Source: Octopus vulgaris (Eukaryota). From it: a stretch of DNA of 64,000 bases. Both the position numbers and the translations under genes were made by a program. This document shows positions 1 through 64,000 of the stretch, piece after piece (positions within the stretch are counted from its first letter, which is position 1; the number at the start of each line of letters is the position of its first letter). The notes beneath the pieces are model-generated. The model ran no database searches. It was not told the DNA's origin and saw only the letters and a list, made by a program, of their open reading frames with translations. The stretch covers positions 110,236,001-110,300,000 of the forward strand of contig OX597816.1 in NCBI GenBank assembly GCA_951406725.2, read 5' to 3'.

Positions 1-1189
1 TGTAAAATATTAAGTTACAAAAATAGAAAACTTGAGTTTTCATTATACTTTCAGGTGCACCTTTTGGCCTCATGTATTTAGCTATAATGTCATAGGTGTG
101 CAATCTAATGTAAATATAGCTAAATATATAGATGCTGCATTACATTCTCCTTTGTGTCATTCTTTAATTATGCTAATTCCGATTGATATTATTTTATTTT
201 TGCCATGAAATGTTATTGAAAATAAAATATTCTATTTCGATATAGTTAAGAATAATGTTTTTACCGGACATTTTGAAATTTTTTGCACAATTAGAATGAA
301 CATGAATGATGTGTAGGATTTGAATTGTAGTAACGCAAGTGTTAATTTCTTCCAGTTAATATATCTTGCGAAGGCTTATGCTCTGACATTTACATAGCTA
401 TGCCTTACATCTTGCTATTTTCACATTTTACGTGAAGTAGCATTGTTATAATACCGAATAACATAAATCGGATAATAACTACATATTTTCCATTTTATGC
501 CCGTAATTATTTCATTTTAATGGCTATCTTTCCAGTGGAGTGATGTACTTTTCAACCTATAGCTCGTTCCTTTCAAAATAAAATGGAAATTGCATTATTA
601 CGCTTATATTTAGGCCAATTGCATCAGTAATTTCTATTTCATACGAATTTTACTACGCTTTTTTTTATCACACTATATTTTATCATTTTACATATTTTAA
701 TTCTTGTTCATGATATTAGTTAATTAGTCTTAAACTGTCATCGTAAAAATGCTATTCATGGAAACATGTCATACGTTTTGGAATTACTTTTAACATACTT
801 TTGGTTTTAACACATAGAAGTCCTTGAAAACAGCTTAGGCTTCCGTTTGTCAGTTGTGGTTAATAAAATACAGGTGTGATATGGTAACTATTTGAAATAA
901 TGGGAATTATTATACTCCTTCAATGTATCACGCATCAGAAACAACTACAGTTACACTCCAAAACCTTGGAGATAGACGCACATAAAATGTGATGGGGTAG
1001 AAACACAAATGCCCTCAAAAGGGTAACATGTAATAGGGTTCAAAAACTGAATGTAGTCGTCAAAGTTTAATTTATTGTACCGATTTTCTACTAATGTTGA
1101 TCTATTTACCGTTCAACATTACCCACATAAAATGTGAGATTTCCAATCTTTTCTATATATTACTAATTAGCAACCCAATAAATGCAGTA

Positions 1190-1292
1190 AGTTGACAGAA
1201 TCGTTAGTATGCCTGAAAAAATGCTGGGTGTCATGTCGTGCGTAATCGCGCTGTGAATTCAAATTCCGCTGAGGTTAACTCTGCCTTTCTAT
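1190..1292 (+). mobile_element. Degraded SINE fragment
   Basis: gttgacagaatcgttag...aattcaaattccgctgaggttaactctgcctttc shares motifs with the copy at 38048-38195. Confidence 0.6.
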
Positions 1293-2361
1293 GGTACTCA
1301 AAAATATTTCGGTATTTTGTAAGGAGATGAACTAAGGACTGTGTGTCTGAAACGGCACGGAACGTCAGAATGCGATCGTGCTTTTGAGTTAACTATCACA
1401 GCTTACATTCTCTACTATGCCAAATATATGTTTATTAAACATATGAATGTGAGTTTCTATACACATTTCTATAGACATACATATTTAATATAAAAGTACT
1501 TAATCTAGCAAATTTGTACTCAGAAAAATTGCTTCTGCAAGAGAATTCACTAAATGAAAATGAGGAATTTTTAATGACACAGGAAAAACATGCTAACAAA
1601 AGTAAAATTTTATAATTATGCATCATTGTAATGATATTTTCTTTTCCTAAATTTTCTTCAAAAATATTTTTTCCATAGCAAATCGGTGTTTCTATAAATT
1701 AACATAATTATACATTCGGTAATATCAAAATCCATCTCTATATATTTAATTAGTTAGATTTCGTTCAAATTAAATTAAACACAAAGAAACGAAAAACAGT
1801 AATTCAAACAATTATAGCATTACATCTAAACATTAGGCGGAAATTATTTAGATTTCAAAAGCATTTTAACTATATATATATTCACTAAATTTTAATCTGA
1901 TTTCAGTAATTCTTTCCAGCGTTAGAAACAAGACAAACAATTCCATTTTTTCTATAGGTCCCTCAAGTAAAAACAAAAAAAATATTATATATTATATAGC
2001 TGAGTGGACTGAAGAACCAATGACTGCTTCAGGAATCGAAACCACAATCTTACGATGAAACATTGTAACCTTTACATTACGCTCCTTCACAGACACTCTT
2101 ATAGACATACAGGCATGCATATGTGTTTTAAAATTCTCCCGATGTGTTAATTTATAATCTTGACAAATTGTGTATAGGCGTATTACATCATTTAAAAGAT
2201 TTATGTTGAATTGACCGGTCTCAAATGAAATTGAAAAATCCTTGTTTTTATTTGGTTATATTTGTTTCTGCATGTTGAACGACTCTCCTTTGCCATCGTT
2301 TATTGAAACTTTCGCAATGGGCTAATAGATGTGCTGTCAATATCAACACTCGTCTTTGTCT

Positions 2362-2397
<36 letters not shown>

Positions 2398-2406
2398 CAC
2401 GTACTT

Positions 2407-2860
2407 GAGGTTAGTAGAAATATATTTGACATATTCGTATAGTAAAAGGCATATTCGCTGGATTTACCGTGGAGAGAATTTTCCCTCTTATGTCATGGCA
2501 AAAGGCGGAAAAACCACACACCTGCCAAGCGCTTCCGAGTACAGATTCCCAGTTGGTTGCTTGTGACTCTTTAGACTTTCTCAATGGAAAATACGAAAGA
2601 GCGATAACCCTGGCCAGACTAAAAGCCATAGCCTTTTCTAAAAACTGTAAAATTTGGTTTTGAAACTGCCCACAGTTTTCTCTCTTTGTTATTTCCCATG
2701 CAGTAAAGAAAGCTACACAGCCAGAAAAAACCGTCTGGGAATAAGATAGGGGTGCACTTTTACACATTTTACTATATAAGGGATATTTTTCTCTGTGGTA
2801 ACTCCAGTGAATTTGCCTTTAAAAATTAAAATATATCAGAAATATATTCCAACTAACCTA
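2407..2860. repeat. ~450 bp imperfect fold-back (rod-like) element next to a (TA)n tract
   Basis: Nested inverted matches: aggttagtagaaatatattt / aaatatattccaactaacct; aaaggcatattcgctggatttacc / ggtaactccagtgaatttgccttt; ttcccagttggtt / aaccgtctgggaa; atggaaaatacgaaagag / ctctttgttatttcccat. Confidence 0.8.
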
Positions 2861-3510
2861 ATGGTCCTCTGTTCTTAATCTCTGGTTGGTGCTAATAGCG
2901 TGAATCGAACACACTGACGTTGTAAAAGAGATAGGTTTTTCTGTGATGTATAACTGAGCGACCAGCCTGTTTTGTGTCAAAATATGCCTAGGTGCATTAA
3001 GAACAAATCTGCAAATAATCGATTAAGATGTCGCTGTACACAATGCAAATACACACACACACACACACACTCACACACACACACATACACAAACACACAC
3101 ACACACACACAAACGTGTATGTGTGTGTATGGATGATGTATTGATGGAACATGAATAACCTTTGGGAACCTTTGTATTTTCAACGGTTTTAGGTTTCTTT
3201 TTATCAAAAGATTTAGTCATCCAGTTGCAAGTAAAATCTGTTGTTTAGTCCGGAAATTCGTCCGTTCTGAACGATGTAAACTTGAATATCACGACTAGAT
3301 TCGATCATCTTTATAACATAGCGCCATGATATCAAGGTGCAAATCAGTGCAGGATGCCAACCGACAGTCGTTTGATGGCGAACCCAACTACATAATCTCT
3401 AGGACAGCATTATAGATGCACGCACGATCATACATGTATATGTACATACACACAAACATATATACAGGTATACTCACACACTCATACAGTAGCACACACA
3501 AATATACATG

Positions 3511-3566
<56 letters not shown>

Positions 3567-4199
3567 TGTATGTATGTATTTATGTATGTGCCTGTATCTG
3601 CATGTGCAGGGTTGCCGTGAGTGCTTCTGTGAATGAGGATATATATGCGTGAAAGTGTGGTAGCCGAAAACAAGGAAGTTGATTATGTACAGATAAAATA
3701 AAATAAATCAATTTATTATATTTAGGTGCGAATTAACTGTCTGCATATGTTATAGATTTTGTAGGTGAAATTATACTGAATAAATCTAACAGTCATAATT
3801 GAATTCTACATTGGTTAATTAAGATAAACTGTTTCATTAAATGATCTGTAACTTGCAATGAATATATAATAGCTTGTACAGGCTCTAACATTGTTCAATG
3901 ACGACGTACTAATAGTATTTCTGTATGGAAGTTGTTGAGAAATGCATTTATTTTTAAATTTCTTTTCTAACAATTAATTTTCACATTTGACTACTGTTAG
4001 TTCAGGTTAACCAAAATCACCGATATGGTGCTGGAATATACACTCCACTCCGCAGGTCATAGTTTGTGTACTCCTACTTGTCGAAATGGACTTGTTTTCC
4101 ACCATGTCAAATCTCTGACGTAGAGTACAATTAAAATTTTACGTTAAATATATATGTATTCTGCATTGCACATCCGTCGTTCTCATTCTAGAGAGAAAT

Positions 4200-4900
4200 G
4201 CGTCATAAAATGCTTCCAGCTAAATTGAATAACAAAAGCAAACTCAGTTAACGATGAATAGGCTGATTCATGTTATATTAATTTCGCGTCTGCCAGCTCG
4301 TCTTCGTCTGAGTGGGCCTAGAAGAAAATGTGATCCTTCCACGACTGTTGATGGTTTTGTACGGTAAGCTTTATCTTGTATGTATTTTAATGAAAAAGTT
4401 TAGGGCTCGGCATCCGTAGAACGCAGAGCTTATCTTACTAAACCGCTTTGTCCAATCCATCTCTTCGGAAAATCTCCACAAAGTATGCTTTTACGTTACC
4501 GTGGTATATTTGCAGTGCCTCATCTTGCTGGCAGGGTATTTGCGGGTCTTCAATGTCCTCATGAATGCATCTCATGCTAGATTGTCGCAGCGTGCGGAAG
4601 TAAAAGCACCATTTTCAGTGTAGTCAAAACATTAGGGTCCTTTTGATGAAAAGGTGCGCCATATTCTAAATTCGGGTGAAGGATATACCACCGTAATATA
4701 CACATTCTCAGAGCCCCTGTAGGTGGAATTGTAGCGGTTAATCGAACGATTTACTTTAAAGGTAGCCTAATGTGTATCTTCTACACATCGTATCACGTAC
4801 CAATTGTAAAATAGCACTATCTGGACTGTTGCATCCTCATTGAGAACATGAAGCCATCTTAAACTGTAGGACACTTTCCGTTTTAAAGCTAATCTAATGA
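4200..4900 (-). mobile_element. Decayed Tc1/mariner-superfamily transposase
   Basis: Minus-strand remnants CQQDEAL (cf. FQQDGAP), FPKRWIGQSGLVR*ALRSTD (cf. FPGRWIGRGG..WPPRSPD) and YRTKPST, with stops and frameshifts. Confidence 0.75.
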
Positions 4901-4949
4901 TCTTACCTTTCTAACAGGTTCAACCTAAAGAAATTGATATATATATGTG

Positions 4950-5021
<72 letters not shown>

Positions 5022-5049
5022 TAGATAGATATAGATAGATAGATAGATA

Positions 5050-5103
5050 GATCGTTAGCTCCTACATGCATTCTTTCTCTCCTTGTTTCTCTCCTTGTTT
5101 TTC

Positions 5104-5156
<53 letters not shown>

Positions 5157-5366
5157 CAGATCGTTAGCTCCTACATGCATTCTTTCTCTCCTTGTTTCTC
5201 TCCTTGTTTCTCTCCTTGTTTTTTCTGTGTATCTTTCTGTCGAAGAGCGTAGGCTCGAAACGTAAATTACTTGTTCTATTTCTATTCCTGAGCGCCATAC
5301 TAATACATTTGTGTGCTTGTACTCCACCTGCCTTCGGTTTTTGTTTATTTTCGTAAACCTTCCCGT
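5050..5366 (+). mobile_element. (TA)n-embedded ~200 bp HHR-bearing element, family A (full copy 5159-5366, partial tandem copy 5050-5104)
   Basis: Homologous to 6708-6867 (-) and 13370-13517 (+); bounded by TA/GATA microsatellites. Confidence 0.85.
5233..5268 (+). ncRNA. Minimal type I hammerhead-like motif, A6U variant
   Basis: cttt CTGTCGA a GAGC-gtag-GCTC GAAA CGT A aa: 4-bp stem II, palindromic stem III ACGT, GUA triplet; stem I weakened. Confidence 0.6.
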
Positions 5367-5393
<27 letters not shown>

Positions 5394-5397
<4 letters not shown>

Positions 5398-5692
5398 GAA
5401 ATGAAGAAATGCTGACAAATAATTTAAGTAATTTAAGTAATTTAATTAGGTGAGTTCTTTTTACGGTTGCGCATTTGTTATGCGTATCAAAGAAATTTTT
5501 AAGAAGATAGAGTTCCTTCGATAGATTTTTTCCTCTATCTGTTATAAGAGGAAAAAATCTATCAGAAGAACTCTATCTTCTTAAAAATTCTTTTGATACG
5601 CATAACAAATGCGCAACCGGTAAAAGAACTTTCACCTAATTAAATTACAAAATTACTTAAATTATTTTGTCAGCATTTTCTTCATTTCCTTT
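5394..5692. repeat. ~300 bp near-perfect palindrome between two (TA)n tracts
   Basis: Arms ~5394-5536 and ~5547-5692 are reverse complements differing mostly by small indels. Confidence 0.95.
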
Positions 5693-5704
5693 TTTATATA
5701 TATC

Positions 5705-5762
<58 letters not shown>

Positions 5763-6513
5763 TCATGGTGATAATAAGGATACATTTCCCCTGAGGCCAT
5801 AAGAATAACAGGCTCTTCAATCCCCATAAGCTACACCTACTGGGGGAACATCGCATCTAATATTGCATATGCTCACAGTATGCATGCGCACGGATGTGTG
5901 TGAGCAAGCTTCCAAATGCCGAGTGCATGCTCTTGTACATGCGAAACCGTACGTATGCATGTTTGTACACTTGCACACTCGTGCACACTCGTGTGTGCGC
6001 GCTCGTGTGCTTGTACTTGCGTGTTAATGTTATATAGATGGGTTAAAAGTGTGCACGGGTGCATGTGTGTATATCTGTGTATATATGTTTGCACGTGTGT
6101 ATGCGTATACATGTTCGGGCTCGCATGAGTATGTGTGCCTTCGCGCATATATGTGTACATATACAACCACACATATACCACCACATATATACGCGTATAC
6201 ATACACACCCCTACATCAATCGCCTCTTCCTACATCCCCCAACTATACGAGCGATTTCCTGTTCACCACGCAGTCGATTTCCCGTTCATGCGGTATTTTC
6301 CATCTGTCGGCAGTCAGTAAAATAATATAATATCGACATTAATACCCCGTGACCTTTCTCAATCAATCGCAGGTTAACGTCCAGTAATAAACATTGACTC
6401 TCTTCAATCGATCTTTCATTCAGACTCCGAAGACTAGCCATGAACTAGTGCTCTTATTTCGTTTGTATGTGTATATATATATGTATGTATGTATTTATAT
6501 ATATATATATATA

Positions 6514-6552
<39 letters not shown>

Positions 6553-6572
6553 GTATGTATGTATGTAGTATG

Positions 6573-6631
<59 letters not shown>

Positions 6632-6636
6632 GTATG

Positions 6637-6701
<65 letters not shown>

Positions 6702-6707
6702 CATATA

Positions 6708-6867
6708 CAGGGAGAGACGAAGACAGGTGGTATACAAAACAAACAGATGTATTAGTATACCGCTCAGGAATAGAAAACAGTCTTTTACGTTTCGAACCTA
6801 CGCTCTTCTACTGAAAGGGACACAGAAAAAACAAGGAGAGAAAAAATGTATGTAGTGGCTAACGATC
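6708..6867 (-). mobile_element. Family A element; HHR-like motif at 6782-6817
   Basis: Minus strand reads cttt CAGTAGA a GAGC gtag GTTC GAAA CGT A aaag; abuts a long (TA)n tract. Confidence 0.85.
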
Positions 6868-8566
6868 CATCAAGGATAAGACCTTTATTTTAAGCAACGA
6901 TCATATCAAGTGGCCATCATGGGAACAAAAACCTCATAGGTAATAATTCTTATTAAAATTATAATTCAGAGTATCTAAGATACCACCATTCTAGAGATGG
7001 TAGTGAAAACCTGATTCCCAAACCACATCAAGTATTCATACAAATTACTGAATAATCCCAGGCCTAAGTTTTCTGGCACTATATGAAAAATATACGACAA
7101 ATTCGATTGTCCATCTAAGCACCGCACGTTATATGGTCAAAATACTACTGCAGTGAATATAATGACGAAGTAAATATATATAAATTATTATATAAATAAG
7201 GATTATGTATCTCACTTTGGAGGCAAATTATATATTTTTTATACAGAGTCAGAAACCCTGGGTCTCGGATAATCCAGTATTTTACTAGTTTATTTGTCTA
7301 TTTGTCTTTTCACCTTGTGCTGTATGAATACTTTACGTAATTTTGGAGTCAGGCTGTGACTGTCATATGTAGCATACCCCCAATTATAATTTTAAATGGA
7401 TGTAAGTTTGTGTACATATAATTTTTGAAGGTCTAAATCTCTGACAGATCAGAATACGAATGTTCTGTTTCTCAGGATCTCCCGAAGATATATAAAGACA
7501 GATTAATCCCGACTTTAGATCGAGCTACGAATTAAATCGGCACTTTCATTGCGATAATAGACGCTATTTCATTGGCAACAAATACGAAATTCTAATACGT
7601 GAAAGATTTTAGTTGGTGAACAATAGATATAAAAGTGCTCCTAGTGTAGCTACATATCCATAGATATAGATATAACCAACCCATCCGTACATACATATAT
7701 AATATAACAAATAAATAATATTTTAAAATCATCTTAACAACTTGAGTAATACATACGTAAGCTAAGAAATATTACTTGAAATATTCATAATTGCCTCCCA
7801 TTAACTTGTTATTATCCTTCTCTTTTCTACTATATTTATATAGAGTTCAATTTGCGTTGATATAAGCGACTTAATACTTATTACCCCTTGCTACACATAC
7901 TCGTTATTTTCCTCTTTCCGCTCCATCTATTAACGGTTCTTATTTAAAATGACAATCCTTCCGTTTTTCAAATTGATTGACTAATAGTCACCTCGTAACT
8001 GGTCAGAAACTTCCTACTTCAGAATTGAGGTTGTATAGCATGTTTTCACCTAGACTACGAAGTAAGCATATATGAAATAATTGATATTTTAATAACCTTG
8101 AGTTATGCTATGTAGCTATGTCGGGCAGTAAATGATACCAATTTTTATGTTTATGTTTTGTAGAATTGTATGGTAAATCTTGACTGCTCCTATTATTACG
8201 TGCACAAAATAGTAATATTTTGCTACCCAGTTTAATTAATTTCTGTTATCGATTTTGAAATGCTCCTCATTTAATTTCATTTTCTAATCGATTAACGTAT
8301 AGTTAACCGATATCATATTAAGTTCTGTAACTCCCGGTATTTTTACTTTTTACTTTATGATCAAACCAAATTGCTCCAAGAGCATTATATATTCAACTTA
8401 CGCCGGCAGTAGCCTCACCGCACCCCGTAGATAGGCATGTACCACTAATTATCATAACTATTCTAATTGTATAAGTAAATTTGTCAGTCGGTCGAAAGGT
8501 TCTCTGAGGGATAGGATATAACATCAATTGTTATAACCTTATTTTCTCTTTCTTTTTCTTTATTTT

Positions 8567-8692
8567 TCTGCTCTGATGAAATTCTACAATTTAAGCTGGT
8601 ATAATTAGTACCAGTGATAATTATTATTATTGTAATAATTAAGCCTGATTATACCCAAGATAAGCGCGAACAGAAACAGCTGTTAGATCAGA
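8567..8692 (+). ncRNA. Type I hammerhead motif with long stem II insert
   Basis: CTGATGA 8573-8579, GAAA 8673-8676, palindromic stem III ACAGCTGT, GUU triplet, imperfect stem I tctgct / agatcaga; outer arms aacatcaattgttat / ataataattgatgtt. Confidence 0.7.
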
Positions 8693-9099
8693 TATTGTAT
8701 TTTCTTAATAAATAATAATTGATGTTTATCAGTTATCAGTTTTATCTCCATTTTTTCATTTTTCCATGAATATAAACTTCGGTTTATTCCTTTCCTTACT
8801 TAACATTTATGAGCATTAATACTAATACTCATGATCCCATAGAGGTTATACACCAGTAATCCACTGGATATAGATATCCATTAAATGATTTTTAAAACCT
8901 CTAATTCAACTCACTTGCATATATATTTTTTATGGAGATAATGATACTAAAAATAATGGAACACCCATCCCACGCGACGAGTTGTATGTGGTAGTCGTTA
9001 GAAATAATGTAACGTAGGAATTCGAGAGGTCGGTGAAGACGGTCATAGGTAGTCGTGTCTGTAGTTGTCTAACTAACTATACTGATATACAGGAGTGGA

Positions 9100-10076
9100 T
9101 GTTATAACAGTTCGATGTTGGACTATAACAAACTCACGAGGATTAAGTAAAATTCTCAAATGTTTTTGTTCCAATTTTATGGTATGCAAAATCGTAAGAT
9201 TACGAAAGAATTGTTTTCCGTTTTGCTCGAGTTGTAACAAAAGCAACAACAAAAGACATCCAAGTTTATTACAGCTACAAAAGCTGCAATTAATGTATAG
9301 TAAATCGTCCAAAATTTTTTGAAAGATGTACTCGCCAGATTATGTTGCAAACTCAATAACGGAATTTTTAGTATGATCCAGGCAAATGAGTTATCTGCGA
9401 GGCTAACTACAGAAGATACGAACAGGAAGTGTTCGCAAATATAATTGGAGGAAAATTCTTCTCAAAATTAGACATCTCGGAGGCATACTTACAAAGCGAA
9501 TTAGAAAAAGAATGCTCACACTTATTAGCCATTAATACACACCATGGTTTATTCAAATTTTAACGGCTTCTCTTCGGTGTAAAAGTGGCTCTTTCCATAT
9601 ATCAACAAGTAATGGATACAATACTGGCGGACTGAAATTTTGCTTTCACCTGTTTAGATGATTCCCTATTTAGATGACACCCTATTGAGATGATACCCAT
9701 GTTTTGCATGTAGAGGTCTACACCTAAGAAAAATCTGCCTATTTAAGAAAGTAGAATGTTTCGTTGTAGAAAAGTTGAACATGTAAAAAGAAAAGAGTAA
9801 ACTAGATATCATCGGAAGAAAACGGTTATGTGACAAGAAGGAAATTCGTAGGTGTAAAACTGAAATATGAGAGTTAAAATGCAGTTAGATAGTAGGAGAG
9901 ATATTACCATTGTGAATGAAGAAACAGCGTATAGAACTCGTAAAAAGGGTATTCGAAAATTAAGAGAATACGTGAAGAAAAATGCGTGTTTTTTTTTTGA
10001 AAGAAAAAAATGCTAAATACTTGGTCCAGATAATAGATAAAAACGGATGAAACAGGATCCATTCAGAGTAACTGCG

Positions 10077-10078
<2 letters not shown>
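9100..10078 (+). mobile_element. Decayed Gypsy/Ty3 LTR-retrotransposon gag-pol fragments
   Basis: RT: GGKFFSKLDISEAYLQSEL..LLAINTHHGLFKF*RLLFGVKVALSIYQQVMDTIL..CLDD (~9430-9665); protease-like VKMQLDSRRDITIVNEET (~9873); KYLVQIIDKNG (~10015); knuckle-like CSSCNK. Confidence 0.85.
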
Positions 10079-10122
<44 letters not shown>

Positions 10123-10128
<6 letters not shown>

Positions 10129-10370
10129 AGTGCAAACAAGGGAGTCAGAGAAAGGCAGAATGCTACTTATATCTGAACACTACTATAGAAATATTCTTTT
10201 AAAAAAACTTTTCTTCTAATTTTTCTAAATTTAATTATTTAATCGTTACAGTTGAAAAGGTCTCAAAATGACTGAAACCGGTACTGAAAGATTCACTATA
10301 AAATTATCTTAGCATTTTCTATTTTTGATATATATATCAACTCGTGTGTTCCTTTCCACCCTTATACATA
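10123..10370 (+). mobile_element. (TA)n-flanked ~250 bp element with central HHR and imperfect self-complementary ends
   Basis: TA runs on both sides; agaatgcta / tagcattttct and aaggg..gaaagg / cctttccaccctt pair around the HHR. Confidence 0.65.
10246..10289 (+). ncRNA. Minimal type I hammerhead with U3:A8 core
   Basis: ttacag TTGAAAA ggtc-tcaaaat-gact GAAA CCGGT A ctgaaa: stem I cag/ctg, palindromic stem III ACCGGT, GUA triplet. Confidence 0.7.
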
Positions 10371-11298
10371 TATATATATACATATAGTTAATCCAACAAA
10401 GAGAAAACACAACAACGCGAGGACGTGGAGCAAGTGTATATTGCAATGGTGAGGATATGAAAACCACATTCCATGGTGTAGATAAAATGCTTGTTTGCTA
10501 ATTTCACTTGAACTGAAAATTCCAATAAATCATAAACATAAATCAAACAAAGACACCACATAAGGAATGGGTGGTAAAAAGTCAGACGGCGACCGAGACA
10601 ACGAATAAGAGAAATATACAATGGAATATGTAGGAGAAAAAAGTTCAACCGCGTACAAATATAGTTTGAAAGTAGATAAAATGAATAAACTATAATGAAA
10701 TTAAATATAAACGAATAAATGAACGACAGTAAATGTGAGGAAAAAATGTAAGATTTATTACATTTATTTTCCCTTACATTAAATATTGAGAACAACACGA
10801 AAAACATCTATTCATATATATTCAATGCCTGAAACTGATTTTTATAAATATTTGTAAATACAAATGCATTATAGAAAACATTGTTTAAACGAATATTCAT
10901 GTGTACGAAACTGCAAAGCAAGCTTGAAAATTTGATATATATCCTGCATCGTATATTTCTCTCTTATTTGAAATGCATACGCACACGTTTCTTTTGCATA
11001 TTGCCATAAAACATGCAGAACGATCTGGCTTGCATGTCAGGTCATTCTACGTACTTTAGTAGTAATTTACAAAAACCCACATAATTCGTTACATGACCGG
11101 TAACTAAAGAGTCATCCCCATTTGACTTGCTTGTTGAAGACATGTTTATGTACCCGGAATGATGAAGACAATAGCTGTCAAAAGGACAGACGAATCACGT
11201 ATATGTAACATGGAGTCCAAATATGTATACGCATATTGAACAAACAGTATATTAATGCACATTTCCTTTACACAATTTAATACAATCTACATTAGTGA

Positions 11299-11513
11299 CT
11301 CTTTTACTCTTTTAATTGTTTCAGTCATTTGACTGCGGCCATGCTGGAGCACCGCCTTTAGTCGAGCAATTCGACCCCAGGACTTATTCTTTGTAAGCCT
11401 AGTACTTATTTTATCGCTCTCTTTAGCCGAACCACTAAGTTACGGGGACGTAGATACGCCAGCATCGGTGGTCAAGCGATTTTGGGGGGTCAAACACAGA
11501 CACACAAACATAT

Positions 11514-11546
<33 letters not shown>

Positions 11547-11720
11547 CACATATATACGACGGGCTTCCTTCAGTTTCCGTCTACCTAATCCAATCACAAG
11601 GCTTTGGTCGGCCCGTGGCAATAGTAGAAGACACTTGCCCAAGGTGCCACGCAGTGGCATTGAACCCAGAACCATGTGGTTGGTAAGCAATCTACTTACC
11701 ACACAGTCACTCCTGCGCCT
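11299..11720 (-). mobile_element. Full-length tRNA-derived SINE
   Basis: Minus-strand head with box A-like tgactgtgtgg and box B-like ggttcaatgcc, internal microsatellite, short-repeat tail; homologues at 22843-23192, 16012-16130, 50260-50420 and 59500-59622. Confidence 0.9.
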
Positions 11721-13065
11721 ATGAGAGAACTTTTTCAATGTCTCTTTTCAAAATGATGACCACTCATGTCCAGATACTGCTTACAAGAAGAGGCAATGAA
11801 ATTGCAAACTTCAGTGTTTCGCTGATTTTTTTTTCCTTCTCGTTCGATGTTTGCCCTTAAATTGTCAATTCTTACCGGCATTATTTTGTTAGTATTTCAA
11901 TAAAAAACATCTATTAATGTAAGGTACAGTGAATGCAGAAGGTATTTTACGGAACCTCCTTTATCTGTTTGTCAAAATCTTATCAACGTAGGCCCTTAAC
12001 TTCGTACGGCTGAGTTGCAGTACCCTAACTTCCTAGAAATAAAACTAATTTCTTTTCATTACTTACCAGGACAGATTGTTTCAGCAACTTCTAATAAAGG
12101 AGACCATTCACATTATTTTCAAATTAGGACTGTCCATTTAATCTTTTTGATGATGAGCCGCACTATAGTGATTTTTCTGGTAATGATGTATTTCTGTAAT
12201 ATGCAGTTTATCAGATTTTCAATTGTGATGCTTATAGAAGCTATTTCTATTGAAATGAAGCCGCATTATTCCAAGCAACCTTTGTCAGTACATGTACCAA
12301 TTATTTCTCAACCATCGCAGCGCGCAGCACTTCTCCCGACCGCAGGTTCATGAGATGGTTGTGATCCGTAAATAGTTTTGAGAAGGAACTAGAAAGAGGG
12401 GAATGAACATGCCACCTGCATGTGCACATCAAATTCGTAAAACGGAAGAGAATAGAAACGCAAAGTCAAGCTAATTACATGATGGTCTATATGCCACATC
12501 TGACTCTACTACGACGAAACTTTGTTGCAGTACACACGCAAAACCCGTCCCATCGTTCGAGATTATTTACATTGCGTGTATGGGTTATTTGTGGAAAGTA
12601 ACGTATAAATACCGCACTTCAAAATGCGGTTGACACTTAATTTTGTAATTCCAATTTCAGCTATACCTTGCTGCTCAGATTTTTGTACATTAGTTATACG
12701 TTTATAGTAACCATTCTTGCACTGTGGAACTCATAGCGGACCGATGTATACTGAAATGTTTCTCGTGAACATTCTATACAGTATGTCACCTGTCTGAATC
12801 ACCTCCAAAACTCTCATTTGACTTCGAATGCATTTTCGCATTACCAATTGCATTTTAGAATGAATTTTCTTTCTTCGAAACTTTGTTCTGCTTCTTTCGT
12901 TGTTTGTATTATTTATAATGGATGCAATAGGAAAAGAACTGAAAATTCAGCGAAATCCCAGAATTTTAGGCGTACGTAAATTATTTCCGCCTCTGTTTAT
13001 GGTCTGTCAGTCTGTCTTTGTCTATCTGGCTTTTCGTCTACAACTGTCTGTCTATCTCTGTATAT

Positions 13066-13280
13066 AATAATAAAGGGTAAAATTAATTAATCAATTAATA
13101 ATTAATAATTTTACCAAGTAGTTCGTTATATTAAAAGAACCATTATTGCAAAAATGTTATAGAAAAATACAAAAATGGTAGTGGAATAGTATTTAACTGC
13201 TATTCCTAAATTTCAGTATGTGGTGAAGCAATTTTTGCTGAACCCTAATTATAATTATGTTTATAATTATAGAATTTTTT
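13066..13280. repeat. Multi-hairpin AT-rich repeat related to 43706-44216
   Basis: Serial hairpins ggtaaaatta..taattttacc and ggaatag..ctattcc; shared motifs with 43706-43890. Confidence 0.5.
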
Positions 13281-13284
13281 CTCT

Positions 13285-13354
<70 letters not shown>

Positions 13355-13369
13355 CTATATATATATATG

Positions 13370-13517
13370 GTTAGCCACTACACACATTTACCTTCTGTAG
13401 AAGAGCGTAGGCTCCAAACGTAAAATCCTTTTTCTATTCCTGAGCGTTATATTAATAAATCTGTTTGTTTTGTACACCACCTGTCTTCGTCTTTTGTTTT
13501 TTTCGTAAAGTCTCCCG
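13370..13517 (+). mobile_element. Family A element; HHR-like motif at 13391-13425 (G12 mutated)
   Basis: cctt CTGTAGA a GAGC gtag GCTC cAAA CGT A aaa; (TA)n on both sides. Confidence 0.85.
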
Positions 13518-13949
13518 ATATATATATATATATATATATGCATTATAATGAATTCAAGCAGTATCAGATTAAACTACCCTGTCATGTAACATACTTAATG
13601 TAAATACACCGCGGTGCGCAAATATGTGCATGAGTGTATTCATACATTTTCTTTACTTTTCATTTATTGTCTATTTTCACTTCTTCAATCGGTGACACAA
13701 TTTTAAATGACAGTTGTTTTTCTAAGATGGTTCTCTACTTTAACTCTTTTTTTAGGTATTCAGCCATTCATATATAGTTTAAAATATTTTCCTCGCTGTT
13801 GTTGTACCATATAAATAACATTATCTGTATTTACAATCCTTACATATATGAATGGTATTTTCCTCAAACACTCCGTACATGCATTTTATACTGACGGACA
13901 TATTTCCTATAATATTTTGAAGTTCTATTACTAGGGCAACAATTTTAGT

Positions 13950-14035
13950 AGAGGGATTAGTCGATTACGTCATGCCTAGTTCTTGAATGGTATTTATTTT
14001 ATCGATACCAAATGGATAAAAGGCAAATTCGACCG
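13950..14035 (-). mobile_element. SINE fragment
   Basis: Reverse complement resembles the body of 38048-38195. Confidence 0.5.
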
Positions 14036-14759
14036 GTCTCCTCTGTAATACAAATGAGTTACATATACCAATCATTTCCTTAGGCAAATCCACTGTTACG
14101 ACACGCATTTTTACAAAATTTTATTGCTTACTTCGATGCTCGCAATGAAAAGTGATACTTTTATATATATTTAACATTTTTAATTTAGGCAGTCATTTTA
14201 AATATTTTGCCAGATAGGGCGCAGATTACGAAAAACATTTTCTCAATGTGTTACATAACTAAGCAAGATTCGTTGATATTAAATCAGACATTAAATATCA
14301 TATACCTAGCTGTATGAAAACATTTATAACCTATTAGAAAATATAATGAATTACTTTATAAATAAATAGTTCAGTGTCTGGCTATACCATTCATAAGGGG
14401 GAACTATGATATATATAGTAATTTTCGTAAAATATTTTTCTATAAGCTTTCATTTTAAACCCAATTTGTTGAGCCTGAAATACAGAGAATATATAACACA
14501 AACATATACGCGTACATAGATATGTTGTACACACGTAAAAATATAAATTTATTTCTTTTTGCATAAATTTTAATATTTTTCTCTTTAAACGAAATGAATG
14601 ACGGTGAATCTATGTGAGTAAGTAAATCATCATTAAAATAAGTGGTTTTCATGACAGAAATGAAAATATTGATAGTGTTTTATTGATACGTTAAAAAACG
14701 TGGTGCATATATTTTTCTCTGTAATTTTCGGTAACTTTTCACGCATACACACGACACTG

Positions 14760-14799
<40 letters not shown>

Positions 14800-14817
14800 T
14801 ATACACACATACACACA

Positions 14818-14858
<41 letters not shown>

Positions 14859-15318
14859 ATACAGGCACAAACATACTTTGTTATATTGCGGGATGATCAA
14901 TTTTTGCCAAATACCTTTATTATTGTTTGAAACCTTTCGTCACACGGCCTCTACGGAGACCGTTAGAAGAATGAAGGATAATTCAATACTGCTGTTTCAA
15001 ACTTTTCGGATCACGTAGGTTAGCGCGAGTCCGATTAATTAGATTCATTTGAAACTAACATCGACGACCAAATTTTAAAATATCCGCAAACATCTCTGCG
15101 TAAAATATCCGCAAACATTTCTTCAGTGAAGATCTACATAGCGCCGAGAGCTTACCGGCTGCTATTTCCAGCATCGATATATATCGAGTATATTAGCACA
15201 CATACATACACATTGTGTATTTATAATTCTACCTTTTATGGTGCTCTATACTTGCTGCAAAGTAATATATTTTAAACCATTTTTATATTTCTTGTATATG
15301 TATATATATGTATGTATG

Positions 15319-15370
<52 letters not shown>

Positions 15371-15372
<2 letters not shown>

Positions 15373-15679
15373 CTAGGAATGTATACCTCTCTGTCTTTGT
15401 CTATGTGTGCATCACTAAAACTCCGGAACTACCCAAACAATTCAAATTTTACATATGCCTTACTTATGGTCCATGGAATGTCATGCTTAATGGGGGGTCG
15501 GAGCTATCCCGTAGACTTTTACATTATTACGTGTCACAAGTGAAAAAATAACATCTCTGTTGTAATGTGTTACTAGTTACACTTTTAATACTTTCACTAT
15601 GTATAAAAATATATGGTTGTGTATATGTTAATAAGCAATAATAAATCTCTGAACGAGATGTAAACAGTAACCGCTCGAC
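15371..15679 (+). mobile_element. Putative non-autonomous Helitron/Helentron-like 5' portion
   Basis: ctag..ctgtctttgtct..aactccggaactacc..ttcaaattttaca layout resembles HINE-like elements; recognition from memory only. Confidence 0.4.
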
Positions 15680-15964
15680 AATGTAAAGTATAATAGCCAT
15701 CTCAATATGGCTAACCACAAGGGGTGGGTGTTACTTCGAGCCCCAGGAGATCATCGTCTCCAGCTGGCTTTAGGCACACTACCTGTGCCCTTATGGTATT
15801 TGCAAAGGCTTACGAGAAAGGGATGACCTCCTTTGCAAATACCATAAGGGCACAGATAGTGTGCCTAAAACCAGCTGGAGACGATGATCTCCTGGGGCTA
15901 AAAGCTTCAGTAACACCCACCCTTTGTGGTTAGCCATATTGAGATGTCTATTATACTCTACATT
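15680..15964. repeat. ~285 bp hairpin (MITE-like fold-back)
   Basis: Arms 15680-15808 and 15830-15964 are near-perfect reverse complements with a ~21-nt spacer. Confidence 0.95.
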
Positions 15965-16011
15965 ATATGTTAATAGTTTCACTTTCAATAGTTCCATTTC
16001 GATTAGTTTCA

Positions 16012-16130
16012 CTATGTTTGTCCCCGCCACCATCGTTTGACAACCGATGTTGGTGTACTTACATCCCTGTACATTAGCGGTTCGGCAGAAGTGTTCGATA
16101 AAATAATGATCAGGTTTACAAAGAATAAAT
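16012..16130 (+). mobile_element. SINE fragment (family of 11299-11720)
   Basis: tgtttgtcccc..cgtttgacaaccgatgttggtg..agcggttcggc..tttacaaagaataa. Confidence 0.75.
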
Positions 16131-16399
16131 CCAGCAACAGTGAGTAGTCGGTGCAGTAGAAATACGTGTAAGTTATTATAATATGCTGCATAACATATTC
16201 AAAATATGTTGTGAATCAACAAGAGTCCATAATCTTTATTATTAATAATTATGTGTGTGTGTATGTGTTTGTGTGCGCGTGTATATACATATATACACAT
16301 ATTTTAAAGACGAAAAAGAAACTGGAGATTGGGAAGTTAATAAATGTTTATTATTAACTGCATTAACAGCAAATTAATCATCTTCACTTACATCTGTTT

Positions 16400-16830
16400 A
16401 TTTGGAATAAAAAATGCAAATTCTCCCTTTTAAACATTCAATTTTGGAGAGAATCCCTTGATGAAGGGCGTGTGTGTGTGTGTGTTTGTGTATGCGTGTA
16501 CCTGTGTACATGTGTGTGTGTCTGTGTGTGTGTGTGTTTGTGTGTGTGTTTGGGAACATGCCCATCTTTATACCGTGTATTTTGGATGTTTTGCATTGAA
16601 AAAGAAAACATGTTTTGCATTAGAGAACGTAAGTATAGCACTTACAAACTACAAAACCTAGCAAAGCTCAGAACGACTCAAGGCCACACAAATACACCTG
16701 AATATTTATATAGATTAGCAGTTATTCCGATATTTGAGTCATATTTTGAATACAAAATGTACTGTCTCCGGTTTTCTTTCAAACATTCAATTTTGGAGAG
16801 AATTTTTTTCAAACATTGAATTTTTGAGAG
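16400..16830 (-). repeat. Inverted copy of the PLE 3' terminal (pLTR-like) region
   Basis: 16748-16807 is the reverse complement of 21071-21129; 16430-16465 of ~20836-20872; 16550-16740 of ~20610-20825. Confidence 0.85.
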
Positions 16831-17430
16831 AATTTGTTAATAAAATGTAATTTAATTCCATTGCTTTTCGGGATTGCGGGTCGTCCTGTCCACATTTTTA
16901 AAGGAGGAAAATTTTTAATTTACCGTCTATGCATTTTGAATTTTCCGTCTCAGATTCTTACTTAATGGAATCTTGCATAATTCTTCTTGTCGCGTATGTT
17001 GCCTGGATTCTTGCACGGTGGCAGATGGAATTATTTGTTTCGCCAATGTAATTTTCTTTGCAGTTTGGGTAGGTAATGCAGTATATGATGTTTTGCGTCT
17101 TGCAGTTCATATCTGCATTTATTTGAATCAGAATCAAACTTACAGCTCAGAAACACGAAAAATACAAAACTTCTCACAGATATATCTAATAAGTTCAATT
17201 TACTTATTTCAAGATTTGACGCCAATGCAGATAAAACTGTGAATGATACCCATACACAAGGTGCTCTAACAACATAGACGAACAAAAAGAAAATAGCAAG
17301 AATTGATATACAACAACAAAATCTTTTGAAGCCACATCTCTGGAAGAAACTTCTTAATCAACGGAATCATGCATATTAGAAAAGCATTCGATGCAAAAAT
17401 ATAGCCAACACCTACATAATTGGCAAAGCA

Positions 17431-20400
17431 ATGAAAGCCCAATCCTGCCCAGAAATTTTATTATTACAGAAATACATGAATCACTGTAAGAGACAGCAAT
17501 ACGTGCGACTAGAAACAGAAATCGCTCTTCTGCAATCACAGAAAATACAAGAAGAGGAATTAAAAATAATTGACGCAGTTACATTTGCTGAAATCGCTGA
17601 GTGGAGAGATAATCAATTTCATGAAAAACTGCAACAACTATTGAATGAAGACACAGAGCGAGAAGAAGAAAAATTTATTAAAATGTGGCAAAAACAAAGC
17701 GAATGGTTCCCTAGTTATGAAAAAATCTATGGAGAAAAATGCATTATGAAAACGAAACGACAACACGAGGAAATTGAAAACAAACATAGACACCAAATCC
17801 AGAGGAACCGGAATAAGGTATCGAACCTCTAATAATCCAAGAACGTATGCGCAAATGACCTCCATTTCACCCCAAGTACAGACTAGAAACCCATATTCAA
17901 CAATAAATAACACTGCAAATATCCAACACGCAAAATATAGAAGACAACCATCAAGCCATAATTTCAAACACCATAGATGGATAAATACAAAGGAAAAAAG
18001 ACATGAAAGACAAATAACGTACAGACAACCACCAACCCGTAATAACATGTACCCTAGATGCACCAATACTTGGGAAAGAAGAAAGACGAATAAAATACGG
18101 ACAGTATAGGTACTATAATATGAATAATAATTATCATGTTAACTCAAGAAACTCACGATTTACAACCAAATATCCCATATATCCTGAATGGCGAAAAAGT
18201 GTGGATGCTGCGAAGAAAACAAAACTTATAATCAAGGGAATCCGCATTAAAGATATGAACCATCCTCCTGCCTACATAGGAACCAGAACGCGGAAATCAG
18301 AAAATGGACACACGGTAACACAATTCCTTTTTTTGTTTAGGGTGAAAATACAAGACCGCTAAAACACAATATTTAAACAAACACAGAGAGCATATAGACC
18401 TGAAAATCATAAAGTTGTCAAACAGAAACCACAACAAGTCTGTAATGTACCTCCTATTGAAAAGTTTCAAGTTTACCTCGACACCCACCCCTAATCTCAT
18501 TGAACTGAAATCTGATATTGAACACATCAACCGCCACCTCGACTTATAGAATTCTTCAGCAGTAAGGATTTAAATGACAGATCAATAGTCAGAAATAAAT
18601 CCCACTTCACCTTCTACAACAGGAGGGACAAATATTTAGACGCGTATATAGACACTATTTTGAAATTGTCCCTAAATACCCACAGATGCAAACAAAACCT
18701 TCGTAAAGATGAAAAGGAAGCATCACAAACACTGAAGAATGACAACGATGCCGATAAAGGAGGGGCGATCGTAATCATGAACAAGGATTATTGTAAGGAT
18801 AAACTATTTGAAATGTTAACAAGCCAAACTTACTACAAGGAAGAACCAAGGCACTCAGAAAAAGCAATAATGAATAAAGTCAGGAGATTAATGAATGAAT
18901 TCTAAGATTCCTTCACAGAGAAGGAGAAAGATCATATATGCAAATTTCTAATCAAAGAGAGCAATTTCTACGGATTACCCAAAGTCCACAAAAGCTCCGA
19001 ACTACAAAGATCCATAAATAAGCAGAGGAACCAGTACGTAAAAATACTAAGGCCTGTTGACCTCAAACTAAGACCAATAGTTGCTGGATTTCAAGCTCCA
19101 ACACAACTAAGAAATTTTTTTTTCGATATACTCCTGAATCCTTTGCGCCTTTTAATACCCAGTCATGTACGGGATGGCAAAGATTTAATACAACACATCC
19201 CTCCCACTGTCATCAACCTCTATGCTAATATACTTCACACTTTAGGCCTAGAAGCAATCAAATATTGGGGAGAGAAACATAGAGGACGGAAAAAGAATGC
19301 TTCAGGACTGACTTCATCACCAAGGCAACACTCCCAGTACTAGAAGAAAATACCTTTAGATTCGACAATAAAACATATCGACAAATAAAAGGGCACGGCT
19401 ATGGATTCGTGGTTTGCACCTTCATGCAAATTTAGTTATGGGATACTTGGAAGGAAAACTTTATGAGGAAGTAGGAAAAAACTTTTGATCAGGAGTACAA
19501 GTGATATATCACTAAAAATTGGAAACGCTTCCTTGATGGTTGTTTCATCATCTGGGACAGATTGAATGAAGATCTAAGTATATTTAACAATATACCGAAT
19601 ATACTTCACCTATCCATTAAATTCACGACAGAATCCAGTTGCAATGAATTACCATTCCTAGATATCCACATAAAAATACAGTCACAAAAGACATTTTGCA
19701 AAAATATGACACACTTGTATTTAAATTTCTACTTTTGCCATCCATCACACATCAACAGCAAGAGAAACATCCAATATAGCATGGAAGACGCATCTGTTTT
19801 ATATTGAGTGAACCCAAAATACGTGAAATCCGAATCAATGAAATCAAAGGGGTTCCTCACAGTGCAGAAATACCCCTTAGGATTAATTAATGAGGGAATT
19901 AAAAAGTCGATGAAACTGAATATCACTCAAGTACGGATACCTAAGGAAAAAGTTAATGAAAATACGATTTCCTTCCTTAACACACATAGTCCTGGAATAA
20001 CCAACATCTTTCGCGCCATAAACCTACAAAGCCCCAAAATGAAAATTCTGATAAAAAAAAAATCTGATTGAAAAAAAACACCTTACAAAATAGTAGACGC
20101 CAATCAAAAAATGTTTAAGAAAACACCTTACAAGGGCAGAATTCAAATCAGAGAATGAATCAGAATTCTTAGTAAAACAATTTGGAGAATGGAGATGTGG
20201 AAAATGCAACAACAACAACAAACAACTTCAAATACTTATAATGTGGTTCCCACACAAATTTCAAGAGCGGATCCGTTTTCAATGCAGATATGAACTGGAA
20301 GACGCAAAACATCATATACTGCATTACCTGCCGAAACTGCAAAGAAAATTACATTGGCGAAACAAATAATTCCCTTTGCTAACGTGCAAGAATCCACATG

Positions 20401-20580
20401 CAACATATCCCACAAGAGGAATTCCGCAAGATTCCATTAAGTGAGGATCTGGAAATATGCAGAGACCGAAAATTCAAAATTTTTCCTCTTTTACAAAAGT
20501 GCACTGGACGATCTGCAATCTCGAAAAGCAATGGAATTACATTTCATCAAAACATTCTCTCCAAAATTGAATGTTTGAAT
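17431..20580 (+). pseudogene. PLE polyprotein pseudogene (N-terminal region, RT, GIY-YIG endonuclease)
   Basis: Motifs ADKGGAIVIMNK, FYGLPKVHK, LRPIVAG, VINLYANI, FRFDNKTYRQIK-G-TAM, WKRFLDGCFIIW (19520), SIKFT..LPFLDI, CGKC, NIIYCITCRNCKENYIGET (20308-20364); many stops and frameshifts. Confidence 0.92.
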
Positions 20581-21317
20581 GAACAGAAGAGACAGTATAT
20601 TTAGTGTTCTAAATTTGAATATCGGGAAAAAAATGCTCATCTCTGTAAACATTCAGGTGTTTACGTGTGGCATTAAGATGTTCTGAGATTTGCGGTTTTT
20701 TATAGTTTCTATATGTTATAGTAATGTTTACTAATGCAAAAACATGAAATTGAAAGAGGCGTGACTTTGTTTGTCAATGCAAACCATTGAAGATATACAG
20801 TATAAACATGGACATGTTCCTCCCACACTGACACATTTCATCAAGGGATTCTCCCCAAAATTGAATGTTTGAAGATAAAGTGGAGAATTGGCATTTTTAT
20901 TCCAAATGTGGCTCATCTCTACAAATGTTCAGGTAAATATATGTTTAGCATTGGGATGTTCTAGCTTTGCATATATAAACATATATGTATATATTTAATT
21001 TCATTTATTTTTTAAATTATTAATTTTTAGATATCATACTGATGTTTTTCATGCAGATCTATTTCATCCAAAAATTCCCTCCAAAATTGAATATTTGAAA
21101 GAAAAGTGGATACAGTACATTTTGTATTCTAAAATGAAGTCAAAGAGAATAATAAGAAAGAAAGAGGGGGGAGGAAGAGAGGAGAAAAGAGAAAAAGAGG
21201 GGAAGGGAGAAAGAAAGCAAAAATACTGTCAGTGATGACCATGACCCATTCCAATACAATGGTAAATGACTAATTAAATAAATTAATGGTGAATGGAAAG
21301 AGGAATCCTCTTTCTCC

Positions 21318-21350
<33 letters not shown>

Positions 21351-21835
21351 TCTATCTCTCTATCTATCTATCTATCTTTCTATCTTCGTGAATATCTACC
21401 TATGTCTGTTTGTATGTATGTATGTATGTATGTATGTATCTATCTATCTATTTGCCTATCTGTCAGCCTATCAACATTCCTATATTTCTACGTATCTTTT
21501 TCCATCGTCATGGAACCTGAACCAAAAACAAAACAAAAATTTTTTAAAAATAGTTTCTCCTCTTCGAAACGAAAACCCTCCAAAACATCTGCTTTATATA
21601 AATGAACAAGCTGTTTGTACATTCACCAAATTTTATTTGACAAGTTCGAGAAACGAACGAAAGCACTAATAAAAATGAAGAAATAAAAAAATTTTTTTCG
21701 AAAATTTTGACGACTTTTTCTCAAATATATATATATATATATACAGTATACAATAATATGTTACATATATTCCTCTATTTACATAATATTGAGGATGTAA
21801 CATATTATTGTATAGATAAATGTCCTATATATACA

Positions 21836-21881
<46 letters not shown>

Positions 21882-22842
21882 CAATCAATCGTTGATGACA
21901 TGATTAGGTTGTGCTATGTTTACCACACTTGATGATCTGTATCCGCCACTGCTAATACTATATGCATTTTATACATTCATTATCGTTATCTAAAACGACA
22001 CTGACCTTGTAAACATAATGTAATAGCATCAAGGGTTTTCGTAGTTGTGCCTGCTTCTATTGTGTAAATGCGTACATTTTGGGCGCTATAAATTTGTAAC
22101 TAATTCAGTAAGGCGTTTTCATACGTAGATTTTCTTTCGGTGAAAATGATTTTTGTAGGCTGTGTAAGAGCCATGTGAGTGTTTGTGTACAATGAATGAT
22201 GCGGCAATGTCTGTTAATTCGTCATGAAACATCGGATTAAAAGTATTTGATATAATGGCAAAATGTGGTGACTATGAATGGTATGCGTATGACAGATATT
22301 TCACTTACGTTGATGAGTTTTATGATAGGTCATATTTTATATCTTCCGACGATGCTACAATACAAAAAGCCTATTTCATGTGTGATAATTGAATTTTATT
22401 GATTTAGTCGCAGATTTCGATGTACTTAATGTAGGTTTGAACAATAGTGCACATGTGACTCCGATGCTATCTATGCATTCACCAGCGATTATTTTTAGTT
22501 ATAAATCTGTAGAAAGGTCATGGAAATATAGGTTAAAAGGAGCTGGATAGCGGTAGATTATTTCCGCTGTTTCATAAAGAGATTTGTGATTAAGCAATAT
22601 TTTTACTGTTGCATATTACATTGTTTTTTTAATGTGCATGCTTGCCTGTTATTTTGATGAGATAAAGTGTCTAATACATTCGAATATTTCACTGATATTA
22701 AAGTAACTATGGTTGCCCATTTGGAATGAATAATTTTTGGTGAAGCCTTGATGCATATTTTGAATGATATTTCTTTGAGATGTAGGATAAATGAATGGTA
22801 GGATAAATTTGTTCTGTAAACTGTGCAGAGAAATGTGCAAAT

Positions 22843-23192
22843 AGGCGCCCGTGTGGGTGTGTATTTAGAAGTTTGATTTCCAAAAACGTGGTTCAGCCCC
22901 AGTACGTGGCACGTTGAGCAGTCGATTTCACTATAATGTTGAGCGGACCAAAGCCTTGTAAGTGGATTCCGTAGACGGTAACTGAAAGAAGCCTGTCATA
23001 TATATATATATATATATATGTGTGTGTATGTGTGTGTATGATGTCACACGCCACTGCTTTTCAAACGGTGATGCTGTGTCTACGTCTCCGTAAGCCAAAT
23101 ACATACTGGTGGTGATTTATTTGATAAAAAGTACTTCAAGGTGGTGCCCCAGCATGGCCACAGTCTAATGACTTGAACAAATAAAGGATGAA
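22843..23192 (+). mobile_element. tRNA-derived SINE (family of 11299-11720), degraded
   Basis: aggcgc..gtgggtgtg..gtggttcagccccagtacgtggcac..gtagacggtaactgaaagaagcc..cccagcatggccacagtc. Confidence 0.85.
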
Positions 23193-25441
23193 AGTGCCAA
23201 TGGTTAGCATATCATCTATGAGATTTGTCAACATGCATATAGAACATTATATGAATAGGTTTTATTTAAGGTTTTATTTCTCTTGATGTTTAAATATGCA
23301 ATGATTTTAAACATCTTTCAGATTAAGAAGATTTTTGTGAGGAAAAAAAATGAGTAGAATCGCTATATGATGTTGAGAAATATGCCTGTGATTTTATTGG
23401 TACAAGAGACATTTTTGCTTTTCGATGTCACTGGAGATTCTCTCGAGGCTGAAGACACTGTCAATGCTTTACTCTATATCTAATCTTATTTTTAAGTGTA
23501 GTGTCTGTGATATTTTGTAATTTAATTTCAAGATGTGTTTGATGAGTTACTTTCGATTTTGGATTTAGTGCAGGATGATCGAAATGAATTGGAATATAGA
23601 GGTGGAAGACATAGGCTGTCAAATGTCTCATTTTATTTGATTTTTAATTATCTATAGTATATTCGGAGCAATGAGAAAGACATGATCATAAGAGAAGTTT
23701 GATTGCATATGTAATTAAATTTACTGAACTTTGCAAATGTTTAGTTAATGATGTTCAAATATTTTCAAAGTATATAGAGAAAACTTGCATTATTCTTAAT
23801 AAACATCATATACAACAATGGGGGTATAAAACATCTACGTTTCGTATATGCTCCACGCCTTAATCAACAATTATGTAACTGAAAAGAAAAAGAGATAATC
23901 AAGGCAGTGTCTCACTCCAGGTGCCAATATTTATGCTCGTTTGAAAATGCTCATTGTAAAAATAATATCCAACTAAAATCCAGTTAGTTTTGATTTGTCT
24001 TTTCGTCTTTAAAATATTAGGGGAGTTTCTTCGTCAGAATTCTCTTTTATTATAAATAACATCATTGTTCCTCTTCAACCTTGAAATTATTCAATTATAC
24101 TTCACACACAAAATTGAAAAGAGATTATATAAATATATTTGTCCCTTTATGTTCTGAGATGTGTCAGGAACCAAAGCTAGTCGAAGATCAAATTCCAGTA
24201 ATCAATTTGATAAGAATAGCAATTTTTGATTTGTGCCAATCTATTATGTGTTCGTAACTTTGGAGCGTCCTACAAGTTAGACCGGAATGTATTAGCTGGT
24301 TTCTAATAAATGATATAATTGAGTATTCATATTACTTTTCTGAAACCAGTTTCAATCTGAATTTAATCTTTAATATATTTACTTCCGTATATAATGCATT
24401 AAAACCATAAGATTACCTTCCTTTAATGATTCATTTTAATTATATATTGACAGATCACGTACATTCTATATCTCATGTTTTTATTTGTAAAATTGCAGAT
24501 GCTTGGTAGATAGAATTGAATAAATAACTAAAGACGCACATAATCCCCCGCGCTTTCTTGGCTGTAGTTGTTACTAGTACACTAGATAGTGGTGAGAAGA
24601 CTCGATCATTGGAAAAATACTTGTATTATAAAAATAAAATAAATGTGAAGCTAGACAAAAGTCAGAATTCTCTGATGAAAAAGACAAAACGTCATATTAT
24701 ACATTTACTTCAATAATCTTTCAAGTCACTGTTCATTGGTTTCATGCGGAGAAGTTCCGTCCTGCTAAATGTCGATCAGTTTACTTTGGCGTGTGTGAAA
24801 AGATAGCATGGGTATTCTCTCCTGGTTCTTCACAGTTTACTTATCACGGACGTTTAAGAATAAGAATATATATTTGAAACCCCCCACCCCCAGATATTCA
24901 AGATGTGTAATTAGTATCATTTTTGCTTGAAGTGTAAAAGTTATGTTTTGTGTAAATATGCATACAAAGTTACCGATAACGTTGTGACTGTTTTCATTTG
25001 TGTAGCTAGAACATACTGAAGTTATAAAATCTATATTCGTATCCAAATTCCTGTTCTAGTGCATAAATGACCCACACTCTCAAAAACAGAAAAATATTTC
25101 TGATACAAACATTATGTTATTTAAAAGCACATTTTGTAGCTGGGTGTGAGTCAGCGTTAAGAAATGAGAATTAGAGATAAATCTATGATCGAAGTTCAGC
25201 TGAATAATTCGGTATTAATTTCACGAATTCACAAGGATAAACTCCCTATCCATTCATAAGGCATATATATCATAATCCCTAGCAGTGTGTTATGGACAAC
25301 CAGCATGCAGATTTATATAATGCCAAAACACCCTCAGCAATGGTTTTATTTTCAACGCTACAGTTATTGTAGTTATGAATCAAAGTTATGTCTCTAATAC
25401 ACATAACCTAATCTTTTTGCACACAGATACATTTGTTTGTT

Positions 25442-25505
<64 letters not shown>

Positions 25506-27044
25506 TAACATTATGATATCCAAGATGCAAACAAAAGAATTCCTGATGATTCCGTCATGTGATAATAAATTTGTTTTATAGAGGTGGAAGAAGGTTTACT
25601 TGGGAAAATACATTCTTTAAAAAATTATATTATATTCGCTATTGATATTCCTGCAGCAGTGCACTGAAGTGATCAAATTCTTTCTCTGGAAAATAATACG
25701 TTTCTGCAGAGCAATAAATCATATTACATAGGTCAGAACATAATATTTTGCCATGGAAAAGAGAAATAGAATCAACTTTGGCCAGAAGCAATTAGATGTT
25801 AGCAGATAAATAGAAAGAACCTGTATTTTGACATCATATAACGTAAAGCCTCAAAAGCTTTAGTTTGAATCATACAAGTGTAACATGCGATTTGACAAAA
25901 GTATACATCACAAATATACTCTTTTCATTGAAGGAAAAAGAAGAGATGGAGATAAAGTGACTGAGTGGCTGAACTTCACTTGTTATAGGTTTATACTACT
26001 ATGTGTTGTGATACACAGTATTAATAAATATGCAGATTGTATATGTAAAAGAAAGTCGATTAAAATGAATACCATTCCATGTTCGATACTTCTATTTTCA
26101 GCAGTGCCTTGACGCTGTGCTGAAATTTTTGCTTGAAATTTGGTAGTCAGAAATGTCACAGGAGCCACGCACCCAGCTAAACTGCTTACAATGTAGTATT
26201 ATTATTTCGTTTAAGTATTGTGCAAACCAGTTTAACAACACAAACTGTTAATATGCTCTTTTAGCGCCTTCCACTACTTAACCAGATTTCAGACCAAATA
26301 TTTCGGTTCGAGATATATTTCAAAATTTCCTCCAGCAGTCCTGTACACCTAGATCAATGTTGCGAATGTTACAAGTACACCATATGTCTCAGTTTTGAAT
26401 GCTGAATATTAATATTCAAGCAGACATCACTATTTGCACAATGAATTCTATAATGATATTCTAACAAATGTTAAACAGCGCAACCTGCATAGACTGAATA
26501 CCGGGAAAGGCTCTGTTGGTCTGTATAGGGAAGATGCATTTAATATTTTTTATATAAATATGCATACTATATTTAGTTGGTTTTTTATTGGTCACAATAA
26601 AACAAGTTGCCCATCAGATTCCACTTAACTTATTTCTAAGATAATCATTCCCTCTAAATTTGCATGCAAAATGGTTTCCCCACCTTTCGAATAATGGAAA
26701 CAAATAGTCCTTATAAACGTAAATTAAGAAACATTAAATAAGAGTAAAAGAGTTAAAATAATATAAGCCTATACACATAATTTAAAAATGATTCAGAATG
26801 GCATTCGTGAAATGTGTCCATTTTGTTTCTTTCAAACGAAGTGATATGTAGCAACGCAAAGGCAGAAGCAGTACATATGACCACAGTTATAGTGAGATGA
26901 TATTTTAATATCATAGAAATACCCTCATGAGTAGAAGATCTCATACAATAAAACAGCAAATTATCATGTGCGGTAATAAGAGAAATTATGCTTTGACTAA
27001 TTTTGATTAACTGTATTCTGATGAGTTGCAAGTTCTACATCAGC

Positions 27045-27360
27045 TATTAGGTTGTTCGGAAAGTTCTGAGCGTTTATTTCAGTATGCAAAATGGGTTATA
27101 ATTCATGAACCGTACTTTTAGAAACTTCCAACTCCTGGGCAAGTTCTCTAGTCGTGATATTTGGGTTTTTATTCGATTTTTGCCTTTATAATATCTTCAT
27201 CCAACAATATTGAATGTCTTCCACTGCGACTGTCATATTACAAGCTTAACTCTCCAGCTTTAAGCTTTGCAAACCACCTTCGAGCAGTTCGTTCACCTAC
27301 AGCATTATCACCATAAACTTTGCTTGTTCCAAAATTAGTGGCTCTGTGTCGCTTATTTTT
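27045..27360 (-). mobile_element. Mariner remnant (HTH region and one TIR)
   Basis: TA-ttaggttg terminus; minus strand KVYGDNAVGERTARRWFAKL, RSGR and ITTRELAQELEVS. Confidence 0.8.
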
Positions 27361-27739
27361 CTATATTTTTCGAGCTAGGACGAACGACTGCCATGTCTAG
27401 CAGATAGATCTCTACTACTGACGAAGGGAAATACACTGGAACCAGACAATTATACTTGTCCTGCTACTGCTAGATGGTAGGGTTTCTCTCCTCTGCTCGC
27501 AATTTGTTAGACACAGGTTGTATCGTTAACCAAGTGGAGGAGATGACCTCCTGGGATAAAAAAAATAATTGGTAGTTACGCGATTTCGTACGGAAGAGCC
27601 ATGTCGAAGTGGCAAGAAATATTACGTTTATATATGTTATATTATATTATATTATATTATGAGCAAGAATCAAAAACCAAGGCAGAACGAGTATCTCAAG
27701 TAATTTAGGATACTTAAATTAGTGTAAGGTGTATTTGAA

Positions 27740-27816
27740 GTGCTGCAGCTCTTTCTGGGATAACCCCAGTGGTTGATTAGCATGTTCACACACTGGATAT
27801 TCCATCATCAGAGACA
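27740..27816 (-). ncRNA. Decayed hammerhead motif (long stem II class)
   Basis: Minus: CTGATGA tggaatatccagtg...cactggggttatccca GAAA gagctgc a; stem III is 2 changes from ACAGCTGT and stem I is poor. Confidence 0.5.
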
Positions 27817-27911
27817 AAGTATAAATATTTTAGGCAGTTTATAAGGAATAATATAGAAGAATAAAGGAATAACTCTAATACGATCAATAAAACCAGCACA
27901 ACAACCCTCCC

Positions 27912-27951
27912 ACTCCTCCTCCTCCTCCTCCTCCTCCTCCTCCTCCTCCTC

Positions 27952-28011
<60 letters not shown>
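27912..28011. repeat. (CTC)n(CTA)n microsatellite
   Basis: Direct reading. Confidence 0.95.
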
Positions 28012-28012
<1 letters not shown>

Positions 28013-29220
28013 GAGTTAAATTTTCCAGTTTGCTGCAGAAATTGTCTTCAATTTTCATTGATGGTTTGTGGGCCAGGTTACTTTTACTGGGCTGGTATGA
28101 TCGCATTGTAATCTCCAATTTGCAAGAAGCTTCGCTTCTCTAAATTTCTTGTCAGGAACCCTATCTTGAAGGGACTATTCAGTGTTGTCCAAAATATTAA
28201 CGGATACCAGCCGCCCTGTTCCGTTTTTGTGGCTGCTAAAAGAATCCCATTCTAGCTGCTATTTTATGTGGGTTTTGTTTATTTCTTGGTTACTTACTTG
28301 AGAGGCAGATGTTCCAGTGGCCTTCCTTGTGACACCATCTGCATGTAGGGTTCGCTGCTGGGCGTCGAATTTCTTACGGATGGATGTCTCCACTGCACTA
28401 AATGCATGCTGATTTTGCGACTGCAAAAAGGGGTGATTGATCGCTACCAGCTGAGTCTTGTCATCGGTGGCTAATGTCCTCATCAGCCATCTCCATAGTT
28501 TCAGCAAGCTTTAAAGCGTCTCTAAGCTATCGTCTGATGACTCGAGTATTCTTTGCCTAATTTATTGTGAGTCAAGCCCCGCCACAAATGCATCATTTAG
28601 AATTTTCTCGTTAACGGTCTGCGGTTAGGGCTCGAATTTTACACTCCTTCACCAGTGCAGAGAGGTTGACGTAAATTCCTTTGTAGATTCGTTTTCCTTT
28701 TGTTTGCGAGTTTGTAGTGTATGATGCGTCATTATGGCTGAACCTTTCTTGATAGATTTGGATTCTATTGCTACCTCTAATATTTCTGATTCTTCGACAA
28801 TGGGGTAGGCTTTTGCTCCGCAGAGGATTACGTGTACTTTCAGTGTAATTCCTCTGGAATTTTTGTTGTTGCTATGTAGATTTGTAGCACTCATTTCCAG
28901 TAAATGTAATCTTGCTCAGTTGGGTCCTCTGGTGGAGTACACGCGAACACTTTGGCATCTATGTAAACAAGGTTTGAATAAAATTGTGGTAACCCTTTCA
29001 AAAGAAGGCTTTCATTCAATCTTTGTTCAACTCGCTGTATGATCTGTTAAACATGGCTGCCCAACAATTAAGATGTGTTGTTTTATATGAGGTAAAGACA
29101 GCCTCCATCCATCAACCGCACTCGACAGTGCGCCTCGTTTTCCTACTCGGTACAAATTAGGATTTCTACATTTTTATCTGCTATTTACTATTGTAGAAAG
29201 TGATTATGAAAGAATATTAC

Positions 29221-29940
29221 ACAGGGATGGACCGTGAAAAATTCACTAAATCATTAATTTTAGCTGCCAAGAAATTTTATTGAAATCAATGTGTTCGTAT
29301 TGAAATAGCATTTGTTGAAATCAAGTTTGCAAAACAGCATCCATCATGTGGTATCCGTTTTTATTGATGTATTTCTGAAGGTGTTCTAGGAAATTGACGT
29401 CAACTCTCTCCAGCAATGCTCTGTGCATAGTCCCATGATTCCAACTGTTGCCCAACGACCACTTTGTACGGGCGGAAATGCAGGTCTTCATGCAAAATAT
29501 GCCAAATCGATATATTAACGATGCCAAATTGAATAGAATGCCTACGAGCAGAGTGATTTGGATTCCGTATCAAAGCTTCTCTGAGGCGATAAACATTTTC
29601 GGACGTCCATACAGTCCGTTGCACCTATTCATTAGAGTACCTAGTGGACGAAGTGCATTCACCTAATTTATAATATGTAAGATTCTGTTACTGGTGGGAA
29701 CAGCCTAATTTCGCTGAAAGTTGAAGAGGTACCGAAGCTCACGCTGCACTGCTGTGATAGATTTGTTATTCTTCACGTAACATTTCTAAACAAACACACG
29801 ATCTAGTATTTCCACAGTCGCTTCACCTGAATGGAAAAATATTCTAAGACACAATGGAAGGAATGGTACGTGTCGCACACATTTCTGGTGCTCAGTAATA
29901 CCTATTTCAAAAATATCTTTCCTCCGTACTCCACTTTGTA
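29221..29940 (-). mobile_element. Internally deleted Tc1/mariner-superfamily element
   Basis: N-terminal RTVWTSENVYRLREALIRNPNHSARRHS..ILHEDLHFRPYKV runs almost directly into C-terminal RVDVNFLEHLQKYINKNGYH; degenerate termini caggg.. / ..ctttgTA. Confidence 0.8.
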
Positions 29941-29948
29941 GTTTCTAA

Positions 29949-30004
<56 letters not shown>

Positions 30005-30028
30005 GCATACAAATAAGAAGGTGGTGTT

Positions 30029-30504
30029 TCTTTCCGAACGCGGAAATACTGAGTAAATTACCCTTACAAAGTAGAAAAATTGGTCAGCAAGCAGCTATGG
30101 GACTCGAATCCCTATCCCTCAAACACTGTGCTTTACCATTAAGCTAAACTGCCCACTGAGAAATTCACCGCTGAATTAAGACGTTAAATACTTTAGTTTT
30201 ATGGAATACCTATGTGTGTATAAATGTAAACAAATAAATGCATGTTCTGTTATTGTACTTTTATTGGAAGCGTCGGAAATGGATATTCAACGATACAAAA
30301 AACGATATTTTTCCGAACACAGAGTTGCCGTTAGAACAGCAGAAATATTTGGTAAATTACCCTTACAAGGCGGAAAAATTTGTCAACAATCAGCGATGGG
30401 ACTCCAACCCATATCTCTCAGACACTCCGGCTCAGTGCAAGTAAGGGTAATTTAGCCAGTATTTCTGGTGTTGTAACGGCAACACTGCGTTCGTAAAAAA
30501 TATC
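30029..30504. mobile_element. MITE-like element with tRNA-like modules
   Basis: Inverted repeats 30304-30366 / 30441-30504; upstream related unit 30029-30155 with minus-strand box A-like tagcttaatgg and box B-like gattcgagtcc. Confidence 0.7.
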
Positions 30505-30587
30505 ATATGTGTACAATAGAATACACGTTTTCTGTGCTTCTAAAAATATAATGTTTAGTTTGATTACATTTACACACATACACACAC

Positions 30588-30620
<33 letters not shown>

Positions 30621-30621
30621 T

Positions 30622-31572
30622 TGTTGAAAAATATCGTTATAGGTATAAATATACCATAAACAAGTATAAAAATGTTGAATGAAAATTAGATTTAATACAA
30701 AATTGGATTCAATACATACGCACGTTTCAAAAGATAATATGGACAAGTATGACAAATTATAATAAGAGTAATTATAATTAAATTTATGCATTGTTATTCT
30801 CATCAGCGTGAGGAAGTTTTGGAAGGACATCAAACATCAAATAGGGTTATAGGGAAAAATCGGATATTTACAAACAAGTTGTGCAAATGAAGAAACTAAA
30901 AGTAATAATAACAGTGAGAGAGACAAATGAGAAAAAAGACAGACATATCAAATCTATATGTGCAGTGAACTATAACAAAACGAAAAAAAAATCTAACGGA
31001 TGTATTTAGAGAAATAGTAACAGGTCGAGACGAAGTAAAACGTAGACAAGGCCACGGGTGCATAGAAGAATATCACGCAGCAGGTACACTAGCAGACAAA
31101 AGCCCTAGAGAGTTATACGTAAATATATTAATATTGAAAAATGAAAACATATATATTGTAAGAGACGAAAGGTGATAGGGAAGACTATGTTTGAAAAAGG
31201 TACAATATTTAAGTAAAAATGTACATACAAGCACAAAAAAATCAAAGAGAACTTAACAAAGAATAAGCAGTGATCATAGACAGGACCGATCGGTGTATTC
31301 AAGAGAGTTATTTTACTCAATAACTATCCTGGGGTAGGGGAGACAATCAGAAAAAATAGGAACGAATATACGAAGGAGAATATTATAAATTTCAAGTGAT
31401 AGAAAGAACATATAGTACTTAAGACATAAGGCTATACGGTCGTACATATATGCATACATATACTCATACACAACACACATACAAACGTGCGTACACTCAC
31501 ACATACACATACAAAAGTGCAAGTGTAAGGGAAGATACAAGTAAAATAAAGGAAAACGTATTCACATAAGAC

Positions 31573-31611
<39 letters not shown>

Positions 31612-31660
31612 AATATATATGTATATATGTATATATACATGTATATGCATATATATGTAA

Positions 31661-31697
<37 letters not shown>

Positions 31698-31699
31698 CA

Positions 31700-31748
<49 letters not shown>

Positions 31749-31915
31749 TTATATATTATGCCATTTTTCTGACATATTTGTATTGTCTTTTGAAACGTGC
31801 GTATGTATTGAATCCAGTTTTGTATTAAATCTAATTTTCATTCAACATTTTTTCTCCTCCATATTTTTATACTTGTTTATGGTATATTTATACCCATAGC
31901 GATATTTTTTCCAAC
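30622..31915. mobile_element. Element with ~120 bp inverted terminal repeats, TA-associated
   Basis: 30622-30740 is the reverse complement of ~31780-31915, apart from one ~14-nt indel. Confidence 0.8.
30711..30810 (-). ncRNA. Candidate type I hammerhead with long stem II
   Basis: Minus: cacg CTGATGA gaataa...ttatctttt GAAA CGTGCGT A tgt; near-palindromic stem III, GUA triplet, only 3-bp stem I. Confidence 0.5.
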
Positions 31916-32056
31916 TATTTTCCAACTATTTTCATATTCTTATTATTTGCTCTGGCTGTGATTTTTATGAATATGATGAATCTTTATTAGGAATCACTTT
32001 TTGTCTCTTTTGGGATCTCTCAAAAAGTTTGAATTGTTCTTTTTGAATTTATATTT

Positions 32057-32121
<65 letters not shown>

Positions 32122-32237
32122 GAGGGCATTATTATACATAGATGCCACAGGCTAAGAGGGACAAAAAGTCATTTCTACCAAATATTTTACTAATCCCACC
32201 GAATGCAATCTTTCAAAGCAAGACATTTAAAAAATAT

Positions 32238-32286
32238 AGACTTGTATCACCTGTGATTTCGTACTTATGTACTCTTCAGCAAGCCT
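32238..32286 (-). ncRNA. Canonical type I hammerhead ribozyme (copy 1)
   Basis: Minus: aggcttg CTGAAGA gtac-ataa-gtac GAAA tcac-ag-gtgaT A caagtct; 7-bp stem I, 4-bp stem II, 5-bp stem III, AUA triplet. Confidence 0.92.
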
Positions 32287-32694
32287 GGACGTATCATACA
32301 TAAACGACCCTGTCTCGTCGAAGCCAAGCAGCTAACTGTTCAACTTCAACGAAGCACATGGAGAGTTTACATATATTACATTCGGTAAATGGCAGGCTTC
32401 TTCGAATTGCATTTCGGGTAGGAAAAGTTTTTTTCGGAATAAAATTATTTAGCAATTAAGGACAACTTCTTAATAAGGAATCTTAATAAGAAATTATCAG
32501 GTAGATAGCGTGAAAAACCTCATAAGAAAAAAATTTCGAAAATAATTCTTTCTTATTGAACATATTAATTTATATAGAGAGGGCATTATTATACATAGAT
32601 GCCACAGGCTAAGAGGGACAAAAAGTCATTTCTACCAAAAATTTTACTAATCCCACCGAATGCAATCTTTCAAAGCAAGACATTAAAAAAATAT

Positions 32695-32743
32695 AGACTT
32701 GTATCACCTGTGATTTCGTACTTATGTACTCTTCAGCAAGCCT
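32695..32743 (-). ncRNA. Canonical type I hammerhead ribozyme (copy 2)
   Basis: Identical to copy 1, 457 nt away. Confidence 0.92.
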
Positions 32744-35389
32744 GGACGTATCATACATAAACGACCCTGTCTCGTCGATATATGTATATATATATAAAGA
32801 AAAGAAGCATTGGCAGCAAAAATCTCGTACAAGTAAAAAGCATTGAACTTTTACTTGAAAGCATTTAAGACGTTTATACTTCCATGAAGTATAAACTCAA
32901 TAGACAAAGGAAAATCTGTTTTTAGCTAGTTTAAGAATAAGTAACAAAAAAGCTTCATTCTCTTATAAAGCGGTTGCAATATTCTCAAAAGAACTGGGCT
33001 TCAAACAAAGAATACAAACACCATATGAACAAAAATAATCAAACAGAAAGCAAAATGAAGATAACATGTTTTTGAAACTACGAGTGGTTAAAAATGTTCC
33101 TTCCAAAATCCATATAACTATCTTCTATGAATACATGCATGCAAAAGTTTTGTGAGTATATAATTTAGTACTGAAGGCGAATATGTTCAATTTACTTAAG
33201 TGTATTGAAATTCATAACAAAATATAATTGAAATAAAGAAAAATACGCATATTACGAAATATATTGGTATTCTAAAAGAATATTTAAAAAGATATTGAAC
33301 CGAAATATTTAAAAACAAATTCCTTTCTATAATTTCTGTAATAATAAACACAAATTAAAACTTGTTCAAGGATATAATCATGAAGGAACACAGAAGAGTT
33401 AGGAGTTTAGGAATTTAATAATTCCTCTCTGAATATGTTTCTAGACTCTTTCTTTTTCGACAATCATTCACCTTGCTTGTAATTATTATCTATGCGTAGA
33501 TTCAAGTTGTGTTAATTTCTTTTTGAATCTAGTTAAAGAAATTTGGTGATACGGCACTTTGCAAGACACAATAAGAGATTAATATACGATGTTATTTGTA
33601 GTTTAACAAAATTAATAGATCATCGAGGAAAATGCTTTGAGGTATTTGATTAGGCTATTTATATTAGAGATCAAATCCCCCTACTGTCGGCTTGCCATTT
33701 CTGCTTTCCATAATCGATGAAATAAACGGTCAAATCTTGAGTTCGATACTATTGACGATCTCCTTCCCTAAGTTTCAGACTTCATTCTTAATTTAGAAAG
33801 CAATATGATAATCAGAATCAATGATACAGAACCTGTATATTTCATACGTAGATAAACGTATAGTATCCGTAAGATTATAGCAAATAATCAAACTTACATG
33901 GCCTCCACAGAAAAAGACATGGAAATTAACTCTAAGCATTCGTGTTAAGAATTAAATATGCAAAATGGTATGTTATTTATGGCAGTATTAAATATAAAGA
34001 AATATTCCCAAAATAGACATCAATATACAAAATAACATTCATCTCAGGTGAATGTAAAGAACATGGCTAGAGAAGAAACATGTTCATTGTTTGTGAATTA
34101 TAAACAAAACATATCTTGATTTATTAAGCAACACCAGAACAATCCAATCAATAAGACTTGTAGAGGAGTGGACAACATAGCCATTGGCACAAAAGCTACC
34201 ACAGTAGTGCATTTCATTCTATATCTGTGCAATTAGCAATTCGTTGATGACTGATATCAATGGCAATAACATAAGCTCGCAAGCAAAAACAAAAAGCTTT
34301 CTTAAATGAAGCAATAAGAACTAAATTTTAATATTGTACTGTGATAAATTTAGCAGAGCAATATGCTGTGTAATGCCTAATAGTCCAATAAGTATAGAAT
34401 AAAGATATGTTCAGCTCAGTTTAAATGATATGCATACATGCATACATATTAACACAATTCATGTTACGCAACCTGAAATTCATATTGCGCTATCTGAAGA
34501 TTCCTCGGCTACTGCAAAAATTAAACACCCGGAGATTTATATAAACACAAACATTCGTATAGAACGCATGTGGATGGCCAATATAAGCATGCTGTTAGAG
34601 ATATATGAGTATCGTTTGTTTCTGTTATTTACCTAAACGTAATAGTACAAATATGTACCAGTAATATATTGTTTCTCAGTCCGTTTACTATAGACTCTAT
34701 GCTACACACTGAGCAACTCATCACACACAAATATACAGAAACACACACACAATAACCAAACAGTATCGCCTGCACGTATACACTTACACAAAAGTAAAGA
34801 CAACTGGGAAAAGAATTATTTATTACGTCAGTTTACGAAGCCAGAAAATAGGCATCTCTCACTTATTTCACAGTTGCATGCTTGGTGTTAGATAAAGCAA
34901 CTGGGTGGAAAATACGTTCCCCAATAACACATCTAAATATGTTAAGGCTTGAATTTACAGACTTGTTCAATGGTGCATGAAAAGACGCAATAAATGTGAA
35001 AATGAATGAAAATGCAAAAGAGAAATATGCGTAGAAAGGATAAATAATATTTTCACAGGAAACAGGAAAATCATCATGAACTTCATCATTATCATCGGCG
35101 TCATAGTTGCGATTTTCATTGTTATCATCCTCATCATTTTTATTGGATTTTCTCTATAATTCCCTCTGTTGACTGAGGATAACAACAGCATCTCTCCCCG
35201 GTTATCGGTAACACGTCAAATCAACCATCATGAATATAAAAAATCTATATCTCATTGACATCTAAACTTTACCAAAACCAAAAAAAAAATAAAGGAATAC
35301 AATATAAATAAGACCATTAACTTTGCTAGTGCTGATGCAGCCACTAACTTACGCATTACTATTAGCTCTACTACTAATAATGTTGATAT

Positions 35390-35390
<1 letters not shown>

Positions 35391-35420
<30 letters not shown>

Positions 35421-35460
35421 AAGAAGAAGAAGAAGAAGAAGAAGAAGAAGAAGAAGAAGA
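35391..35460. repeat. (AAG)n microsatellite
   Basis: Direct reading. Confidence 0.95.
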
Positions 35461-37299
35461 AAAGCAATAAAGCACACCCAACAAAAGTAAAGAAAAATAG
35501 GAGTAAGAATAGTGTTAAGGGAAATTCAACAAATGCATCAGACGTACATTGTAGCAAGGTAAAGCACAACATGTCTAGTATAAACGGAATAAGTGGACCG
35601 AAAACAACGATTAGTAATAGCTAACTTGTACGAACCATTATCAGGAATATAAATGGATGAAAAAATACAAATGAAATGAGGACAGGAGGAAATTGAATGA
35701 AACCAGATGTTACCACATTACTAGTATGCAAAATAAATTATCTGTTAGGCTTCTGTTGGGAAGAGATGAATAGTTACTTTAATCCTTTCAGAAAACCCCA
35801 CTACAAACTAAATTGCTTTTTATGACTGGGTTTGTTGCTACTATGCAGATATGAAAACCAAATACTTGTCTGAAAAAGAATGTATTGCAAACATCTATCC
35901 CACAGGCAAAATTATACTTGGAACTAAATAAAGTCTTGGCAATTTGAAGTGATGCCAATCATTACATTGTGCAATACAGACAAATGGAAGTGAGTTTAAT
36001 ACAATGGCTACAGTGTCGGAAATGTAGTCAGCGTTGTTTATTTTGTATCTATATGCTCTGATTTCAAATCATGCGCACGTTAACTATGCATATCTTCTCG
36101 AAACAAGAACATCATCATGAAATTCATGCATTTCCTCTTTTCTAGGTTGATACGGTAAAATACCTTTCAATAGTCAAAATTGTGGACGAAAATTCTTCTC
36201 ATGACAATCGTTCTTGTAATTAAATAAACATCATAATATCCTGTAAACATCTTGATGAGTTGAACAATTTAGGGTTTCTCTAAGCAAACACATATCTCGT
36301 AAAAGAGCAGTAGATGATCACTAATGTTTCCCTGAGAAGAAAATGACTCACTAGAAATTATGGTCTTGGGGACATAATTTCCAGAAAAGTGTTGATAGCA
36401 ATTTCTTTTGATAATACATTTGCTCAGTCACTGTTCACACAAAATGAGAGAGAATTAGATAGCAGCGCGGTTAATCAATACCACGCACATCTTCAGATAC
36501 GGCAGATGTAGAAATAAACATGGCAAATGCATTCTGTTATTTCAGGTGAAATATTGCCACAGTGAAAAACAAAAAAACAAATTCAGGTGGTATATACCAA
36601 GAGGCATTTCCATTAGCTCCAAAAGTACTGAGTTGGTTGTACGGTTGGGATGTCAAGTAGTTTTCTTCTCACACAACGCACAAAAGCAGTAGTCCATGAG
36701 ATTTATATATTGTGAATTTGCACAACATATAGTTTAGTGTAAATATTGCCTAACATAGTGTTCAGAGTGTTCGGGTTCAATTTGACTATTTTATTCTAAT
36801 TTTGTCTAGAACCGTTTGGAATAGTCAATAGTATTGAAGAGCTTAACGATTGAATTTGTTGTTAAAAAAATTATTAGCTGACAAGATATATTGGGAACAT
36901 TCTGGACATTGAAAGATAGTTACTTGTATCATGATGTTTCGGGCCGGATATCAAACTGCCATTATAATTATATCTGCCCAATTGTTCTGTAGACATTGAA
37001 AAGGTGGCAAAACGTAACAGGGAGACCTCCAATGGTGACTACAAAACCCTGGCCAACAACTGCAACACACTGGGATCGAAAATGAATGTTGTCCTTTTTT
37101 TGAATTCGTACAACAGTGTATAAATTTGTTGATGTTGCTTTATCTGAACATCGTGTTTGCAACTTGTTTTTATTCGAGGTGTCAAATGGATGGTATGAGA
37201 CACAGACTACTTGTGTATATACTGGTTGTAATATAGAAGCCCAGTTTGACTCGCCAATATACATGAGTAAATGGTAATTTTACACTGAGATATAAATAT

Positions 37300-37570
37300 C
37301 TCAGTGTCTCTTTCATTGGACCAAGGAGATGGATGTCTGAGAGTGCTAAGCCGGGTGAGTAGGGAAGATGCGATAGAGTTGTCCACCTGAAAGAGATGTT
37401 TGCCTCCCCTGTTGTGAAGCTTGACTGGGGCCAGACATTTTCATGTTGAAAAAAAAGTTATTCATCCCATATTTGCTCTTATTCGATGGATCCTTCCTCT
37501 TAGTCTTTTAAGGTCTCAACGTATGCTTTAGATTTTACTGTTTTCTTGTCCTAATAAGAAATCGACAAGA
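37300..37570 (-). mobile_element. Mariner transposase catalytic-domain remnant
   Basis: Minus: FQHENVWPQ (cf. HDNARPH) and LSHLPYSPGLALSDIHLLGPMKETLR (cf. HPPYSPDLAPSDYHLF). Confidence 0.8.
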
Positions 37571-38047
37571 ATTAAACTTTTATCAAATAAAACTGTGATT
37601 AAAGTAGAAACCGAAATATATATCTGTTTGATCCTAGAAAATGGTTTCTATCTCAGAATATCATGCACATTCAAAACCATTTTATAGTTAGAATAAATAA
37701 TGCCTTGAATTTTCTACATTATATCTGATACGTTATAAATATTGGTATATTTGGCTAAGATCTTGGGGAATTAAATTTCAGTTGTTAATCTATATCTATT
37801 AGTATTTTTTCCAATATTTTCTATCCTGTACTAATTATGTTTCTGCTAAAGGTATTGACTTCTGAAAGATTTGGATTGTATTCTCTATTATTTCTTATCG
37901 TTTATATTCTTTTGCTAAATTCGTCTGCATTCCTTTTCCCTTTATAGGTGTGTGTCTAAGTACACAAATAATTATTACATTTTCATTGATCGGCTCCAAA
38001 CATTTTCTTGCTTTTTAAAAGACCCTTCTCAATATTAATCAACAATT

Positions 38048-38195
38048 GGCGGCGAGTTGGCAGAATCGTTCAAATTCTGCGGAGGTTGACTTCGCCTTGT
38101 GTCAATAAAATAAATACTATTTCAGTACTTGGATCGATGTAATTGACTTACCTCTGTCCAAAAATTGCTGACCTTGTGCCAAAATTTGAGATCTG
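38048..38195 (+). mobile_element. SINE, internally deleted
   Basis: ggcggcgagttggcagaatcgtt..caaattctgcggaggttgacttcgcc..aaaattgctgaccttgtgccaaaatttga. Confidence 0.7.
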
Positions 38196-41100
38196 TATTA
38201 ATTAACAATTTTCTATTGAAATAATTCTTGGTTCAATATATCTTAAGCAAATTATATATATCAGAACTGCCCGGCTACCTGCATCCAGGTACTGTAAACT
38301 TCTGTTGCAATCTTAATATATATTTGTATTTTCATGTTGACAGATATACTTGTATAGCAGTTTGAGAAGAAATATATGATATTGCTATTGTATTCATTTG
38401 CTACCGCTTTTACGTTTTAAAAATTATTTTCAATGAATTCAATTGATGTATTTCTATGTTAGGAGTAGATTTAAGAATTTTAACATGTTTCTATGTAGTT
38501 TGGGCAAACACATACTCACATACACGCACTAATAAACGCACTATGTTTTGTATGTATTATTTATAATATCTTTTGTGTTTGCGAATTTCGATAATCTAGT
38601 TTCTCCTGTCTTTCCAACTTATCAAACAAATTTATCATCTGTATGATTGTTTTTCTCACATTATATTTTCAATTATATTATTTTTATCTCTTTTTCTTCT
38701 CAGATTTTAAAACTTTTATTTTTATTTTCCTGATATCTGTCAGAAATAAACCCACTGAAAACAAATAAAAAAATGAATTCTTCTGAGATGTTAAGAATAC
38801 ACCAAAAATAACATGGTCTATCAGCTGTATTGGCTGCAATTCAAACAGTTCTATTTTCCCTGATTAAAACTTAAGGAAAATCATTCCGTTTTAACAAATA
38901 TATGTCCTGGGGAATTTCATTAATATTCCTTTTTCGGCCGATTATTTTCCTTTTGTGAATCTTTGTATATATACTTCTATATAATTTATCAGATGAAAGA
39001 ATATGCTAAACATATGTGCTGATACATCCCTATGTCTTTCGTGCATGAATTATTTCTGTCTAAATCATTATGTAAAATACAACAAAGATTAGTCGATGTG
39101 ACGCAACCAAATTACATACCCGCATTTTCAGAAGACCCCTGTAACATATTATTGGTCAGCATTATGTTCCATTCTGTGATAACAAAATCAAAGTTTATTC
39201 ATATCCTCTTGTTTCGTCAAAACCATGGTGACATGATACAATTATTTCTATCAATATTCCATCTTTGTATATTAGACATCCTAAGTATTCATAGAAAATT
39301 TACTAGCTTGAGTTAAGAACGATTTAGCAGTTACATATATCAGGTCAAGCTGATTATTTAAAGAAATTAGAATTAATATACAGTTATGCAAGACAAAACA
39401 GCGGGTTGTAACACAAAATTACCCAGAATGAATCTATGAAATAGTTCTGAAATATCCCTGGGTGGTTGATGTGTTGGTGTTTTCACTTTATGTAAAACGT
39501 TTGATGCACAGACTGTATAGAAAACACAGGTATGAGGATAATATAAATTGTGAGTCTAGACACTACTGCGTTAGCACAAGTATTTAACACATTATTTAAC
39601 TAAATTACTTTGGCCCTGGAGAATGTTTATCGATCTCCATTTTAATGGTGGCATGGGTTCTGTTTGAAGCATTAAGAATTCCCTCAAGCGTGGATAATTT
39701 TACCTTTTAATCATAGTCTTCGGAAGATCTTGACTACAAGTTTAGGTGATTTAAATTCTCAACATTTATCTTCTGGTTAACACGTACAAGAACAAATTAT
39801 GAATGAGAGTAATTCTAGTATTAGAATCTGTTAATTACTGCTGATGTTTATCTGTAGTTCTTTCAGAATTAGTCACTTAGTTTCAATAATTATTTGCAAC
39901 AACAGACCTAATCTACACAATCATGAGGTTGTTTAGCCTATTTTCCAATTCTTGTGAAAAAATGGAGGCATCTTCCAAAGACAGACGCAAACTATCAAAA
40001 AATTAATTTCTCAATATTTGATTTTTCAATGAGAAAAAGCACTTCCAATATCATTAATTGTGCAAAAAGTATTTTCTTTACCCATGAATATTGTTCTATT
40101 GTAGAGGGCTACAAAGATATATTATTCAGATTAACATACATGAAATTGGATTAGTGATTAAAATCACGGGAGTATGGGATAGGAATTATCTCTTAAATGA
40201 GAACCATGTGACAAAAGCCTATCTTTTAAGATTTGTATGCTAAAAACCTAAAACAACTTAAAACCGAGTCATTATATCCATTGTGATTACATTTTCTTTT
40301 TTATAAATTTTAATTCCTTTACTCCTGCCTCAGATTCGTATGTATAATGACGAGTAACAAATTTACAATGTAAAACTATAAGTTACATGAGTTATCGAGT
40401 TACAACTGAAGATGAATTTAATGATCCAAAACATATAACACAGACAACAAAATTGGCCGGAAAATACAATAATTCATGATGCTTTATTTCAGAACTATTT
40501 GATAAATACATTTGTTATACCAATGCCATACAACCTTACGTTATCCTGCGACTTGCTAATCAAAAAATACAATTTCCAATGGAACAAGTGTTTTTTGTTT
40601 TCAATAGAAGGTTCAAATACACGTAAATATTGTGATTTGATTTGTGTTTGAGCTTGTTGATATCAAATTACAATACATCAACCGAAAACAAAATCATTGG
40701 TTTGCTACTGGATGTTATGCACTATTTCTCGGGTTTAGAAGTAATATCTATCAACAGTAAATTAATATATCAAACACATAATTTCATTTTAAGCTGTAAG
40801 AGCTAAGTGAGACGTTAATTATGTGTTGGTTTCTAGTAATTATATATAAGCGGGTAGTTCATTATGTGTTTTACACCTGTTAATTTTCAAATCTATTTAG
40901 ACATTGGCAGAAGCAATTATGAGTGACATGTTAGCTCAAATGGGATGTTTCGATTTCTTAGCAAATCCAAGCCTCTCTCATTAGGCCTACTTTTCTTATG
41001 CTCCAAAAAATAAATAAACCAAATATAATCAGCTTAATCATGTTGCAATGTTGCATTTTTCAAAACGAGGTTTGAATGGATAATTGAATTCTTGAGGGAT

Positions 41101-43660
41101 CAGATATTGACATGAGGAATTTGTTTTTGTATTACATTGTGTTTCATTTTAAAACAATAGAATAAAAATTATGTCCTTTTGGAATTTTACTAAATAGTTT
41201 TCTCAAAACATATGGATGTAGCATTTTCCAAAAACAGTTAAACCGTTTAATATGCCTTAAATATTCAAATAAAGGCCTGTATTTGAAAAATGCAAAAACA
41301 TTGGCTGTGAAATATGAAAAAACAATGTAATCGAAGCAGAGGGGTTTCAGTCACTAAAGTATTTGTTTAGTATTTTAGCTTCACTCCTAAAGGAATTGCT
41401 AATGTCTATATAAATCTGGATCTATTAAAAATTTAATTTGATTTCATTCATCTATGCGATCAGTATTTACAAGCGTACCACTCACACGTACGAATAAAAG
41501 CTTTGTAAAGTTGGAAAATCTTATAGGAAACAAGTCGCTAAACCAGTGTAATCCAGCTTATCTTAAAAAGAGCCTTGTGAGATTTAGAATAAACAGTTAG
41601 GCCTATACTACTACCGATGATTCGGGCATCGTTAGATGACTGACATTTTATACACAGGTCATTCAAGTGTTTCAATCAACATAGAAAAGTGGATTTTACC
41701 ACAACCCCAGGTTGATGAATATATATATAGATAAAACTAATATGGTAGATGTTCATTATGTAGAAGCCCGTTGTTTGTACATATAACTCTTTTGCATTGA
41801 CTTCAAATGTAAATGATCGCATAGCCATGCGTGTACGATTCATATGAAAGATATTCACTTGCATACGCCCAAAAAAGACAAAACACACACATATATGAGC
41901 GTATACGATTTCATATTATGTATCTGCGCGTGCGTGTACGTATATAATTGTAATGTTAACTTTTGCCTATTTCTTTATAATTCATTATGCATATAGCTAT
42001 GCAAGGATCCCCAAATACTAGTGCTTTCGGGACTACGCGCTGGAAGACGTATTCTCAAAGTCAAACAATTATGCAAAAGACCGTTTGAAATGCAGTAAAC
42101 CAGTGTTTGATCCGTCGTAAATATATTATCGAATTTCTTATTCAGAAATCACAGTATGTAACAATGTCAACAATATAAGAAATTAAAACCATTTTATATA
42201 CATCATATATTAATTTAATCTTACGAATTTCCCATTCGGAATTTGTTAACTTATCAACGGGAGATGGGGATAATGAGAACATATGATAGACGATGTATTA
42301 ACCATTCGGAATCTGCAAATAAAATAACCTCTTACTATTTTTATTTTTACTGTTTTGAATTATTGTTCAAATATTTTATCAATACTGAAAGTTTTCTTTC
42401 AGCTTTAAGTTACATCTTTCACAACCACTCAATATGTTTTCTTTGTATTACCAGCTGACGCACATTCTCTATGAAAACAATCAAACAAACAAATAAACAA
42501 AAAGAGCGTAGCTAATTTAAAGTCAATGCAAGAGAATTATTGATTGTCATAACAACAGATATACGGAAGATAAACCAAAATTGCAAATATATTTGAAGTC
42601 CAAACCTGGAGAGATGAAACTGAATAGTGTTGTATAAAAATGTGAGATCTGATTTGGTGAATACATGATGTCTCATGAAAATTTATTTCACGCAATCTTT
42701 CACAAAACCGATTAAATGAATTTGTATGTTGCTGGGTGGTTAAAATTGTATTATTGCGTTCTAGTAAAATTGTATATTGCCGGGTGATTAATCTGTAGAA
42801 TCTATACAGTTCAGCTTCAAAAATTGCTAGTGTGTGTTTAGGAATATATTTGTTAGCAGATCCACTAAATAGGAACATGATGCTTAAGACTAGAAAGATT
42901 ATACTTGAAATCTGTTTGTAAGGAAATCGCATTCACTCTAGGCATTTGACTTGCTACTTCTGCAAAGAAGGGCCTGGATAGTATTTATACTTTGCACTAC
43001 AACAGCATTAAATAAATGTAATTTTCAGGAAAATGACATAAGGAAATACGAAAATGATATTTAAACACAACTTCTAATCAAAATTGTATTCCCCATAACT
43101 ACTCTGCAATGCGGTTTTGGCTTATCTCTGCTGACAAATCCGTATGGCATTTTGCATTATTGTATAAAACATAGGATAATTTTTCTGCTAGGTATATTTT
43201 GTTATTCTGCTCGTATTGAAAACGAAATAAGCTTACAAAAATGCAAAGCAATGTCCCAGTGGAGAATGCTCGTTGCCTCAATCCCGATATAAGCTTTAAA
43301 GACATGAATGCAAGTACTTTAAATCCCATTCTATTATGCTTCGTATAAATATATTTATTGATTACAGTGTTTGAGATTTTTCATTCTAAGATTTTGTAAA
43401 TCTGTTTTTGGCCATTTCAGATGCAACAGGGAGATTTATAAAACTATATGAGCATTTGGGGATGAATTCACGAACACTGTGTTTCATAATTTCTGTTTAT
43501 GTTTAAAAGATTGCAAATGGCTAAAAGAAAAAAGAATACAAGTTTCTGAATTGCTGAAGATGCTTATCTAAACTTCTCATTCATATTCACTTTCGCTTCA
43601 TTTTCTTCGTTATTATAAGTACCATTTCTGTGTTGGAGTGTCGTATATTCTCATAATGCA

Positions 43661-43705
<45 letters not shown>

Positions 43706-43709
<4 letters not shown>

Positions 43710-44214
43710 TGATAAGAGTAAATAATTTTTATAAAGGCTTTTAAAAAAACCCCAATTATTTACTGGTAGAATTCGGTATGTAAATATAGCCGATTACCGG
43801 CAGGAACTTCTGTAAAGTTCAGTATATATATTGTATATAAGAAAAAGGGACAGGCAAAACAGGTTGCTTGACCGCATACCGAAATAGCAGTCAAGAATGC
43901 TTATTTCTATCAAAGTTGGACTCCGGGCATGACAGACCCTGTAATTCACATATGCAAAACAGAAGGAATAGATAACGAATACGAAGTCTGGCGGTTATCT
44001 GTGAACATCATGTTTCTGGATTATAAACATATTGAATATATATTCCATATATTTTTGATATATATTTCATATATATTGCATATATATTTCACATCCTTCT
44101 TCAGCACAGCTTTCCATTGAAAAAGATTTATCATAGATTTATCAAATGCTACGTACCTCAAACCTTCTGACCATGCGACATCAAAATATTTGAAGAAAGT
44201 GAGCAAAGGCTAAA

Positions 44215-44216
<2 letters not shown>
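43706..44216. mobile_element. ~510 bp multi-hairpin insert between (TA)n tracts
   Basis: TA runs on both sides; hairpins agtaaataatt/aattatttact, gaactt/aagttc, cttgac/gtcaag. Confidence 0.6.
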
Positions 44217-44261
<45 letters not shown>

Positions 44262-44295
44262 AAAGCATGCTTATACGTTCTATGTACATATATAC

Positions 44296-44331
<36 letters not shown>

Positions 44332-44962
44332 GGCGGTGTACCTGCGTTTACGATGTTAATAACAAAATATGATCAATATTTTGTCATGATATTTTCTACA
44401 GAAACCTATTGTAGAAGACAGCTTTAAATTCCCTATCTGTGGCAAACACACAGGGGTCTATCTATCTATCTATCGATCTATCTATCTATCGATCCATCTG
44501 TCTGTCTGTCTGTCTGTCGGTCGGTCATTTTGTATATAAAACTGTCTATTTGTGAGTACACAGGCCTTTGTATATTTACGGATGAAAGTGTGAAACTTTG
44601 TGGGAGTGGGCTTGAGTTAATTCTACATTAGATTTAATATCTGGAAAAATGGAGCAAAATGTTATATTATAATTTATACATCTTTTAATTGTTATATTTG
44701 AAATTTATTTCAAAAGCAAATGTCTACGATGGTTTCAGCATAAATCTAATAAAATATGCAGTGTAGATACAGTGTTGAAAATAGATATAAGGTATTTAAA
44801 TAATGCGTATTTCAAACGGGTTTTACGATTTTCCTCGCTGTTCAAGGTCTATATACTAGAAATGCACAATTATATCGATATAATTGTGCTGGAGTGTACG
44901 CATGTGTACGAGCGCTTTTCAAGAGATTACAAAACTGTGTTTTTACGCGAACGAAAGTAATT

Positions 44963-45353
44963 TTTATATATAAAAGTGAAGTTGTGTGTCTGTCTCCTAC
45001 GATTTAGATTCCTAACTACTCCCACATTTTGCGGTGCAGTGTAACCAAAAGCGGGTATCTTATAGTCGTGATTCATATCGAGCCCTTCTGGGTATTAGCG
45101 CGCGTCTACGATGAGTCTACAATTTAAAAACAAATTACCATCATTTTCCTCCATTTTAATGCATTTTTTTGCTATTATATAAGGGAAGTAACTCTCTAAA
45201 AATGTATTATTAAATCTCAGAACGTAAAAAGCTACAGTAACACCCCCCTTTGTGGTTAGCGATATTGAGATGGCTATTATACTTTACATCTCTAAAAATG
45301 TTTATATAGTTATTTCCCTTACAAACCCGAGCAACGCCGGGCGATACTACTAG
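44963..45353 (+). mobile_element. Non-autonomous Helitron
   Basis: 3' GC-rich hairpin cccgagcaacgccggg (45326-45341) then CTAG (45350-45353) followed by T; 5' end tatatataaaagtgaagttg approximate. Confidence 0.8.
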
Positions 45354-46000
45354 TATTTGATAAAGGGGATTCATTCATACGTGTATCCTAGGCTACAGTT
45401 ATATACATGCGTATACATATTTGTGTGTATATGTGTATATATGTGTGTATATGTGTGTGTATAAGTGGGTGTGTGCTTGTATGTGTTTTTGTGTGTTTGC
45501 GTGTGTGTATGTGTGCAGTATGGTCTATGTATGTGCATTTATATATTCATCTGTCTCCCAATATATGAAAACATATCTCTTGGAAATATATATCTTTCTA
45601 TATCTTTGATATATTTAACATGCTCTATCTGTGTATGCACATAAATAGGTGTGTCTATTTATATGCGTGTGCGTGAGTGAATATGTATGGAGAAGAATGT
45701 ATGTGCCAGTATGTGTGTTTGTGTGTGTATGTAAAATGTACATGTAAGAGTCTTCAACCATTGGTGCTGACAACATTGAGACAACAAGATAATAACGTGT
45801 ATAAACATATTTCTGTAAAATATTTCATCTGTCGCTTTACGTAAGCATTGGAATTGCCGAAATTATATAATACACCGACCAATTTTTCCTTCTTTTGATG
45901 GCAACATTTAATAAAATGCCTATATTGATGGTGCGTAATATCAGAACTGCTAAGGTGCATTTTGCAAATAGTTTGAGCATCTAAACAAAACCATAAAATC

Positions 46001-46061
<61 letters not shown>

Positions 46062-46128
46062 GTAAAGTAATAATAATGATGATGATGATGATGATGATGA
46101 TGATAACTATTATGATTATTATTATTAT
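46001..46128. repeat. (AAT)n/(GAT)n microsatellite
   Basis: Direct reading. Confidence 0.95.
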
Positions 46129-46131
46129 GAA

Positions 46132-46456
46132 GGCCCATGGCTCAGTGGTTAGAGCGTCGAGCTTACGATCGTGAGGTTGTGAGTTCGAATCGGACTGCGT
46201 GTTGTATTCTTTCGCAAGATACTTTATTTCACGTTGCTCCAGTTCACTCAGCTGTAGAAATGAGTTGCGACGTCACATGTGCCAAGCCATATCGGTTTTT
46301 GCCTTTCTCTTGGATAACACTGGTGGCGTGGAGAGGGGAAGCCGGTATGCATGGACGACAGCTGGTCTTCCATAAACACCATTGCCGGGACTTGTGCCTG
46401 GGAGTGTAACTTTATAGGTGCAATCCCATGGTCAGTCATGACCGAAGGGGATCCTA
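46132..46456 (+). mobile_element. tRNA-derived SINE (different family)
   Basis: Box A tggctcagtgg and box B gttcgaatc, followed by a ~270-bp non-tRNA body. Confidence 0.85.
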
Positions 46457-46469
46457 AATTACTATTATT

Positions 46470-47745
46470 GAGTGAGAGAGAAGCGCACACCATCTAAATA
46501 ACACTGGGTTATCAATATACGAAGCCTTGTATACGCATCATGGCTACCTGCCTGATAAGCGTACACCTAGCACATGCATCACAACCATATATCCACGACA
46601 TCGTGTTCTCATATGAAGACAAACAGTTTCCAACATTGCAGGTGGGGCTTCGAATTTTCTTCAGGTCGAGTGCCCCTCCCCGCTCAAAAGGTCATTGAAT
46701 AAAGGTTGTTTAAAGTTGATGAACACCAATGTTTACAAGGGTGAATTATTCGAAGCCGAAAGAATTCCTCTCAACACATGGCTATGATGTCCCCCCACTA
46801 CTTCTGCTCGTGATCAGAGATGTACATACCATCAGCCACTAAGGAATATGCTCAACTGGTTAATATTAAGCCGCTGATAAGGAAAACCCTGGTATTGAGC
46901 AAAATATTTGCTGTAGTCCATCTTTTATAGTATGATAAAACAATGATAACACATCCAATCAGCTAAGACCAGAAGACATGAGAGCCATTGCCTGGTACTG
47001 CATCAGGGCATTTATTATTATTATCAAGTGAGAGAGCAGCGCGTGCTATCAAAGTATCACTGGGGTACCAAAATACGAAGCTCAATATACCCCTCATGAC
47101 TACCCGTATGAGAAGGCTACACCATGTACATGAATCACAACCATATGTGCGCGACATGGTAATTTCATATCAATATAAACTGCTCATGACAGTGCAGATG
47201 GAGCCCAGTTAGACTTTTCTTCGCTCGAGTAACTCATTCCGCTCAAATGGTCCCAGATGATGAACGAAACGCCCATGTTTCCAGAGGTGAATAATCCACG
47301 CCCCCAAAATTTCTCTCAACACATAGCTATGATGCTCCCACACTACTTGTGCTCGTGATCAGAGATGCACATATCGTCAGTCAATGAGTAACATGCTCAA
47401 CCTGTAATGGTTTGTCTTTGGTTCAAATGATGGTGGGCTACAGCAAAATTCTGCTCTGTACAACAGATTTGCTTGTCATTTATTTGATCCTAACCTGTTG
47501 AGCATGTCCCTTAGTGGCTAATAATATATGCATCTCTGATCAGGAGCAGAAGTAGTGGGTGGGCATCATAGCCATATGTTGGGAAGAATGCTTGTGGGTC
47601 TGAGTAATCACTCTGTAGCGCTCACATAATCGTGATGCATATGCCTGGCGTACACGTATCGGGCAGGTAGTCATGATGGATAATGTGGGCATTGCATATA
47701 TGTATCCCCGTTTCAGTATGATGGCGTGCGCTACTCTCTCTCAGT
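46470..47745. repeat. Three copies of a ~540 bp interspersed repeat (46470-47010, 47026-47400, inverted 47431-47745)
   Basis: Shared gtgagagag..aacacatggctatgatg..gctcgtgatcagagatg; short (TTA)n junctions; another fragment at ~54100-54215. Confidence 0.85.
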
Positions 47746-47929
47746 AATAATGATAATAACAATTCTACCGCCGAAGAAATCAACCTCCACTCCGCTTCAA
47801 TATTCTAAGTTTCCTGAGGATTCCTTTGCAACTGGATGTGATAGTGTCACGATGGCTTCAAATTTAATCCTGTAATGCACAATGGCCTTATATGCTCCGA
47901 GGAGCCTTTTTCTTGTTGTTAGTCGTAAG

Positions 47930-48910
47930 TGACAGTTGATAGGCCAGCATGGTAAGTCAGTACAGAATCAAATATGCTCGAGTTAGAAACAATATATATC
48001 TGTAACCTCTGTCCTATAGTATTCCTATATCGATACCCCTGTATTGGAAGAATGTGTTCATAAAAGTGAACCCACTTCCAGCACAGGAGTCTAGTAGTTC
48101 TTCACTATTAACATTGATTTAGTGGTTGCATTTCCTTCTATCACTTTTTCTCATTTCCATTGGCAGGTGAATTCAGGACTCCTTATGGGAGAAATATCTC
48201 TTAACGTCGTCTCAATTAGAAGTGACTTTCTCAAAGAAGGATATATATTCAGCTTTGCAGTGTAGTGCATATACCTGTGACAGGCACAGCGGTCCTTCCT
48301 TCACTCCAACCTTCAGGAAGCAAAATTTTCCTCATAGTGAGATCCATTTCATAATACAATTCAACTGGGATATTTAAACTTCCCCTGCTTCAGCATGTGC
48401 ATGGCGTTATGCCTGAATGGCAGAAGCACTATCCTCCTCCTACCTCAACGGTTTTAGGACCGCAAACCGTTGCTGAAGAGATACCAAATATATCTTAGCC
48501 AATAGCGTTTGCCCCCCTCCGCTAATTCATGCTCTTTGCCCACAACGTTTGTGATATTCTATTTTCCAAGCATTAGCGGTTATTTCCTCCTGGATTAGAT
48601 TCGAGGCCATGGAAGCCCTCTCCACCCCTCCCAGAACCAGCCGCAAACTTATTGCTGCCTGTTCATGCATTTAGTGGAGAATGTTATATATTTTTCGAGC
48701 AACTACTGCTACCTAAGATCCGAACACCTCTCTTGTTAACCCCCATGACGGACGATGCGATATGGTTTAACCAGTTAGTTAAAGACACCTTGCAAGCAAA
48801 GAAATACGCTTACAAAGCTTGGCTTGAAAATATATCTCTGTTTCTGAACATGCATTGCACTAAACCAGGAAAAGTCGTAGCAGGAACAATGGAGAAGCTC
48901 AAGATTCAAG
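47930..48910 (-). mobile_element. Decayed RTE-like LINE fragments (APE on minus, downstream linker on plus)
   Basis: Minus: LGK*NITNVVGKEHELAE..DIFGISS and NVNSEELLDSCAGSGFTFMNTFFQYR; plus: WFNQLVKDTLQAKKYAYKAWL. Confidence 0.7.
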
Positions 48911-50259
48911 CTTGAAAGGTTTTGAGATTTTAAAGCGGCCATTAAAGTGTTCTAATAGACCATTCTTCTTCTTCATAACAAACAACCCTCTTCCAGGCCT
49001 GCTATTAAAAACTCGGCCAGGGTTCTTCTCTCTAAAGAAAAGAGCATCCTTGAGAAGCGAAAACATTCTTATTTGGATGGAAGTTGTTGTTTGATAGCGC
49101 ACTTGTGAACGTTTTCGTGTTTCACGTGATGTACATTACGCAACCAAATAAATACAAATGATGCTTTTTCGATGTTTCTTGTAACAGACGGAGGAACATT
49201 TCATAAACAGCTTGAAGCTAATAAATTTAATCTATGTTTTGTAGTCAACCATTTTGCTTAGCGACACATAATATGAAATATGAATAATACGTAATATTTC
49301 ATAGGCAGACAAAAATTACCCTTTAGCTTGCAGTTAATTCAAAGTAACTACAAATACTCTTATTGCAGCAGAATGCTAATGTGCTAAATATAAAATTGAC
49401 ACTTCAGAAGCAGAATGAGGTAATTAAAAGCGGTTAATTCTCATACAGTTCAATGACTTCATTTTGGGAATTGATAGCACTTCATGCGTGTGAACAATTT
49501 ATTCACTTTACAGGTTCTGGCATACACATGTTTGTTCTATCAAAAACCATGGCGTAATTATGGTTCAGACAACGTCTATGAAGACAATTACGTAAGCGAA
49601 ACATATTAATAAATATAAGTGCGCATTGGTTTAATATGCTCTAGGTTATTAAATACATTTATAATATATAAATTAGAAATATATACAAAAAAAACGTTGA
49701 GTAGTGACGAAACGGATAAAAATTTAAATAAGTCAGAATGAATGCAGAGATTTATAACTAAATATTTGACCTTCACGATCTGGAGATGTTTTTGTGGTTT
49801 GCATAGCTACCAAGAGTGGCTATCTGAGCGGCAGAGCGTATATCTGAAATGGCCAATATGAACGGCCCGAAACAGTTCGCTGTGGAACATCACTCACTAT
49901 TTGTGTATCCTTGAAGGTGCCTCCATTGTTAAACGCTACCTTACTTCTATCTTTTAAAATGTTATGCACTCACTCTTAACATTTTCAACTCTCCCGAAAT
50001 GAAGCAGCTTGTGACATCTTATACCATGGTAGAAGTATGAGAGGCTATTCTAAACATATCACACCTACACATGTGTTGTTGCGCAGCTATTATAACACAC
50101 AATCGTATTACAGTAAGACCTGTGTCAGCCGCTTTCTACCTGGTCCAAATGTATGCTGGGTATCAGTCAGCATTTTTTTCTCTTTAAGAAACGCAATTCC
50201 TTGTGACTGATTCTTCCAAACTTTGTTGATGTATGATGCGACAGCTTTGAAAAATTTTA

Positions 50260-50420
50260 GTCGAATTTAGCCCCAGTACTTACTAATTTTTGTAAAGCCT
50301 CGCATTTGTTCCATACGCTGCTTTTGTTGAACTGTTATGCTACGGGGACGTAAACAAAAGAACACCGATTGTCAAACGGCGGTGGAGGACAAACTCATAT
50401 ACAAAGACACAAACTCGCAC
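50260..50420 (-). mobile_element. SINE fragment (family of 11299-11720)
   Basis: tacggggacgtaaaca..accgattgtcaaacggcggtggaggacaaac. Confidence 0.7.
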
Positions 50421-50509
50421 ATCACACACACATATATAAATATACATACACATACACAGTCACATACGCATATACATACATACATACATACATATACATA
50501 CACACATAC

Positions 50510-50545
<36 letters not shown>

Positions 50546-51039
50546 GTTTGTGTGGGGGTATCTGTCTCTTACGGTGCACGTTTGTATGAAAACGAAAATC
50601 TTGCTATATTACGTAATATCGGGCAATGTTCCATTATTCCCGTTATTTCACTATTATTATTCTTCATCGTTGTGTTCACGTGTCTCTCATACTTGCCTTA
50701 TTTTCCGATCATTTACTTTTACGTCTCAATATCAGAACTATCCTCTCTTGTATGAACAGTCTGCATTCTTTAATATTTCAAAGTTAGCATGTACTGTTAT
50801 ATTAACCATTTTCCCTTATTTCATATTTGTCAAATGCATCCTAATAAGCTAAGTAAGGCCACCAAAAATGTCGACATATATTTACAACATTACATTCATG
50901 GTTACCCATAAAATATTTTTCCTTTTACCAAGCATATTTATGTTTATGCTTTGGAGCGTATCATTTGAAATCCGAGCTTCCAAGTGGATGTTAGAGTATC
51001 AATCTTTCCTAAATCAACTCCCAGTTACTAAATCAAGAA

Positions 51040-51071
<32 letters not shown>

Positions 51072-51488
51072 GCGGGGAATTTTAGCCATATTCCCGAAAC
51101 ACAAGATACGTTCAATAGGCATTATTAGTTATCATTCTATAATGCAATTGGTGAGCGTACCAAAAATTATATTCATATTTGCTTCTGAAAAGCTCATAAG
51201 CATGTCAATGCAGCTTGATTTTCGCTTCAAATATAAGATGTGAGTTATGTATTTACTTTGCTCGTGCGATCATCAACTGATCACTATCATATAATTACCC
51301 AGCCATTGCTTTCTTAAGCAAGTCGTCGCTAAAATAGTTTCCCAATAACGTTTAAAGCTTTCAGCACGCAAGTTTGAGGTGGCAAGCCTACATGCGCACA
51401 TACAGAAATATAAGACAAGGAATAAATAATGGTCACTCTATACTTCTTTATTGTAGTAAATTTAACTAACATTTGTTATAAGCAGAAG

Positions 51489-51613
51489 TGATTCTGATGA
51501 AAGTAGCGTTTCTTCTCTAGGTCGATCAATGTTTCTCAAGCGATTAATGAACTTATTAAGTAATCCTGTCAATAACGAACCAGTTAATTACTACTGGAAA
51601 CAGTTGTAAATCA
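51489..51613 (+). ncRNA. Type I hammerhead with long stem II insert
   Basis: tgatt CTGATGA aagtag...ctactg GAAA CAGTTGT A aatca: 5-bp stem I, agtag/ctact stem II, near-palindromic stem III, GUA triplet. Confidence 0.8.
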
Positions 51614-52793
51614 AAGTTCCTACAATAATGAAATGAGGAACGACCATTATTTCTGCCTTGTCTTTTATATCGCTCCGTATAAAAACCAGCGTCACTAGAA
51701 GACCGCCATGGATTTTCAATATAGAATAGGATGAACTATAACCTCAGATACTGCCACATAAATATGCAGAGTTCTTTACTAATCTATACAATATTTTAAA
51801 CCTGGTGTACTAACAGAGAGCCTATAAATTATTTTGCACGGAGTCACAATCCCTTAGAAGTATCTCTGTTCTAATATTTCACACAATTACTGTAAGCCTA
51901 AACAGAATATAAAAGTACTTACATATATGCATGCATGCATACATACATACATACATACACACATACATACATACATACATACATACATACATACATACAT
52001 ACATACATACATTCATACATACATATATACATATATACATACATTACATGTAATCATAAAAGCACCAATACGCACATTTGGCTAGATTGCTATTATAACC
52101 TGACATCCATTCACTTATTAATATATTCTGAAAAAGTAAATTTACAATACTTACTTATTAACATATTGAACGACGAATTTAGTAGAATCATGAAGTGAAG
52201 GCGGAAGTGAACTGTTTACTTTACGCACAGGGAGCTACGATGGTGCATGAGTTTTAGAATTAAGAATATGATAGACATAATTTGCATCTCAGCAATGTAT
52301 GATTTTATGATAGGCTAGCTACAGTTTTCGATAATGGGGGACATGAAATCTATGATAAAAAAGATATATTATATACACTTGACATAAAGAGAATTAGTAA
52401 GATGTAATAATTGTTGATGTTCTACTTGTGAACAGCAATATTTCAAGTCTATTTTGCATCACGTCTATATTTTATCATATGAACATTATGCATAAAAGAC
52501 ACATGCTCCCATCAATTCAATCTAAACCTCCTCATTAGAGAGATATATGTTCACTACAGATATACGTGACATTACATAATATGCACAAAGTTATGAATTC
52601 ACATGTCCATAAATTTACGATCCTCTGGTAAAAAATGGGATTAAAAAGATGCAAGCAGATATCAATAATGTCAGTTTTAAACGAATATTTTTAACTATAT
52701 CTAACAAAACTAGTAAATGTAATTAGAATACACATTCATGGTAATTCCTCGTGTATGTTCATATGTATATATGTATATATGTATGTGTATATA

Positions 52794-52854
<61 letters not shown>

Positions 52855-53338
52855 ATATATAAAACACTATATGATAAAGGAACATATTAAAACATAATCA
52901 CATGAATTCAGGAACTTATGGGCCAAGTTACGTCAAAATGTATGAGATATAGGTGACACTCCCGCAATTATGGGAATAAGCATAAAAATTGAAGAATTAT
53001 GTGCACGCACTCTAGCATGAGCAAAATGCATAATACTTGAGTGAGTGTGTGTGTGTCTGTGTGTCTGTGTGCGTGTGTGTGTGTGTATGTGTGTGTGTGT
53101 GTGTGTATCAGTGCTTATATTTGCGTGTGTGTTTGTTTATGTTTGCGTATAGGATATTCTGCAATGATATACATAAGTATACGCGTGTGAATTTATATTC
53201 ATATTTATATTTAGAAATGTGTACGTGGTGGGATCTAATGTAAGGAGATAGTATTTAAGAGTTGTTACTCTCATCTGTATAATTATATATTTTTTCAAAA
53301 ATCGCACACCATTCAATGTATCTTCGCTGTATTCTCAA

Positions 53339-53390
<52 letters not shown>

Positions 53391-56300
53391 CATTATACAT
53401 AGTTCTGCAGAATCAGTGTCGCGACGGAAGCGCATGGGTTGGGAGCTTGATCGGCAGAGGTGATCAGGTTGCATATGTCAAACCTTTTGAAAACACCACC
53501 TCCATCATGTAAGCCCCCCTTTGCTCATGGGTTGGAAACCTGTCCAGCAAGTAATATAGAACACCCAAAATGGCATCCGATCCTCTGTGTGAGAAGCGGT
53601 TATATTCAGATCACAACTAAGTAGATATATATATATATATATATATATGGGCAATACACACACACACACACACAAACATATACATATTTTTATCAATTAT
53701 TATGCTTGTGCAACCCATTAAAAATTAGACAAATATCAAAATTTATGGATTATTGTTTTGTTTAATTTAAACATCTTCACAGGTTGAAGAGCATGAAGAT
53801 ACGTGTCGTTATCAATTGAACTGAAACTATTTACTGTTCAATCACCCCTCTGTTATTTAGAGCAGTCATATTTGTGTAACAAAATTGTTATTTCATTCTT
53901 CTCTCTTTGGTTGGCAAGTGATATTTTCTATTTGTTTGTATCTAGGCATCAAATGAAGTGACAACCTTTAAATTTCACTTTTGCGACCTGGACATGAATG
54001 TTTTAAAGCAGGCCTATTTTCCACGACACTTCAGAGAGATTTAACGCTGAATTGCTGAAGCAGAAATATCGTTATAGTATATATTCTACTCAGTACTATA
54101 GATTTGCTGGTCATTTATTTCACATTAACCAATAATTGCATCTCTGATCATGAGCAGGAATCGTAGGGAAGCATCATAGCCATGTCCCGAGAAAGATTAT
54201 CTGGGGTTTGAATTACTGCAATAAAAGCAAAGTTTGAAGGCAATATTAGCTAATTTTAGAAATTTCTAGGAAGCAAATAGGAAATAACAGTTGCTACCCA
54301 AGGAGAAATATTCTGTTACACAGTGATACAAGGACAAAATATATATAAAAGGGAACGATAATATAGGTAAATTTACTTTTCTCTACATAGGAACTGAATT
54401 AATGCCTCAAACATTTATTTCTATGACACGTAGAATACCGCTCATTGAAAATGTTGGTATATAATATAATCTAAGCATACTTCATTAATGAATCGAAAAC
54501 AGGTCAAACTTCCTGCTTGAAGTACACTTCTATTTCATTTGAGGCCTTTGGCACATCTACAAATAACAACTCCTAAGTATACAGATAAATGAAAACCACT
54601 ACAGGTCTATCACTGTGAAGAATTATATGTTTAGAGAACATACAGGCGATGAAATGATTAAAAGTTCTTGGGGCGTTATTCAAATAGCAATGATGGCCCA
54701 GTACACAGAAATATGCAACAGCTTACAACAAAAGTGAAAATCCGTCGTGCATGTTTTTTTTTTTGCCGTCTTCACAAAAATAATTTTACTTTCAGAAATA
54801 TTATTTGGTTATATGCCAGGTAACAGATAAACTATAGCTATTCTTTTTAGCAGGGTGTAATAGAATGTAAATACTGTAACTGTTAACGGCTATAATTCAG
54901 CTATATTTCTATCAAGCTCGTGTTAGTTATTTCAGAAATTTAAAATTATTCGTTAAGTAAGAACGTCAATTCCATAGCTGAGTGATGTACAAGAATGCTG
55001 TTTCACAAACCGAAGGTACAATGGTTCGTTTCCTTATATATCAATGCATTTTACTTGTTTCCGTACATATCTTCGTTCAATTAACCACTGTAATTAGTTT
55101 ACTCGCATTTCCCTTAGCTTGCTGCATTGCGCATAAATCCTTCATTTCACCCAAATAAGTTACACGGGTGGTTTAAGTCTTGAAATTGTCCACAGATCTA
55201 TCGGAACAAGAAAACTGAATTAAATTCCTATATGCATTTTGAAATGTATTAGAAGTTACGTAAAATACAAATTATAACTGATCTTTGTTGTTGGTGTTAC
55301 AGATATATAACTTATAAATATATAATACTGTAGATGCATAATTTATAAATATATAATATTCTCTATTTGTTGCTCATTTCAAATGATGAGGAGCAGATCA
55401 TTTGGTGAACAACCAGGATGTGGCGAGGAATGAAGTGTTCTCTACCGTTTAAGATAAAATCCAGTGACAAACATTATAACTTGTGCCTTGATATCTTAAG
55501 ATTTAGCACGGAGATAGTACGGTCCCCGCACCACAGTAATTATGGAGTGTCTGATGCTACTGATTTAGCCACAGAATCTGAACCTTAGGAAAGAAAATTA
55601 GATAAAAATAAAAATTTTATAACTTAAACGTGGAAAGAATATGAAAACTGAAATAAGTTTCAACGTACTACGAAAAGAATGAACATTCCAGTCTCCACGC
55701 ACGGGAAAATATAATATCATTTATTATTAGCCTTCTTTCGAACAGGGAATAGCATAGGAGCAGTTACAGTTACAAGATTAAAGGTGTTTGACTTGCCGGG
55801 CAGACAGAAATTGTTTACAGCCACCTCGATTAGACGGTAGGTATATTGGAGCGGATCACTCCAAACTCACCATTGAATGTCATTGGTTAACTCTGAATAA
55901 GACTTCTGGTCTGCGAATACAAAAATATTTTGCCACCTTTCCATAAAGCTTGAAAATGCTACAGAGTATCATGTTAATATAATCTCTTACAACAGCATAA
56001 TACAATAATTTCATATACCAAGAAACGTTTATCGTATCCCGTTGCAACCTGAACTTGATAGCACGCAACTACGAATCTTCACAACACTACGGATGCAGGA
56101 GCTGACAATTACTGAAGATTACCACATATGATTTAACTTACTGAGCATAGCAGAAACTGACATCATAAGGAATGGTGTTTCTTTTCACCTCCAGAAAATA
56201 TTTCAGCTTACATTCATTTGACTGCATGGCATAATTTTACTGACAACACGAATCAGATCATCCTCACAAAATTGCTGTGTCCAATTTTTTTTTGTCGATA

Positions 56301-57231
56301 GCAAGTTGCTTTCTTCTCATATTTAACTGACATTCTGAAATTGCCATTCAACTACTCTCGATATTACTCTTCTACTCAACACACCCATAATGTCACGCTG
56401 AGACACAACACTAACCATTACGCCCAGAATATTCTTACTCCGATCATCGGTTCTCTTGAACTTCGTTTCAGGAAATTCTTGTTATATTTCTTTTAGCAAT
56501 GTAGGAGAAGCAACTGTTCAGAAAGTGCCCAAACAAATACAGTAGTTAACAGCGCAAACCACCGGAGTCTTATAGACGGTAGAGTATTTCTCAAACGTCA
56601 TCAAATAAAATAGAAAGCGCAATCTTAAGATATTAGAGCTAGAGTTATTGGAGAGGGAATGGTCTACACCTAGTTCAACTGTTTACAATCTTTCAGATAT
56701 CTGAATATATTCTATGAACGGAAAATCAATTAGAAATAATGTAAATATATATTCCTTATGATAACCAGAAAAATATAAAGTGGGAATATAGAATATACTG
56801 TATGAAACAAACTGGAATTATAAGATATAATTTAAATGAGTGAATGTCCACCAGTTGTAAATTGGAGCTACTATAATTTAACAAGCAGAAAAAAAGAGAA
56901 CTGTGTTACTTAATCCAACTGTAAAGGATATGTGAAACTTTTATCCATACACAGTACATAAGAATGGATTTCGTTCACATTTCTCTACTTCTTTGACCCT
57001 AATCGAAGAAAATTTCTCTAAGAGCTATGTGGCAGCCAAGACATTATACCGAAAACTCATAGTTGGACGAATATATATCACGAATATTCCACTTACAATC
57101 AACTGTTTGAAATTTCATGCAACCATACCCATTTCTAATTACAAACAAAATCTATCCGCAAAGAGATTATTAGCACTTCCTCGATAGAATTTTCAATGGA
57201 ATGAAGTATTTTAGCACTATATGTATGTATG

Positions 57232-57273
<42 letters not shown>

Positions 57274-57660
57274 CATACATATGCGTGTGTGTCTGTGTGT
57301 CTGTGTGTGTATGTGAGTGTGTGCGTGTGTGTGTGCGTGTATGTGTATATATGTGTATATACGTATATATATATGTATATGTATATATATATGAATGTAT
57401 ATATATACACATACATACATACGTGTGGATGAGTGAGTGAGTAGGTGAGTGTGTATGAGCGTGTGCACCCGTGTGCATGCATTTGTATGTAGGCATTTAA
57501 GTATTCACAGCTACCATCGCATTTCTAAAGACATTTTGTGGTCTACTTTCTGCGCTGTAAATATATATTAGTCATCATATGTTACTATTTTAGGCAGAAG
57601 CTCATAGAAGTTGGCAATAAAATTTTAGCTCAAATCAATGGACAGCTTCAACACGGAAAT

Positions 57661-57757
<97 letters not shown>

Positions 57758-57804
57758 GCTCACACACACATATTTTGATATCTGTATGTCTGACTATTTA
57801 TTTC

Positions 57805-57838
<34 letters not shown>

Positions 57839-57960
57839 TGTATGTATGTATGCATGTATGTATGTATTTATACATGTATGCATGTATAAATATATGTGTG
57901 TCTGTGTGTGTGCAGATACATGTGCATGTATATGTATGTCTGTCTGTCGCTCTCTCTCTC

Positions 57961-58046
<86 letters not shown>

Positions 58047-58994
58047 TATATGCATGTATGTGTACGTATATATGTGTGCATGTATGTTAATATATGTATG
58101 CATGGATTTATGTATATAATCAATGATATATATCATATGTAGAGAATGATGATGAACAATACCATTCCAATATTCTTTCTGAGATAAGCATACTTCATGG
58201 TTGCCGCTTTCATTTTGGTTAACTTCTTGTTGAAAGCAAATTTTGTAAGAAAATCATTTGGTGTTACAGTGCAACATTTTGCTAGTCTTCCATTTTCATA
58301 CATGAATAGCTGCTTTCTATTAACGGCTAACAGCAGAAAAGGTTGTTAACGAGATTTCAATATCCTTACTGAAATCTGAATATGTTTGCGAAGAATCCTA
58401 TGAATCATTATTAAAATCACCGTGTGAAAATCCACTGAAGCAAACATATCAATGTACTTGCATGGATGTTGAGATATATCGATAAAGACCATGTAGGAGA
58501 GATGTTCAATCCTAGCTAAGAAATCTAATCTAATTTAATATAATTCGATTTTTCCTTCTTTCATTTTATTTTCATTTCTCATATTTATCATGTAAAATGG
58601 TGTATGGCAATATTTAGAGTTAGGACATTAGCATATAAAACACTAGTGTATACTTTCGGCCTTAAGACATTTACGAGAATATCAGTTATGCACAACACAA
58701 GGACATGGGTAAGAAATATTACTAAATATTTAAATCCCAGCGACAACCTTTTATTCCTCCGCATCCTCCGACTCATCCTCCCGTTCCTATCACTCCTACT
58801 CCCATTCCCCACCTCCTCATACCCCTCCTCCGCTCCCTTCTCCTGTTCTACTTCTCCTTCTCTTCCTCCTGCAGTCTCTTTCTTCCTCATTCTCTTCCTC
58901 CCTTCCTTCTTTCCGTCTTTCCTCCTCCCCCTCCAACAGTCAGCCGTCCTCCTTTTCCTGCTCCGTCTGCCCTCTTTCTTCAAATTCTCTCCTT

Positions 58995-59052
58995 GTCTCC
59001 TTCTTCTTTTTCTTCTTCTTCTTCTTCTTCTACTACTACTACTACTACTACA

Positions 59053-59119
<67 letters not shown>

Positions 59120-59210
59120 ATTCTTTTCCTTCTTCTTTTCTCTTTTCCTTCATTCTCCTCCTCCTCATCGTAATCATCATCATCGTCATCGTCATCATCG
59201 TCATCATCGC
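58995..59210. repeat. Compound (TTC)n(CTA)n(TCA)n microsatellite
   Basis: Direct reading; explains overlapping low-complexity ORFs. Confidence 0.95.
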
Positions 59211-59333
59211 AATTATCTCCATCGCGTTCGTCTCTCAATCTTAACTCTCTGAGAAAAAAATCTCCTCTCCAATCATTATAACTCTATCAAGGAATTTCGA
59301 AATGACTCTAAACACACACACACTCATATATAG

Positions 59334-59377
<44 letters not shown>

Positions 59378-59499
59378 ACACACACACGCACATACGCACA
59401 CACATATATATGTATATATCTGTATCTACATATCTCTCTATATATTTATGTAGGAATGTATGTGTATGTGTGGGTGTGTATGTGTGAGTGTGTATTTGT

Positions 59500-59622
59500 G
59501 TGTCTGTGTTTGTCCCCCATCATCGCTTGACAGCCGCTGTATGTTTGTTTACGTCCTCGTAATATAGCGGTTCGGCAAAAGACACCTTTAGAATAAGTAG
59601 CATGCTTACAAAGAATAAGTCT
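59500..59622 (+). mobile_element. SINE fragment (family of 11299-11720)
   Basis: tgtgtttgtccccc..cgcttgacagccg..agcggttcggcaaaagac..cttacaaagaataagtc. Confidence 0.75.
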
Positions 59623-59629
59623 TGATGTC

Positions 59630-60149
59630 GAAATCGGTAGAAAAGAGTATTTGGACATTCTGGAGACCACTCTATTACCTTGGATGGAGCAGAAGTTTCG
59701 GCTTGACAATGTGCTGCTTATCCAGGATGCTGCATCATGCAATGGGTGAAAAGCGGCACAGGCCTTCCTTGGTGAAAAGGTACCATTTTTTGTGGGAGCC
59801 AGCCGCTATCTGGCCAAGTAATAGTCCAGAACTCTACCTTCTCGATTACATTTTATGGGGCATAATTCAAGGAAGGGCAATTGCTTCACCACTCTCGTGT
59901 ATCAACATGCATCGTGCGCGCGACACCCCTAATCAACAAGGTGGATGTTGCGGTATTTGCAATAAAATTTCGTTTTCGTGTGGAGGCGGTTATTGTGCAA
60001 AAGTTCGGCCATATTAAGAGATGTTGTTGTTGTAATAAATGTGACGCTAAAATTATATGTCTACTACCAGTGTTTTAGTATTTATAGACAGTTTTATGCA
60101 ATCGTAAAAATTGTAAAAATTGTCTCAGTTTATCTTCAAGACCGTGTAC
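59630..60149 (+). mobile_element. Tc1-like transposase 3' remnant with right terminus
   Basis: IQDAAS (cf. QQDSAP) and WPSNSPELYLLDYILWG (cf. WPSNSPDLNPLDY.VWG); ends gaccgtgTA. Confidence 0.75.
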
Positions 60150-60856
60150 ATTCACTCGGCGTAGGTTAACCAGAGATAAAGGAGACTATAATTGAATTAT
60201 CCACCATTGATCAAATTCTGTTTTTGTTTTTTGTTTCTCATCTAGAGAAATACATTTCTTGTAAACTTATTTAGTCTACATATATTGTAATTACCACAAA
60301 TGAGGAAATCATAATATGTGTACATGAATTGAATCTCTACCATCCAATTTTGATTAAACGTATATAGCATCATTTGTATTTGAAACATTGTCAACATAAC
60401 ACAGCTGGCAAAAACTACCTCCACGTCTTTTAATTTAAAAGAGAATACGGGCAAATATACATTCAAGGAAACAAGCAACACCCCGCACAGCAAAGCGGAG
60501 TTGAGCATATACAAGATCATATATATATATATTTACATGCACGTAACTATACGGATAATACACATCACAATATATACCAGGAAGGTATACACAGAAATAA
60601 TATATGTTAGTGTGTAGGAACACAAAATAAAAATCTATGAAGCCTGGAGTCAGAGAAGTATAGTCTTCTTTTGAAATATTTCTGCTATATTCCATACCGC
60701 AGCTTAAAAACACACGGACGTACATACTAGTAACTTATACATATTCATGTTCATACATCTATTCATTTATATGCGTATGACTACATACATGCATGCATTC
60801 ACACACATACACACACACACACACACAGACATATATATATACATACATATACATAT

Positions 60857-60922
<66 letters not shown>

Positions 60923-61658
60923 ATATATATATATATATACAGACACACGCTTACACACACACATGCACACATATTGTTACAGAGAGAAATCAAACACATG
61001 CCAGTAGCTACGCGTTAGATAAAATGAAATGGAAAAAGCTGAAAATTTAAAAAAATATATATTTAACAGAAAATAAAATGAAACAAGTAGAAATGAAATG
61101 AAGACATAGAAGAAACAAATCGAAACTGAATTTTGATTTATTTTCACAATAAAAATAATTCAATTAGTAATGCCGTTCTGTGGAATTTAAATCAATGCCT
61201 CAGTTGTAGGTTTCTACAGATAGTCTCTTAAATCATTGAAGTTTTGCCTGCTTAAAATTCAAAAGTCTGTTCGGGGTACTTCATTCTTTGAACTTTTAAG
61301 CTATCTTAGCAAGATGCAGATATTCTACGTTTTATATGTGCATGGAGTTTTTGTGGCTTTGTATTCTTAGAGAATTATTGAGGAAGGTTGTTCTAGAGGA
61401 AAGGGTATGTAACTGATAGTGGATTCGGTAAGAGTTGAAATATATGGTATGTGCAGTCTTTAGTTGTAGCTGTCTGTAGAAGAGATTATTTTAGTGATAC
61501 AAATGAGGAGCTTAATGACGTTACACATGGCGGTAATGATGATGATAGCACATGATTATAGTGATGATGGTGGTTCTTCTTATCGTTGTTGCTATTTCCG
61601 ATACTGAGGCTGCGCAGGTTGCTGTTGGTGGCGTCCATGCTAACGGAGACTGCAGCTG

Positions 61659-61720
<62 letters not shown>
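61659..61720. repeat. (CTA)n microsatellite
   Basis: Direct reading. Confidence 0.95.
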
Positions 61721-64000
61721 GTGAAAATGATGATGATGATACTGGTAATACTATTTTATTATCGCAATGATCAACAATTACTCCTCCTGGGCATCGTGCA
61801 CATCGTCATCGGTTGCAGCTGCAGCAATATGATTTTAATGAGCTTCAATACCGTTTCTAATATGATAGGAAATGACATGTGGCTCATTAGCATATCATGC
61901 ATTTTCTTCAATAGGCACGAATGCTTTGAAGGGTATCTCACTCGAGTTTGTTAGCGTACCTGAAAAATAATGTTGTTGCAGTTAGTTTTATATTCAAATA
62001 AGAACAACCAGACTTACTAACAAATGTACTTCGCTCAAGATCAAATGTTTCTTCAGTTTTAATCTACTTTGGACTATATCATGTAGCCTTTGAGTGTTTT
62101 GAAAATGGCAACATTTGATTGGTGATAGATTTGGTCACTATTTCTATCATATACGGTCTTTATGAAGGAACTCCTTACTAATGTAATGGGTAAGTAGTGA
62201 TTGAAGAAGCAGAAACATGATGCTAATCCATAAAAAAGTTGTTATTTTTGAAGATATTCTCAACCTCTAGGATATCCTACACAGATTTATGCGCTCTTGA
62301 ATTTTCAACATATCGTGAGAAAAACACATGAGTGGACACAATCATCAACTTTTCCCCATATAAAATATAACTGACACAATGAGACAAATAATTAATACAC
62401 AAAGGCGTTTCATTTTTAATTTATTATCCGAGACGTACTTATAATATACACATATATTGGGGAATGCATGGGAAATCTACTCTGCGAGTGTATTAACTAA
62501 AATGAACGCTACGTTGTGTGGAATGTGTTGTATGTTTTTCGTGTGCCATTTGGAATTTTGCAGATGTCAGTGAAACCTCTGCTTGTGTTGTCCTAAAATA
62601 TTTTCTTCAACTGACGCTTAACTGTTTTCAAGTTGATATCAATCTGAAGAGAGAGATTAGTCCTTCCACTGCATCGTTCTTGTTATATTACTTGAATATT
62701 TAGTTTCTTTGGGTTTAAATGCAATAATAATTTGAACTCTTTGTGGGATAAGTAACGTATAGTCCTGATATATTTTAATTCTGCTATTAATCACATTGGC
62801 ATCTATTGCATAGAATGTTCATATATATAAGAAAACTATCACAACAATATTCATACAAATATTTGATTTGTTTCTTATTTCATTAATGTTTCACTACCTT
62901 GTAGATAACTGATTTAATTGACCTAAAGAAAATATTTGGAAATAGTGATATTCCAAAAGCTAACAGAAAATAGTACTGGAGGGCCTTTTTCTAACTAAAT
63001 GATTACTTACTTCAGTGACACAACACTACAAGTTTAAAATGTAAATATCTAAGTATGTCTATTCTGTGTATTATAACATTGAGCACTTTCAAATTTAGTG
63101 TAATATTTCAGATCATATTGCAATCACTCTTAATATTGTTGCTAGAAATATATGTAAATATTTTAAAGAGAATGTTGCATTAGTCCTAATAGGTAATAAT
63201 TGTAGTATGCTTTGAGGTCAATTATCTGGCTGATAAGCCTAATGTCTCTTATGATTAAATATTTAGATGATTTGGGTTATCTTCCTCCATATGTCATGGA
63301 GAGAAATATTTAAAATATCGCGGTTCGTATCAAAGATGATAAGGTCGAAGACCAAATCTGTGATGGCGATAACATCAAATATGTGGATGTTGGTGTTGGT
63401 GATAATGAAGATAATATTATTGATGATAATAATTATTATATACCCAGTGATGTGATGGGAACGAAGTATTCGCTGATTTGGTAGACTGTTTGTGATCATT
63501 GTAGCATTGTTGGATGTTCCTGTACAAATGCCAAATCAGCCCCTGAAGCTTTTTTGTAATCCTGATTTCTTTATGGTATTCATTACTATCTTTACTCTAT
63601 TCTCATGTGACTTCTACTCTCTTTCCTGTCTGAGTGAGTCTCTTAGTTACATTTCACGAATGCGTGGGTTAGTTTTGCATGTGTTTCTCTAGTGCAACAA
63701 GAGTCAGAGTAAGCCAAATGTAGTTTCTCAAGTTACATATTGCGAATTCAGGCGAAACCTTGAACTTTGTATGAGGCTCTTCTATGTCTTCTTAGAGATT
63801 GGAAAGAGCGAGTAAGTGTTGCTAATGTCCATTATTTAATGTTCCATTGCCAATTGTCCTCGGTCTTCAAGCAAATATTTTATGATATTAATGATAACAA
63901 AATCTCTACATGTACGAGTTGTGATGTGGAAATAATAAAAAAAAATGTTTTTATGTATTTGAGTAATATGGTAGTTTATTTGTGAAGTGACATTCTGTCG

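Follow-up and report, generated by a model that had tools for sequence, protein, structure and literature searches.

Hammerhead-like motifs of an Octopus vulgaris locus as probable 3' ends of several Penelope-like element families

Background

A stretch of 64,000 nucleotides from Octopus vulgaris (contig OX597816.1, positions 110,236,001 to 110,300,000; hereafter the window) holds about a dozen hammerhead or hammerhead-like motifs within 47 kb, which raises the question of what kind of element carries them. A sequence-only reading of the window had taken them for a diverse set of non-autonomous ribozyme retroelements that use the enzymes of Penelope-like elements (PLEs). An annotation of this species lists 6.83% Penelope-like sequence and 893 SINE families that were recently active and are without classification, and in the portions of its text and supplement searched no mention of hammerheads was found (PMC13282606). 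Our analysis indicates that the motifs are very probably the 3'-end (pLTR) hammerhead folds of several PLE families, four of which have coding sequence upstream, and one of which, family B, is a non-coding tandem unit. On these results many apparent ribozyme "SINEs" are PLE ends left by truncation, a point of relevance to the annotation of repeats.

Results and discussion

Inventory of the motifs

The twelve listed coordinates all belong to dispersed repeat families in which a type I hammerhead, or a fold resembling one, is the prevailing form; all twelve motifs are genuine, as is the type I fold with a palindromic stem III ascribed to them, and they fall into eight repeat families and ten insertions (Table 1). 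The elements had also been called sequence-unrelated and small. The former does not hold throughout: the motifs at 5233, 6782 and 13391 belong to the same family, and the 3' ends of families C and E are homologous (local score 66 versus 26 +/- 4.5 in 300 shuffles, maximum 45); the latter does not hold for D and G, which are no mini-elements.

We scanned the window with a strict descriptor (core CUGANGA or its U3-A8 variant, GAAA, palindromic stem III, stems I and II) that was drawn up post hoc with the motifs already known, and obtained 8 matches, where block dinucleotide shuffling (200 rounds) gave 0.74 +/- 0.78 and never more than 3. Permitting one core mismatch gave a weaker excess, 9 versus 2.8 +/- 2.0 (25 shuffles, maximum 8). 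Five of the eight strict matches lie at listed sites (10252, 30806, 32279, 32736 and 51494), two lie beyond the list (21637 and 44104), and that at 21724 is probably a chance match. A 600 kb genome sample gave 34 strict matches versus 6.0 +/- 2.2 in shuffles; since the sample is likewise enriched, the window is not a special locus. The motif density thus exceeds that of shuffled sequence in both, a comparison that the sequence-only reading had proposed. The idea that the motifs are mere chance matches in AT-rich DNA can draw on the several matches that shuffled sequence does yield, on the single satellite that contributes 5 of the real matches in the sample, and on sites such as 21724; nevertheless it is extremely improbable in view of both excesses and of the families behind the listed sites, in each of which the motif form found there prevails and lies at a constant distance from the 3' end. 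An Rfam scan of the window returned no hammerhead among the matches listed (150 of 207), microsatellite miRNA models swamping the output. Minimum free energy folding of single motifs mostly recovered stem II but not the full three-way junction, and is therefore not counted as support.

Table 1. Elements with hammerhead or hammerhead-like motifs, and the neighbouring PLE, in window coordinates
Feature	Position	Strand	Description	Motif
Family A	5154..5367	+	5'-truncated 3' end of Neptune-like RT and GIY-YIG PLE "delta"; 59-nt duplicate of its 5' part at 5046-5104	hammerhead-like fold, C3 at 5237, family-wide A6U
Family C	5367..5726		inverted pair: direct arm 5548-5690, mirror core ~5480-5490	direct arm: core U3 at 5593, stem III ACCGGT, U3-A8 plus A13C; copy at 5588 with private A9C
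Family A copy	6708..6871	-	second subfamily (N7=A)	private U4A
Family D	7623..8905	+	truncated 3' UTR, hammerhead and tail of Hydra-type PLE	core 8573, GAAA 8673, long stem II, ACAGCTGT; private mismatch at 10.1
Family E	10123..10369	+	5'-truncated 3' end and 32-nt tail of young Neptune-like PLE "gamma"	10252, with U3-A8 covariation
Family A copy	13369..13517	+	N7=A subfamily	private G12C
Decayed Neptune-like PLE	16400..21723	+	frameshifted RT and GIY-YIG ~18390-20580; inverted 3' piece ~16400-17130	21637, U3-A8, AGC(G/A)CT
Family F	27660..27900	-	family 3' end	stem III and U16.1 lost
Family G	30609..31754	-	truncated 3' UTR and hammerhead of Hydra-type PLE	core 30806, long stem II, stem III ACGYGCGT
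Family G piece	31764..32067	+	inverted, tailed 3' piece of the same insertion	
Family B	32121..32778	-	457-nt non-coding unit, partial tandem, (TA)n both sides	two canonical hammerheads, C3 at 32736 and 32279
Family J	51405..51856	+	inverted 3' piece 51405-51477, hammerhead and tail	core 51494, 96-nt stem II region, ACAGCTGT in family

Families continuous with coding PLEs

Four of the eight families, A, D, E and G, extend upstream into same-strand PLE coding sequence; their copies, and with them six of the twelve motifs, are therefore 5'-truncated coding PLEs: 1) family A, present in roughly 47,000 copies, shows RT/EN in colinear order in 5 of the 30 loci whose 5' part is long (tblastn E 8e-29 to 3e-9); 2) family E shows RT, EN, 3' UTR and hammerhead in order in 4 of 20 loci and in two 10-kb stretches; 3) family D reaches an EN with a CxCX5C linker in 2 of 25 loci; and 4) family G reaches a Hydra-type EN in 2 of 20 (E 3e-15 and 1.7e-12), the upstream walks of D and G having got as far as the endonuclease end. 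Among the 15-30 best-scoring loci examined per family, no intact ORF was seen for the delta, gamma, D or G parents. Across the families the 3' ends are fixed, the 5' ends variable, tails optional and inverted arms recurrent; family A is without a tail (0 of 59). None of the four is a non-coding tandem unit, their coding sequence continuing upstream; none of the D and G tails led back into the element body, and unit circularity was looked for in D, F, G and J and not seen. The PLE connection made by the sequence-only reading is thus upheld, and its diverse non-autonomous set is not, these four families being PLE ends and B alone being shown as non-coding. It had also held that its view would fall if every family were a solo pLTR of a catalogued PLE; the result comes close to this, four of eight being truncated ends of PLEs, catalogued or otherwise, with B as an exception.

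Pfam found no match in four PLE fragments of the window, the identity of which consequently rests on tblastn to intact genome copies; it recognized RVT_1 and GIY-YIG in alpha and beta, two young intact PLEs, and gave no match for the delta pieces. Translated alpha, beta, gamma and delta display Neptune motifs (a CX4CxxC linker, CCHH and a C-terminal EN), and by the CX2-5CxxC linker and CCHH would be assigned to Neptune, by motif and not by tree. The D and G parents have the Hydra features of a CxCX5C linker, no CCHH, and CxxC and CxH around E and N (L163, L331, L244, L252, L375-L390, compared with the description in PMC8557442). In the available part of that work (Craig et al. 2021), Neptune and Hydra EN+ PLEs have the same linker motifs and (TA)n insertion, as well as pLTRs, tails and inverted truncated copies, the clades here being called by motif only; unlike those described there, the Hydra-type 3' UTRs are long (1.6-1.9 kb).

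The motifs had been noted to lie beside a GIY-YIG PLE. This neighbour is decayed and has a hammerhead of its own, overlooked earlier, at an end in (TA)n; being decayed and bearing an unrelated hammerhead, its proximity carries no meaning, and its different 3' end led us to reject it as parent of the listed families. The intact alpha and beta likewise show no similarity to these families. PLE fragments beside C (L286), D (L326), G (L328 and L331) and J (L336) were set aside, as they were wrongly oriented or had no family sequence connecting them to the element.

Insertion into (TA)n and a model for the copies

Targeting of (TA)n, as the sequence-only reading proposed, is supported. With a junction counted where (TA)>=3 lies <=8 nt from a tailless end, family A adjoins (TA)n in 54 of 59 cases (27/30 and 27/29), E in 13/13, C in 9/9, G in 4/5, D in 7/13 and F in 5/11, against a background of 6.7%. 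The signal is weak in J (6/22), where tails are under-detected; among the window copies an end in (TA)n is missing from D and J, and that of F is in (TTATA)n. A (TA)n bias is reported for Neptune, Naiad and Hydra PLEs (PMC8557442).

These observations are consistent with the following route. The GIY-YIG endonuclease would nick (TA)n, and the RT would start at either of two internal TA-rich points, 60-130 nt or 90-300 nt past the cleavage site, the nearer yielding tailless copies and the farther tailed ones. Reverse transcription that stops early would leave 3' fragments of 150-1300 nt, and a second priming event would produce the inverted arm. With stem III palindromic, two motifs of a tandem transcript could cleave as a dimer; for B, with its longer stem III, monomer cleavage is predicted, giving unit-length and possibly circular RNA. 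Two RT start sites are reported to account for the tail of the Poseidon element PAc (Frangieh et al. 2024, PMC11167929), which, as far as described there, has the same two internal starts downstream of the hammerhead, tailed and tailless copies, and AT-rich targets. The PAc start site is not homologous to the target, whereas the elements here have short TA-rich words at both end points, which could anneal to (TA)n.

Against this reading as PLE ends stands the alternative that most families are ribozyme retroelements in their own right, non-autonomous ones that exploit the enzymes of PLEs and enlarge the (TA)n load. It is true for B and possible for C; moreover, in every family most copies are short and non-coding, and short A derivatives could have self-amplified, as none of the delta ORFs seen was intact. 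At the junctions of young E and C copies the TA runs also exceed the length-weighted background (medians of 24 and 30 nt versus 15 nt), but a preference for long targets explains this equally well. As the elements of A, D, E and G run into coding sequence and their 5' ends are uneven, we consider this alternative unlikely. The associated claim that such elements raise the microsatellite load fares poorly, for they are a small share of the TA runs: the 600 kb sample has about 44 recognisable elements versus 693 (TA)>=6 runs, and the window is poorer in such runs than the sample (703 versus 1155 per Mb).

Families B, C, F and J

Of the eight, family B alone is shown to be non-coding, and it has the character of a non-LTR retrozyme. 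No PLE protein was matched in 30 B loci, and B showed no similarity to the pLTRs examined, among which no partner PLE was found. Its core is intact in 41 of 45 copies, stem II has changed on both sides (GUAC/GUAC to AUAC/GUAU) and stem I from G-U to U-A, and its arrays are both head-to-tail and inverted. Like the metazoan non-LTR retrozymes described by Cervera and de la Pena (2020, PMC7229834) it is a non-coding tandem unit of low GC content (33%), and each unit has a single canonical type I hammerhead as in published retrozymes (PMC7229834; bioRxiv 10.64898/2026.07.22.740005). Unlike them, as far as these accounts go, it is 457 nt long, at the top of a published range of 150-450 bp, and its arrays have PLE-type inverted arms and a 117-124-nt tail. 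Four contig sets, from runs not on record as RNA, cover the unit with ends and strand not readable. A PLE enzyme probably copies B in trans, a dependence already proposed for retrozymes (PMC7229834; Li, Clavereau and Pollet, bioRxiv 10.64898/2026.07.22.740005).

The 20 best copies of family C share no common upstream extension besides the inverted arms, and no RT/EN was found in them, so that C may be non-autonomous. The upstream search for F gave one weak PLE match (E 4e-4) not joined by family sequence, and RT/EN coding sequence was found upstream of J in none of 25 loci. We rejected a MITE interpretation of J, since what would be terminal inverted repeats comes from an inverted arm that is an optional copy of the 3' end.

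Core variants and ribozyme activity

We compared the families with the type I core C3 U4 G5 A6 N7 G8 A9, G12 A13 A14 A15, U16 H17. At family level B, D, E, F, G and J have the canonical core or its U3-A8 variant, a known active covariation; the canonical core is kept in 10/25 copies of D, 17/20 of F, 16/20 of G and 12/25 of J. Two families depart from invariant positions, A with A6U in 85 of 91 copies and C with C13 in 20 of 20 aligned rows, and on this ground both are best termed hammerhead-like folds. U3-A8 plus A13C occurs together in 18-19 of 20 C copies and in 8/8 copies of alpha, and U4C in 6/6 copies of beta. Some of these core variants may already be described in Lunse et al. (2016).

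The metazoan PLE pLTR hammerheads of Cervera and de la Pena (2014, PMC4209133), in the available part of that report, have the same type I fold and palindromic stem III, and share with the window motifs an extra base between 9 and 10.1 and the U3-A8 variant. There too a genome has many families, most copies standing singly and being attributed to truncated PLEs, and opposite-strand pairs 100-700 bp apart. Unlike what is described there, A6U, A13C and U4C occur here and the stem II regions of D, G and J reach 70-100 nt; the density here is about 40 per Mb, obtained with a different descriptor and so not directly comparable. Overall the findings fit published PLE and retrozyme biology and are ordinary for a PLE-rich genome, and the family-wide core changes are the odd residue beyond it.

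One tentative reading of this residue, which we regard as distinctly the less probable, is that several families retain the fold without ribozyme function, as a landmark for protein binding or RT start, or that it is simply decaying, the core changes being tolerated because cleavage is not needed. Besides the prevalence of the changes in A, C, alpha and beta, it is favoured by the strong loss of hammerhead activity caused by A6C and U4C (PMC3088659) and by an anole PLE, for which ribozyme mutants are described as having no effect on in vitro insertion (PMC11167929). The anole motif, however, needs protein to cleave, hence weak cores may still work. The retention of the canonical core by B, D, F, G and J and the known activity of U3-A8 also speak against it, and the two A subfamilies, which differ at 1/37 motif positions (N7) versus 15/136 in the flanks, hint at constraint (p = 0.20, not significant). 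The landmark or decay reading is compatible with an origin of the copies as PLE ends.

A broader possibility, which we offer only as a conjecture with the odds against it, is that PLEs of this genome reach copy numbers in the tens of thousands, and still give rise to near-identical copies, with variant cores fixed at normally invariant positions, the folds serving either as protein-assisted or dimer-only ribozymes or as a landmark at which the PLE protein docks. The core variants together with canonical sister families make it testable whether a PLE needs hammerhead cleavage, the sister families of the same genome being matched controls.

Families of hammerhead-bearing elements

The 12 hammerhead or hammerhead-like motifs listed by the sequence-only reading fell into eight families (table) in a 2.80-Gb genome of about 30 very large contigs, with 33% GC and abundant (TA)n. 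In all 8 families the majority sequence has a type I hammerhead fold whose stem III is palindromic or nearly so, much as that reading had noted, and a fixed 3' end lies 60-130 nt further downstream. Its description of the elements as unrelated in sequence does not hold for 5233, 6782 and 13391, which are one family, or for C and E, which have a common 3' end and tail.

Motif density exceeded that of shuffled sequence both in the window and genome-wide. A strict descriptor, drawn up after the motifs were already known, gave 8 matches in the window against 0.74 +/- 0.78 expected (200 shuffles), and a relaxed one allowing one mismatch gave 9 against 2.8 +/- 2.0. Across sixty 10-kb stretches chosen at round coordinates (600 kb), the strict scan recovered 34 matches, 5 of them one satellite, against 6.0 +/- 2.2 (10 shuffles), an excess of ~38-47 per Mb that extrapolates to ~100,000 genome-wide. 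The window has about twice the sample's average density, which does not set it apart as a locus. The strict scan does not pick up family A, whose 10 matches in 600 kb correspond to ~47,000 genome copies with a wide error.

Motif families and Penelope-like element (PLE) features; families A to J come from window self-comparison plus genome searches
Feature	Position	Strand	Description
Family A	window 5233, 6782, 13391		three motifs
Family B	window 32238, 32695		two motifs
Family C	window 5588		motif and its mirror
Family D	window 8567		one motif
Family E	window 10246		one motif
Family F	window 27740		one motif
Family G	window 30711		one motif
Family J	window 51489		one motif
Hammerhead of neighbouring PLE	window 21637-21723	+	U3-A8; stem III AGC(G/A)CT; absent from the earlier list
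Young PLE families alpha, beta	L256:1774-5684 and L262:1097-3963		many near-identical 775-aa RT+GIY-YIG frames, overlapping upstream frame
Young Hydra-type PLE family	L331:6480-8100	-	many near-identical endonuclease matches; canonical long-stem-II hammerhead (ACATATGT)

Affinities to PLEs

Because their 3' ends continue upstream into RT and/or endonuclease sequence, families A, D, E and G are, judging from these junctions, 5'-truncated copies of coding PLEs. A second, upstream search found colinear RT and endonuclease sequence in 5/30 family A loci, none of them an intact copy, and in 10-kb stretches the family A 3' end was continuous with coding sequence that has RT motifs, a CX4CxxC linker and a GIY-YIG domain. 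Family E, with copies 99% identical, has the order RT, endonuclease, 3' UTR, hammerhead, tail in 4/20 loci and two 10-kb stretches. Family D has at least 1.6 kb more sequence upstream, reaching in 2/25 loci an endonuclease with the CxCX5C linker, a Hydra-clade signature according to section 11 of PMC8557442; a similar endonuclease was reached in 2/20 family G loci. Among the five longest copies of family A, three (L370-L372) start near the same RT point, the GTRMG motif, with (TA)n immediately before it; truncation may be favoured there, or these copies may form a deleted subfamily.

No ORF linkage was established for families C, F or J; the architecture of F and J is like that of D and G. All 20 best copies of family C are short, and the family has the E-type 3' end and tail, so that it may have arisen from an E-like PLE as a non-autonomous form. 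Family B consists of a 457-nt unit (33% GC) arrayed both head to tail and in inverted orientation, its best copies being 96-98% identical. It has no PLE protein match across 30 loci, and 41/45 motifs keep a canonical core, stems I and II showing compensating changes. It is, by its sequence features, a non-LTR retrozyme by the definition in the relevant parts of PMC7229834 and bioRxiv 10.64898/2026.07.22.740005, and would be mobilised in trans. The proposed diversity of non-autonomous elements thus survives for non-coding B and fails for A, D, E and G. Published precedents exist for hammerheads in PLEs, for truncated copies that occur singly, for the (TA)n bias, for non-autonomous PLEs and for retrozymes that parasitise PLEs.

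The decayed Neptune-like PLE within the window, beside which the motifs had been noted, is frameshifted, ~80% identical to its nearest kin, has its own hammerhead and is unrelated in sequence to the listed families; it is not their parent. Its hammerhead recurs in 6/14 fetched relatives, not every locus of which extends that far, and the element ends in (TA)n at 21724. The intact PLEs alpha and beta match none of the 8 families either; their intact 775-aa ORFs show that PLE enzymes should be available in the genome.

Core variants

Position 6 is U in 85/91 copies of family A, and the remaining core positions are kept in 82-90/91; a sister family (L069:4893, L099:2599 and others) has canonical A6, a similar GAGC/GCTC stem II and U4C in about half. 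U3-A8 occurs together with A13C in family C and in the terminal-repeat (pLTR) hammerhead of alpha, and U4C in that of beta (6/6 copies). U3-A8 is already described for PLEs in parts of PMC4209133, and A6C and U4C are natural variants of low activity (PMC3088659); a non-exhaustive search of literature, partly in excerpt, turned up no natural hammerhead described with A6U. Conservation within a family reflects only the master copy. Comparison of two family A subfamilies (1/37 differences in the motif vs 15/136 in the flanks, not significant) hints at constraint on the motif. The question of these variants would gain weight if a cleavage or landmark role were true.

Target sites and a possible mechanism

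Enrichment of (TA)n is present at the 3' ends and around sample motifs. (TA)>=3 lay within 8 nt past tailless 3' ends most often in A (27/30 and 27/29), E (13/13), C (9/9) and G (4/5), followed by D (7/13), F (5/11), B (1/2) and J (6/22, its tails being under-detected), against 6.7% of random positions; these counts leave out one to three loci per family without a locatable anchor. (TA)4 lay within 200 nt of 16/34 sample motifs vs 22% background. The suggested contribution to microsatellite load is not supported, with ~44 elements against 693 (TA) runs in 600 kb and a window below average in runs. Junction runs of young copies measure 24 nt in E and 30 nt in C vs 15 nt background; either target choice or extension could account for the greater length.

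The mechanism that we propose builds on the observed family structure, coding links, end positions and target bias. (TA)n would be nicked, and the coincidence of both element end points with short internal TA-rich words suggests priming by annealing of such words to the nicked repeat; copying would terminate early, and inverted arms would arise from a second priming event. Portions of PMC11167929 attribute the tail to two internal RT start sites and report PLE motif cleavage only with protein, and insertion in vitro without need for cleavage; palindromic stem III motifs act as dimers according to parts of PMC4209133 and PMC6765202.

Other features of the window

Another canonical-core motif (43995-44110, minus strand; 81-nt AT-rich stem II region) had no relatives, either within the 600 kb sampled or among the loci that were checked. 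An abundant repeat (10 BLAST pieces in 6/60 sample stretches) is present at 46458-47760 and 54131-54213 in several copies, direct and inverted, and has CTGACGA and GAAAC words but no clear type I stems. No hammerhead was seen in a 285-bp near-perfect palindrome (15680-15964 and 45224-45308) whose arms recur elsewhere. A short repeated element at 30036-30504 has a tRNA-like match (Rfam tRNA, 34 bits, 30089-30153, minus strand) that is probably a SINE head.

Follow-up and report, generated by a model that had tools for sequence, protein, structure and literature searches.

A non-coding hammerhead repeat of Octopus vulgaris with two fixed 3' ends, probably copied in trans by Penelope-type elements

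A hammerhead-bearing repeat located in a 64,000-nucleotide stretch of the Octopus vulgaris genome (contig OX597816.1; this whole stretch is referred to as the window) belongs, as judged from its sequence, to the animal (metazoan) non-LTR retrozymes, a known class, and is predicted to be self-cleaving. The combined results favoured, as a likely account, that this non-coding repeat is mobilised in trans by the reverse transcriptase (RT)/GIY-YIG of Penelope-type elements (PLEs), probably with a circular monomer RNA as the template.

A first-pass annotation of the window had described two 201-bp direct repeats with two differences and an offset of 457, situated inside a (TA)n tract and without an ORF. 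This description held: repeats 32121-32321 and 32578-32778 differ at two sites (32183/32640 and 32228/32685), both flanks are (TA)n-like and, in the circularised focal unit (GC content 33%), the longest ATG ORF encodes 49 amino acids in the sense and 53 in the antisense direction. The match moreover reaches into the TA tract (32111-32321 versus 32568-32778; 211 bp, three differences). With this TA-like end included, the element measures about 668 bp, so that the earlier estimate of approximately 1.44 units becomes 1.46 (Table 1). Unit positions are numbered on the ribozyme strand from q1, the first base 3' of the predicted cut. The focal site A end was inferred to be the start of reverse transcription. 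Since repeats of the focal type are permuted unit ends of variable length, they are not LTRs, and a plant LTR retrozyme (type III hammerhead, true LTRs, 4-bp target-site duplication) was rejected in view of the type I motif and the permuted ends, no target-site duplication being readable in (TA)n. Pfam searches with 16 of the 26 long frames of the window yielded a single match, below its cut-off. At some distance from the element, a tRNA-like Rfam match above cut-off (34 bits; 30089-30153, minus strand) lies beside a (TC)n(TA)n tract; there is a related stretch near 30370-30450, and the match apparently belongs to a duplicated SINE-like sequence.

Table 1. Coordinates in the window of the focal insertion, its parts and its flanks.
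Feature	Position	Strand	Remarks
Single-armed retrozyme insertion	32111..32778	-	1.46 units, from q381 to site A
Monomer	32245..32701	-	457 nt, bounded by two predicted cuts
Hammerhead 1	32695..32743	-	type I, near-palindromic stem III; predicted cut after 32702
Hammerhead 2	32238..32286	-	identical to hammerhead 1; predicted cut after 32245
Site A, 3' end of focal copy	32111..32119	-	TATATA-like, q126-134; merges with target (TA)n
Site A, internal copy	32568..32576	-	
Site B	32446..32455	-	TAAATA-like, q247-256; internal in focal copy; second fixed 3' end of the family
Downstream 211-bp repeat	32111..32321		permuted unit end, not LTR
Upstream 211-bp repeat	32568..32778		three differences
G-to-C variant at q95	32150..32150	-	second instance at 32607
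(TA)n target tract, 3' end	32061..32110		
Short degenerate (TA)n, 5' end	32779..32797		no readable target-site duplication

In a descriptor scan of the whole window, type I hammerheads were found only at these two places, both on the minus strand, which confirmed the earlier description of one complete ribozyme motif per repeat, with predicted cuts after 32702 and 32245. The focal hammerhead has a stem I of 7 bp, a stem II of 4 bp and a stem III of 4 bp plus an A15.1-U16.1 pair around AG, and the predicted cuts sit at an AUA triplet. A comparison with Rfam models, suggested in the first-pass annotation, gave no hammerhead match to the motif, even at E<=10; the ribozyme call thus rests on the descriptor and on covariation. 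Among 19 distinct motifs, 97% of cells were paired, versus 87% in shuffles, and two-sided (compensatory) changes occurred in stem I at 5 of 6 pairs and in stem II at 1 of 3; kinship among the motifs inflates these figures. The invariance of stem III is no evidence, since the search pattern already dictated it. In the family, stem I recurs in five or more different sequence versions, each matching across the predicted cut. Apparent maintenance of the ribozyme by selection was counted as support.

Stem III is self-complementary around AG, and two copies are predicted to pair at -11.2 kcal/mol; for the stem III 12-mer alone, no hairpin is predicted. Action of the two hammerheads as a dimer via stem III, as previously proposed, is therefore energetically plausible in the folding model, but a monomer fold with a 4-nt stem III loop is also possible (-9.6 versus -7.7 kcal/mol without stem III, a gain of only 1.9 kcal/mol). 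When folded as a circle, the focal 457-nt unit showed a z-score of -5.2 relative to 25 shuffles, and z-scores of six units ranged from -2.3 to -5.9 (25 shuffles each). In the best predicted circle fold of the focal unit, the 5' strand of stem I has a different pairing partner, an arrangement that would stop the circle from cutting. A consensus fold showed two-sided change in 19 of 75 pairs, and a 12-bp hairpin is predicted at q351-386.

Searches of the genome (2.8 Gb, 227 contigs) showed that the focal element is one copy of a dispersed family. With the focal unit as query, 2107 first-look candidates were obtained; among the 40 of these that were scored, the nearest other copy was 97% identical. 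The exact ribozyme 24-mer had 138 matches genome-wide and its control none, so that the motif did not arise by chance, and other genomic copies, on which the first-pass reading depended, do exist. A 16-mer pattern and a whole-core pattern with free stem II gave 787 and 700 matches, respectively, again with controls of 0. Cut-to-cut stretches were collected from the focal copy and 24 others (418-496 nt; two doubtful); subfamilies of such units are 457-496 nt long and 65-97% alike, and the 25 stretches also include a degraded 418-nt unit, an inverted artefact (L092) and an unrelated family (L149). The dispersed intact-core motifs and the fixed 3' ends described below agree with the initial designation as a non-coding mobile retrozyme. 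By sequence, the focal insertion appears recent, its age being read from the 97% identity of the nearest copy and from 3 differing sites in the 211-bp repeats; the earlier term 'young' is apt in this sense, but present activity is not implied.

Copies are dispersed over many contigs and their flanks are unrelated. As the same layout recurs at many loci, the duplication is very unlikely to be an assembly artefact, an explanation the first-pass annotation had considered. Local DNA duplication or satellite-type unequal exchange, which the accessible text of Li et al. 2026 (bioRxiv 10.64898/2026.07.22.740005) proposes for vertebrate arrays, could also have made the repeat, and a single insertion was indeed later multiplied within a larger duplicated segment: at L077, L155, L156 and L157, all on contig C1, one two-armed insertion lies inside a shared segment of >2 kb (94-98% identical) and was probably carried along by a larger repeat or duplication. 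As the origin of the focal repeat, this explanation is extremely improbable and already largely refuted by the end pattern, in that 3' ends are fixed and 5' ends variable, inversions are present, long arrays are absent and the copies are scattered among unrelated flanks.

Three other hammerhead families with different stems were encountered (L062:5500-5950, L118:400-830, L071:3270-3870 and L149:950-1680); at L149, the stem III sequence is the same as that of the retrozyme, but the 418-nt body is unrelated. Comparison of U2 upstream regions from 7 of 12 loci with four units gave 10-15 matches per 20-25 bases at inconsistent places and thus revealed no snRNA-type promoter for the retrozyme. In L135, L131 and other 479-481-nt units, a 7-8-nt motif that adjoins the catalytic core on its 5' side, some 59 nt ahead of the cut, resembles by eye the box conserved roughly 60 nt upstream of U2 genes; it is missing from the focal and 494-nt subfamilies and probably reflects chance.

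Ends were mapped at 116 loci, comprising 28 best-scoring loci, 68 drawn from the 16-mer matches in the order of the genome and 20 picked for paired ribozymes; two loci remained unmapped and four duplicates (L079, L155-L157) were dropped. The 3' ends occur at two fixed TA-like sites, A at about 130 nt and B at about 250 nt after the cut. In the genome-order set, which is not fully unbiased as closely paired matches had been moved to the paired-ribozyme set, 86 of 91 arms ended in the A window (q118-147) or the B window (q222-265), which together make up 16% of the unit, and 82 of those 86 then run into (TA)n. The many copies and (TA)n flanks anticipated in the first-pass annotation were thus found, but the ends are not freely permuted. 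In the 5' direction, ends were scattered without a pile-up at the cut, the interval q452-5 containing those of 2/50 A arms, 2/50 B arms and 1/55 single arms.

Mild clustering of single-arm 5' ends was observed at q376-392 (9/56, scan p ~0.025), where the focal 5' end also falls. This cluster could mark an RT pause at the 3' foot of the predicted q351-386 hairpin or, alternatively, the transcription start of a linear RNA. At q124-140, 7/55 single-arm 5' ends were found against 2.05 expected. At L008, L017, L025, L084, L160 and L180, the single arm both starts and ends at site A and so covers nearly one full unit; a single turn around a circle would produce such arms, as would TA microhomology. 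A Tx1-type insertion site was rejected, since among single arms without TA the 5' flanks have nothing in common that points there.

Fifty-nine insertions consist of two arms in head-to-head orientation, with both outer ends classed in 51 and one end unclassed in eight. In 50 of the 51 classifiable insertions one arm ended at A and the other at B (p = 2e-14 against one half); the remaining insertion was B+B. If the two arms stemmed from independent RNAs, about half of the insertions should be A+A or B+B, from which binding of one RNA at two sites was inferred. Six of 50 B arms ended at A, compared with an expectation of 1.9 (p = 0.01 for this window, several having been tested), and 2/50 A arms ended at B, giving no matching collision signal.

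PLEs, as candidate drivers, were located by a GIY-YIG (PF01541) search and three GIY-YIG families of the genome were studied in detail. Families A and B are young, with copies that carry open RT-GIY-YIG frames of 781 and 784 aa, respectively; family C is older. In families A and B, the frame has a CX4CxxC linker and is preceded by an overlapping ORF of approximately 470-480 aa, for which a Pfam search with the family A sequence gave no convincing match. According to the accessible part of PMC8557442, a CX2-5CxxC linker is typical of the Neptune and Nematis clades and is hypothesised to direct microsatellite targeting. By linker, families A and B would provisionally be assigned to the Neptune/Nematis type. 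Example copies in (TA)n (L064:244-5460 for family A; L116:666-6008 for family B) have repeats at their two ends that are 99-100% identical.

Two-armed PLE insertions, picked from opposite-strand match pairs, obeyed the same end rule. A short end was combined with an end longer by 40-41 nt at all 18 two-armed loci of family B (L201-L218) and all three of family A (L043, L066, L219), L220 being impossible to score, and at these 21/21 loci both the short and the long end lay at TA-like sites in (TA)n. These ends are the published one-sided PLE tail and correspond to the pair of internal sites at which the RT starts in vitro: in the portions available, inverted PLE insertions are described with a tail at one end (PMC8557442; PMC3846280), and the PLE RT is reported to start internally at two sites, to cleave both strands and to be a predicted dimer (PMC11167929). 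Insertions of the retrozyme likewise display 5' truncation, an inverted arm, a tail at one end only and a microsatellite target. The proposal in the first-pass annotation of a PLE RT as the probable driver is supported by the A+B ends (50/51) and by this PLE control (21/21), and mobilisation of the retrozyme by PLEs is very likely.

Families A and B share with the retrozyme the order of parts, i.e., a hammerhead-like motif followed by site 1 and then site 2, with the A-B spacing of the retrozyme (~120 nt) being three times the PLE tail. Their minimal hammerhead-like motif is of the U3-A8 type, a core variant that the accessible text of PMC4209133 reports from Cercyon PLEs, and mostly lies 58-117 nt before the ends; in family B it has GCAA for GAAA, which makes its activity doubtful. 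This U3-A8-type motif, with a 4-nt palindrome, is conserved near the 3' ends of several PLE families, its stem II differing by family (examples, 0-based, plus strand: L037:2769, L052:2504, L047:2468).

The retrozyme does not itself qualify as an autonomous PLE, as its unit holds no ORF and its arms continue into the next unit. It is very unlikely that the copies are truncated ends (pLTRs) of an autonomous Penelope not yet found, or that head-to-head copies arose by snap-back self-priming. Their footprint is the same as that of PLEs, of which three GIY-YIG families were studied here in detail, and self-priming has been proposed for head-to-head PLE copies in the part of PMC3846280 that was accessible. 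However, arms that cross the unit boundary continue into a further unit and not into an ORF. An nhmmer profile of 24 retrozyme units had no match in five PLE units of families A, B and C, its only matches in PLE-bearing loci being separate retrozyme insertions in L038 and L071, and the best BLAST similarity between retrozyme and PLE had an E-value of ~0.4. Homology to PLE pLTRs, as in the Li 2026 model, was thus not found in the three families. Snap-back self-priming is further disfavoured by the 5' ends of the two arms, which are uncorrelated (5/50 within 20 nt of each other, against 4.5 expected).

For these presumably PLE-driven insertions, sequence comparisons suggested that the template is probably circular. 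The longest arm measures 2.38 units and 52/155 arms exceed 1.05 units, in a sample that is enriched for long copies. Stem I is intact over 6 bp at 106/122 cut junctions, with seven junctions below 4 bp. Tandem units within one arm had 34 private alleles in common, across 20 insertions, where ~0.55 would be expected by chance. The q95 variant of the focal copy accounts for only two of 102 motif matches in family loci and is thus private to the focal insertion, where it occurs in both units.

Twin-site insertion by a PLE could instead use an uncut linear multimer, either a primary or a read-through transcript of a tandem locus, with ribozyme and circle as side products. This alternative is considered unlikely. 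According to the accessible text of PMC11167929, the ribozyme of an Anolis PLE is dispensable, unprocessed RNA is its main substrate and hammerhead cleavage is not needed for PAc insertion in vitro. Differences between tandem units slightly exceeded those between inverted arms (2.10% versus 1.60%), an excess that was not significant at 22 paired loci (1.74% versus 1.34%, p = 0.12), and both alleles were seen in other insertions for 44/182 tandem-unit differences and for 21/114 between inverted arms. At q17, one of the positions where the focal units differ (T then A), the family is polymorphic, and L003 shows the same order, as a heterogeneous dimer template would give. The 5' cluster at q376-392 would suit a linear transcript but also fits an RT pause at the hairpin foot. 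Against a linear multimer, a linear lineage could lose length by 5' truncation but never gain it, and still there are arms of 1.9-2.4 units; no same-strand array of at least three ribozymes was found by eye among the first 100 matches listed for each of three pattern searches; and units within one arm carry private alleles in common.

Template jumping by retroelement RTs is established, and an RT that jumped from the 5' end of a cleaved linear monomer back to its 3' end would explain homogeneous units without ligation. The lack of a surplus of 5' ends at the cut and the predominantly clean junctions, each quantified above, make such a monomer highly improbable.

The favoured model, with a circular template, would start with transcription of a two-ribozyme copy such as the focal one. 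Both hammerheads would then cut, possibly as a stem III dimer, and the released 457 nt would be ligated into a circle. A PLE protein, probably dimeric, would cut both strands of a (TA)n tract, after which one DNA end would prime at A and the other at B on the same RNA, helped by TA microhomology. In the available text on the Anolis PLE, initiation is described as not homologous to the cut DNA (PMC11167929). Each RT would copy its way around the circle, past the ligated cut, and stop at a variable position, and the two cDNAs would join head to head or, as in the focal case, a single arm would join the target. What has been observed of this model is the ribozyme motif with its family, the pair of fixed 3' ends, the A+B rule and the counterpart of this rule in autonomous PLEs. 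Cleavage in vitro of only 1/9 Xenopus dimers, as given in the accessible text of bioRxiv 10.64898/2026.07.22.740005, was counted against it, as were the A-B spacing, three times as long as the PLE tail, and the lack of a profile match in the five PLE units.

Assignment to the retrozymes draws on a type I hammerhead in each unit, by descriptor and covariation, on two complete same-strand ribozymes that bound the 457-nt monomer, on a non-coding sequence with GC below 50%, and on a multicopy presence in a genome with young PLEs. At 1.46 units, the focal copy would miss a strict filter for two full tandem units. As described in the accessible parts of PMC7229834 and bioRxiv 10.64898/2026.07.22.740005, metazoan non-LTR retrozymes similarly have non-coding units of a few hundred bases with one type I hammerhead each, a GC content below 50%, many copies, co-occurring PLEs and a highly paired predicted circle, and PLEs are named as their likely driver. 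The Octopus copies differ in that they are short (no arm exceeds 2.4 units), occur singly or head to head and terminate on the 3' side at either of two fixed sites in (TA)n; no such end map appears in the accessible parts of these two sources. In Xenopus, 24/57 retrozyme families match known transposable elements, nearly all PLEs (bioRxiv 10.64898/2026.07.22.740005, accessible text), whereas no pLTR homology to the three PLE families studied was found for the focal family. A literature survey by title and start of abstract, with subscription papers and supplements aside, retrieved neither this family nor an A+B end map of a retrozyme.

Among elements with their own proteins, the EN+ PLEs of Neptune/Nematis type, in the available portions of PMC8557442, PMC3846280 and PMC11167929, resemble the retrozyme in 5' truncation, partial tandems, an inverted 5' arm, a tail at one end, two internal RT starts and a microsatellite target. 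The retrozyme differs from them by its lack of an ORF, its tail of ~120 nt versus 30-41, two start sites that are both TA-like and match the target, and a canonical core with long stem III. Dimeric or minimal hammerheads of PLEs and newt satellite 2 (PMC4209133, accessible text) share the type I topology and a palindromic stem III suited to a dimer, but usually have 1-2 bp in that stem, compared with 4-5 possible pairs around AG in the retrozyme, whose stem II length varies by subfamily. Non-autonomous elements of Chlamys such as MRC1, as far as described in the accessible text of PMC8557442, are likewise non-coding PLE passengers with pLTR-like and head-to-tail insertions. The Chlamys elements, mostly without hammerheads, resemble their autonomous partners at the 3' end, whereas the focal family has a hammerhead and no detectable similarity to a partner.

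The return of animal retrozymes to DNA has been proposed to proceed via a circle and a PLE RT, without demonstration in the accessible parts of PMC7229834 and bioRxiv 10.64898/2026.07.22.740005, and the origin of head-to-head PLE copies with a one-sided tail is listed as an open question in that of PMC8557442. The Octopus genome holds a passenger and two candidate drivers with open frames, all obeying the same end rule; what the present analysis contributes is the direct comparison with PLEs as a control, together with the allele tests. With roughly even chances, the insertions may record how a PLE enzyme dimer copied a single circular ribozyme RNA simultaneously from two fixed starts that match the target, and the retrozyme may be a parasite whose structure and TA motifs imitate the start sites of PLEs, and not a deletion derivative of a pLTR. 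If true, this would be the same asymmetric two-site priming as makes the one-sided tail of PLEs.
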